In this document: piece after piece, positions 1-64,000 of the stretch | Layout: each line of letters starts with the position of its first letter | How positions within the stretch are numbered: position 1 is the first letter of the stretch | Origin: Isurus oxyrinchus | Lineage: Eukaryota | Direction of reading: 5' to 3' | Assembly (NCBI GenBank): GCA_026770705.1 | Contig: JANJGN010000002.1 | Coordinates: forward strand, 208,940,001 to 209,004,000 | Length of the DNA stretch: 64,000 nucleotides | The notes under the pieces: model-generated | Told to the model about the DNA's origin: nothing | Database searches by the model: none | What the model saw: the letters and a program-made list of their open reading frames with translations, nothing else | Made by a program: the position numbers and the translations under genes

Positions 1-329
1 TCAGCCCTTAAGGAGCTGCATAAGGGCCTCACTCTGCCAGCAATGATATTCAACCAGTCAGCATGACGCCAGTCACGTACATTAAATGCCACCCATAAAG
101 TTGCAAAATATATTCTTGTTACCATTCTTTCTTAGGAATGGATCGTTATTTTCCATTCTTGGTACAGATTTGCAGCAATGAACAAAATCCAGTTAAGAGG
201 CAACTTAGCATCGCAAAGGTCATAAAATATCTGCTGTAGTCAAAGACTTTTTAATTATGCTAATGCACACTTATACTATAATTCTTCACCATAATGACAG
301 AAACAATAGCAGTAACATAATAGGAAATA

Positions 330-760
330 GCATTAAAATCTGCTCATTCATGCTCAGTTTGTGTTTCTCATTGACCGATCAACTTCAAACCCCGTTATTC
401 TTAGTTCAAAATGGACAAATTAGATAAATTGCAGAAGTGAGATGAGAATAGCTGCCCATGACATCTACTCAGCATACATCAACATGTGGCTCTGAGAGCC
501 TTAGCAAAATTGAGCATCCTGAGTGTTCTGGATCAATTACTCCACTCGTTGGGATCATACCGAGTACAATGGAAGATCGGAAGGGTTGTTCCACGTCGTT
601 CATCTCACTCTATGGAAATCTCTGCAAGAATCCCTCAGGGTAGGCTTCTCGGCCCAACCATCTTCAATTGCTTCAACAATGGCCTTCAGAAGTAGGGATG
701 TTTGCTGCTGGTTGCACAGTGTTCAGTGCCTTTTCCAATTCCTGAAATAATGATGCGCTC
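330..760 (+). mobile_element. Degenerate non-LTR retrotransposon (CR1/L2-group LINE) reverse transcriptase fragment, type A copy; one copy in each of the 40 units; boundaries approximate
   Basis: Colinear decayed RT motifs across frameshifts and stops: NLLIHAQF(V/L)F (cf. LL.D.QFGFR), RSEMRIAAHDIYSAY(I/V)NMW (cf. V.LDI..AFDRVW), ALAKL...LGSY, ISARIPQGRLLGPTIFNCF(I/N)NGL (cf. GVPQGSVLGP.LF..FINDL), EVGMFAAGCTVFS (cf. FADD catalytic motif, both Asp lost). Confidence 0.88.
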
Positions 761-1090
761 CCTAAACAACATTTCAAAATTTGTAACAAACTTTCAAGTA
801 TATGTATATTTATAATGTATGACAAAAGCAGGAAACCTGTCCTAAGCAGATCTCACAAATTGAACTCGATCAAAACACATAGTTGGTTCCATTGACTGCA
901 ACTTTCAAAGTTCTCCTTCCTCTGGTGACACCAAAGACAACTGGTGATGCAGAATTCACGTCAGGTGGAAGCTTTGGAGAGAGAAACCAATTCTTGTACT
1001 GGTACTGATCTGAAACAAATATTTGACTCTTCACCCAACGGAATTTCCTCAACCTCTGAGTCTTTACAAGATTTTCTGTTTTAATTTCAG

Positions 1091-1192
1091 ATAACGCAAC
1101 AAAGGATTCTTCACATTTTGGTCTAGAAAACATTACAGGAAATGAAACATCAAGAGCAGAAAACCGTCCTTCAACATTTCCACCATCAACAG
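1091..1192 (+). CDS. Type A repeat exon (14 copies): (D)NATKDSSHFGLENITGNETSRAENRPSTFPPST
   Basis: ttttctgttttaatttcag|ATAACGCAAC...CCATCAACAG|gtgtgtaa; 102 nt; sequons NAT, NIT, NET. Confidence 0.7.
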
Positions 1193-4100
1193 GTGTGTAA
1201 AATGGAACTCCAGCTATCACATTTCAAAACATGGATGTGAGTTCAAAATTCACGTCTATTACTGGTCTTGGTCATTACAAGAGCAAACACGACAGCATTG
1301 CCTGAATGTTCAGAATCGAGCACAGAAATGGAACCATTAATAATTCCAGAATTCCTTCAACCTATGTAACATTAGTATCTATGGCAACTGTTATAGACTG
1401 TGTCAATCTGATTGGTGCAGTTTAAAAGGTATTTACAAGACCAAATGTGGTCTACAGCGCAGAACTTAATGTCCACCACAGATGTCAATCCAGACACTGG
1501 GTTTGGGGCCATGTAATTTGATGGCAGTGTGCGGAGTGGAGATCAAGCTGCGAGTCAGAAGGATAAGGGGCATGCCTTCCTGCCAGGAATCCACATTCAG
1601 CCCTTAAGGAGCTGCATAAGGGCCTCACTCTGCCAGCAATGATATTCAACCAGTCAGCATGACGCCAGTCACGTACATTAAATGCCACCCATAAAGTTGC
1701 AAAATATATTCTTGTTACCATTCTTTCTTAGGAATGGATCGTTATTTTCCATTCTTGGCACAGATTTGCAGCAATGAACAAAATCCAGATAAGAGGCAAC
1801 TTAGCATCGCAAAGGTCATAAAATATCTGCTGTAGTCAAAGACTTTTTAATTATTCTAAAGCACACTTATACTATAATTCTTCACCATAATGACAGAAAC
1901 AATAGCAGTAACATAATAGGAAATATCATTAAAACCTGCTTATTCATGGTCAGTTTGTGTTTCTCATTGTCCGATCAACTTCAAACCCCATTCATCTTAG
2001 TTCAAAATAGACAAATTAGATAAACTCCAGAAGTGAGATGAGAATGGCTGCCCATGACATCTACTCAGCATACGTCAACATGTGGCTCTGAGAGCCTTAG
2101 CAAATTTGAGCATCCTGAGCGTTCTGGATCAATTACTCCAATCGTTGGGATCATACCGAGCACAATGGAGGATCGGAGGGGTTGTTCCACGTCGCTCTAT
2201 GGAAATCTCTGCAAGAATCCCTCAGGGTAGGCTTCTCGGCCCAATCATCTTCAATTGCTTCATCAATGGCCTACTGAAGGAGGGATGTTTGCTGCTGGTT
2301 GCACAGTGTTCAGTACCTTTTCCAAACCCTGAGAAAATGATGCACTTCCTAAACAACATTTCAAAATTCGTAACAAACTTTCAAATATATGTAAATTTCA
2401 AATATACAATAAAAGTAGGATTCCTGTCCTAAGCAGATCTCACAAGTTCAACTTGATCAAAACACATATTTGATTTCATTTACTGCAACTATCAAAATTG
2501 TCCTTCCTCTACTGACACCAAAGATAACTGTTGATGCAGAATCCAAGTCAGGTGGAAGTTTTGGAGAGAGAAACCAATTGTTCTACTGATAACGATCTGA
2601 AACTAATATTTTACTCTTCACTCTACGGAATCTGCTTCAACCTTTGAGACTTTACAAGATTTTCTGTTTTAATTACAGATTACACCACAAAGGAATCTTC
2701 ATATTTTGGTCTGGAAAACATTACAGGAAATGAAACATCAAGAGCGGAAAACCCTCCTTCAACATTTCCACCATCAACAGGTATGTAAAATTGAACTCCA
2801 GTAATCACATGTCAAACTATGGATGTGAGTTCAAAATTCAGGGACATCCCATCTTTTACTGGTCTTGGTCATTACAAGAGCAAACACAACAGTATTTCCT
2901 GAATGTTCAGAATCGAGCACAGAAACGGAACCATTAATAAATGCCAGAATTCCTTCAACCCATGTAACATTAGTATCTATGGCAACTGTTCTGAACAGTG
3001 TCAATCTGATTGATGCAGTTTAAGAGGTACTAACAAGACCAAATACAGTGCAGAACTTAATGTCCACCACAGATGCCAATCCAGGGACTGGGTTTGGGGC
3101 CATGTAATTTGATGGGAGTGTGCGCATTGGCAATCAAGCTGCGAGTCAGAAAGATAAAGGGCAGCCTTCCTGCCAGGAATCCACATTCGGCGCGTAAGGA
3201 GCTGCATAAGGGCCTCACTCTGCCACCAATGTTATTCAACCAGTCGGCATGACACCAGTCACATATATTAAATGCCGCCCATAAATTACAAAATATGTTC
3301 TTGTTACTATTCTATCTTAGGAATGGATCGTTATTTTCCTTTCTTGGTACATGTTTGCTACAATGAACAACATCCAGATAAGAGGCGGAGATCATATAAT
3401 TTCTGCTGCAGTCAAAGACCTTTTAATTATGCTAATGCACACTTACACTATAATTCTTCACCATAATGACAGAAATACGAGCACTAACATAATGGGAAAT
3501 AGCACTAAAAACCTGCTCATTCATGCTCAGTTTTTGTTTCTCGTTGATCGGTCAACTTCAAGCACTGTTAGTCTTAGTTCAAAATGGACAAATTAGATAA
3601 ATTGCAGAAGTGAGATGAGAATAGCTGCCCATGACATCTACTCAGCATACGTCAACATGTGGCTCTGAGAGCCTTAGCAAAATTGAGCATCCTGAGCGTT
3701 CTGGATCAATTACTCCACTCGTTGGGATCATACCGAGCACAATGGAAGATCGGAGGGGTTGTTCCATATCACTCATCTCACTCTATGGAAATCTCTGCAA
3801 GAATCCCTCAGGATAGTCTCCTCGACCCAACCATCTTCAATTGCTTCATCAATGGCCTACTGAAGTAGGGATGTTTGCTGCTGGTTGCACAGTGTTCAGC
3901 GCCTTTTCCAATTACTGAGACAATAATGCACTTCCAAAACAACATTTCAAAATTCCTAACAGACTTTCAAACATATGTATATTTAAGATATACAAAAAAA
4001 GCAGGATTCCTGTCCTAAGCATATCTCACAAATTCAACTGGATCAAAACACATATTTGATTCCATTTACTGCAACTATCAAAATTGTCCTTCCTCTAGTG

Positions 4101-7100
4101 ACACCAAAGTTGATGAAGAATCCACTTCACGTGGAAGCTTCGGACAGAGAAACCAATTGTTGTACTGATATCAAGTTGAAACAAATATTTGGCTCTTCAC
4201 TCTACGGAATCTGCCTCAACCTCTGAGTCTTTACAAGATTTTCTGTTTTAATTTCAGATTACAATACAAAGGATTCTTCACATTTTGAACTGGAAAACAT
4301 TACAGGAAATGAAACATCAAGAGCAGAAAACCCTCCTTCAACATTTCCACCATCAACAGGTATGTAAAATGGAACTCCAGCTATCACATGTCAAAATATG
4401 GTGTGAGTCCAAAATTCAGGGACATCCCGTCTTTTACTGGTCTTGGTCATTACAAGAGCAAACACGACAGCATTTCCTGAATGTTCAGAATCGAGCACAG
4501 AAACGGAACCATTAATAAATGCCAGAATTCCTTCAACCCATGTAACATTAGTATCTATGGCAACTGTTATGGACTGTGTCAATCTGATTGATGCAGTTTA
4601 GGATGTATTAACAAGGCCAAATGTGGTCTACAGCGCAGAACTTAATGTCCACCACAGATGCCAATCCAGAGACTGGGTTTGGGGCAATGTAATTTGATGG
4701 GAGTGTGCGCATTGGCAATCAAGCTGCGAGTCCAAAGGATAAAGGACAGCCTTCCTGCCAGGAATCCACATTCAGCCCTTAAGAAGCTGCTTAAGGGCCG
4801 CACTCTGCCACCAATGATATTCAACCAGTTGGCATGACACCAGTCACGTACATTAAATGCCACGCATGATGTTGCAAAAGATTTTCTTGTTACTATTCTT
4901 TCTTAGGAATGGATCGTTATTTTCCTTTCTTGGTACAGATTTGCTACAATGAACAAAATCCAGATAAGGGGCAACTTAGCATCGCAAAGATCATATAATT
5001 GCTGCTGTAGTCAAAGACTTTTTAATTATGCTAATGCACACTTATAATATAATTCTTCACCATAATGACAGAAACAAGAGCAGTAACATATTGGGAAATA
5101 GCACTAAAAACCTGCTCATTCATGCTCAGTTTGTGTTTCTCATTGACTGATCAACTTCAAACCCCGTTATTCTTAGTTCAAAATGGACAAATTAGATAAA
5201 TTGCAGAAGTGAGATGAGAATAGCTGCCCATGACATCTACTCAGCATACGTCAACATGTGGCTCTCAGAGCCTTAGCAAAATTGAGCATCCTGAGCGTTC
5301 TGGTTCAATTACTCCACTCGTTGGGATCATACCGAGCACAATGGAAGATCGGAAGGGTTGTTCCACGTCGTTCATCTCACTCTATGGAAATCTCTGCAAG
5401 AATCCCTCAGGGTAGGCTTCTCGGCCCAACCATCTTCAACTGCTTCATCCATGGCCTACTGAAGGAGGGATGTTTGCTGCTGGTTGCACAGTGTTCAGTA
5501 CCTATTCCAAATCCTGAGAAAATGATGCACTTCCTAAACAACATTTCAAAATTCGTAACAAACTTTCAAATATATGTAAATTTCAAATATACAATAAAAG
5601 CAGGATTCCTGTCCTAAGCAGATCTCACAAATTCAACTGGATCCAAACACATATTTGATTTCATTTACTGCAACTATCAAAATTGTCCTTCCTCTAGTGA
5701 CACCAAAGATAAATGTTGCTGCAGCATCCAAGTCAAATGGAAGTTTTGGGCAGAGAAACCAATTGTTCTACTGATAGCGATCTGAAACTAATATTTTACT
5801 CTTCACTCTACAGAATCTGCCTCAACCTTGGAGTCTTTACAAGATTTTCTGCTTTTATTTCAGATTACACCACAAAGGAATCTTCACATTTTGGTCTGGA
5901 AAACATTACAGGAAATGAAACATCAAGAGCAGAAAAAGCACCTTCAACATTTCCACCATCAACAGGTATGTAAAATTGAACTCCAGTTATCACATGTCCA
6001 AATATGGATGTGAGTTCAAAATTCAGGGACATCCCGTCTTTTATTAGTTCTGGTCATTACAAGAGCAAACACGACAGCATTTCCTGAATGTTCAGAATCG
6101 AGCACAGAAATGGAACCATTAATAAATGCCAGAATTCCTACAACCCATGTAACGTTAGTATCAATGGCAACTGTTATGGACTGTGTCAATCTGACTGATG
6201 CAGTTTAAGAGGTACTAACAAGACCAAATGTGATCTCCAGCACAGAACTTAATGTCCACCACAATGCCAATCCAGTGACTGGGTTTTGGGCCACGTAATT
6301 TGATGGGAGTGTGCGAAGTGGAGATCAAGCTGCATGTCAGAAGGATAAAGGGCAGCCTTCCTGCCAGGAATCCACATTCGGCTCTTAAGGAGCTGCATGA
6401 CAGCCTCACGCTGCCAACAATGATATTCAATCATTCAGCATGATATCAGTCTCGTACATTAAATGCCACCCATAAAGTTGCGAAATATGTTCTTGTTGCT
6501 ATTCTTTCTTAGGAATGGATCGTTATTTTCTTCTCTTGGTACAGATTTGCAGCAATGAACAAAATCCAGATAAGAGGCAACTTAGCATCGCAAAGATCAT
6601 ATAATTTCTGCTGTAGTCAAAGACTTTTTAATTATGCTAATACACCATTATACTATAATTCTTCACCATAATGACAGAAATAAGAGCAGTAATATATTGT
6701 GAAATAGCACTAAAAACCTGTTCAATCATGCTCAGTTTGTGTTTCTCATTGACCAATCAACTTCAAACCCCATTGGTCTTAGTTCAAAATGGACAAATTA
6801 GATAAATTGCAGAAGTGAGATGAGAATAGCTGCCCATGACATCAACTCAGCATACGTCAAAATGTGCCTCTCAGAGTCTTAGCAAAATTGAGCATCCTGA
6901 GCGTTCTGGATCAATTATTCCACTCGTTGGGATCATACCGAGCACAATGGATGATCAGAGGGGTTGTTCCATGTCGCTCATCTCACTCTATGGAAATCTC
7001 TGCAAGAATCCCTCAGGGTAGGATCCTCGGCCCAACCATCTTCAATTGCTTCATCAATGGCCTACAGAAGTAGGGATGTTTGCTGCTGGTTGCACAGTGT

Positions 7101-10100
7101 TCAGTACCTTTTCCAATTCCTGAAATAATGATGCACTTCCAAAACAACATTTCAAAATTCATAACAATCTTTCAAATATATGTATATTTATAATGTACAA
7201 CAAAAGCACGATACCTGTCCTGAGCATATCTCACAAATTCAACTGGATCAAAAGACATATTTGATTCCATTTACTGCAACTTTCAAAGTACTCCTTCTTC
7301 TAGTGACACCAAAGACAACTGGTGATGCAGAATTCACGTCAGGTGGAAGCTTCGGAGAGAGAAACCAATTCTTGTACTGGTACTGATCTGAAACAAATAT
7401 TTTGCACTTCACTCTATGGAATCTTCCTCAACATCTGAGTCTTGACAAGATTTTCTGTTTTAATTTCAGATAACACAACAAAGGATTCTTCACAGTTTGA
7501 TCTGGAAAACAATACAGGAAATGAAACATCAAGAGCAGAAAACCCTCCTTCAACATTTCCACCATCAACAGGTATGTAAAATTGAACTCCAGCTATTACA
7601 TGTCAAAATATGGATGTGAGTTCAAAATTCAGGGACTTTCCCGTCTTTTACTGGTTCTGGTCATTACAAGAGCAAACACGACCACATTTCCTGAATGTTG
7701 CTGAATGAGCACAGAAACGGAACCATTAATAAATGCCAGAATTCCTTCAACCCATTAACGTTAGTATCTATGGCAACTGTTATGGACTGTGTCAATCTGA
7801 CTGATGCAGTTTAAGAGGTACAAACAAGACCAAATGTGATCTCCAGCACAGAACTTAATATCCACCACAATGCCAATCCAGTGACTGGGTTTGGGGCCAT
7901 GTAATTTGATGGGAGTGTGCAAAGTGGAGATCAAGCTGCGAGTCAGAAGGATAAAGGGCAGCCTTCCTGCCAGGAATCCACATTTGGCTCTTAAGGAGCT
8001 GCATGACAGCCTCACGCTGCCAACAATGATATTCAATCATTCAGCATGATATCAGTCTCGTACATTAAATGCCGCCCATAAAGTTGCGAAATATGTTCTT
8101 GTTGCTATTCTTTCTTAGGAATGGATCGTTATTTTCCATTCTTGGCACAGATTTGCAGCAATGAACAAAATCCAGTTAAGAGGCAACTTAGCATCGCAAA
8201 GGTCATAAAATATCTGCTGTAGTCAAAGACTTTTTAATTATGCTAATGCACACTTATACTATAATTCTTCACCATAATGACAGAAACAATAGCAGTAACA
8301 TAATAGGAAATAGCATTAAAATCTGCTCATTCATGCTCAGTTTGTGTTTCTCATTGACCGATCAACTTCAAACCCCGTTATTCTTAGTTCAAAATGGACA
8401 AATTAGATAAATTGCAGAAGTGAGATGAGAATAGCTGCCCATGACATCTACTCAGCATACATCAACATGTGGCTCTGAGAGCCTTAGCAAAATTGAGCAT
8501 CCTGAGTGTTCTGGATCAATTACTCCACTCGTTGGGATCATACCGAGTACAATGGAAGATCGGAAGGGTTGTTCCACGTCGTTCATCTCACTCTATGGAA
8601 ATCTCTGCAAGAATCCCTCAGGGTAGGCTTCTCGGCCCAACCATCTTCAATTGCTTCAACAATGGCCTTCAGAAGTAGGGATGTTTGCTGCTGGTTGCAC
8701 AGTGTTCAGTGCCTTTTCCAATTCCTGAAATAATGATGCGCTCCCTAAACAACATTTCAAAATTTGTAACAAACTTTCAAGTATATGTATATTTATAATG
8801 TATGACAAAAGCAGGAAACCTGTCCTAAGCAGATCTCACAAATTGAACTCGATCAAAACACATAGTTGGTTCCATTGACTGCAACTTTCAAAGTTCTCCT
8901 TCCTCTGGTGACACCAAAGACAACTGGTGATGCAGAATTCACGTCAGGTGGAAGCTTTGGAGAGAGAAACCAATTCTTGTACTGGTACTGATCTGAAACA
9001 AATATTTGACTCTTCACCCAACGGAATTTCCTCAACCTCTGAGTCTTTACAAGATTTTCTGTTTTAATTTCAGATAACGCAACAAAGGATTCTTCACATT
9101 TTGGTCTAGAAAACATTACAGGAAATGAAACATCAAGAGCAGAAAACCGTCCTTCAACATTTCCACCATCAACAGGTGTGTAAAATGGAACTCCAGCTAT
9201 CACATTTCAAAACATGGATGTGAGTTCAAAATTCACGTCTATTACTGGTCTTGGTCATTACAAGAGCAAACACGACAGCATTGCCTGAATGTTCAGAATC
9301 GAGCACAGAAATGGAACCATTAATAATTCCAGAATTCCTTCAACCTATGTAACATTAGTATCTATGGCAACTGTTATAGACTGTGTCAATCTGATTGGTG
9401 CAGTTTAAAAGGTATTTACAAGACCAAATGTGGTCTACAGCGCAGAACTTAATGTCCACCACAGATGTCAATCCAGACACTGGGTTTGGGGCCATGTAAT
9501 TTGATGGCAGTGTGCGGAGTGGAGATCAAGCTGCGAGTCAGAAGGATAAGGGGCATGCCTTCCTGCCAGGAATCCACATTCAGCCCTTAAGGAGCTGCAT
9601 AAGGGCCTCACTCTGCCAGCAATGATATTCAACCAGTCAGCATGACGCCAGTCACGTACATTAAATGCCACCCATAAAGTTGCAAAATATATTCTTGTTA
9701 CCATTCTTTCTTAGGAATGGATCGTTATTTTCCATTCTTGGCACAGATTTGCAGCAATGAACAAAATCCAGATAAGAGGCAACTTAGCATCGCAAAGGTC
9801 ATAAAATATCTGCTGTAGTCAAAGACTTTTTAATTATTCTAAAGCACACTTATACTATAATTCTTCACCATAATGACAGAAACAATAGCAGTAACATAAT
9901 AGGAAATATCATTAAAACCTGCTTATTCATGGTCAGTTTGTGTTTCTCATTGTCCGATCAACTTCAAACCCCATTCATCTTAGTTCAAAATAGACAAATT
10001 AGATAAACTCCAGAAGTGAGATGAGAATGGCTGCCCATGACATCTACTCAGCATACGTCAACATGTGGCTCTGAGAGCCTTAGCAAATTTGAGCATCCTG

Positions 10101-13100
10101 AGCGTTCTGGATCAATTACTCCAATCGTTGGGATCATACCGAGCACAATGGAGGATCGGAGGGGTTGTTCCACGTCGCTCTATGGAAATCTCTGCAAGAA
10201 TCCCTCAGGGTAGGCTTCTCGGCCCAATCATCTTCAATTGCTTCATCAATGGCCTACTGAAGGAGGGATGTTTGCTGCTGGTTGCACAGTGTTCAGTACC
10301 TTTTCCAAACCCTGAGAAAATGATGCACTTCCTAAACAACATTTCAAAATTCGTAACAAACTTTCAAATATATGTAAATTTCAAATATACAATAAAAGTA
10401 GGATTCCTGTCCTAAGCAGATCTCACAAGTTCAACTTGATCAAAACACATATTTGATTTCATTTACTGCAACTATCAAAATTGTCCTTCCTCTACTGACA
10501 CCAAAGATAACTGTTGATGCAGAATCCAAGTCAGGTGGAAGTTTTGGAGAGAGAAACCAATTGTTCTACTGATAACGATCTGAAACTAATATTTTACTCT
10601 TCACTCTACGGAATCTGCTTCAACCTTTGAGACTTTACAAGATTTTCTGTTTTAATTACAGATTACACCACAAAGGAATCTTCATATTTTGGTCTGGAAA
10701 ACATTACAGGAAATGAAACATCAAGAGCGGAAAACCCTCCTTCAACATTTCCACCATCAACAGGTATGTAAAATTGAACTCCAGTAATCACATGTCAAAC
10801 TATGGATGTGAGTTCAAAATTCAGGGACATCCCATCTTTTACTGGTCTTGGTCATTACAAGAGCAAACACAACAGTATTTCCTGAATGTTCAGAATCGAG
10901 CACAGAAACGGAACCATTAATAAATGCCAGAATTCCTTCAACCCATGTAACATTAGTATCTATGGCAACTGTTCTGAACAGTGTCAATCTGATTGATGCA
11001 GTTTAAGAGGTACTAACAAGACCAAATACAGTGCAGAACTTAATGTCCACCACAGATGCCAATCCAGGGACTGGGTTTGGGGCCATGTAATTTGATGGGA
11101 GTGTGCGCATTGGCAATCAAGCTGCGAGTCAGAAAGATAAAGGGCAGCCTTCCTGCCAGGAATCCACATTCGGCGCGTAAGGAGCTGCATAAGGGCCTCA
11201 CTCTGCCACCAATGTTATTCAACCAGTCGGCATGACACCAGTCACATATATTAAATGCCGCCCATAAATTACAAAATATGTTCTTGTTACTATTCTATCT
11301 TAGGAATGGATCGTTATTTTCCTTTCTTGGTACATGTTTGCTACAATGAACAACATCCAGATAAGAGGCGGAGATCATATAATTTCTGCTGCAGTCAAAG
11401 ACCTTTTAATTATGCTAATGCACACTTACACTATAATTCTTCACCATAATGACAGAAATACGAGCACTAACATAATGGGAAATAGCACTAAAAACCTGCT
11501 CATTCATGCTCAGTTTTTGTTTCTCGTTGATCGGTCAACTTCAAGCACTGTTAGTCTTAGTTCAAAATGGACAAATTAGATAAATTGCAGAAGTGAGATG
11601 AGAATAGCTGCCCATGACATCTACTCAGCATACGTCAACATGTGGCTCTGAGAGCCTTAGCAAAATTGAGCATCCTGAGCGTTCTGGATCAATTACTCCA
11701 CTCGTTGGGATCATACCGAGCACAATGGAAGATCGGAGGGGTTGTTCCATATCACTCATCTCACTCTATGGAAATCTCTGCAAGAATCCCTCAGGATAGT
11801 CTCCTCGACCCAACCATCTTCAATTGCTTCATCAATGGCCTACTGAAGTAGGGATGTTTGCTGCTGGTTGCACAGTGTTCAGCGCCTTTTCCAATTACTG
11901 AGACAATAATGCACTTCCAAAACAACATTTCAAAATTCCTAACAGACTTTCAAACATATGTATATTTAAGATATACAAAAAAAGCAGGATTCCTGTCCTA
12001 AGCATATCTCACAAATTCAACTGGATCAAAACACATATTTGATTCCATTTACTGCAACTATCAAAATTGTCCTTCCTCTAGTGACACCAAAGTTGATGAA
12101 GAATCCACTTCACGTGGAAGCTTCGGACAGAGAAACCAATTGTTGTACTGATATCAAGTTGAAACAAATATTTGGCTCTTCACTCTACGGAATCTGCCTC
12201 AACCTCTGAGTCTTTACAAGATTTTCTGTTTTAATTTCAGATTACAATACAAAGGATTCTTCACATTTTGAACTGGAAAACATTACAGGAAATGAAACAT
12301 CAAGAGCAGAAAACCCTCCTTCAACATTTCCACCATCAACAGGTATGTAAAATGGAACTCCAGCTATCACATGTCAAAATATGGTGTGAGTCCAAAATTC
12401 AGGGACATCCCGTCTTTTACTGGTCTTGGTCATTACAAGAGCAAACACGACAGCATTTCCTGAATGTTCAGAATCGAGCACAGAAACGGAACCATTAATA
12501 AATGCCAGAATTCCTTCAACCCATGTAACATTAGTATCTATGGCAACTGTTATGGACTGTGTCAATCTGATTGATGCAGTTTAGGATGTATTAACAAGGC
12601 CAAATGTGGTCTACAGCGCAGAACTTAATGTCCACCACAGATGCCAATCCAGAGACTGGGTTTGGGGCAATGTAATTTGATGGGAGTGTGCGCATTGGCA
12701 ATCAAGCTGCGAGTCCAAAGGATAAAGGACAGCCTTCCTGCCAGGAATCCACATTCAGCCCTTAAGAAGCTGCTTAAGGGCCGCACTCTGCCACCAATGA
12801 TATTCAACCAGTTGGCATGACACCAGTCACGTACATTAAATGCCACGCATGATGTTGCAAAAGATTTTCTTGTTACTATTCTTTCTTAGGAATGGATCGT
12901 TATTTTCCTTTCTTGGTACAGATTTGCTACAATGAACAAAATCCAGATAAGGGGCAACTTAGCATCGCAAAGATCATATAATTGCTGCTGTAGTCAAAGA
13001 CTTTTTAATTATGCTAATGCACACTTATAATATAATTCTTCACCATAATGACAGAAACAAGAGCAGTAACATATTGGGAAATAGCACTAAAAACCTGCTC

Positions 13101-16100
13101 ATTCATGCTCAGTTTGTGTTTCTCATTGACTGATCAACTTCAAACCCCGTTATTCTTAGTTCAAAATGGACAAATTAGATAAATTGCAGAAGTGAGATGA
13201 GAATAGCTGCCCATGACATCTACTCAGCATACGTCAACATGTGGCTCTCAGAGCCTTAGCAAAATTGAGCATCCTGAGCGTTCTGGTTCAATTACTCCAC
13301 TCGTTGGGATCATACCGAGCACAATGGAAGATCGGAAGGGTTGTTCCACGTCGTTCATCTCACTCTATGGAAATCTCTGCAAGAATCCCTCAGGGTAGGC
13401 TTCTCGGCCCAACCATCTTCAACTGCTTCATCCATGGCCTACTGAAGGAGGGATGTTTGCTGCTGGTTGCACAGTGTTCAGTACCTATTCCAAATCCTGA
13501 GAAAATGATGCACTTCCTAAACAACATTTCAAAATTCGTAACAAACTTTCAAATATATGTAAATTTCAAATATACAATAAAAGCAGGATTCCTGTCCTAA
13601 GCAGATCTCACAAATTCAACTGGATCCAAACACATATTTGATTTCATTTACTGCAACTATCAAAATTGTCCTTCCTCTAGTGACACCAAAGATAAATGTT
13701 GCTGCAGCATCCAAGTCAAATGGAAGTTTTGGGCAGAGAAACCAATTGTTCTACTGATAGCGATCTGAAACTAATATTTTACTCTTCACTCTACAGAATC
13801 TGCCTCAACCTTGGAGTCTTTACAAGATTTTCTGCTTTTATTTCAGATTACACCACAAAGGAATCTTCACATTTTGGTCTGGAAAACATTACAGGAAATG
13901 AAACATCAAGAGCAGAAAAAGCACCTTCAACATTTCCACCATCAACAGGTATGTAAAATTGAACTCCAGTTATCACATGTCCAAATATGGATGCGAGTTC
14001 AAAATTCAGGGACATCCCGTCTTTTATTAGTTCTGGTCATTACAAGAGCAAACACGACAGCATTTCCTGAATGTTCAGAATCGAGCACAGAAATGGAACC
14101 ATTAATAAATGCCAGAATTCCTACAACCCATGTAACGTTAGTATCAATGGCAACTGTTATGGACTGTGTCAATCTGACTGATGCAGTTTAAGAGGTACTA
14201 ACAAGACCAAATGTGATCTCCAGCACAGAACTTAATGTCCACCACAATGCCAATCCAGTGACTGGGTTTTGGGCCACGTAATTTGATGGGAGTGTGCGAA
14301 GTGGAGATCAAGCTGCATGTCAGAAGGATAAAGGGCAGCCTTCCTGCCAGGAATCCACATTCGGCTCTTAAGGAGCTGCATGACAGCCTCACGCTGCCAA
14401 CAATGATATTCAATCATTCAGCATGATATCAGTCTCGTACATTAAATGCCACCCATAAAGTTGCGAAATATGTTCTTGTTGCTATTCTTTCTTAGGAATG
14501 GATCGTTATTTTCTTCTCTTGGTACAGATTTGCAGCAATGAACAAAATCCAGATAAGAGGCAACTTAGCATCGCAAAGATCATATAATTTCTGCTGTAGT
14601 CAAAGACTTTTTAATTATGCTAATACACCATTATACTATAATTCTTCACCATAATGACAGAAATAAGAGCAGTAATATATTGTGAAATAGCACTAAAAAC
14701 CTGTTCAATCATGCTCAGTTTGTGTTTCTCATTGACCAATCAACTTCAAACCCCATTGGTCTTAGTTCAAAATGGACAAATTAGATAAATTGCAGAAGTG
14801 AGATGAGAATAGCTGCCCATGACATCAACTCAGCATACGTCAAAATGTGCCTCTCAGAGTCTTAGCAAAATTGAGCATCCTGAGCGTTCTGGATCAATTA
14901 TTCCACTCGTTGGGATCATACCGAGCACAATGGATGATCAGAGGGGTTGTTCCATGTCGCTCATCTCACTCTATGGAAATCTCTGCAAGAATCCCTCAGG
15001 GTAGGATCCTCGGCCCAACCATCTTCAATTGCTTCATCAATGGCCTACAGAAGTAGGGATGTTTGCTGCTGGTTGCACAGTGTTCAGTACCTTTTCCAAT
15101 TCCTGAAATAATGATGCACTTCCAAAACAACATTTCAAAATTCATAACAATCTTTCAAATATATGTATATTTATAATGTACAACAAAAGCACGATACCTG
15201 TCCTGAGCATATCTCACAAATTCAACTGGATCAAAAGACATATTTGATTCCATTTACTGCAACTTTCAAAGTACTCCTTCTTCTAGTGACACCAAAGACA
15301 ACTGGTGATGCAGAATTCACGTCAGGTGGAAGCTTCGGAGAGAGAAACCAATTCTTGTACTGGTACTGATCTGAAACAAATATTTTGCACTTCACTCTAT
15401 GGAATCTTCCTCAACATCTGAGTCTTGACAAGATTTTCTGTTTTAATTTCAGATAACACAACAAAGGATTCTTCACAGTTTGATCTGGAAAACAATACAG
15501 GAAATGAAACATCAAGAGCAGAAAACCCTCCTTCAACATTTCCACCATCAACAGGTATGTAAAATTGAACTCCAGCTATTACATGTCAAAATATGGATGT
15601 GAGTTCAAAATTCAGGGACTTTCCCGTCTTTTACTGGTTCTGGTCATTACAAGAGCAAACACGACCACATTTCCTGAATGTTGCTGAATGAGCACAGAAA
15701 CGGAACCATTAATAAATGCCAGAATTCCTTCAACCCATTAACGTTAGTATCTATGGCAACTGTTATGGACTGTGTCAATCTGACTGATGCAGTTTAAGAG
15801 GTACAAACAAGACCAAATGTGATCTCCAGCACAGAACTTAATATCCACCACAATGCCAATCCAGTGACTGGGTTTGGGGCCATGTAATTTGATGGGAGTG
15901 TGCAAAGTGGAGATCAAGCTGCGAGTCAGAAGGATAAAGGGCAGCCTTCCTGCCAGGAATCCACATTTGGCTCTTAAGGAGCTGCATGACAGCCTCACGC
16001 TGCCAACAATGATATTCAATCATTCAGCATGATATCAGTCTCGTACATTAAATGCCGCCCATAAAGTTGCGAAATATGTTCTTGTTGCTATTCTTTCTTA

Positions 16101-19100
16101 GGAATGGATCGTTATTTTCCATTCTTGGCACAGATTTGCAGCAATGAACAAAATCCAGTTAAGAGGCAACTTAGCATCGCAAAGGTCATAAAATATCTGC
16201 TGTAGTCAAAGACTTTTTAATTATGCTAATGCACACTTATACTATAATTCTTCACCATAATGACAGAAACAATAGCAGTAACATAATAGGAAATAGCATT
16301 AAAATCTGCTCATTCATGCTCAGTTTGTGTTTCTCATTGACCGATCAACTTCAAACCCCGTTATTCTTAGTTCAAAATGGACAAATTAGATAAATTGCAG
16401 AAGTGAGATGAGAATAGCTGCCCATGACATCTACTCAGCATACATCAACATGTGGCTCTGAGAGCCTTAGCAAAATTGAGCATCCTGAGTGTTCTGGATC
16501 AATTACTCCACTCGTTGGGATCATACCGAGTACAATGGAAGATCGGAAGGGTTGTTCCACGTCGTTCATCTCACTCTATGGAAATCTCTGCAAGAATCCC
16601 TCAGGGTAGGCTTCTCGGCCCAACCATCTTCAATTGCTTCAACAATGGCCTTCAGAAGTAGGGATGTTTGCTGCTGGTTGCACAGTGTTCAGTGCCTTTT
16701 CCAATTCCTGAAATAATGATGCGCTCCCTAAACAACATTTCAAAATTTGTAACAAACTTTCAAGTATATGTATATTTATAATGTATGACAAAAGCAGGAA
16801 ACCTGTCCTAAGCAGATCTCACAAATTGAACTCGATCAAAACACATAGTTGGTTCCATTGACTGCAACTTTCAAAGTTCTCCTTCCTCTGGTGACACCAA
16901 AGACAACTGGTGATGCAGAATTCACGTCAGGTGGAAGCTTTGGAGAGAGAAACCAATTCTTGTACTGGTACTGATCTGAAACAAATATTTGACTCTTCAC
17001 CCAACGGAATTTCCTCAACCTCTGAGTCTTTACAAGATTTTCTGTTTTAATTTCAGATAACGCAACAAAGGATTCTTCACATTTTGGTCTAGAAAACATT
17101 ACAGGAAATGAAACATCAAGAGCAGAAAACCGTCCTTCAACATTTCCACCATCAACAGGTGTGTAAAATGGAACTCCAGCTATCACATTTCAAAACATGG
17201 ATGTGAGTTCAAAATTCACGTCTATTACTGGTCTTGGTCATTACAAGAGCAAACACGACAGCATTGCCTGAATGTTCAGAATCGAGCACAGAAATGGAAC
17301 CATTAATAATTCCAGAATTCCTTCAACCTATGTAACATTAGTATCTATGGCAACTGTTATAGACTGTGTCAATCTGATTGGTGCAGTTTAAAAGGTATTT
17401 ACAAGACCAAATGTGGTCTACAGCGCAGAACTTAATGTCCACCACAGATGTCAATCCAGACACTGGGTTTGGGGCCATGTAATTTGATGGCAGTGTGCGG
17501 AGTGGAGATCAAGCTGCGAGTCAGAAGGATAAGGGGCATGCCTTCCTGCCAGGAATCCACATTCAGCCCTTAAGGAGCTGCATAAGGGCCTCACTCTGCC
17601 AGCAATGATATTCAACCAGTCAGCATGACGCCAGTCACGTACATTAAATGCCACCCATAAAGTTGCAAAATATATTCTTGTTACCATTCTTTCTTAGGAA
17701 TGGATCGTTATTTTCCATTCTTGGTACAGATTTGCAGCAATGAACAAAATCCAGTTAAGAGGCAACTTAGCATCGCAAAGGTCATAAAATATCTGCTGTA
17801 GTCAAAGACTTTTTAATTATGCTAATGCACACTTATACTATAATTCTTCACCATAATGACAGAAACAATAGCAGTAACATAATAGGAAATAGCATTAAAA
17901 TCTGCTCATTCATGCTCAGTTTGTGTTTCTCATTGACCGATCAACTTCAAACCCCGTTATTCTTAGTTCAAAATGGACAAATTAGATAAATTGCAGAAGT
18001 GAGATGAGAATAGCTGCCCATGACATCTACTCAGCATACATCAACATGTGGCTCTGAGAGCCTTAGCAAAATTGAGCATCCTGAGTGTTCTGGATCAATT
18101 ACTCCACTCGTTGGGATCATACCGAGTACAATGGAAGATCGGAAGGGTTGTTCCACGTCGTTCATCTCACTCTATGGAAATCTCTGCAAGAATCCCTCAG
18201 GGTAGGCTTCTCGGCCCAACCATCTTCAATTGCTTCAACAATGGCCTTCAGAAGTAGGGATGTTTGCTGCTGGTTGCACAGTGTTCAGTGCCTTTTCCAA
18301 TTCCTGAAATAATGATGCGCTCCCTAAACAACATTTCAAAATTTGTAACAAACTTTCAAGTATATGTATATTTATAATGTATGACAAAAGCAGGAAACCT
18401 GTCCTAAGCAGATCTCACAAATTGAACTCGATCAAAACACATAGTTGGTTCCATTGACTGCAACTTTCAAAGTTCTCCTTCCTCTGGTGACACCAAAGAC
18501 AACTGGTGATGCAGAATTCACGTCAGGTGGAAGCTTTGGAGAGAGAAACCAATTCTTGTACTGGTACTGATCTGAAACAAATATTTGACTCTTCACCCAA
18601 CGGAATTTCCTCAACCTCTGAGTCTTTACAAGATTTTCTGTTTTAATTTCAGATAACGCAACAAAGGATTCTTCACATTTTGGTCTAGAAAACATTACAG
18701 GAAATGAAACATCAAGAGCAGAAAACCGTCCTTCAACATTTCCACCATCAACAGGTGTGTAAAATGGAACTCCAGCTATCACATTTCAAAACATGGATGT
18801 GAGTTCAAAATTCACGTCTATTACTGGTCTTGGTCATTACAAGAGCAAACACGACAGCATTGCCTGAATGTTCAGAATCGAGCACAGAAATGGAACCATT
18901 AATAATTCCAGAATTCCTTCAACCTATGTAACATTAGTATCTATGGCAACTGTTATAGACTGTGTCAATCTGATTGGTGCAGTTTAAAAGGTATTTACAA
19001 GACCAAATGTGGTCTACAGCGCAGAACTTAATGTCCACCACAGATGTCAATCCAGACACTGGGTTTGGGGCCATGTAATTTGATGGCAGTGTGCGGAGTG

Positions 19101-22100
19101 GAGATCAAGCTGCGAGTCAGAAGGATAAGGGGCATGCCTTCCTGCCAGGAATCCACATTCAGCCCTTAAGGAGCTGCATAAGGGCCTCACTCTGCCAGCA
19201 ATGATATTCAACCAGTCAGCATGACGCCAGTCACGTACATTAAATGCCACCCATAAAGTTGCAAAATATATTCTTGTTACCATTCTTTCTTAGGAATGGA
19301 TCGTTATTTTCCATTCTTGGCACAGATTTGCAGCAATGAACAAAATCCAGATAAGAGGCAACTTAGCATCGCAAAGGTCATAAAATATCTGCTGTAGTCA
19401 AAGACTTTTTAATTATTCTAAAGCACACTTATACTATAATTCTTCACCATAATGACAGAAACAATAGCAGTAACATAATAGGAAATATCATTAAAACCTG
19501 CTTATTCATGGTCAGTTTGTGTTTCTCATTGTCCGATCAACTTCAAACCCCATTCATCTTAGTTCAAAATAGACAAATTAGATAAACTCCAGAAGTGAGA
19601 TGAGAATGGCTGCCCATGACATCTACTCAGCATACGTCAACATGTGGCTCTGAGAGCCTTAGCAAATTTGAGCATCCTGAGCGTTCTGGATCAATTACTC
19701 CAATCGTTGGGATCATACCGAGCACAATGGAGGATCGGAGGGGTTGTTCCACGTCGCTCTATGGAAATCTCTGCAAGAATCCCTCAGGGTAGGCTTCTCG
19801 GCCCAATCATCTTCAATTGCTTCATCAATGGCCTACTGAAGGAGGGATGTTTGCTGCTGGTTGCACAGTGTTCAGTACCTTTTCCAAACCCTGAGAAAAT
19901 GATGCACTTCCTAAACAACATTTCAAAATTCGTAACAAACTTTCAAATATATGTAAATTTCAAATATACAATAAAAGTAGGATTCCTGTCCTAAGCAGAT
20001 CTCACAAGTTCAACTTGATCAAAACACATATTTGATTTCATTTACTGCAACTATCAAAATTGTCCTTCCTCTACTGACACCAAAGATAACTGTTGATGCA
20101 GAATCCAAGTCAGGTGGAAGTTTTGGAGAGAGAAACCAATTGTTCTACTGATAACGATCTGAAACTAATATTTTACTCTTCACTCTACGGAATCTGCTTC
20201 AACCTTTGAGACTTTACAAGATTTTCTGTTTTAATTACAGATTACACCACAAAGGAATCTTCATATTTTGGTCTGGAAAACATTACAGGAAATGAAACAT
20301 CAAGAGCGGAAAACCCTCCTTCAACATTTCCACCATCAACAGGTATGTAAAATTGAACTCCAGTAATCACATGTCAAACTATGGATGTGAGTTCAAAATT
20401 CAGGGACATCCCATCTTTTACTGGTCTTGGTCATTACAAGAGCAAACACAACAGTATTTCCTGAATGTTCAGAATCGAGCACAGAAACGGAACCATTAAT
20501 AAATGCCAGAATTCCTTCAACCCATGTAACATTAGTATCTATGGCAACTGTTCTGAACAGTGTCAATCTGATTGATGCAGTTTAAGAGGTACTAACAAGA
20601 CCAAATACAGTGCAGAACTTAATGTCCACCACAGATGCCAATCCAGGGACTGGGTTTGGGGCCATGTAATTTGATGGGAGTGTGCGCATTGGCAATCAAG
20701 CTGCGAGTCAGAAAGATAAAGGGCAGCCTTCCTGCCAGGAATCCACATTCGGCGCGTAAGGAGCTGCATAAGGGCCTCACTCTGCCACCAATGTTATTCA
20801 ACCAGTCGGCATGACACCAGTCACATATATTAAATGCCGCCCATAAATTACAAAATATGTTCTTGTTACTATTCTATCTTAGGAATGGATCGTTATTTTC
20901 CTTTCTTGGTACATGTTTGCTACAATGAACAACATCCAGATAAGAGGCGGAGATCATATAATTTCTGCTGCAGTCAAAGACCTTTTAATTATGCTAATGC
21001 ACACTTACACTATAATTCTTCACCATAATGACAGAAATACGAGCACTAACATAATGGGAAATAGCACTAAAAACCTGCTCATTCATGCTCAGTTTTTGTT
21101 TCTCGTTGATCGGTCAACTTCAAGCACTGTTAGTCTTAGTTCAAAATGGACAAATTAGATAAATTGCAGAAGTGAGATGAGAATAGCTGCCCATGACATC
21201 TACTCAGCATACGTCAACATGTGGCTCTGAGAGCCTTAGCAAAATTGAGCATCCTGAGCGTTCTGGATCAATTACTCCACTCGTTGGGATCATACCGAGC
21301 ACAATGGAAGATCGGAGGGGTTGTTCCATATCACTCATCTCACTCTATGGAAATCTCTGCAAGAATCCCTCAGGATAGTCTCCTCGACCCAACCATCTTC
21401 AATTGCTTCATCAATGGCCTACTGAAGTAGGGATGTTTGCTGCTGGTTGCACAGTGTTCAGCGCCTTTTCCAATTACTGAGACAATAATGCACTTCCAAA
21501 ACAACATTTCAAAATTCCTAACAGACTTTCAAACATATGTATATTTAAGATATACAAAAAAAGCAGGATTCCTGTCCTAAGCATATCTCACAAATTCAAC
21601 TGGATCAAAACACATATTTGATTCCATTTACTGCAACTATCAAAATTGTCCTTCCTCTAGTGACACCAAAGTTGATGAAGAATCCACTTCACGTGGAAGC
21701 TTCGGACAGAGAAACCAATTGTTGTACTGATATCAAGTTGAAACAAATATTTGGCTCTTCACTCTACGGAATCTGCCTCAACCTCTGAGTCTTTACAAGA
21801 TTTTCTGTTTTAATTTCAGATTACAATACAAAGGATTCTTCACATTTTGAACTGGAAAACATTACAGGAAATGAAACATCAAGAGCAGAAAACCCTCCTT
21901 CAACATTTCCACCATCAACAGGTATGTAAAATGGAACTCCAGCTATCACATGTCAAAATATGGTGTGAGTCCAAAATTCAGGGACATCCCGTCTTTTACT
22001 GGTCTTGGTCATTACAAGAGCAAACACGACAGCATTTCCTGAATGTTCAGAATCGAGCACAGAAACGGAACCATTAATAAATGCCAGAATTCCTTCAACC

Positions 22101-25100
22101 CATGTAACATTAGTATCTATGGCAACTGTTATGGACTGTGTCAATCTGATTGATGCAGTTTAGGATGTATTAACAAGGCCAAATGTGGTCTACAGCGCAG
22201 AACTTAATGTCCACCACAGATGCCAATCCAGAGACTGGGTTTGGGGCAATGTAATTTGATGGGAGTGTGCGCATTGGCAATCAAGCTGCGAGTCCAAAGG
22301 ATAAAGGACAGCCTTCCTGCCAGGAATCCACATTCAGCCCTTAAGAAGCTGCTTAAGGGCCGCACTCTGCCACCAATGATATTCAACCAGTTGGCATGAC
22401 ACCAGTCACGTACATTAAATGCCACGCATGATGTTGCAAAAGATTTTCTTGTTACTATTCTTTCTTAGGAATGGATCGTTATTTTCCTTTCTTGGTACAG
22501 ATTTGCTACAATGAACAAAATCCAGATAAGGGGCAACTTAGCATCGCAAAGATCATATAATTGCTGCTGTAGTCAAAGACTTTTTAATTATGCTAATGCA
22601 CACTTATAATATAATTCTTCACCATAATGACAGAAACAAGAGCAGTAACATATTGGGAAATAGCACTAAAAACCTGCTCATTCATGCTCAGTTTGTGTTT
22701 CTCATTGACTGATCAACTTCAAACCCCGTTATTCTTAGTTCAAAATGGACAAATTAGATAAATTGCAGAAGTGAGATGAGAATAGCTGCCCATGACATCT
22801 ACTCAGCATACGTCAACATGTGGCTCTCAGAGCCTTAGCAAAATTGAGCATCCTGAGCGTTCTGGTTCAATTACTCCACTCGTTGGGATCATACCGAGCA
22901 CAATGGAAGATCGGAAGGGTTGTTCCACGTCGTTCATCTCACTCTATGGAAATCTCTGCAAGAATCCCTCAGGGTAGGCTTCTCGGCCCAACCATCTTCA
23001 ACTGCTTCATCCATGGCCTACTGAAGGAGGGATGTTTGCTGCTGGTTGCACAGTGTTCAGTACCTATTCCAAATCCTGAGAAAATGATGCACTTCCTAAA
23101 CAACATTTCAAAATTCGTAACAAACTTTCAAATATATGTAAATTTCAAATATACAATAAAAGCAGGATTCCTGTCCTAAGCAGATCTCACAAATTCAACT
23201 GGATCCAAACACATATTTGATTTCATTTACTGCAACTATCAAAATTGTCCTTCCTCTAGTGACACCAAAGATAAATGTTGCTGCAGCATCCAAGTCAAAT
23301 GGAAGTTTTGGGCAGAGAAACCAATTGTTCTACTGATAGCGATCTGAAACTAATATTTTACTCTTCACTCTACAGAATCTGCCTCAACCTTGGAGTCTTT
23401 ACAAGATTTTCTGCTTTTATTTCAGATTACACCACAAAGGAATCTTCACATTTTGGTCTGGAAAACATTACAGGAAATGAAACATCAAGAGCAGAAAAAG
23501 CACCTTCAACATTTCCACCATCAACAGGTATGTAAAATTGAACTCCAGTTATCACATGTCCAAATATGGATGCGAGTTCAAAATTCAGGGACATCCCGTC
23601 TTTTATTAGTTCTGGTCATTACAAGAGCAAACACGACAGCATTTCCTGAATGTTCAGAATCGAGCACAGAAATGGAACCATTAATAAATGCCAGAATTCC
23701 TACAACCCATGTAACGTTAGTATCAATGGCAACTGTTATGGACTGTGTCAATCTGACTGATGCAGTTTAAGAGGTACTAACAAGACCAAATGTGATCTCC
23801 AGCACAGAACTTAATGTCCACCACAATGCCAATCCAGTGACTGGGTTTTGGGCCACGTAATTTGATGGGAGTGTGCGAAGTGGAGATCAAGCTGCATGTC
23901 AGAAGGATAAAGGGCAGCCTTCCTGCCAGGAATCCACATTCGGCTCTTAAGGAGCTGCATGACAGCCTCACGCTGCCAACAATGATATTCAATCATTCAG
24001 CATGATATCAGTCTCGTACATTAAATGCCACCCATAAAGTTGCGAAATATGTTCTTGTTGCTATTCTTTCTTAGGAATGGATTGTTATTTTCTTCTCTTG
24101 GTACAGATTTGCAGCAATGAACAAAATCCAGATAAGAGGCAACTTAGCATCGCAAAGATCATATAATTTCTGCTGTAGTCAAAGACTTTTTAATTATGCT
24201 AATACACCATTATACTATAATTCTTCACCATAATGACAGAAATAAGAGCAGTAATATATTGTGAAATAGCACTAAAAACCTGTTCAATCATGCTCAGTTT
24301 GTGTTTCTCATTGACCAATCAACTTCAAACCCCATTGGTCTTAGTTCAAAATGGACAAATTAGATAAATTGCAGAAGTGAGATGAGAATAGCTGCCCATG
24401 ACATCAACTCAGCATACGTCAAAATGTGCCTCTCAGAGTCTTAGCAAAATTGAGCATCCTGAGCGTTCTGGATCAATTATTCCACTCGTTGGGATCATAC
24501 CGAGCACAATGGATGATCAGAGGGGTTGTTCCATGTCGCTCATCTCACTCTATGGAAATCTCTGCAAGAATCCCTCAGGGTAGGATCCTCGGCCCAACCA
24601 TCTTCAATTGCTTCATCAATGGCCTACAGAAGTAGGGATGTTTGCTGCTGGTTGCACAGTGTTCAGTACCTTTTCCAATTCCTGAAATAATGATGCACTT
24701 CCAAAACAACATTTCAAAATTCATAACAATCTTTCAAATATATGTATATTTATAATGTACAACAAAAGCACGATACCTGTCCTGAGCATATCTCACAAAT
24801 TCAACTGGATCAAAAGACATATTTGATTCCATTTACTGCAACTTTCAAAGTACTCCTTCTTCTAGTGACACCAAAGACAACTGGTGATGCAGAATTCACG
24901 TCAGGTGGAAGCTTCGGAGAGAGAAACCAATTCTTGTACTGGTACTGATCTGAAACAAATATTTTGCACTTCACTCTATGGAATCTTCCTCAACATCTGA
25001 GTCTTGACAAGATTTTCTGTTTTAATTTCAGATAACACAACAAAGGATTCTTCACAGTTTGATCTGGAAAACAATACAGGAAATGAAACATCAAGAGCAG

Positions 25101-28100
25101 AAAACCCTCCTTCAACATTTCCACCATCAACAGGTATGTAAAATTGAACTCCAGCTATTACATGTCAAAATATGGATGTGAGTTCAAAATTCAGGGACTT
25201 TCCCGTCTTTTACTGGTTCTGGTCATTACAAGAGCAAACACGACCACATTTCCTGAATGTTGCTGAATGAGCACAGAAACGGAACCATTAATAAATGCCA
25301 GAATTCCTTCAACCCATTAACGTTAGTATCTATGGCAACTGTTATGGACTGTGTCAATCTGACTGATGCAGTTTAAGAGGTACAAACAAGACCAAATGTG
25401 ATCTCCAGCACAGAACTTAATATCCACCACAATGCCAATCCAGTGACTGGGTTTGGGGCCATGTAATTTGATGGGAGTGTGCAAAGTGGAGATCAAGCTG
25501 CGAGTCAGAAGGATAAAGGGCAGCCTTCCTGCCAGGAATCCACATTTGGCTCTTAAGGAGCTGCATGACAGCCTCACGCTGCCAACAATGATATTCAATC
25601 ATTCAGCATGATATCAGTCTCGTACATTAAATGCCGCCCATAAAGTTGCGAAATATGTTCTTGTTGCTATTCTTTCTTAGGAATGGATCGTTATTTTCCA
25701 TTCTTGGCACAGATTTGCAGCAATGAACAAAATCCAGTTAAGAGGCAACTTAGCATCGCAAAGGTCATAAAATATCTGCTGTAGTCAAAGACTTTTTAAT
25801 TATGCTAATGCACACTTATACTATAATTCTTCACCATAATGACAGAAACAATAGCAGTAACATAATAGGAAATAGCATTAAAATCTGCTCATTCATGCTC
25901 AGTTTGTGTTTCTCATTGACCGATCAACTTCAAACCCCGTTATTCTTAGTTCAAAATGGACAAATTAGATAAATTGCAGAAGTGAGATGAGAATAGCTGC
26001 CCATGACATCTACTCAGCATACATCAACATGTGGCTCTGAGAGCCTTAGCAAAATTGAGCATCCTGAGTGTTCTGGATCAATTACTCCACTCGTTGGGAT
26101 CATACCGAGTACAATGGAAGATCGGAAGGGTTGTTCCACGTCGTTCATCTCACTCTATGGAAATCTCTGCAAGAATCCCTCAGGGTAGGCTTCTCGGCCC
26201 AACCATCTTCAATTGCTTCAACAATGGCCTTCAGAAGTAGGGATGTTTGCTGCTGGTTGCACAGTGTTCAGTGCCTTTTCCAATTCCTGAAATAATGATG
26301 CGCTCCCTAAACAACATTTCAAAATTTGTAACAAACTTTCAAGTATATGTATATTTATAATGTATGACAAAAGCAGGAAACCTGTCCTAAGCAGATCTCA
26401 CAAATTGAACTCGATCAAAACACATAGTTGGTTCCATTGACTGCAACTTTCAAAGTTCTCCTTCCTCTGGTGACACCAAAGACAACTGGTGATGCAGAAT
26501 TCACGTCAGGTGGAAGCTTTGGAGAGAGAAACCAATTCTTGTACTGGTACTGATCTGAAACAAATATTTGACTCTTCACCCAACGGAATTTCCTCAACCT
26601 CTGAGTCTTTACAAGATTTTCTGTTTTAATTTCAGATAACGCAACAAAGGATTCTTCACATTTTGGTCTAGAAAACATTACAGGAAATGAAACATCAAGA
26701 GCAGAAAACCGTCCTTCAACATTTCCACCATCAACAGGTGTGTAAAATGGAACTCCAGCTATCACATTTCAAAACATGGATGTGAGTTCAAAATTCACGT
26801 CTATTACTGGTCTTGGTCATTACAAGAGCAAACACGACAGCATTGCCTGAATGTTCAGAATCGAGCACAGAAATGGAACCATTAATAATTCCAGAATTCC
26901 TTCAACCTATGTAACATTAGTATCTATGGCAACTGTTATAGACTGTGTCAATCTGATTGGTGCAGTTTAAAAGGTATTTACAAGACCAAATGTGGTCTAC
27001 AGCGCAGAACTTAATGTCCACCACAGATGTCAATCCAGACACTGGGTTTGGGGCCATGTAATTTGATGGCAGTGTGCGGAGTGGAGATCAAGCTGCGAGT
27101 CAGAAGGATAAGGGGCATGCCTTCCTGCCAGGAATCCACATTCAGCCCTTAAGGAGCTGCATAAGGGCCTCACTCTGCCAGCAATGATATTCAACCAGTC
27201 AGCATGACGCCAGTCACGTACATTAAATGCCACCCATAAAGTTGCAAAATATATTCTTGTTACCATTCTTTCTTAGGAATGGATCGTTATTTTCCATTCT
27301 TGGTACAGATTTGCAGCAATGAACAAAATCCAGTTAAGAGGCAACTTAGCATCGCAAAGGTCATAAAATATCTGCTGTAGTCAAAGACTTTTTAATTATG
27401 CTAATGCACACTTATACTATAATTCTTCACCATAATGACAGAAACAATAGCAGTAACATAATAGGAAATAGCATTAAAATCTGCTCATTCATGCTCAGTT
27501 TGTGTTTCTCATTGACCGATCAACTTCAAACCCCGTTATTCTTAGTTCAAAATGGACAAATTAGATAAATTGCAGAAGTGAGATGAGAATAGCTGCCCAT
27601 GACATCTACTCAGCATACATCAACATGTGGCTCTGAGAGCCTTAGCAAAATTGAGCATCCTGAGTGTTCTGGATCAATTACTCCACTCGTTGGGATCATA
27701 CCGAGTACAATGGAAGATCGGAAGGGTTGTTCCACGTCGTTCATCTCACTCTATGGAAATCTCTGCAAGAATCCCTCAGGGTAGGCTTCTCGGCCCAACC
27801 ATCTTCAATTGCTTCAACAATGGCCTTCAGAAGTAGGGATGTTTGCTGCTGGTTGCACAGTGTTCAGTGCCTTTTCCAATTCCTGAAATAATGATGCGCT
27901 CCCTAAACAACATTTCAAAATTTGTAACAAACTTTCAAGTATATGTATATTTATAATGTATGACAAAAGCAGGAAACCTGTCCTAAGCAGATCTCACAAA
28001 TTGAACTCGATCAAAACACATAGTTGGTTCCATTGACTGCAACTTTCAAAGTTCTCCTTCCTCTGGTGACACCAAAGACAACTGGTGATGCAGAATTCAC

Positions 28101-31100
28101 GTCAGGTGGAAGCTTTGGAGAGAGAAACCAATTCTTGTACTGGTACTGATCTGAAACAAATATTTGACTCTTCACCCAACGGAATTTCCTCAACCTCTGA
28201 GTCTTTACAAGATTTTCTGTTTTAATTTCAGATAACGCAACAAAGGATTCTTCACATTTTGGTCTAGAAAACATTACAGGAAATGAAACATCAAGAGCAG
28301 AAAACCGTCCTTCAACATTTCCACCATCAACAGGTGTGTAAAATGGAACTCCAGCTATCACATTTCAAAACATGGATGTGAGTTCAAAATTCACGTCTAT
28401 TACTGGTCTTGGTCATTACAAGAGCAAACACGACAGCATTGCCTGAATGTTCAGAATCGAGCACAGAAATGGAACCATTAATAATTCCAGAATTCCTTCA
28501 ACCTATGTAACATTAGTATCTATGGCAACTGTTATAGACTGTGTCAATCTGATTGGTGCAGTTTAAAAGGTATTTACAAGACCAAATGTGGTCTACAGCG
28601 CAGAACTTAATGTCCACCACAGATGTCAATCCAGACACTGGGTTTGGGGCCATGTAATTTGATGGCAGTGTGCGGAGTGGAGATCAAGCTGCGAGTCAGA
28701 AGGATAAGGGGCATGCCTTCCTGCCAGGAATCCACATTCAGCCCTTAAGGAGCTGCATAAGGGCCTCACTCTGCCAGCAATGATATTCAACCAGTCAGCA
28801 TGACGCCAGTCACGTACATTAAATGCCACCCATAAAGTTGCAAAATATATTCTTGTTACCATTCTTTCTTAGGAATGGATCGTTATTTTCCATTCTTGGC
28901 ACAGATTTGCAGCAATGAACAAAATCCAGATAAGAGGCAACTTAGCATCGCAAAGGTCATAAAATATCTGCTGTAGTCAAAGACTTTTTAATTATTCTAA
29001 AGCACACTTATACTATAATTCTTCACCATAATGACAGAAACAATAGCAGTAACATAATAGGAAATATCATTAAAACCTGCTTATTCATGGTCAGTTTGTG
29101 TTTCTCATTGTCCGATCAACTTCAAACCCCATTCATCTTAGTTCAAAATAGACAAATTAGATAAACTCCAGAAGTGAGATGAGAATGGCTGCCCATGACA
29201 TCTACTCAGCATACGTCAACATGTGGCTCTGAGAGCCTTAGCAAATTTGAGCATCCTGAGCGTTCTGGATCAATTACTCCAATCGTTGGGATCATACCGA
29301 GCACAATGGAGGATCGGAGGGGTTGTTCCACGTCGCTCTATGGAAATCTCTGCAAGAATCCCTCAGGGTAGGCTTCTCGGCCCAATCATCTTCAATTGCT
29401 TCATCAATGGCCTACTGAAGGAGGGATGTTTGCTGCTGGTTGCACAGTGTTCAGTACCTTTTCCAAACCCTGAGAAAATGATGCACTTCCTAAACAACAT
29501 TTCAAAATTCGTAACAAACTTTCAAATATATGTAAATTTCAAATATACAATAAAAGTAGGATTCCTGTCCTAAGCAGATCTCACAAGTTCAACTTGATCA
29601 AAACACATATTTGATTTCATTTACTGCAACTATCAAAATTGTCCTTCCTCTACTGACACCAAAGATAACTGTTGATGCAGAATCCAAGTCAGGTGGAAGT
29701 TTTGGAGAGAGAAACCAATTGTTCTACTGATAACGATCTGAAACTAATATTTTACTCTTCACTCTACGGAATCTGCTTCAACCTTTGAGACTTTACAAGA
29801 TTTTCTGTTTTAATTACAGATTACACCACAAAGGAATCTTCATATTTTGGTCTGGAAAACATTACAGGAAATGAAACATCAAGAGCGGAAAACCCTCCTT
29901 CAACATTTCCACCATCAACAGGTATGTAAAATTGAACTCCAGTAATCACATGTCAAACTATGGATGTGAGTTCAAAATTCAGGGACATCCCATCTTTTAC
30001 TGGTCTTGGTCATTACAAGAGCAAACACAACAGTATTTCCTGAATGTTCAGAATCGAGCACAGAAACGGAACCATTAATAAATGCCAGAATTCCTTCAAC
30101 CCATGTAACATTAGTATCTATGGCAACTGTTCTGAACAGTGTCAATCTGATTGATGCAGTTTAAGAGGTACTAACAAGACCAAATACAGTGCAGAACTTA
30201 ATGTCCACCACAGATGCCAATCCAGGGACTGGGTTTGGGGCCATGTAATTTGATGGGAGTGTGCGCATTGGCAATCAAGCTGCGAGTCAGAAAGATAAAG
30301 GGCAGCCTTCCTGCCAGGAATCCACATTCGGCGCGTAAGGAGCTGCATAAGGGCCTCACTCTGCCACCAATGTTATTCAACCAGTCGGCATGACACCAGT
30401 CACATATATTAAATGCCGCCCATAAATTACAAAATATGTTCTTGTTACTATTCTATCTTAGGAATGGATCGTTATTTTCCTTTCTTGGTACATGTTTGCT
30501 ACAATGAACAACATCCAGATAAGAGGCGGAGATCATATAATTTCTGCTGCAGTCAAAGACCTTTTAATTATGCTAATGCACACTTACACTATAATTCTTC
30601 ACCATAATGACAGAAATACGAGCACTAACATAATGGGAAATAGCACTAAAAACCTGCTCATTCATGCTCAGTTTTTGTTTCTCGTTGATCGGTCAACTTC
30701 AAGCACTGTTAGTCTTAGTTCAAAATGGACAAATTAGATAAATTGCAGAAGTGAGATGAGAATAGCTGCCCATGACATCTACTCAGCATACGTCAACATG
30801 TGGCTCTGAGAGCCTTAGCAAAATTGAGCATCCTGAGCGTTCTGGATCAATTACTCCACTCGTTGGGATCATACCGAGCACAATGGAAGATCGGAGGGGT
30901 TGTTCCATATCACTCATCTCACTCTATGGAAATCTCTGCAAGAATCCCTCAGGATAGTCTCCTCGACCCAACCATCTTCAATTGCTTCATCAATGGCCTA
31001 CTGAAGTAGGGATGTTTGCTGCTGGTTGCACAGTGTTCAGCGCCTTTTCCAATTACTGAGACAATAATGCACTTCCAAAACAACATTTCAAAATTCCTAA

Positions 31101-34100
31101 CAGACTTTCAAACATATGTATATTTAAGATATACAAAAAAAGCAGGATTCCTGTCCTAAGCATATCTCACAAATTCAACTGGATCAAAACACATATTTGA
31201 TTCCATTTACTGCAACTATCAAAATTGTCCTTCCTCTAGTGACACCAAAGTTGATGAAGAATCCACTTCACGTGGAAGCTTCGGACAGAGAAACCAATTG
31301 TTGTACTGATATCAAGTTGAAACAAATATTTGGCTCTTCACTCTACGGAATCTGCCTCAACCTCTGAGTCTTTACAAGATTTTCTGTTTTAATTTCAGAT
31401 TACAATACAAAGGATTCTTCACATTTTGAACTGGAAAACATTACAGGAAATGAAACATCAAGAGCAGAAAACCCTCCTTCAACATTTCCACCATCAACAG
31501 GTATGTAAAATGGAACTCCAGCTATCACATGTCAAAATATGGTGTGAGTCCAAAATTCAGGGACATCCCGTCTTTTACTGGTCTTGGTCATTACAAGAGC
31601 AAACACGACAGCATTTCCTGAATGTTCAGAATCGAGCACAGAAACGGAACCATTAATAAATGCCAGAATTCCTTCAACCCATGTAACATTAGTATCTATG
31701 GCAACTGTTATGGACTGTGTCAATCTGATTGATGCAGTTTAGGATGTATTAACAAGGCCAAATGTGGTCTACAGCGCAGAACTTAATGTCCACCACAGAT
31801 GCCAATCCAGAGACTGGGTTTGGGGCAATGTAATTTGATGGGAATGTGCGCATTGGCAATCAAGCTGCGAGTCCAAAGGATAAAGGACAGCCTTCCTGCC
31901 AGGAATCCACATTCAGCCCTTAAGAAGCTGCTTAAGGGCCGCACTCTGCCACCAATGATATTCAACCAGTTGGCATGACACCAGTCACGTACATTAAATG
32001 CCACGCATGATGTTGCAAAAGATTTTCTTGTTACTATTCTTTCTTAGGAATGGATCGTTATTTTCCTTTCTTGGTACAGATTTGCTACAATGAACAAAAT
32101 CCAGATAAGGGGCAACTTAGCATCGCAAAGATCATATAATTGCTGCTGTAGTCAAAGACTTTTTAATTATGCTAATGCACACTTATAATATAATTCTTCA
32201 CCATAATGACAGAAACAAGAGCAGTAACATATTGGGAAATAGCACTAAAAACCTGCTCATTCATGCTCAGTTTGTGTTTCTCATTGACTGATCAACTTCA
32301 AACCCCGTTATTCTTAGTTCAAAATGGACAAATTAGATAAATTGCAGAAGTGAGATGAGAATAGCTGCCCATGACATCTACTCAGCATACGTCAACATGT
32401 GGCTCTCAGAGCCTTAGCAAAATTGAGCATCCTGAGCGTTCTGGTTCAATTACTCCACTCGTTGGGATCATACCGAGCACAATGGAAGATCGGAAGGGTT
32501 GTTCCACGTCGTTCATCTCACTCTATGGAAATCTCTGCAAGAATCCCTCAGGGTAGGCTTCTCGGCCCAACCATCTTCAACTGCTTCATCCATGGCCTAC
32601 TGAAGGAGGGATGTTTGCTGCTGGTTGCACAGTGTTCAGTACCTATTCCAAATCCTGAGAAAATGATGCACTTCCTAAACAACATTTCAAAATTCGTAAC
32701 AAACTTTCAAATATATGTAAATTTCAAATATACAATAAAAGCAGGATTCCTGTCCTAAGCAGATCTCACAAATTCAACTGGATCCAAACACATATTTGAT
32801 TTCATTTACTGCAACTATCAAAATTGTCCTTCCTCTAGTGACACCAAAGATAAATGTTGCTGCAGCATCCAAGTCAAATGGAAGTTTTGGGCAGAGAAAC
32901 CAATTGTTCTACTGATAGCGATCTGAAACTAATATTTTACTCTTCACTCTACAGAATCTGCCTCAACCTTGGAGTCTTTACAAGATTTTCTGCTTTTATT
33001 TCAGATTACACCACAAAGGAATCTTCACATTTTGGTCTGGAAAACATTACAGGAAATGAAACATCAAGAGCAGAAAAAGCACCTTCAACATTTCCACCAT
33101 CAACAGGTATGTAAAATTGAACTCCAGTTATCACATGTCCAAATATGGATGCGAGTTCAAAATTCAGGGACATCCCGTCTTTTATTAGTTCTGGTCATTA
33201 CAAGAGCAAACACGACAGCATTTCCTGAATGTTCAGAATCGAGCACAGAAATGGAACCATTAATAAATGCCAGAATTCCTACAACCCATGTAACGTTAGT
33301 ATCAATGGCAACTGTTATGGACTGTGTCAATCTGACTGATGCAGTTTAAGAGGTACTAACAAGACCAAATGTGATCTCCAGCACAGAACTTAATGTCCAC
33401 CACAATGCCAATCCAGTGACTGGGTTTTGGGCCACGTAATTTGATGGGAGTGTGCGAAGTGGAGATCAAGCTGCATGTCAGAAGGATAAAGGGCAGCCTT
33501 CCTGCCAGGAATCCACATTCGGCTCTTAAGGAGCTGCATGACAGCCTCACGCTGCCAACAATGATATTCAATCATTCAGCATGATATCAGTCTCGTACAT
33601 TAAATGCCACCCATAAAGTTGCGAAATATGTTCTTGTTGCTATTCTTTCTTAGGAATGGATCGTTATTTTCTTCTCTTGGTACAGATTTGCAGCAATGAA
33701 CAAAATCCAGATAAGAGGCAACTTAGCATCGCAAAGATCATATAATTTCTGCTGTAGTCAAAGACTTTTTAATTATGCTAATACACCATTATACTATAAT
33801 TCTTCACCATAATGACAGAAATAAGAGCAGTAATATATTGTGAAATAGCACTAAAAACCTGTTCAATCATGCTCAGTTTGTGTTTCTCATTGACCAATCA
33901 ACTTCAAACCCCATTGGTCTTAGTTCAAAATGGACAAATTAGATAAATTGCAGAAGTGAGATGAGAATAGCTGCCCATGACATCAACTCAGCATACGTCA
34001 AAATGTGCCTCTCAGAGTCTTAGCAAAATTGAGCATCCTGAGCGTTCTGGATCAATTATTCCACTCGTTGGGATCATACCGAGCACAATGGATGATCAGA

Positions 34101-37100
34101 GGGGTTGTTCCATGTCGCTCATCTCACTCTATGGAAATCTCTGCAAGAATCCCTCAGGGTAGGATCCTCGGCCCAACCATCTTCAATTGCTTCATCAATG
34201 GCCTACAGAAGTAGGGATGTTTGCTGCTGGTTGCACAGTGTTCAGTACCTTTTCCAATTCCTGAAATAATGATGCACTTCCAAAACAACATTTCAAAATT
34301 CATAACAATCTTTCAAATATATGTATATTTATAATGTACAACAAAAGCACGATACCTGTCCTGAGCATATCTCACAAATTCAACTGGATCAAAAGACATA
34401 TTTGATTCCATTTACTGCAACTTTCAAAGTACTCCTTCTTCTAGTGACACCAAAGACAACTGGTGATGCAGAATTCACGTCAGGTGGAAGCTTCGGAGAG
34501 AGAAACCAATTCTTGTACTGGTACTGATCTGAAACAAATATTTTGCACTTCACTCTATGGAATCTTCCTCAACATCTGAGTCTTGACAAGATTTTCTGTT
34601 TTAATTTCAGATAACACAACAAAGGATTCTTCACAGTTTGATCTGGAAAACAATACAGGAAATGAAACATCAAGAGCAGAAAACCCTCCTTCAACATTTC
34701 CACCATCAACAGGTATGTAAAATTGAACTCCAGCTATTACATGTCAAAATATGGATGTGAGTTCAAAATTCAGGGACTTTCCCGTCTTTTACTGGTTCTG
34801 GTCATTACAAGAGCAAACACGACCACATTTCCTGAATGTTGCTGAATGAGCACAGAAACGGAACCATTAATAAATGCCAGAATTCCTTCAACCCATTAAC
34901 GTTAGTATCTATGGCAACTGTTATGGACTGTGTCAATCTGACTGATGCAGTTTAAGAGGTACAAACAAGACCAAATGTGATCTCCAGCACAGAACTTAAT
35001 ATCCACCACAATGCCAATCCAGTGACTGGGTTTGGGGCCATGTAATTTGATGGGAGTGTGCAAAGTGGAGATCAAGCTGCGAGTCAGAAGGATAAAGGGC
35101 AGCCTTCCTGCCAGGAATCCACATTTGGCTCTTAAGGAGCTGCATGACAGCCTCACGCTGCCAACAATGATATTCAATCATTCAGCATGATATCAGTCTC
35201 GTACATTAAATGCCGCCCATAAAGTTGCGAAATATGTTCTTGTTGCTATTCTTTCTTAGGAATGGATCGTTATTTTCCATTCTTGGCACAGATTTGCAGC
35301 AATGAACAAAATCCAGTTAAGAGGCAACTTAGCATCGCAAAGGTCATAAAATATCTGCTGTAGTCAAAGACTTTTTAATTATGCTAATGCACACTTATAC
35401 TATAATTCTTCACCATAATGACAGAAACAATAGCAGTAACATAATAGGAAATAGCATTAAAATCTGCTCATTCATGCTCAGTTTGTGTTTCTCATTGACC
35501 GATCAACTTCAAACCCCGTTATTCTTAGTTCAAAATGGACAAATTAGATAAATTGCAGAAGTGAGATGAGAATAGCTGCCCATGACATCTACTCAGCATA
35601 CATCAACATGTGGCTCTGAGAGCCTTAGCAAAATTGAGCATCCTGAGTGTTCTGGATCAATTACTCCACTCGTTGGGATCATACCGAGTACAATGGAAGA
35701 TCGGAAGGGTTGTTCCACGTCGTTCATCTCACTCTATGGAAATCTCTGCAAGAATCCCTCAGGGTAGGCTTCTCGGCCCAACCATCTTCAATTGCTTCAA
35801 CAATGGCCTTCAGAAGTAGGGATGTTTGCTGCTGGTTGCACAGTGTTCAGTGCCTTTTCCAATTCCTGAAATAATGATGCGCTCCCTAAACAACATTTCA
35901 AAATTTGTAACAAACTTTCAAGTATATGTATATTTATAATGTATGACAAAAGCAGGAAACCTGTCCTAAGCAGATCTCACAAATTGAACTCGATCAAAAC
36001 ACATAGTTGGTTCCATTGACTGCAACTTTCAAAGTTCTCCTTCCTCTGGTGACACCAAAGACAACTGGTGATGCAGAATTCACGTCAGGTGGAAGCTTTG
36101 GAGAGAGAAACCAATTCTTGTACTGGTACTGATCTGAAACAAATATTTGACTCTTCACCCAACGGAATTTCCTCAACCTCTGAGTCTTTACAAGATTTTC
36201 TGTTTTAATTTCAGATAACGCAACAAAGGATTCTTCACATTTTGGTCTAGAAAACATTACAGGAAATGAAACATCAAGAGCAGAAAACCGTCCTTCAACA
36301 TTTCCACCATCAACAGGTGTGTAAAATGGAACTCCAGCTATCACATTTCAAAACATGGATGTGAGTTCAAAATTCACGTCTATTACTGGTCTTGGTCATT
36401 ACAAGAGCAAACACGACAGCATTGCCTGAATGTTCAGAATCGAGCACAGAAATGGAACCATTAATAATTCCAGAATTCCTTCAACCTATGTAACATTAGT
36501 ATCTATGGCAACTGTTATAGACTGTGTCAATCTGATTGGTGCAGTTTAAAAGGTATTTACAAGACCAAATGTGGTCTACAGCGCAGAACTTAATGTCCAC
36601 CACAGATGTCAATCCAGACACTGGGTTTGGGGCCATGTAATTTGATGGCAGTGTGCGGAGTGGAGATCAAGCTGCGAGTCAGAAGGATAAGGGGCATGCC
36701 TTCCTGCCAGGAATCCACATTCAGCCCTTAAGGAGCTGCATAAGGGCCTCACTCTGCCAGCAATGATATTCAACCAGTCAGCATGACGCCAGTCACGTAC
36801 ATTAAATGCCACCCATAAAGTTGCAAAATATATTCTTGTTACCATTCTTTCTTAGGAATGGATCGTTATTTTCCATTCTTGGTACAGATTTGCAGCAATG
36901 AACAAAATCCAGTTAAGAGGCAACTTAGCATCGCAAAGGTCATAAAATATCTGCTGTAGTCAAAGACTTTTTAATTATGCTAATGCACACTTATACTATA
37001 ATTCTTCACCATAATGACAGAAACAATAGCAGTAACATAATAGGAAATAGCATTAAAATCTGCTCATTCATGCTCAGTTTGTGTTTCTCATTGACCGATC

Positions 37101-40100
37101 AACTTCAAACCCCGTTATTCTTAGTTCAAAATGGACAAATTAGATAAATTGCAGAAGTGAGATGAGAATAGCTGCCCATGACATCTACTCAGCATACATC
37201 AACATGTGGCTCTGAGAGCCTTAGCAAAATTGAGCATCCTGAGTGTTCTGGATCAATTACTCCACTCGTTGGGATCATACCGAGTACAATGGAAGATCGG
37301 AAGGGTTGTTCCACGTCGTTCATCTCACTCTATGGAAATCTCTGCAAGAATCCCTCAGGGTAGGCTTCTCGGCCCAACCATCTTCAATTGCTTCAACAAT
37401 GGCCTTCAGAAGTAGGGATGTTTGCTGCTGGTTGCACAGTGTTCAGTGCCTTTTCCAATTCCTGAAATAATGATGCGCTCCCTAAACAACATTTCAAAAT
37501 TTGTAACAAACTTTCAAGTATATGTATATTTATAATGTATGACAAAAGCAGGAAACCTGTCCTAAGCAGATCTCACAAATTGAACTCGATCAAAACACAT
37601 AGTTGGTTCCATTGACTGCAACTTTCAAAGTTCTCCTTCCTCTGGTGACACCAAAGACAACTGGTGATGCAGAATTCACGTCAGGTGGAAGCTTTGGAGA
37701 GAGAAACCAATTCTTGTACTGGTACTGATCTGAAACAAATATTTGACTCTTCACCCAACGGAATTTCCTCAACCTCTGAGTCTTTACAAGATTTTCTGTT
37801 TTAATTTCAGATAACGCAACAAAGGATTCTTCACATTTTGGTCTAGAAAACATTACAGGAAATGAAACATCAAGAGCAGAAAACCGTCCTTCAACATTTC
37901 CACCATCAACAGGTGTGTAAAATGGAACTCCAGCTATCACATTTCAAAACATGGATGTGAGTTCAAAATTCACGTCTATTACTGGTCTTGGTCATTACAA
38001 GAGCAAACACGACAGCATTGCCTGAATGTTCAGAATCGAGCACAGAAATGGAACCATTAATAATTCCAGAATTCCTTCAACCTATGTAACATTAGTATCT
38101 ATGGCAACTGTTATAGACTGTGTCAATCTGATTGGTGCAGTTTAAAAGGTATTTACAAGACCAAATGTGGTCTACAGCGCAGAACTTAATGTCCACCACA
38201 GATGTCAATCCAGACACTGGGTTTGGGGCCATGTAATTTGATGGCAGTGTGCGGAGTGGAGATCAAGCTGCGAGTCAGAAGGATAAGGGGCATGCCTTCC
38301 TGCCAGGAATCCACATTCAGCCCTTAAGGAGCTGCATAAGGGCCTCACTCTGCCAGCAATGATATTCAACCAGTCAGCATGACGCCAGTCACGTACATTA
38401 AATGCCACCCATAAAGTTGCAAAATATATTCTTGTTACCATTCTTTCTTAGGAATGGATCGTTATTTTCCATTCTTGGCACAGATTTGCAGCAATGAACA
38501 AAATCCAGATAAGAGGCAACTTAGCATCGCAAAGGTCATAAAATATCTGCTGTAGTCAAAGACTTTTTAATTATTCTAAAGCACACTTATACTATAATTC
38601 TTCACCATAATGACAGAAACAATAGCAGTAACATAATAGGAAATATCATTAAAACCTGCTTATTCATGGTCAGTTTGTGTTTCTCATTGTCCGATCAACT
38701 TCAAACCCCATTCATCTTAGTTCAAAATAGACAAATTAGATAAACTCCAGAAGTGAGATGAGAATGGCTGCCCATGACATCTACTCAGCATACGTCAACA
38801 TGTGGCTCTGAGAGCCTTAGCAAATTTGAGCATCCTGAGCGTTCTGGATCAATTACTCCAATCGTTGGGATCATACCGAGCACAATGGAGGATCGGAGGG
38901 GTTGTTCCACGTCGCTCTATGGAAATCTCTGCAAGAATCCCTCAGGGTAGGCTTCTCGGCCCAATCATCTTCAATTGCTTCATCAATGGCCTACTGAAGG
39001 AGGGATGTTTGCTGCTGGTTGCACAGTGTTCAGTACCTTTTCCAAACCCTGAGAAAATGATGCACTTCCTAAACAACATTTCAAAATTCGTAACAAACTT
39101 TCAAATATATGTAAATTTCAAATATACAATAAAAGTAGGATTCCTGTCCTAAGCAGATCTCACAAGTTCAACTTGATCAAAACACATATTTGATTTCATT
39201 TACTGCAACTATCAAAATTGTCCTTCCTCTACTGACACCAAAGATAACTGTTGATGCAGAATCCAAGTCAGGTGGAAGTTTTGGAGAGAGAAACCAATTG
39301 TTCTACTGATAACGATCTGAAACTAATATTTTACTCTTCACTCTACGGAATCTGCTTCAACCTTTGAGACTTTACAAGATTTTCTGTTTTAATTACAGAT
39401 TACACCACAAAGGAATCTTCATATTTTGGTCTGGAAAACATTACAGGAAATGAAACATCAAGAGCGGAAAACCCTCCTTCAACATTTCCACCATCAACAG
39501 GTATGTAAAATTGAACTCCAGTAATCACATGTCAAACTATGGATGTGAGTTCAAAATTCAGGGACATCCCATCTTTTACTGGTCTTGGTCATTACAAGAG
39601 CAAACACAACAGTATTTCCTGAATGTTCAGAATCGAGCACAGAAACGGAACCATTAATAAATGCCAGAATTCCTTCAACCCATGTAACATTAGTATCTAT
39701 GGCAACTGTTCTGAACAGTGTCAATCTGATTGATGCAGTTTAAGAGGTACTAACAAGACCAAATACAGTGCAGAACTTAATGTCCACCACAGATGCCAAT
39801 CCAGGGACTGGGTTTGGGGCCATGTAATTTGATGGGAGTGTGCGCATTGGCAATCAAGCTGCGAGTCAGAAAGATAAAGGGCAGCCTTCCTGCCAGGAAT
39901 CCACATTCGGCGCGTAAGGAGCTGCATAAGGGCCTCACTCTGCCACCAATGTTATTCAACCAGTCGGCATGACACCAGTCACATATATTAAATGCCGCCC
40001 ATAAATTACAAAATATGTTCTTGTTACTATTCTATCTTAGGAATGGATCGTTATTTTCCTTTCTTGGTACATGTTTGCTACAATGAACAACATCCAGATA

Positions 40101-43100
40101 AGAGGCGGAGATCATATAATTTCTGCTGCAGTCAAAGACCTTTTAATTATGCTAATGCACACTTACACTATAATTCTTCACCATAATGACAGAAATACGA
40201 GCACTAACATAATGGGAAATAGCACTAAAAACCTGCTCATTCATGCTCAGTTTTTGTTTCTCGTTGATCGGTCAACTTCAAGCACTGTTAGTCTTAGTTC
40301 AAAATGGACAAATTAGATAAATTGCAGAAGTGAGATGAGAATAGCTGCCCATGACATCTACTCAGCATACGTCAACATGTGGCTCTGAGAGCCTTAGCAA
40401 AATTGAGCATCCTGAGTGTTCTGGATCAATTACTCCACTCGTTGGGATCATACCGAGTACAATGGAAGATCGGAAGGGTTGTTCCACGTCGTTCATCTCA
40501 CTCTATGGAAATCTCTGCAAGAATCCCTCAGGGTAGGCTTCTCGGCCCAACCATCTTCAATTGCTTCAACAATGGCCTTCAGAAGTAGGGATGTTTGCTG
40601 CTGGTTGCACAGTGTTCAGTGCCTTTTCCAATTCCTGAAATAATGATGCGCTCCCTAAACAACATTTCAAAATTTGTAACAAACTTTCAAGTATATGTAT
40701 ATTTATAATGTATGACAAAAGCAGGAAACCTGTCCTAAGCAGATCTCACAAATTGAACTCGATCAAAACACATAGTTGGTTCCATTGACTGCAACTTTCA
40801 AAGTTCTCCTTCCTCTGGTGACACCAAAGACAACTGGTGATGCAGAATTCACGTCAGGTGGAAGCTTTGGAGAGAGAAACCAATTCTTGTACTGGTACTG
40901 ATCTGAAACAAATATTTGACTCTTCACCCAACGGAATTTCCTCAACCTCTGAGTCTTTACAAGATTTTCTGTTTTAATTTCAGATAACGCAACAAAGGAT
41001 TCTTCACATTTTGGTCTAGAAAACATTACAGGAAATGAAACATCAAGAGCAGAAAACCGTCCTTCAACATTTCCACCATCAACAGGTGTGTAAAATGGAA
41101 CTCCAGCTATCACATGTCAAAACATGGATGTGAGTTCAAAATTCACGTCTATTACTGGTCTTGGTCATTACAAGAGCAAACACGACAGCATTGCCTGAAT
41201 GTTCAGAATCGAGCACAGAAATGGAACCATTAATAATTCCAGAATTCCTTCAACCTATGTAACATTAGTATCTATGGCAACTGTTATAGACTGTGTCAAT
41301 CTGATTGGTGCAGTTTAAAAGGTATTTACAAGACCAAATGTGGTCTACAGCGCAGAACTTAATGTCCACCACAGATGTCAATCCAGACACTGGGTTTGGG
41401 GCCATGTAATTTGATGGCAGTGTGCGGAGTGGAGATCAAGCTGCGAGTCAGAAGGATAAGGGGCATGCCTTCCTGCCAGGAATCCACATTCAGCCCTTAA
41501 GGAGCTGCATAAGGGCCTCACTCTGCCAGCAATGATATTCAACCAGTCAGCTTGACGCCAGTCACGTACATTAAATGCCACCCATAAAGTTGCAAAATAT
41601 ATTCTTGTTACCATTCTTTCTTAGGAATGGATCGTTATTTTCCATTCTTGGTACAGATTTGCAGCAATGAACAAAATCCAGTTAAGAGGCAACTTAGCAT
41701 CGCAAAGGTCATAAAATATCTGCTGTAGTCAAAGACTTTTTAATTATGCTAATGCACACTTATACTATAATTCTTCACCATAATGACAGAAACAATAGCA
41801 GTAACATAATAGGAAATAGCATTAAAATCTGCTCATTCATGCTCAGTTTGTGTTTCTCATTGACCGATCAACTTCAAACCCCGTTATTCTTAGTTCAAAA
41901 TGGACAAATTAGATAAATTGCAGAAGTGAGATGAGAATAGCTGCCCATGACATCTACTCAGCATACATCAACATGTGGCTCTGAGAGCCTTAGCAAAATT
42001 GAGCATCCTGAGTGTTCTGGATCAATTACTCCACTCGTTGGGATCATACCGAGTACAATGGAAGATCGGAAGGGTTGTTCCACGTCGTTCATCTCACTCT
42101 ATGGAAATCTCTGCAAGAATCCCTCAGGGTAGGCTTCTCGGCCCAACCATCTTCAATTGCTTCAACAATGGCCTTCAGAAGTAGGGATGTTTGCTGCTGG
42201 TTGCACAGTGTTCAGTGCCTTTTCCAATTCCTGAAATAATGATGCGCTCCCTAAACAACATTTCAAAATTTGTAACAAACTTTCAAGTATATGTATATTT
42301 ATAATGTATGACAAAAGCAGGAAACCTGTCCTAAGCAGATCTCACAAATTGAACTCGATCAAAACACATATTTGGTTCCATTGACTGCAACTTTCAAAGT
42401 TCTCCTTCCTCTGGTGACACCAAAGACAACTGGTGATGCAGAATTCACGTCAGGTGGAAGCTTTGGAGAGAGAAACCAATTCTTGTACTGGTACTGATCT
42501 GAAACAAATATTTGACTCTTCACCCAACGGAATTTCCTCAACCTCTGAGTCTTTACAAGATTTTCTGTTTTAATTTCAGATAACGCAACAAAGGATTCTT
42601 CACATTTTGGTCTAGAAAACATTACAGGAAATGAAACATCAAGAGCAGAAAACCGTCCTTCAACATTTCCACCATCAACAGGTGTGTAAAATGGAACTCC
42701 AGCTATCACATTTCAAAACATGGATGTGAGTTCAAAATTCACGTCTATTACTGGTCTTGGTCATTACAAGAGCAAACACGACAGCATTGCCTGAATGTTC
42801 AGAATCGAGCACAGAAATGGAACCATTAATAATTCCAGAATTCCTTCAACCTATGTAACATTAGTATCTATGGCAACTGTTATAGACTGTGTCAATCTGA
42901 TTGGTGCAGTTTAAAAGGTATTTACAAGACCAAATGTGGTCTACAGCGCAGAACTTAATGTCCACCACAGATGTCAATCCAGACACTGGGTTTGGGGCCA
43001 TGTAATTTGATGGCAGTGTGCGGAGTGGAGATCAAGCTGCGAGTCAGAAGGATAAGGGGCATGCCTTCCTGCCAGGAATCCACATTCAGCCCTTAAGGAG

Positions 43101-46100
43101 CTGCATAAGGGCCTCACTCTGCCAGCAATGATATTCAACCAGTCAGCATGACGCCAGTCACGTACATTAAATGCCACCCATAAAGTTGCAAAATATATTC
43201 TTGTTACCATTCTTTCTTAGGAATGGATCGTTATTTTCCATTCTTGGCACAGATTTGCAGCAATGAACAAAATCCAGATAAGAGGCAACTTAGCATCGCA
43301 AAGGTCATAAAATATCTGCTGTAGTCAAAGACTTTTTAATTATTCTAAAGCACACTTATACTATAATTCTTCACCATAATGACAGAAACAATAGCAGTAA
43401 CATAATAGGAAATATCATTAAAACCTGCTTATTCATGGTCAGTTTGTGTTTCTCATTGTCCGATCAACTTCAAACCCCATTCATCTTAGTTCAAAATAGA
43501 CAAATTAGATAAACTCCAGAAGTGAGATGAGAATGGCTGCCCATGACATCTACTCAGCATACGTCAACATGTGGCTCTGAGAGCCTTAGCAAATTTGAGC
43601 ATCCTGAGCGTTCTGGATCAATTACTCCAATCGTTGGGATCATACCGAGCACAATGGAGGATCGGAGGGGTTGTTCCACGTCGCTCTATGGAAATCTCTG
43701 CAAGAATCCCTCAGGGTAGGCTTCTCGGCCCAATCATCTTCAATTGCTTCATCAATGGCCTACTGAAGGAGGGATGTTTGCTGCTGGTTGCACAGTGTTC
43801 AGTACCTTTTCCAAACCCTGAGAAAATGATGCACTTCCTAAACAACATTTCAAAATTCGTAACAAACTTTCAAATATATGTAAATTTCAAATATACAATA
43901 AAAGTAGGATTCCTGTCCTAAGCAGATCTCACAAGTTCAACTTGATCAAAACACATATTTGATTTCATTTACTGCAACTATCAAAATTGTCCTTCCTCTA
44001 CTGACACCAAAGATAACTGTTGATGCAGAATCCAAGTCAGGTGGAAGTTTTGGAGAGAGAAACCAATTGTTCTACTGATAACGATCTGAAACTAATATTT
44101 TACTCTTCACTCTACGGAATCTGCTTCAACCTTTGAGACTTTACAAGATTTTCTGTTTTAATTACAGATTACACCACAAAGGAATCTTCATATTTTGGTC
44201 TGGAAAACATTACAGGAAATGAAACATCAAGAGCGGAAAACCCTCCTTCAACATTTCCACCATCAACAGGTATGTAAAATTGAACTCCAGTAATCACATG
44301 TCAAACTATGGATGTGAGTTCAAAATTCAGGGACATCCCATCTTTTACTGGTCTTGGTCATTACAAGAGCAAACACAACAGTATTTCCTGAATGTTCAGA
44401 ATCGAGCACAGAAACGGAACCATTAATAAATGCCAGAATTCCTTCAACCCATGTAACATTAGTATCTATGGCAACTGTTCTGAACAGTGTCAATCTGATT
44501 GATGCAGTTTAAGAGGTACTAACAAGACCAAATACAGTGCAGAACTTAATGTCCACCACAGATGCCAATCCAGGGACTGGGTTTGGGGCCATGTAATTTG
44601 ATGGGAGTGTGCGCATTGGCAATCAAGCTGCGAGTCAGAAAGATAAAGGGCAGCCTTCCTGCCAGGAATCCACATTCGGCGCGTAAGGAGCTGCATAAGG
44701 GCCTCACTCTGCCACCAATGTTATTCAACCAGTCGGCATGACACCAGTCACATATATTAAATGCCGCCCATAAATTACAAAATATGTTCTTGTTACTATT
44801 CTATCTTAGGAATGGATCGTTATTTTCCTTTCTTGGTACATGTTTGCTACAATGAACAACATCCAGATAAGAGGCGGAGATCATATAATTTCTGCTGCAG
44901 TCAAAGACCTTTTAATTATGCTAATGCACACTTACACTATAATTCTTCACCATAATGACAGAAATACGAGCACTAACATAATGGGAAATAGCACTAAAAA
45001 CCTGCTCATTCATGCTCAGTTTTTGTTTCTCGTTGATCGGTCAACTTCAAGCACTGTTAGTCTTAGTTCAAAATGGACAAATTAGATAAATTGCAGAAGT
45101 GAGATGAGAATAGCTGCCCATGACATCTACTCAGCATACGTCAACATGTGGCTCTGAGAGCCTTAGCAAAATTGAGCATCCTGAGCGTTCTGGATCAATT
45201 ACTCCACTCGTTGGGATCATACCGAGCACAATGGAAGATCGGAGGGGTTGTTCCATATCACTCATCTCACTCTATGGAAATCTCTGCAAGAATCCCTCAG
45301 GATAGTCTCCTCGACCCAACCATCTTCAATTGCTTCATCAATGGCCTACTGAAGTAGGGATGTTTGCTGCTGGTTGCACAGTGTTCAGCGCCTTTTCCAA
45401 TTACTGAGACAATAATGCACTTCCAAAACAACATTTCAAAATTCCTAACAGACTTTCAAACATATGTATATTTAAGATATACAAAAAAAGCAGGATTCCT
45501 GTCCTAAGCATATCTCACAAATTCAACTGGATCAAAACACATATTTGATTCCATTTACTGCAACTATCAAAATTGTCCTTCCTCTAGTGACACCAAAGTT
45601 GATGAAGAATCCACTTCACGTGGAAGCTTCGGACAGAGAAACCAATTGTTGTACTGATATCAAGTTGAAACAAATATTTGGCTCTTCACTCTACGGAATC
45701 TGCCTCAACCTCTGAGTCTTTACAAGATTTTCTGTTTTAATTTCAGATTACAATACAAAGGATTCTTCACATTTTGAACTGGAAAACATTACAGGAAATG
45801 AAACATCAAGAGCAGAAAACCCTCCTTCAACATTTCCACCATCAACAGGTATGTAAAATGGAACTCCAGCTATCACATGTCAAAATATGGTGTGAGTCCA
45901 AAATTCAGGGACATCCCGTCTTTTACTGGTCTTGGTCATTACAAGAGCAAACACGACAGCATTTCCTGAATGTTCAGAATCGAGCACAGAAACGGAACCA
46001 TTAATAAATGCCAGAATTCCTTCAACCCATGTAACATTAGTATCTATGGCAACTGTTATGGACTGTGTCAATCTGATTGATGCAGTTTAGGATGTATTAA

Positions 46101-49100
46101 CAAGGCCAAATGTGGTCTACAGCGCAGAACTTAATGTCCACCACAGATGCCAATCCAGAGACTGGGTTTGGGGCAATGTAATTTGATGGGAGTGTGCGCA
46201 TTGGCAATCAAGCTGCGAGTCCAAAGGATAAAGGACAGCCTTCCTGCCAGGAATCCACATTCAGCCCTTAAGAAGCTGCTTAAGGGCCGCACTCTGCCAC
46301 CAATGATATTCAACCAGTTGGCATGACACCAGTCACGTACATTAAATGCCACGCATGATGTTGCAAAAGATTTTCTTGTTACTATTCTTTCTTAGGAATG
46401 GATCGTTATTTTCCTTTCTTGGTACAGATTTGCTACAATGAACAAAATCCAGATAAGGGGCAACTTAGCATCGCAAAGATCATATAATTGCTGCTGTAGT
46501 CAAAGACTTTTTAATTATGCTAATGCACACTTATAATATAATTCTTCACCATAATGACAGAAACAAGAGCAGTAACATATTGGGAAATAGCACTAAAAAC
46601 CTGCTCATTCATGCTCAGTTTGTGTTTCTCATTGACTGATCAACTTCAAACCCCGTTATTCTTAGTTCAAAATGGACAAATTAGATAAATTGCAGAAGTG
46701 AGATGAGAATAGCTGCCCATGACATCTACTCAGCATACGTCAACATGTGGCTCTCAGAGCCTTAGCAAAATTGAGCATCCTGAGCGTTCTGGTTCAATTA
46801 CTCCACTCGTTGGGATCATACCGAGCACAATGGAAGATCGGAAGGGTTGTTCCACGTCGTTCATCTCACTCTATGGAAATCTCTGCAAGAATCCCTCAGG
46901 GTAGGCTTCTCGGCCCAACCATCTTCAACTGCTTCATCCATGGCCTACTGAAGGAGGGATGTTTGCTGCTGGTTGCACAGTGTTCAGTACCTATTCCAAA
47001 TCCTGAGAAAATGATGCACTTCCTAAACAACATTTCAAAATTCGTAACAAACTTTCAAATATATGTAAATTTCAAATATACAATAAAAGCAGGATTCCTG
47101 TCCTAAGCAGATCTCACAAATTCAACTGGATCCAAACACATATTTGATTTCATTTACTGCAACTATCAAAATTGTCCTTCCTCTAGTGACACCAAAGATA
47201 AATGTTGCTGCAGCATCCAAGTCAAATGGAAGTTTTGGGCAGAGAAACCAATTGTTCTACTGATAGCGATCTGAAACTAATATTTTACTCTTCACTCTAC
47301 AGAATCTGCCTCAACCTTGGAGTCTTTACAAGATTTTCTGCTTTTATTTCAGATTACACCACAAAGGAATCTTCACATTTTGGTCTGGAAAACATTACAG
47401 GAAATGAAACATCAAGAGCAGAAAAAGCACCTTCAACATTTCCACCATCAACAGGTATGTAAAATTGAACTCCAGTTATCACATGTCCAAATATGGATGC
47501 GAGTTCAAAATTCAGGGACATCCCGTCTTTTATTAGTTCTGGTCATTACAAGAGCAAACACGACAGCATTTCCTGAATGTTCAGAATCGAGCACAGAAAT
47601 GGAACCATTAATAAATGCCAGAATTCCTACAACCCATGTAACGTTAGTATCAATGGCAACTGTTATGGACTGTGTCAATCTGACTGATGCAGTTTAAGAG
47701 GTACTAACAAGACCAAATGTGATCTCCAGCACAGAACTTAATGTCCACCACAATGCCAATCCAGTGACTGGGTTTTGGGCCACGTAATTTGATGGGAGTG
47801 TGCGAAGTGGAGATCAAGCTGCATGTCAGAAGGATAAAGGGCAGCCTTCCTGCCAGGAATCCACATTCGGCTCTTAAGGAGCTGCATGACAGCCTCACGC
47901 TGCCAACAATGATATTCAATCATTCAGCATGATATCAGTCTCGTACATTAAATGCCACCCATAAAGTTGCGAAATATGTTCTTGTTGCTATTCTTTCTTA
48001 GGAATGGATCGTTATTTTCTTCTCTTGGTACAGATTTGCAGCAATGAACAAAATCCAGATAAGAGGCAACTTAGCATCGCAAAGATCATATAATTTCTGC
48101 TGTAGTCAAAGACTTTTTAATTATGCTAATACACCATTATACTATAATTCTTCACCATAATGACAGAAATAAGAGCAGTAATATATTGTGAAATAGCACT
48201 AAAAACCTGTTCAATCATGCTCAGTTTGTGTTTCTCATTGACCAATCAACTTCAAACCCCATTGGTCTTAGTTCAAAATGGACAAATTAGATAAATTGCA
48301 GAAGTGAGATGAGAATAGCTGCCCATGACATCAACTCAGCATACGTCAAAATGTGCCTCTCAGAGTCTTAGCAAAATTGAGCATCCTGAGCGTTCTGGAT
48401 CAATTATTCCACTCGTTGGGATCATACTGAGCACAATGGATGATCAGAGGGGTTGTTCCATGTCGCTCATCTCACTCTATGGAAATCTCTGCAAGAATCC
48501 CTCAGGGTAGGATCCTCGGCCCAACCATCTTCAATTGCTTCATCAATGGCCTACAGAAGTAGGGATGTTTGCTGCTGGTTGCACAGTGTTCAGTACCTTT
48601 TCCAATTCCTGAAATAATGATGCACTTCCAAAACAACATTTCAAAATTCATAACAATCTTTCAAATATATGTATATTTATAATGTACAACAAAAGCACGA
48701 TACCTGTCCTGAGCATATCTCACAAATTCAACTGGATCAAAAGACATATTTGATTCCATTTACTGCAACTTTCAAAGTACTCCTTCTTCTAGTGACACCA
48801 AAGACAACTGGTGATGCAGAATTCACGTCAGGTGGAAGCTTCGGAGAGAGAAACCAATTCTTGTACTGGTACTGATCTGAAACAAATATTTTGCACTTCA
48901 CTCTATGGAATCTTCCTCAACATCTGAGTCTTGACAAGATTTTCTGTTTTAATTTCAGATAACACAACAAAGGATTCTTCACAGTTTGATCTGGAAAACA
49001 ATACAGGAAATGAAACATCAAGAGCAGAAAACCCTCCTTCAACATTTCCACCATCAACAGGTATGTAAAATTGAACTCCAGCTATTACATGTCAAAATAT

Positions 49101-52100
49101 GGATGTGAGTTCAAAATTCAGGGACTTTCCCGTCTTTTACTGGTTCTGGTCATTACAAGAGCAAACACGACCACATTTCCTGAATGTTGCTGAATGAGCA
49201 CAGAAACGGAACCATTAATAAATGCCAGAATTCCTTCAACCCATTAACGTTAGTATCTATGGCAACTGTTATGGACTGTGTCAATCTGACTGATGCAGTT
49301 TAAGAGGTACAAACAAGACCAAATGTGATCTCCAGCACAGAACTTAATATCCACCACAATGCCAATCCAGTGACTGGGTTTGGGGCCATGTAATTTGATG
49401 GGAGTGTGCAAAGTGGAGATCAAGCTGCGAGTCAGAAGGATAAAGGGCAGCCTTCCTGCCAGGAATCCACATTTGGCTCTTAAGGAGCTGCATGACAGCC
49501 TCACGCTGCCAACAATGATATTCAATCATTCAGCATGATATCAGTCTCGTACATTAAATGCCGCCCATAAAGTTGCGAAATATGTTCTTGTTGCTATTCT
49601 TTCTTAGGAATGGATCGTTATTTTCCATTCTTGGCACAGATTTGCAGCAATGAACAAAATCCAGTTAAGAGGCAACTTAGCATCGCAAAGGTCATAAAAT
49701 ATCTGCTGTAGTCAAAGACTTTTTAATTATGCTAATGCACACTTATACTATAATTCTTCACCATAATGACAGAAACAATAGCAGTAACATAATAGGAAAT
49801 AGCATTAAAATCTGCTCATTCATGCTCAGTTTGTGTTTCTCATTGACCGATCAACTTCAAACCCCGTTATTCTTAGTTCAAAATGGACAAATTAGATAAA
49901 TTGCAGAAGTGAGATGAGAATAGCTGCCCATGACATCTACTCAGCATACATCAACATGTGGCTCTGAGAGCCTTAGCAAAATTGAGCATCCTGAGTGTTC
50001 TGGATCAATTACTCCACTCGTTGGGATCATACCGAGTACAATGGAAGATCGGAAGGGTTGTTCCACGTCGTTCATCTCACTCTATGGAAATCTCTGCAAG
50101 AATCCCTCAGGGTAGGCTTCTCGGCCCAACCATCTTCAATTGCTTCAACAATGGCCTTCAGAAGTAGGGATGTTTGCTGCTGGTTGCACAGTGTTCAGTG
50201 CCTTTTCCAATTCCTGAAATAATGATGCGCTCCCTAAACAACATTTCAAAATTTGTAACAAACTTTCAAGTATATGTATATTTATAATGTATGACAAAAG
50301 CAGGAAACCTGTCCTAAGCAGATCTCACAAATTGAACTCGATCAAAACACATATTTGGTTCCATTGACTGCAACTTTCAAAGTTCTCCTTCCTCTGGTGA
50401 CACCAAAGACAACTGGTGATGCAGAATTCACGTCAGGTGGAAGCTTTGGAGAGAGAAACCAATTCTTGTACTGGTACTGATCTGAAACAAATATTTGACT
50501 CTTCACCCAACGGAATTTCCTCAACCTCTGAGTCTTTACAAGATTTTCTGTTTTAATTTCAGATAACGCAACAAAGGATTCTTCACATTTTGGTCTAGAA
50601 AACATTACAGGAAATGAAACATCAAGAGCAGAAAACCGTCCTTCAACATTTCCACCATCAACAGGTGTGTAAAATGGAACTCCAGCTATCACATTTCAAA
50701 ACATGGATGTGAGTTCAAAATTCACGTCTATTACTGGTCTTGGTCATTACAAGAGCAAACACGACAGCATTGCCTGAATGTTCAGAATCGAGCACAGAAA
50801 TGGAACCATTAATAATTCCAGAATTCCTTCAACCTACGTAACATTAGTATCTATGGCAACTGTTATAGACTGTGTCAATCTGATTGGTGCAGTTTAAAAG
50901 GTATTTACAAGACCAAATGTGGTCTACAGCGCAGAACTTAATGTCCACCACAGATGTCAATCCAGACACTGGGTTTGGGGCCATGTAATTTGATGGCAGT
51001 GTGCGGAGTGGAGATCAAGCTGCGAGTCAGAAGGATAAGGGGCATGCCTTCCTGCCAGGAATCCACATTCAGCCCTTAAGGAGCTGCATAAGGGCCTCAC
51101 TCTGCCAGCAATGATATTCAACCAGTCAGCATGACGCCAGTCACGTACATTAAATGCCACCCATAAAGTTGCAAAATATATTCTTGTTACCATTCTTTCT
51201 TAGGAATGGATCGTTATTTTCCATTCTTGGTACAGATTTGCAGCAATGAACAAAATCCAGTTAAGAGGCAACTTAGCATCGCAAAGGTCATAAAATATCT
51301 GCTGTAGTCAAAGACTTTTTAATTATGCTAATGCACACTTATACTATAATTCTTCACCATAATGACAGAAACAATAGCAGTAACATAATAGGAAATAGCA
51401 TTAAAATCTGCTCATTCATGCTCAGTTTGTGTTTCTCATTGACCGATCAACTTCAAACCCCGTTATTCTTAGTTCAAAATGGACAAATTAGATAAATTGC
51501 AGAAGTGAGATGAGAATAGCTGCCCATGACATCTACTCAGCATACATCAACATGTGGCTCTGAGAGCCTTAGCAAAATTGAGCATCCTGAGTGTTCTGGA
51601 TCAATTACTCCACTCGTTGGGATCATACCGAGTACAATGGAAGATCGGAAGGGTTGTTCCACGTCGTTCATCTCACTCTATGGAAATCTCTGCAAGAATC
51701 CCTCAGGGTAGGCTTCTCGGCCCAACCATCTTCAATTGCTTCAACAATGGCCTTCAGAAGTAGGGATGTTTGCTGCTGGTTGCACAGTGTTCAGTGCCTT
51801 TTCCAATTCCTGAAATAATGATGCGCTCCCTAAACAACATTTCAAAATTTGTAACAAACTTTCAAGTATATGTATATTTATAATGTATGACAAAAGCAGG
51901 AAACCTGTCCTAAGCAGATCTCACAAATTGAACTCGATCAAAACACATAGTTGGTTCCATTGACTGCAACTTTCAAAGTTCTCCTTCCTCTGGTGACACC
52001 AAAGACAACTGGTGATGCAGAATTCACGTCAGGTGGAAGCTTTGGAGAGAGAAACCAATTCTTGTACTGGTACTGATCTGAAACAAATATTTGACTCTTC

Positions 52101-55100
52101 ACCCAACGGAATTTCCTCAACCTCTGAGTCTTTACAAGATTTTCTGTTTTAATTTCAGATAACGCAACAAAGGATTCTTCACATTTTGGTCTAGAAAACA
52201 TTACAGGAAATGAAACATCAAGAGCAGAAAACCGTCCTTCAACATTTCCACCATCAACAGGTGTGTAAAATGGAACTCCAGCTATCACATTTCAAAACAT
52301 GGATGTGAGTTCAAAATTCACGTCTATTACTGGTCTTGGTCATTACAAGAGCAAACACGACAGCATTGCCTGAATGTTCAGAATCGAGCACAGAAATGGA
52401 ACCATTAATAATTCCAGAATTCCTTCAACCTATGTAACATTAGTATCTATGGCAACTGTTATAGACTGTGTCAATCTGATTGGTGCAGTTTAAAAGGTAT
52501 TTACAAGACCAAATGTGGTCTACAGCGCAGAACTTAATGTCCACCACAGATGTCAATCCAGACACTGGGTTTGGGGCCATGTAATTTGATGGCAGTGTGC
52601 GGAGTGGAGATCAAGCTGCGAGTCAGAAGGATAAGGGGCATGCCTTCCTGCCAGGAATCCACATTCAGCCCTTAAGGAGCTGCATAAGGGCCTCACTCTG
52701 CCAGCAATGATATTCAACCAGTCAGCATGACGCCAGTCACGTACATTAAATGCCACCCATAAAGTTGCAAAATATATTCTTGTTACCATTCTTTCTTAGG
52801 AATGGATCGTTATTTTCCATTCTTGGCACAGATTTGCAGCAATGAACAAAATCCAGATAAGAGGCAACTTAGCATCGCAAAGGTCATAAAATATCTGCTG
52901 TAGTCAAAGACTTTTTAATTATTCTAAAGCACACTTATACTATAATTCTTCACCATAATGACAGAAACAATAGCAGTAACATAATAGGAAATATCATTAA
53001 AACCTGCTTATTCATGGTCAGTTTGTGTTTCTCATTGTCCGATCAACTTCAAACCCCATTCATCTTAGTTCAAAATAGACAAATTAGATAAACTCCAGAA
53101 GTGAGATGAGAATGGCTGCCCATGACATCTACTCAGCATACGTCAACATGTGGCTCTGAGAGCCTTAGCAAATTTGAGCATCCTGAGCGTTCTGGATCAA
53201 TTACTCCAATCGTTGGGATCATACCGAGCACAATGGAGGATCGGAGGGGTTGTTCCACGTCGCTCTATGGAAATCTCTGCAAGAATCCCTCAGGGTAGGC
53301 TTCTCGGCCCAATCATCTTCAATTGCTTCATCAATGGCCTACTGAAGGAGGGATGTTTGCTGCTGGTTGCACAGTGTTCAGTACCTTTTCCAAACCCTGA
53401 GAAAATGATGCACTTCCTAAACAACATTTCAAAATTCGTAACAAACTTTCAAATATATGTAAATTTCAAATATACAATAAAAGTAGGATTCCTGTCCTAA
53501 GCAGATCTCACAAGTTCAACTTGATCAAAACACATATTTGATTTCATTTACTGCAACTATCAAAATTGTCCTTCCTCTACTGACACCAAAGATAACTGTT
53601 GATGCAGAATCCAAGTCAGGTGGAAGTTTTGGAGAGAGAAACCAATTGTTCTACTGATAACGATCTGAAACTAATATTTTACTCTTCACTCTACGGAATC
53701 TGCTTCAACCTTTGAGACTTTACAAGATTTTCTGTTTTAATTACAGATTACACCACAAAGGAATCTTCATATTTTGGTCTGGAAAACATTACAGGAAATG
53801 AAACATCAAGAGCGGAAAACCCTCCTTCAACATTTCCACCATCAACAGGTATGTAAAATTGAACTCCAGTAATCACATGTCAAACTATGGATGTGAGTTC
53901 AAAATTCAGGGACATCCCATCTTTTACTGGTCTTGGTCATTACAAGAGCAAACACAACAGTATTTCCTGAATGTTCAGAATCGAGCACAGAAACGGAACC
54001 ATTAATAAATGCCAGAATTCCTTCAACCCATGTAACATTAGTATCTATGGCAACTGTTCTGAACAGTGTCAATCTGATTGATGCAGTTTAAGAGGTACTA
54101 ACAAGACCAAATACAGTGCAGAACTTAATGTCCACCACAGATGCCAATCCAGGGACTGGGTTTGGGGCCATGTAATTTGATGGGAGTGTGCGCATTGGCA
54201 ATCAAGCTGCGAGTCAGAAAGATAAAGGGCAGCCTTCCTGCCAGGAATCCACATTCGGCGCGTAAGGAGCTGCATAAGGGCCTCACTCTGCCACCAATGT
54301 TATTCAACCAGTCGGCATGACACCAGTCACATATATTAAATGCCGCCCATAAATTACAAAATATGTTCTTGTTACTATTCTATCTTAGGAATGGATCGTT
54401 ATTTTCCTTTCTTGGTACATGTTTGCTACAATGAACAACATCCAGATAAGAGGCGGAGATCATATAATTTCTGCTGCAGTCAAAGACCTTTTAATTATGC
54501 TAATGCACACTTACACTATAATTCTTCACCATAATGACAGAAATACGAGCACTAACATAATGGGAAATAGCACTAAAAACCTGCTCATTCATGCTCAGTT
54601 TTTGTTTCTCGTTGATCGGTCAACTTCAAGCACTGTTAGTCTTAGTTCAAAATGGACAAATTAGATAAATTGCAGAAGTGAGATGAGAATAGCTGCCCAT
54701 GACATCTACTCAGCATACGTCAACATGTGGCTCTGAGAGCCTTAGCAAAATTGAGCATCCTGAGCGTTCTGGATCAATTACTCCACTCGTTGGGATCATA
54801 CCGAGCACAATGGAAGATCGGAGGGGTTGTTCCATATCACTCATCTCACTCTATGGAAATCTCTGCAAGAATCCCTCAGGATAGTCTCCTCGACCCAACC
54901 ATCTTCAATTGCTTCATCAATGGCCTACTGAAGTAGGGATGTTTGCTGCTGGTTGCACAGTGTTCAGCGCCTTTTCCAATTACTGAGACAATAATGCACT
55001 TCCAAAACAACATTTCAAAATTCCTAACAGACTTTCAAACATATGTATATTTAAGATATACAAAAAAAGCAGGATTCCTGTCCTAAGCATATCTCACAAA

Positions 55101-58100
55101 TTCAACTGGATCAAAACACATATTTGATTCCATTTACTGCAACTATCAAAATTGTCCTTCCTCTAGTGACACCAAAGTTGATGAAGAATCCACTTCACGT
55201 GGAAGCTTCGGACAGAGAAACCAATTGTTGTACTGATATCAAGTTGAAACAAATATTTGGCTCTTCACTCTACGGAATCTGCCTCAACCTCTGAGTCTTT
55301 ACAAGATTTTCTGTTTTAATTTCAGATTACAATACAAAGGATTCTTCACATTTTGAACTGGAAAACATTACAGGAAATGAAACATCAAGAGCAGAAAACC
55401 CTCCTTCAACATTTCCACCATCAACAGGTATGTAAAATGGAACTCCAGCTATCACATGTCAAAATATGGTGTGAGTCCAAAATTCAGGGACATCCCGTCT
55501 TTTACTGGTCTTGGTCATTACAAGAGCAAACACGACAGCATTTCCTGAATGTTCAGAATCGAGCACAGAAACGGAACCATTAATAAATGCCAGAATTCCT
55601 TCAACCCATGTAACATTAGTATCTATGGCAACTGTTATGGACTGTGTCAATCTGATTGATGCAGTTTAGGATGTATTAACAAGGCCAAATGTGGTCTACA
55701 GCGCAGAACTTAATGTCCACCACAGATGCCAATCCAGAGACTGGGTTTGGGGCAATGTAATTTGATGGGAGTGTGCGCATTGGCAATCAAGCTGCGAGTC
55801 CAAAGGATAAAGGACAGCCTTCCTGCCAGGAATCCACATTCAGCCCTTAAGAAGCTGCTTAAGGGCCGCACTCTGCCACCAATGATATTCAACCAGTTGG
55901 CATGACACCAGTCACGTACATTAAATGCCACGCATGATGTTGCAAAAGATTTTCTTGTTACTATTCTTTCTTAGGAATGGATCGTTATTTTCCTTTCTTG
56001 GTACAGATTTGCTACAATGAACAAAATCCAGATAAGGGGCAACTTAGCATCGCAAAGATCATATAATTGCTGCTGTAGTCAAAGACTTTTTAATTATGCT
56101 AATGCACACTTATAATATAATTCTTCACCATAATGACAGAAACAAGAGCAGTAACATATTGGGAAATAGCACTAAAAACCTGCTCATTCATGCTCAGTTT
56201 GTGTTTCTCATTGACTGATCAACTTCAAACCCCGTTATTCTTAGTTCAAAATGGACAAATTAGATAAATTGCAGAAGTGAGATGAGAATAGCTGCCCATG
56301 ACATCTACTCAGCATACGTCAACATGTGGCTCTCAGAGCCTTAGCAAAATTGAGCATCCTGAGCGTTCTGGTTCAATTACTCCACTCGTTGGGATCATAC
56401 CGAGCACAATGGAAGATCGGAAGGGTTGTTCCACGTCGTTCATCTCACTCTATGGAAATCTCTGCAAGAATCCCTCAGGGTAGGCTTCTCGGCCCAACCA
56501 TCTTCAACTGCTTCATCCATGGCCTACTGAAGGAGGGATGTTTGCTGCTGGTTGCACAGTGTTCAGTACCTATTCCAAATCCTGAGAAAATGATGCACTT
56601 CCTAAACAACATTTCAAAATTCGTAACAAACTTTCAAATATATGTAAATTTCAAATATACAATAAAAGCAGGATTCCTGTCCTAAGCAGATCTCACAAAT
56701 TCAACTGGATCCAAACACATATTTGATTTCATTTACTGCAACTATCAAAATTGTCCTTCCTCTAGTGACACCAAAGATAAATGTTGCTGCAGCATCCAAG
56801 TCAAATGGAAGTTTTGGGCAGAGAAACCAATTGTTCTACTGATAGCGATCTGAAACTAATATTTTACTCTTCACTCTACAGAATCTGCCTCAACCTTGGA
56901 GTCTTTACAAGATTTTCTGCTTTTATTTCAGATTACACCACAAAGGAATCTTCACATTTTGGTCTGGAAAACATTACAGGAAATGAAACATCAAGAGCAG
57001 AAAAAGCACCTTCAACATTTCCACCATCAACAGGTATGTAAAATTGAACTCCAGTTATCACATGTCCAAATATGGATGCGAGTTCAAAATTCAGGGACAT
57101 CCCGTCTTTTATTAGTTCTGGTCATTACAAGAGCAAACACGACAGCATTTCCTGAATGTTCAGAATCGAGCACAGAAATGGAACCATTAATAAATGCCAG
57201 AATTCCTACAACCCATGTAACGTTAGTATCAATGGCAACTGTTATGGACTGTGTCAATCTGACTGATGCAGTTTAAGAGGTACTAACAAGACCAAATGTG
57301 ATCTCCAGCACAGAACTTAATGTCCACCACAATGCCAATCCAGTGACTGGGTTTTGGGCCACGTAATTTGATGGGAGTGTGCGAAGTGGAGATCAAGCTG
57401 CATGTCAGAAGGATAAAGGGCAGCCTTCCTGCCAGGAATCCACATTCGGCTCTTAAGGAGCTGCATGACAGCCTCACGCTGCCAACAATGATATTCAATC
57501 ATTCAGCATGATATCAGTCTCGTACATTAAATGCCACCCATAAAGTTGCGAAATATGTTCTTGTTGCTATTCTTTCTTAGGAATGGATCGTTATTTTCTT
57601 CTCTTGGTACAGATTTGCAGCAATGAACAAAATCCAGATAAGAGGCAACTTAGCATCGCAAAGATCATATAATTTCTGCTGTAGTCAAAGACTTTTTAAT
57701 TATGCTAATACACCATTATACTATAATTCTTCACCATAATGACAGAAATAAGAGCAGTAATATATTGTGAAATAGCACTAAAAACCTGTTCAATCATGCT
57801 CAGTTTGTGTTTCTCATTGACCAATCAACTTCAAACCCCATTGGTCTTAGTTCAAAATGGACAAATTAGATAAATTGCAGAAGTGAGATGAGAATAGCTG
57901 CCCATGACATCAACTCAGCATACGTCAAAATGTGCCTCTCAGAGTCTTAGCAAAATTGAGCATCCTGAGCGTTCTGGATCAATTATTCCACTCGTTGGGA
58001 TCATACCGAGCACAATGGATGATCAGAGGGGTTGTTCCATGTCGCTCATCTCACTCTATGGAAATCTCTGCAAGAATCCCTCAGGGTAGGATCCTCGGCC

Positions 58101-61100
58101 CAACCATCTTCAATTGCTTCATCAATGGCCTACAGAAGTAGGGATGTTTGCTGCTGGTTGCACAGTGTTCAGTACCTTTTCCAATTCCTGAAATAATGAT
58201 GCACTTCCAAAACAACATTTCAAAATTCATAACAATCTTTCAAATATATGTATATTTATAATGTACAACAAAAGCACGATACCTGTCCTGAGCATATCTC
58301 ACAAATTCAACTGGATCAAAAGACATATTTGATTCCATTTACTGCAACTTTCAAAGTACTCCTTCTTCTAGTGACACCAAAGACAACTGGTGATGCAGAA
58401 TTCACGTCAGGTGGAAGCTTCGGAGAGAGAAACCAATTCTTGTACTGGTACTGATCTGAAACAAATATTTTGCACTTCACTCTATGGAATCTTCCTCAAC
58501 ATCTGAGTCTTGACAAGATTTTCTGTTTTAATTTCAGATAACACAACAAAGGATTCTTCACAGTTTGATCTGGAAAACAATACAGGAAATGAAACATCAA
58601 GAGCAGAAAACCCTCCTTCAACATTTCCACCATCAACAGGTATGTAAAATTGAACTCCAGCTATTACATGTCAAAATATGGATGTGAGTTCAAAATTCAG
58701 GGACTTTCCCGTCTTTTACTGGTTCTGGTCATTACAAGAGCAAACACGACCACATTTCCTGAATGTTGCTGAATGAGCACAGAAACGGAACCATTAATAA
58801 ATGCCAGAATTCCTTCAACCCATTAACGTTAGTATCTATGGCAACTGTTATGGACTGTGTCAATCTGACTGATGCAGTTTAAGAGGTACAAACAAGACCA
58901 AATGTGATCTCCAGCACAGAACTTAATATCCACCACAATGCCAATCCAGTGACTGGGTTTGGGGCCATGTAATTTGATGGGAGTGTGCAAAGTGGAGATC
59001 AAGCTGCGAGTCAGAAGGATAAAGGGCAGCCTTCCTGCCAGGAATCCACATTTGGCTCTTAAGGAGCTGCATGACAGCCTCACGCTGCCAACAATGATAT
59101 TCAATCATTCAGCATGATATCAGTCTCGTACATTAAATGCCGCCCATAAAGTTGCGAAATATGTTCTTGTTGCTATTCTTTCTTAGGAATGGATCGTTAT
59201 TTTCCATTCTTGGCACAGATTTGCAGCAATGAACAAAATCCAGTTAAGAGGCAACTTAGCATCGCAAAGGTCATAAAATATCTGCTGTAGTCAAAGACTT
59301 TTTAATTATGCTAATGCACACTTATACTATAATTCTTCACCATAATGACAGAAACAATAGCAGTAACATAATAGGAAATAGCATTAAAATCTGCTCATTC
59401 ATGCTCAGTTTGTGTTTCTCATTGACCGATCAACTTCAAACCCCGTTATTCTTAGTTCAAAATGGACAAATTAGATAAATTGCAGAAGTGAGATGAGAAT
59501 AGCTGCCCATGACATCTACTCAGCATACATCAACATGTGGCTCTGAGAGCCTTAGCAAAATTGAGCATCCTGAGTGTTCTGGATCAATTACTCCACTCGT
59601 TGGGATCATACCGAGTACAATGGAAGATCGGAAGGGTTGTTCCACGTCGTTCATCTCACTCTATGGAAATCTCTGCAAGAATCCCTCAGGGTAGGCTTCT
59701 CGGCCCAACCATCTTCAATTGCTTCAACAATGGCCTTCAGAAGTAGGGATGTTTGCTGCTGGTTGCACAGTGTTCAGTGCCTTTTCCAATTCCTGAAATA
59801 ATGATGCGCTCCCTAAACAACATTTCAAAATTTGTAACAAACTTTCAAGTATATGTATATTTATAATGTATGACAAAAGCAGGAAACCTGTCCTAAGCAG
59901 ATCTCACAAATTGAACTCGATCAAAACACATAGTTGGTTCCATTGACTGCAACTTTCAAAGTTCTCCTTCCTCTGGTGACACCAAAGACAACTGGTGATG
60001 CAGAATTCACGTCAGGTGGAAGCTTTGGAGAGAGAAACCAATTCTTGTACTGGTACTGATCTGAAACAAATATTTGACTCTTCACCCAACGGAATTTCCT
60101 CAACCTCTGAGTCTTTACAAGATTTTCTGTTTTAATTTCAGATAACGCAACAAAGGATTCTTCACATTTTGGTCTAGAAAACATTACAGGAAATGAAACA
60201 TCAAGAGCAGAAAACCGTCCTTCAACATTTCCACCATCAACAGGTGTGTAAAATGGAACTCCAGCTATCACATTTCAAAACATGGATGTGAGTTCAAAAT
60301 TCACGTCTATTACTGGTCTTGGTCATTACAAGAGCAAACACGACAGCATTGCCTGAATGTTCAGAATCGAGCACAGAAATGGAACCATTAATAATTCCAG
60401 AATTCCTTCAACCTATGTAACATTAGTATCTATGGCAACTGTTATAGACTGTGTCAATCTGATTGGTGCAGTTTAAAAGGTATTTACAAGACCAAATGTG
60501 GTCTACAGCGCAGAACTTAATGTCCACCACAGATGTCAATCCAGACACTGGGTTTGGGGCCATGTAATTTGATGGCAGTGTGCGGAGTGGAGATCAAGCT
60601 GCGAGTCAGAAGGATAAGGGGCATGCCTTCCTGCCAGGAATCCACATTCAGCCCTTAAGGAGCTGCATAAGGGCCTCACTCTGCCAGCAATGATATTCAA
60701 CCAGTCAGCATGACGCCAGTCACGTACATTAAATGCCACCCATAAAGTTGCAAAATATATTCTTGTTACCATTCTTTCTTAGGAATGGATCGTTATTTTC
60801 CATTCTTGGTACAGATTTGCAGCAATGAACAAAATCCAGTTAAGAGGCAACTTAGCATCGCAAAGGTCATAAAATATCTGCTGTAGTCAAAGACTTTTTA
60901 ATTATGCTAATGCACACTTATACTATAATTCTTCACCATAATGACAGAAACAATAGCAGTAACATAATAGGAAATAGCATTAAAATCTGCTCATTCATGC
61001 TCAGTTTGTGTTTCTCATTGACCGATCAACTTCAAACCCCGTTATTCTTAGTTCAAAATGGACAAATTAGATAAATTGCAGAAGTGAGATGAGAATAGCT

Positions 61101-63427
61101 GCCCATGACATCTACTCAGCATACATCAACATGTGGCTCTGAGAGCCTTAGCAAAATTGAGCATCCTGAGTGTTCTGGATCAATTACTCCACTCGTTGGG
61201 ATCATACCGAGTACAATGGAAGATCGGAAGGGTTGTTCCACGTCGTTCATCTCACTCTATGGAAATCTCTGCAAGAATCCCTCAGGGTAGGCTTCTCGGC
61301 CCAACCATCTTCAATTGCTTCAACAATGGCCTTCAGAAGTAGGGATGTTTGCTGCTGGTTGCACAGTGTTCAGTGCCTTTTCCAATTCCTGAAATAATGA
61401 TGCGCTCCCTAAACAACATTTCAAAATTTGTAACAAACTTTCAAGTATATGTATATTTATAATGTATGACAAAAGCAGGAAACCTGTCCTAAGCAGATCT
61501 CACAAATTGAACTCGATCAAAACACATATTTGGTTCCATTGACTGCAACTTTCAAAGTTCTCCTTCCTCTGGTGACACCAAAGACAACTGGTGATGCAGA
61601 ATTCACGTCAGGTGGAAGCTTTGGAGAGAGAAACCAATTCTTGTACTGGTACTGATCTGAAACAAATATTTGACTCTTCACCCAACGGAATTTCCTCAAC
61701 CTCTGAGTCTTTACAAGATTTTCTGTTTTAATTTCAGATAACGCAACAAAGGATTCTTCACATTTTGGTCTAGAAAACATTACAGGAAATGAAACATCAA
61801 GAGCAGAAAACCGTCCTTCAACATTTCCACCATCAACAGGTGTGTAAAATGGAACTCCAGCTATCACATTTCAAAACATGGATGTGAGTTCAAAATTCAC
61901 GTCTATTACTGGTCTTGGTCATTACAAGAGCAAACACGACAGCATTGCCTGAATGTTCAGAATCGAGCACAGAAATGGAACCATTAATAATTCCAGAATT
62001 CCTTCAACCTATGTAACATTAGTATCTATGGCAACTGTTATAGACTGTGTCAATCTGATTGGTGCAGTTTAAAAGGTATTTACAAGACCAAATGTGGTCT
62101 ACAGCGCAGAACTTAATGTCCACCACAGATGTCAATCCAGACACTGGGTTTGGGGCCATGTAATTTGATGGCAGTGTGCGGAGTGGAGATCAAGCTGCGA
62201 GTCAGAAGGATAAGGGGCATGCCTTCCTGCCAGGAATCCACATTCAGCCCTTAAGGAGCTGCATAAGGGCCTCACTCTGCCAGCAATGATATTCAACCAG
62301 TCAGCATGACGCCAGTCACGTACATTAAATGCCACCCATAAAGTTGCAAAATATATTCTTGTTACCATTCTTTCTTAGGAATGGATCGTTATTTTCCATT
62401 CTTGGCACAGATTTGCAGCAATGAACAAAATCCAGATAAGAGGCAACTTAGCATCGCAAAGGTCATAAAATATCTGCTGTAGTCAAAGACTTTTTAATTA
62501 TTCTAAAGCACACTTATACTATAATTCTTCACCATAATGACAGAAACAATAGCAGTAACATAATAGGAAATATCATTAAAACCTGCTTATTCATGGTCAG
62601 TTTGTGTTTCTCATTGTCCGATCAACTTCAAACCCCATTCATCTTAGTTCAAAATAGACAAATTAGATAAACTCCAGAAGTGAGATGAGAATGGCTGCCC
62701 ATGACATCTACTCAGCATACGTCAACATGTGGCTCTGAGAGCCTTAGCAAATTTGAGCATCCTGAGCGTTCTGGATCAATTACTCCAATCGTTGGGATCA
62801 TACCGAGCACAATGGAGGATCGGAGGGGTTGTTCCACGTCGCTCTATGGAAATCTCTGCAAGAATCCCTCAGGGTAGGCTTCTCGGCCCAATCATCTTCA
62901 ATTGCTTCATCAATGGCCTACTGAAGGAGGGATGTTTGCTGCTGGTTGCACAGTGTTCAGTACCTTTTCCAAACCCTGAGAAAATGATGCACTTCCTAAA
63001 CAACATTTCAAAATTCGTAACAAACTTTCAAATATATGTAAATTTCAAATATACAATAAAAGTAGGATTCCTGTCCTAAGCAGATCTCACAAGTTCAACT
63101 TGATCAAAACACATATTTGATTTCATTTACTGCAACTATCAAAATTGTCCTTCCTCTACTGACACCAAAGATAACTGTTGATGCAGAATCCAAGTCAGGT
63201 GGAAGTTTTGGAGAGAGAAACCAATTGTTCTACTGATAACGATCTGAAACTAATATTTTACTCTTCACTCTACGGAATCTGCTTCAACCTTTGAGACTTT
63301 ACAAGATTTTCTGTTTTAATTACAGATTACACCACAAAGGAATCTTCATATTTTGGTCTGGAAAACATTACAGGAAATGAAACATCAAGAGCGGAAAACC
63401 CTCCTTCAACATTTCCACCATCAACAG
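1091..63427 (+). CDS. Putative partial multi-exon CDS: 40 x 102-nt phase-1 exons encoding a 1360-aa mucin-like, N-glycosylation-rich 34-aa tandem repeat region (no start or stop in window)
   Basis: Exon starts (each 102 nt): 1091A 2679B 4258C 5864D 7470E 9074A 10662B 12241C 13847D 15453E 17057A 18653A 20241B 21820C 23426D 25032E 26636A 28232A 29820B 31399C 33005D 34611E 36215A 37811A 39399B 40984A 42580A 44168B 45747C 47353D 48959E 50563A 52159A 53747B 55326C 56932D 58538E 60142A 61738A 63326B. The first five were read directly; the rest were placed by unit offset and spot-checked. Exons have TTTTCTG(T/C)TTT(A/T)ATT(T/A)CAG acceptors and CAACAG|GT(A/G)TGT donors. Each junction G|AT gives Asp and the frame stays open. 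Introns are 1477-1504 nt. No transcript evidence is available. Confidence 0.72.
1926..2347 (+). mobile_element. LINE RT remnant, type B copy (9-nt internal deletion near 2194)
   Basis: Track ORF 2082..2432 contains ISARIPQGRLLGPIIFNCFINGL; same motif order as the type A copy. Confidence 0.85.
2679..2780 (+). CDS. Type B repeat exon (8 copies): (D)YTTKESSYFGLENITGNETSRAENPPSTFPPST
   Basis: ttttctgttttaattacag|ATTACACCAC...CCATCAACAG|gtatgtaa; 102 nt; sequons NIT, NET. Confidence 0.72.
3503..3933 (+). mobile_element. LINE RT remnant, type C copy
   Basis: NLLIHAQFLFL (ORF 3351..3596) and ISARIPQDSLLDPTIFNCFINGL (ORF 3659..3868). Confidence 0.85.
4258..4359 (+). CDS. Type C repeat exon (6 copies): (D)YNTKDSSHFELENITGNETSRAENPPSTFPPST
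   Basis: ttttctgttttaatttcag|ATTACAATAC...CCATCAACAG|gtatgtaa; 102 nt; sequons NIT, NET. Confidence 0.72.
4775..4798. other. Short inverted repeat GCCCTTAAG-aagctg-CTTAAGGGC (perfect 9-bp arms in type C, degenerate in other types)
   Basis: Read directly; the arms are exact reverse complements. The type A equivalent is gcccttaaggagctgcataagggc at 4-27. Confidence 0.8.
5102..5532 (+). mobile_element. LINE RT remnant, type D copy
   Basis: ISARIPQGRLLGPTIFNCFIHGL (ORF 5258..5617). Confidence 0.85.
5864..5965 (+). CDS. Type D repeat exon (6 copies): (D)YTTKESSHFGLENITGNETSRAEKAPSTFPPST
   Basis: ttttctgcttttatttcag|ATTACACCAC...CCATCAACAG|gtatgtaa; 102 nt. The peptide is visible at the end of track ORF 5713..5973. 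Confidence 0.72.
6708..7138 (+). mobile_element. LINE RT remnant, type E copy
   Basis: ISARIPQGRILGPTIFNCFINGL (ORF 6864..7073). Confidence 0.85.
7470..7571 (+). CDS. Type E repeat exon (6 copies): (D)NTTKDSSQFDLENNTGNETSRAENPPSTFPPST
   Basis: ttttctgttttaatttcag|ATAACACAAC...CCATCAACAG|gtatgtaa; 102 nt; sequons NTT, NNT, NET. Confidence 0.72.
8441..16423. repeat. 5-mer HOR variant ABCDE (7983 bp, single A)
   Basis: E tail, then A at 8441, then B directly at 10037; ORF track offset of 7983. Confidence 0.96.
16424..35581. repeat. Two 6-mer HOR copies AABCDE (9579 bp each; 16424-26002 and 26003-35581)
   Basis: The ORF set recurs at +9579. Confidence 0.97.
35582..40350. repeat. Truncated HOR AAB (4769 bp; C, D and E missing)
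   Basis: B at 38774 is followed at +1577 by an A-type unit carrying C-type upstream sequence. Confidence 0.96.
40351..59508. repeat. Two 6-mer HOR copies AABCDE (40351-49929 and 49930-59508)
   Basis: The ORF set recurs at +9579. Confidence 0.97.
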
Positions 63428-64000
63428 GTATGTAAAATTGAACTCCAGTAATCACATGTCAAACTATGGATGTGAGTTCAAAATTCAGGGACATCCCATC
63501 TTTTACTGGTCTTGGTCATTACAAGAGCAAACACAACAGTATTTCCTGAATGTTCAGAATCGAGCACAGAAACGGAACCATTAATAAATGCCAGAATTCC
63601 TTCAACCCATGTAACATTAGTATCTATGGCAACTGTTCTGAACAGTGTCAATCTGATTGATGCAGTTTAAGAGGTACTAACAAGACCAAATACAGTGCAG
63701 AACTTAATGTCCACCACAGATGCCAATCCAGGGACTGGGTTTGGGGCCATGTAATTTGATGGGAGTGTGCGCATTGGCAATCAAGCTGCGAGTCAGAAAG
63801 ATAAAGGGCAGCCTTCCTGCCAGGAATCCACATTCGGCGCGTAAGGAGCTGCATAAGGGCCTCACTCTGCCACCAATGTTATTCAACCAGTCGGCATGAC
63901 ACCAGTCACATATATTAAATGCCGCCCATAAATTACAAAATATGTTCTTGTTACTATTCTATCTTAGGAATGGATCGTTATTTTCCTTTCTTGGTACATG
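59509..64000. repeat. Partial HOR AAB..., cut by the window end
   Basis: A at 59509, A at 61105, B at 62701. Confidence 0.95.

Follow-up and report, generated by a model that had tools for sequence, protein, structure and literature searches.

The window, a 64,000-nucleotide stretch of Isurus oxyrinchus DNA, lies in the middle of a shark MUC4-like gene, which the original prediction had left unnamed. It constitutes the central 64 kb (1..64000, + strand) of a tandem array of approximately 120 kb, built from exon-intron units of about 1.6 kb. The sequence makes it highly probable that the gene encodes a MUC4-like membrane mucin, with the array providing its mucin-domain exons, likely multiplied by unequal crossing-over.

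Organization of the array

The dominant 21-mer periods in the window are 9,579, 1,596 and 7,983 bp. From base 458, 39 complete monomers of about 1.6 kb each fall into five classes, denoted A to E, in the order ABCDE ABCDE aABCDE aABCDE aAB aABCDE aABCDE aA, where 'a' is a variant of class A with 16 differences from it. Any two classes differ at 7.6-10.2% of their sites and by 3-9 indel events, while the window monomers show 10 variable columns and no indels within classes, matching the "about ten" single-base differences that had been noticed by eye. The canonical order is kept at 36 of 38 adjacencies (at most 19 in 100,000 shuffles), and the 9,579-bp six-unit copies are 1-7 bases apart, with some blocks identical. 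The array is therefore a higher-order repeat (HOR) in Willard's sense, with diverged monomers in fixed order and a divergence of 7.6-10.2% between monomers against 0.03% between HOR copies; the predicted two-tier architecture of five diverged monomers is borne out by this decomposition into five ordered classes and near-identical blocks.

All HORs are on the + strand. The first ABCDE (458..8440) belongs to a six-unit HOR that begins with an 'a' unit immediately before base 458, and is followed by the sole five-unit variant of 7,983 bp, ABCDE without 'a' (8441..16423). Two canonical six-unit HORs (aABCDE; 16424..35581) differ from each other by 2 substitutions. A three-unit variant of 4,769 bp (aAB; 35582..40350), whose B exon unit is chimeric (B/E), separates them from two further canonical copies (40351..59508) that differ by 7 substitutions, and the opening of another six-unit HOR (59509..64000) runs past the end of the window. 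Of the two block lengths originally described, the 9,579-bp HOR stands; the 7,983-bp length belongs to one shortened variant, counted once because the first ABCDE has its 'a' unit just outside the window, and the 4,769-bp variant had been overlooked.

The whole array comprises 74 units (G000:C2 ~208,908,200-209,028,100), extending about 32 kb to the left and 24 kb to the right of the window, where other HOR types are found; overall, three HOR layers follow in succession. An intronic stretch of every monomer (positions ~83-300; 540..760 in the window, unstranded) matches, with 70-80% identity, a dispersed repeat that many other contigs carry. Part of this intron (window 582-695), which we took to resemble a LINE reverse transcriptase, gave no Pfam match, and that assignment was dropped.

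The host gene and its repeat exons

All exons of the gene are on the + strand. A signal-peptide exon (C2:208,856,938) is followed by exon 2 and by five repeat exons that are older and diverged. The 74-unit array and two Ser/Thr-rich exons come next; thereafter come FN3, EGF, NIDO, AMOP-like, VWD with GDPH, EGF, SEA-like, EGF and transmembrane segments and the tail, the last exons reaching ~209,125,000. The signal-peptide exon, assigned by homology rather than by a predictor, matches the Chiloscyllium N-terminus with 65% identity and has a phase-1 donor. The flanking exons follow the order of their matches in the mucin-4-like proteins of Scyliorhinus and Chiloscyllium, with identities mostly of 70-95%. 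Pfam reports EGF, EGF_CA, VWD (E 1.9e-5, with the GDPH cleavage motif present in the sequence), NIDO (E 1.7e-5, in one exon; the orthologs have the full domain) and a weak AMOP (E 0.023, under the cut-off; the locus is not among the four AMOP matches of the genome), and the EGF domains are accompanied by a transmembrane segment. Pig MUC4 is also missed by the Pfam AMOP model, and the AMOP-like region of the Chiloscyllium ortholog aligns to it; between NIDO and the transmembrane segment, the same two proteins align with E values of 1e-108 and 2e-38. Vertebrate MUC4 and elasmobranch mucin-4-like proteins (such as XP_043558361.1 and XP_059507120.1) have in common with this gene the signal peptide, the repeat domain, NIDO, VWD with GDPH, EGF and the transmembrane segment, and possibly the AMOP-like region; the shark proteins differ from vertebrate MUC4 in their additional FN3 and many calcium-binding EGF domains. 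A CD45/receptor tyrosine phosphatase stalk was considered and rejected, as 150 of 218 candidates for PF00102 were scored and gave 141 matches, none of them near the locus, and the downstream exons are of MUC4 type. A second MUC4-like gene, a tandem paralog, is located directly upstream.

Each unit features one exon-like open segment of 102 nt, in phase 1 and bounded by AG/GT; in the window, all 40 are of this kind. The class A segment (1091..1192; phase 1-1, three N-glycan sequons) has 14 identical copies in the window and class B (2679..2780) has 8, with six each for classes C (4258..4359), D (5864..5965) and E (7470..7571), all on the + strand. Throughout the gene, 79 of 79 segments are 102 nt long, AG/GT-bounded and stop-free in a single frame, a count that omits one interrupted further copy at C2:208,884,846. 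Since the exons of all five classes also lack stops in a second forward frame, an open frame by itself is weak evidence for coding; minus-strand ORFs (up to 117 aa) are not conserved across the monomer classes. The earlier reading as a coding exon array is upheld, since the segments have splice signals, stay open and are homologous to mucin-4-like proteins annotated in sharks. All repeat exons are symmetric (phase 1-1), so that gain, loss or skipping of a unit preserves the frame.

The predicted repeat domain of 2,685 aa has 30.8% Ser+Thr, 10.7% Pro and 180 N-X-S/T sequons, and is thus a Pro/Thr/Ser-rich (PTS) tandem-repeat domain as in MUC4-type membrane mucins; about 31% Ser+Thr is modest for a mucin. 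The repeat segments most likely represent the mucin domain, with one exon per repeat. Searches of the repeat peptide against Pfam and of one HOR against Rfam gave no families and no matches, respectively. The proposed 204-aa AABCDE protein repeat stands as a prediction because 'a' and A share an identical exon, although the first 'A' is an A/E chimera and not a plain A.

An HMM of the repeat matches 4 of 48 proteins, all of them shark mucin-4-like, directly after the signal peptide where one is present. These orthologs share the same repeat of 34-35 aa, with 1-11 copies in the annotated mucin-4-like proteins of other sharks compared to 79 here. In Stegostoma there are 11 copies, 8 of them near-identical, and one isoform lacks exactly one repeat unit; in Chiloscyllium punctatum, a 99-aa block of three segments is duplicated. 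A single-exon search of representative proteins returned two matches: one is a fragment from Scyliorhinus torazame that contains three repeats, and the other a protein that looks unrelated.

In alpha-satellite arrays the monomers are diverged and the HOR copies nearly identical, variant HORs contain chimeric monomers, and the layers have older flanks; centromeric satellites form large arrays outside genes, typically on several chromosomes. Because its HOR is two-tiered, its expansions are layered and its monomeric flanks have diverged, the array could be taken for a centromeric or pericentromeric satellite merely resembling coding sequence. This is very unlikely: the array is only ~120 kb in length and intragenic, the exon-bearing part of the monomer has all 40 scored matches (of 86 candidates) at a single locus, and the unit is homologous to annotated protein exons in other sharks.

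Constraint, copy number and turnover

Alignment to the five old copies gives 2 gaps over 509 bases of exon (17.9 expected) and 63 over 1,791 bases of flank, with substitutions at 21% and 29%, respectively; these comparisons have one reference copy in common. Classes A-E vary at 16 of 102 exon columns and at 278 of 1,453 intron columns, so that the exon has no significant excess of conservation (p=0.43), and pN/pS among the class exons is 0.8-1.0, indicating no constraint at the amino-acid level. Selection appears to guard the frame and the splice sites, not the amino acids.

The similar exon and intron variability among classes A-E and the pN/pS near 1 speak for another reading, in which most of the 74 copies are skipped or the allele is dead, and the array has become a satellite of what was once an exon-intron unit, drifting in an intron or pseudogene. 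One old copy is already interrupted, and a 1-base frameshift is present in one of the NIDO exons downstream, at ~C2:209,063,988. However, all 79 counted exons are without stop, indel or splice-site loss while the introns gained many indels, and the remaining 3' exons align without internal stops. In addition, five 1-base differences from two relatives' contigs (in a list that does not include the frameshift site itself) flank the frameshift on both sides, all in homopolymer runs, which suggests a local consensus error in the assembly. A dead or skipped array is therefore quite unlikely. Two presumed-RNA runs of a relative covered the NIDO region on interspersed repeats alone, and have no bearing on expression.

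A somewhat greater, but still small, probability is given to the near-identical HOR copies being in part the product of assembly over-expansion or collapse, in which case the architecture would be real and the count of 74, taken from one assembly, wrong. Copies separated by just 1-7 bases per 9.6 kb, some blocks being identical, would fit such an artefact, as would the imperfect polishing suggested by the nearby homopolymer differences. Against it, there are no N gaps in 464 kb, the variants are mostly transitions with a single indel among the main-class units, one variant is common to several copies at different HOR positions, and duplicated reads would not yield three distinct HOR layers and chimeras. 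CpG transitions make up 6 of the 14 within-class variants listed, as expected from real mutation. Over-expansion affects the number of units and not their identity, and is compatible with a MUC4-like exon array.

The HOR copies differ by 0.03%, while the closest public DNA run differs by 0.43% in unique sequence nearby; the "very recent" expansion or homogenisation originally proposed is thus true in relative terms. At the rate of 7e-10 per generation given in PMC10587355, the HOR copies would date to ~2e5 generations and the monomer classes to an implausible 6e7, so that only relative ages are used.

The chimeric 'a' unit switches from A to E once and cleanly, at approximately 17700..17785 (+ strand; alignment columns 653-723 from the exon start). 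The B/E chimera also has one clean switch, near 40,400-40,450, and a C/D chimera has one switch and a single stray site. Such clean chimeras point to unequal crossing-over as the likely means by which the units multiply. Early single-unit duplications may have diverged into classes A-E, after which a five-unit block would have been amplified; an out-of-register crossover could then have created the A/E chimera and the six-unit block, with more unequal crossovers giving the 3-, 4- and 5-unit variants. Most likely, the HOR arose incidentally from recombination and not through selection for a 204-aa functional module.

Relation to known repeat genes and the predicted stalk

The layout is already known from a few other genes. 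In human MUC4 the VNTR lies within one exon, exon 2 (PMC10754145), in contrast with the shark gene, where each repeat has its own exon. Chicken Muc13, as described in PMC1552070, is a transmembrane mucin with EST support for a PTS domain of one repeat per exon, and its authors suggest that splicing controls length and that the design is ancestral; its 20-aa repeats number at least 12 and span an assembly gap, and it is of SEA type rather than MUC4 and, unlike the shark array, is described there without HORs. NBPF/Olduvai, originally cited as a partial analogue, is closer than that: according to PMC11675761, it has intragenic coding monomers of ~1.6 kb in 3-mer HORs, described in alpha-satellite terminology, with triplets derived from a recombination event. 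It differs in its order of 3 (4-6 in the shark), its spread over several genes and in not being a mucin. In the Argiope MaSp2 spidroins (PMC9779670), homogenised exon-intron pairs alternate between two intron types, of which those authors know no other example, and unequal crossing-over is proposed; the shark array has five classes, chimeras and three layers. The likeness to alpha-satellite (drawn partly from PMC11675761) extends to diverged monomers, near-identical HORs, chimeric variants and layers, but the shark monomer is 1.6 kb long and exon-bearing, with 8-10% monomer divergence and 120 kb at one intragenic locus.

The array offers a fully assembled case, free of gaps, in which a coding exon-intron unit turns over in the manner of a satellite and the junctions left by recombination can be read. 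As assemblies usually lack mucin domains, the 'one exon per repeat' ancestral design, proposed for chicken and fish mucins, becomes open to study at scale, and repeat annotation should take into account that an HOR array is not necessarily a centromere.

If all 79 exons are spliced in, an extended stalk of ~2,690 aa would result in a protein of about 4,500 aa; shark MUC4-like proteins would then be more than twice their annotated length and unusually rich in N-glycan sites. The predicted stalk could carry dense O-glycans and ~180 N-glycan sites, and serve as a cell-surface barrier. More tentatively, shark membrane mucins may build their stalks from exon-intron cassettes with a turnover like that of centromeric satellites, here with 79 exons, three HOR layers and a stalk of ~2,700 aa. 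In the newly expanded units, 2-3 N-glycan sequons each may have replaced an acidic Asp/Glu-Tyr motif that the old copies carry, possibly giving an N-glycan-dense, length-variable barrier that is tuned by unequal crossing-over and exon skipping, and that may have re-expanded independently in several shark lineages.

Organisation of the repeat array

A tandem array, whose principal periods are 1,596, 7,983 and 9,579 bp, fills the whole window, drawn from a genome of 4.98 Gb. Its 39 complete monomers run, from base 458, in the order ABCDE ABCDE aABCDE aABCDE aAB aABCDE aABCDE aA, where A to E denote five classes and a is a chimeric A variant. Within the window the classes lie 7.6–10.2% apart, with 3–9 indel events per class pair; inside classes, variation is confined to 10 columns, without any indel. 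The canonical order holds in 36 of 38 adjacencies (maximum 19 in 100,000 shuffles). The higher-order repeats (HORs) of five monomers are accurately described in the original prediction, apart from two points: the 7,983-bp form is present once only, and a 4,769-bp form had been overlooked. The intron of each unit contains a piece of about 220 bp of a dispersed repeat (window 540–760 in the first unit), which is present on many contigs and was copied along with the array. The CpG observed/expected ratio is 0.38 in the array (window 1–64000) and 0.26–0.27 in the flanks.

The array was followed through 200 kb on each side of the window (464 kb in total, with no N), and extends on contig JANJGN010000002.1 (C2) from ~208,908,200 to ~209,028,100, with 74 exon-bearing units in this one assembly. 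Its left part consists of irregular units and about two copies of a 7,945-bp five-unit repeat, with 0 differences across four units. The centre holds seven canonical six-unit HORs, which differ pairwise by 1–7 substitutions (mean 3.0, 0.03%), together with one five-unit and one three-unit variant, and the right part has two copies of a 6,377-bp four-unit repeat with 3 differences between them. Beyond it, to the left, lie five older copies (C2:208,870,220-208,908,058), set in sequence that shares ~70% identity with the monomer. Among them, at C2:208,884,846, is an interrupted and apparently dead copy, in which the acceptor is intact and similarity ends after ~50 nt.

The putative repeat exon and its host gene

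In every unit the + strand carries a single 102-nt exon-like segment, as seen for all 40 in the window (5 distinct sequences); it starts after a pyrimidine-rich AG acceptor, ends at a GTATGT or GTGTGT donor, and is in phase 1 at both ends. All 79 segments counted gene-wide fit this description, with no stop over 2,685 amino acids (interrupted copy excluded). A second forward frame of the exon is open too, which weighs against the coding reading. The predicted peptide contains 30.8% Ser+Thr, 10.7% Pro and 180 N-X-S/T sequons, 100 of them from the window, at 2–3 per exon in expanded copies as against 0–1 in the old ones. The old exons open with acidic, Tyr-containing motifs such as EDYSDFD, which resemble tyrosine-sulfation contexts; expanded copies have shed these motifs and acquired N-glycan sequons.

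Scanning for exons downstream of the array found EGF, VWD with GDPH, calcium-binding EGF and a transmembrane segment. A search with the VWD exon matched 11 proteins, the best being shark ‘mucin-4-like’ (87–93% identity), which points to a shark genome, and such proteins were mapped exon by exon to place the exons of the gene. A signal exon (208,856,938) and exon 2 (~208,866,810) precede the repeats, which are followed by Ser/Thr exons (209,031,860 and 209,035,246), then FN3, EGFs, NIDO, AMOP-like, VWD, EGFs, an exon which we presume to be SEA-like (no Pfam match there), EGF, the transmembrane exon (209,119,300) and the tail (~209,124,900). For one Chiloscyllium EGF exon no counterpart was found at the locus; it is missing from the S. 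torazame protein as well. The Chiloscyllium ortholog aligns with pig MUC4 from NIDO through the membrane segment. Against the coding reading, the frame of one NIDO exon is shifted by 1 base (~209,063,988). Near it, among the differences listed, contigs from two other runs are both one base shorter at five places, each in a homopolymer, surrounding a long poly-C tract; this suggests a local consensus error, and the frameshift is probably an assembly error. An intron in the 3' part holds a DDE_Tnp_4 (Harbinger-type) transposase fragment (1729–2097 of sequence segment L031).

Directly upstream, on the same strand, is a second, tandem MUC4-like gene (~208,745,000–208,816,000) with EGFs, NIDO, VWD with GDPH, a transmembrane segment and a Thr-rich stretch near 208,757,700–208,758,500; it is 35–65% identical to shark orthologs of the array gene.

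The prediction of a coding exon array is supported by gene structure and by the presence of the repeat in shark mucin-4-like proteins; most probably the array encodes, with one exon per repeat, the mucin domain of a MUC4-like shark gene. That it is instead a centromere is unlikely: it spans only 120 kb at a single, intragenic locus, and of the 86 candidates that the exon-bearing part of the monomer gave genome-wide, 40 were scored and all 40 fall inside this array, matches on other contigs coming from the intronic dispersed repeat.

Selection, homogenisation and relative age

Compared with the five old copies, the repeat exon shows 2 gaps in 509 aligned bases, where 17.9 would be expected from the flanks (63 in 1,791), and fewer substitutions (21% versus 29%, p=0.0003); these comparisons share one reference copy. 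Among classes A–E, exon and intron show no difference in conservation (p=0.43), and pN/pS of the exon is 0.81–1.02. Frame and splice sites appear to be guarded while the amino acids are not, which argues against the proposed 204-aa (AABCDE) super-repeat as a selected module.

When units are painted by class along alignment columns, the a unit is class A over the first ~650 columns and class E past ~720, with a single switch; in the last unit of the three-unit variant B gives way to E, and a C/D chimera lies within the right-hand four-unit repeat. Unequal crossing-over between misaligned units yields in-register chimeras of this sort, and would here have generated both the chimeras and the HOR variants, in an order of events that we infer. 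Several of the 14 within-class variants listed carry the letter of another class, which suggests that short conversion tracts acted among units; 6 of the 14 are CpG transitions. The single indel in main-class units, 11 bp, lies left of the window.

In unique nearby sequence, among the long contigs listed, the closest public DNA run differs at 35 of 8,046 bases (0.43%) and that of a relative at 154 of 8,160 (1.9%). As HOR copies are only 0.03% apart, they were homogenised after the split from the closest run, in agreement, in relative terms, with the very recent expansion or homogenisation originally proposed; if rates are similar, the monomer classes would predate both splits.

Known systems and the repeat in other sharks

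Each ingredient has a precedent. Human MUC4 has a VNTR in exon 2, then NIDO, AMOP, vWD, GDPH and EGF (PMC10754145), and the deepest MUC4-like gene known in 2007 was that of Xenopus (PMC4948705). Chicken Muc13 has one PTS repeat per exon, a design proposed as ancestral (PMC1552070), and chicken MUC2 distributes PTS repeats across exons 32–45 (PMC3549977). NBPF genes have coding monomers of ~1.6 kb arranged as 3-mer HORs (PMC11675761). In Argiope MaSp2, exon-intron pairs are homogenised with two alternating intron types, and the authors were aware of no further example (PMC9779670). Among the titles listed by a literature search, mostly outside subscription journals, none dealt with an exon-based HOR of a shark MUC4, and this combination, HOR order (4–6) and size (74–79 exons) were not found in print.

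An HMM of the repeat matched 4 of 48 fetched proteins: a Stegostoma protein with 11 copies, 8 of them near-identical, two C. plagiosum isoforms with 2 each, and an S. canicula protein with 1. In a second run all 9 proteins of a chosen set matched, including C. punctatum (4 copies, in a duplicated 99-aa three-segment block) and an S. torazame fragment (3 copies). A triplicated post-repeat segment was seen among the Stegostoma and Chiloscyllium punctatum proteins. The proteins compared are database gene models, and one Stegostoma isoform lacks exactly one repeat unit; such isoforms are usually based on RNA alignments. Because the unit that expanded in Stegostoma is another variant, 35 aa long, the repeat looks to have expanded independently in sharks.

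Follow-up and report, generated by a model that had tools for sequence, protein, structure and literature searches.

Human mucins, MUC4 included, are described as carrying their VNTR within one large exon (PMC13345508), and human MUC4 has 26 exons, a single large one of which holds the VNTR (PMC5354666, PMC13345508). Human MUC19, which had been considered as a mucin with an exon-split repeat domain, is described with an uninterrupted central exon (PMC13345508) and was set aside. Chicken (and zebrafish) Muc13, by contrast, is a transmembrane mucin in which each repeat has its own near-identical exon, and a splicing-based control of length was proposed for it (PMC1552070). The chicken protein is of the SEA type, is supported by ESTs and has at least 12 repeats, each 20 aa long (PMC1552070). 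In the SmPoMuc genes of Schistosoma mansoni, which form a tandem gene cluster, an exon and its flanking intron make up a unit of about 1 kb that shows concerted evolution; exon 2 is of 27 nt, with at most about 20 repeats, and the product is an unrelated parasite protein (PMC2576457). Split mucin domains were proposed by Lang et al. (2006) to be the ancestral vertebrate state, with length controlled by splicing (PMC1552070). A literature search that covered few subscription journals and no supplements gave no description of a repeat domain split over exons, either for MUC4 or for mucins of sharks.

The window analyzed here is a stretch of 64,000 nt from the shark Isurus oxyrinchus (genome size 4.98 Gb). 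Its 102-nt segments are probably in-frame repeat units, flanked by splice sites, of a shark mucin-4-like gene; they are likely spliced as coding exons. The predicted product is a glycoprotein tethered to the membrane, which may reach about 4,500 aa, about 2,700 aa of them in a glycosylated stalk. We infer that the repeat exons are spliced, and a transcript may include all of them.

Repeat exons of the window and their peptide

The whole window is a tandem repeat with a unit of about 1.6 kb and a higher-order period of 7,983 bp (Table 1). Tandem Repeats Finder reported no array in the window because its period limit is 500. The first-pass annotation of this DNA had proposed that the apparent satellite hides one exon per unit, and its description of that exon was borne out: the 102-nt segment with a CAG acceptor was found in 40 of 40 window copies, the donor is CAG/GTATGT in 26 and CAG/GTGTGT in 14, and a candidate branch site (TTTAC in 34 copies, TTGAC in 6) lies 16-36 nt upstream of the exon. 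The five types A-E that it had distinguished are all present, and were found to be arranged in higher-order units ABCDE (7,983 bp) and AABCDE (9,579 bp) with one irregular step; the last repeat exon of the window occupies 63326-63427. Concatenation in phase 1 gave an open frame, with no stop in 1,359 codons, and the other two frames contain 14 and 72 stops. The two junction 18-mers, expected to be missing from genomic DNA, occurred 0 times in 714 kb of it; in the spliced model, one was counted 30 times and the other 44 times.

Table 1. Features of the repeat array and its host gene. Coordinates are window positions; values below 1 or above 64,000 run beyond the window.
Feature	Position	Strand	Remarks
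Window-wide array	1..64000	+	Entire window within the young array (74 units, -30552 to 87366) of the probable mucin-4-like gene
40 repeat exons, types A-E	1091..63427	+	Phase 1-1; each of 102 nt (34 codons); spacing 1,579-1,606 bp
Type-A exon, first	1091..1192	+	14 copies in window; GTGTGT donor
Type-B exon	2679..2780	+	8 copies in window
Type-C exon	4258..4359	+	6 copies in window
Type-D exon	5864..5965	+	6 copies in window
Type-E exon	7470..7571	+	6 copies in window
Example intron	1193..2678	+	GT...AG, 1,486 nt, duplicated together with exon
Decayed interspersed-repeat fragment, one per intron	2136..2344	+	2 matches, 67-81% identity, in 250 kb farther upstream
Recombinant unit	39399..40983	+	At irregular step of higher-order pattern
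Five old repeat exons	starts -69780, -60251, -56755, -51218, -32043	+	Single, scattered; 77-81% identity to window unit
Broken old repeat copy	-55154	+	Breaks off after about 50 nt
Signal-peptide exon, phase 1	-83062 to -83005	+	Matches P0005 N-terminus (homology)
Exon 2, phase 1-1	-73192 to -73100	+	Mapped from relatives
S/T and FN3 exons	91860-97908	+	Phase-1 S/T exons; downstream of array
Four EGF exons	111768-115531	+	Before NIDO
NIDO and AMOP-like exons	119463-130181	+	One additional base near 123987
VWD/GDPH and C8-3 exons	136646-143114	+	VWD E=1.9e-5 on one exon; GDPH present
EGF exons, then TM exon	TM 179299-179478	+	TM judged by hydrophobic sequence and homology
Last exon	ends 184951	+	Short tail

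Splice sites were scored with approximate weight matrices. By these, the acceptors reach 5.1-8.0, compared with 4.3 at the 90th percentile of local AG sites, and the donors 5.9-10.1, compared with a 95th percentile of 6.3, type A being on the weaker side; a low donor score (2.0) was obtained for the first of the old copies.

As the first-pass annotation had counted, 13 of 34 residues in type A and 15 of 34 in type B are S, T or P, and Cys is absent. The young repeats contain 31% S+T, 11% P and 16% D+E, with 178 N-sequons in 74 repeats (2-3 each). The old copies carry 0-1 sequon together with an acidic DY motif, which may resemble a tyrosine sulfation site. Mucin PTS domains are described as typically having at least 40% Ser+Thr and more than 5% Pro (PMC4948705); the young repeat lies under the first value and over the second. 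The unit is acidic, low in S+T and predicted to be rich in N-glycans, and it is not a classic PTS domain. The stalk would bear O-glycans together with 2-3 N-glycans per repeat and would act as a glycocalyx spacer on the epithelium. The protein would be tethered in the membrane as part of the glycocalyx and may be cut at GDPH, a cleavage that has been proposed for MUC4 (PMC5354666). The idea that shark mucus is dominated by N-glycans was dropped, as PMC10532229 gives mostly O-glycans. A gene labelled muc4, which may correspond to this gene or to a paralogue, is described as marking mucosal cells in dogfish skin (PMC13558645), and MUC4 is absent from the main text of a paper on the shark skin proteome (PMC10707392).

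Host gene and its relatives in sharks

The array had been claimed to be the interior of a very large glycoprotein gene, with compatible phase-1 exons on its flanks. Such exons were found on the plus strand on both sides: the signal-peptide exon and exon 2 upstream, and phase-1 S/T exons followed by FN3, EGF, NIDO, VWD and transmembrane exons downstream. Together with orthologue matches, they support the claim. The gene model comprises 116 exons over 268 kb and would encode about 4,513 aa, 2,686 aa of which come from repeats; AG/GT ends were found for 116 of 116 exons, and the chain is in frame except for one base. A size of about 4,500 aa is unexceptional for MUC4, human VNTR exon alleles of which reach 27.8 kb (PMC13345508).

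The VWD exon, used as a query, found 11 proteins, the top eight of which are shark/ray models at 83-93% identity, named "mucin-4-like" or "mucin-like" or unnamed. The shark "mucin-4-like" proteins used for comparison, all automatic annotations, are from Scyliorhinus canicula (P0001), S. torazame (P0002), Chiloscyllium plagiosum (P0004/P0005) and the zebra shark Stegostoma tigrinum (P0012). Mapping relatives back onto the locus gave 35 tail exons (91860 to 184951), encoding 1,776 aa that are free of stops when the extra base is marked X; identity to four shark mucin-4-like proteins is 78-85%, and the invariant Cys are kept (62/62). Pfam domains detected in the relatives are NIDO, VWD, C8-3_MUC4, EGF and fn3. 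NIDO scored at an E of about 1e-27 in three relatives, and the exons of the Isurus gene match this region at about 72-92%; C8-3_MUC4 was scored in the relatives, with the corresponding region of the gene aligned. For AMOP, one exon gave E=0.023, at 15 bits against a cut-off of 25, and the domain was unreported in five full-length relatives. Pfam gave no SEA match for two juxtamembrane exons, nor for five of the relatives.

The 3' neighbour of the gene is TNK2/ACK1, as judged from an ACK1 SH3 match (E=3e-8) and UBA exons; it lies on the minus strand, tail to tail, and begins about 23 kb past the stop. In human 3q29, MUC20, MUC4 and TNK2 are described within one interval (PMC10320979). The likeness to CD45 and CD44 drawn in the first-pass annotation gave way to that of a mucin-4-like gene: the CD45/CD44 identity, like that of MUC13/HEG1, was rejected on the domain content and the TNK2 neighbour.

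Annotated shark orthologues carry a homologous unit: P0001 has 1 copy, P0005 has 2 and P0012 has 11, the length being 34 aa in two of these and 35 aa in the other nine. The units of P0005 and P0012 each begin at the Asp that is created by the phase-1 junction. The 33-aa unit has no counterpart among Pfam families. In each of two genome searches, 40 of 78 candidates were scored, and 40 of 40 lay in the mucin-4-like locus. No other protein of up to 3,353 aa with the Stegostoma repeat region was found. In a tree built on 34 columns, the type amplified in Stegostoma is separate from all units of the Isurus gene (100/99); the 12 young types cluster together (94/86, under the strict cut).

The gene belongs to a cluster with three VWD matches in tandem. 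The upstream paralogue U1 (FN3 at G000:C2:208.649 Mb) carries a separate array, made up of 77 exons of phase 1-1, mainly of 99 nt (44 exons) and 108 nt (28 exons), with S/T/P of at least 50% and in families other than the young unit. The more distant paralogue U2 has one open 310-aa S/T stretch in place of an array. Since U1 carries an array of other families and the zebra shark amplified a different unit, the expansions in the Isurus gene, in U1 and in the zebra shark look independent.

Age, selection and integrity of the array

A search of 464 kb around the window gave 81 matches, namely 79 intact 102-nt copies with AG/GT ends, 1 broken copy and 1 short minus-strand chance match. The 79 intact repeat exons consist of 74 young ones and 5 old ones. 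Exon-less intron remnants lie past the 3' edge of the array and older copies at its 5' edge; this gradient of age at the edges is directly observed, as are the anatomy of the array and its homology. Among the 72 complete units, 33 distinct sequences were counted. Among the 14 singleton units, 12 differ from the nearest unit by 1-3 substitutions only, 1 by an 11-bp deletion, and 1 is a recombinant. Identity of up to 10 units over about 1.6 kb, the most that was seen, would agree with a repeat over-expanded by the assembly and a copy number inflated accordingly. This is very unlikely in view of the number of distinct sequences, the private substitutions scattered along the array, the irregular higher-order pattern, the older copies at the edges and a region without N gaps.

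Growth would have started from a few ancestral single phase 1-1 exons, one of which, with its intron, would have been amplified by unequal crossing-over. Monomers would have come first, blocks of five and six units next, followed by homogenisation. Every exon is of phase 1-1 and a multiple of 3, so its gain, loss or skipping leaves the frame intact.

dN/dS was 0.89 for 66 young pairs, 0.73 for 10 old pairs and 0.99 for 60 mixed pairs, and at these values of about 0.7-1 a purifying signal at the amino-acid level is absent. Within the young array, divergence is 0.060 in exons and 0.074 in introns, with 31% of 102-nt intron windows equally conserved; 23 of 23 gap intervals are intronic, yet 14% of intron windows are gap-free; and 0 stops in 25 young alleles has a P of about 0.25. 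Taken alone, the young array is not distinguishable from neutral, its exon conservation and its lack of gaps and stops being within chance. The five types do keep length, splice sites and frame, as the first-pass annotation stated, but by itself its appeal to this conservation is weak. Among old-old pairs, on the other hand, the exon is gap-free in 10 of 10, with 2-14 gap openings per 200 nt in the flanks, and no stop was found in any of 75 distinct coding alleles overall (naive P about 0.016, from a test that assumes equal rates; the broken copy was excluded from gap and stop counts). Gap-free old exons and stop-free alleles suggest that selection acts on length and frame, not on residues. 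A non-coding intronic satellite with chance splice-like motifs would agree with the near-neutral divergence within the young array and with the decayed interspersed-repeat fragment in each unit, presumably one with a reverse-transcriptase-like motif. It is scarcely credible, however, for a unit that is homologous to protein in three other sharks, with the boundary at the identical Asp in two, whose old copies hold length and frame while the flanks gather gaps, and whose phases fit both flanking exon sets.

The one base that breaks the frame of the gene is an additional base in a C/T run of the NIDO exon (123948-124085); a stop follows 17 codons on, and a literal reading ends at aa 3,299. Of 201 HSPs over three paralogues, no others form a frameshift-like pair. 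As the nearby assembly looks accurate and a second such pair is lacking, the lesion may be real; the extra base reflects either an error in the assembly or a null allele of very recent origin. In the RNA comparison, four of five contig sets assigned to the species by label gave mostly interspersed repeats in the NIDO-exon region, and none of the 15 joints listed, out of 53, corresponds to a predicted intron, which carries weight neither way. If the lesion is real, the gene could be a recent pseudogene or loss-of-function copy with a drifted array, its product being degraded or secreted as a truncated stalk. The high local accuracy of the assembly, dN/dS near 1, the near-neutral divergence of the array and a close paralogue, U1, that could take over the function are compatible with this, but the extra base is the single lesion in 35 tail exons, the invariant Cys are complete, and private substitutions in the tail number 34, compared with 21-34 in four relatives. 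The base also lies in a C/T run, and sequencing errors are common in such runs. Loss of function is therefore considered improbable.

In another reading, the exons are genuine yet mostly skipped; each transcript would take some of the 79 cassettes, and the 4,500-aa product would be rare. Skipping would be harmless given the symmetric phase, donor strength varies among types, annotated orthologues list only 1-11 units, and skipping has been considered for chicken Muc13 as well (PMC1552070). Both splice sites are nevertheless kept in 74 of 74 young copies, no test favours skipping over inclusion, and the low orthologue counts may be real or may reflect collapsed assemblies, so predominant skipping is held to be the less probable course. 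As to the nature of the segments, it agrees with the preferred reading. A further, speculative proposal is that the frame-neutral cassette exons of shark MUC4-family genes form a dial for length and glycans: copy number would vary between individuals by unequal crossing-over, splicing within one animal would set how many of the 79 units enter the product, and each paralogue or lineage would have amplified its own unit. In the Isurus lineage, an ancestral acidic-tyrosine unit with 0-1 N-sequon would have been swapped for one with 2-3 sequons, giving up to about 180 N-glycans and no classic O-glycan brush.

Comparison with known systems

The Isurus gene has its domain order and an N-terminal unit of 34-35 aa in common with the shark mucin-4-like models, to which its tail is similar as described above. 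It differs from them in the number of units, 79 compared with 0-11 in the models (compared as proteins), and Stegostoma amplified a different 35-aa type. With mammalian MUC4 it shares a signal peptide, a tandem-repeat domain, NIDO, the position of AMOP, VWD with GDPH, EGFs, a TM and a short tail (PMC5354666, PMC13345508), as well as the TNK2 neighbour and a repeat domain of variable length. Unlike the human gene, with its single VNTR exon, it has one repeat per stalk exon among its 116 exons; it also has an additional FN3 and four EGFs ahead of NIDO and further EGFs behind VWD, AMOP scores only weakly in it, and its acidic repeat is predicted to be rich in N-glycans. The single large repeat exon is a trait of mammalian gene structure and not a criterion of MUC4 orthology.

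As in Muc13 and SmPoMuc, a near-identical exon is copied with its intron for each repeat of the Isurus array. The differences from chicken Muc13 are the MUC4-type NIDO and VWD, the 79 repeats of 34 aa and the higher-order structure, and the Isurus gene is known from genomic sequence alone. The one-exon-per-repeat design would hence be extended from Muc13 to the MUC4 family, at a far larger scale. In practice, annotation would mask a 115-kb array of coding exons as satellite and underestimate the protein. The repeated, apparently independent expansions within one cluster and across sharks are relevant to what Lang et al. (2006) proposed, which becomes testable at the Isurus locus. The design itself is known; this case stands out by its scale and by the repeated expansion.

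Possible lesions and recombination in the mucin-4-like gene

The repeat unit at the irregular step of the main gene's array is recombinant, and likely marks a point of unequal crossover. Two other anomalies were observed elsewhere in this gene. The extra base in the NIDO exon reflects either an assembly error or a recent null allele. The broken repeat exon, as read by eye, could still yield a chimeric in-frame exon, by use of a GT located 96 nt in. Beyond the mucin stop lies a long open frame, which we take to be retrotransposon reverse transcriptase-like.

Features of the mucin cluster and its surroundings (window numbering, carried past both ends; contig, JANJGN010000002.1 numbering; L, labelled stretches of that contig)
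Feature	Position	Strand	Remark
Recombinant repeat unit	window 39399-40983		sole irregular step of the higher-order pattern
NIDO exon with +1 base	123948-124085 (L026:9948 to L027:85)
Broken repeat exon	-55154 (L015:4846)		foreign sequence enters after about 50 nt
Long open frame, about 490 aa	186,080-187,549 (L033:2080-3549)	+	just 3' of mucin stop
TNK2/ACK1 gene	about 207,700-259,750	-	tail to tail with the mucin-4-like gene
U1 S/T exon array	contig 208,559,337-208,639,310	+	77 exons, all phase 1-1
Paralogue U2	-200,000 to -124,000	+	about 40% identity to shark models

Upstream paralogues U1 and U2

The array of the upstream paralogue U1 is distinct from that of the main gene. It is built of 99-nt and 108-nt exon families, which recur roughly every 2.2 and 2.6 kb. 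Its probable signal-peptide exon lies near contig position 208,549,226. A partial duplicate copy of a U1 EGF exon was also observed, at 208,722,180 (L045:2180-2290). The more distant paralogue U2 encodes, in order, EGF domains, a single open S/T stretch of 310 aa, NIDO, VWD, EGF and a TM segment. Thus, with one open S/T stretch in U2 and split S/T exons in U1, two mucin gene designs occur within one cluster.
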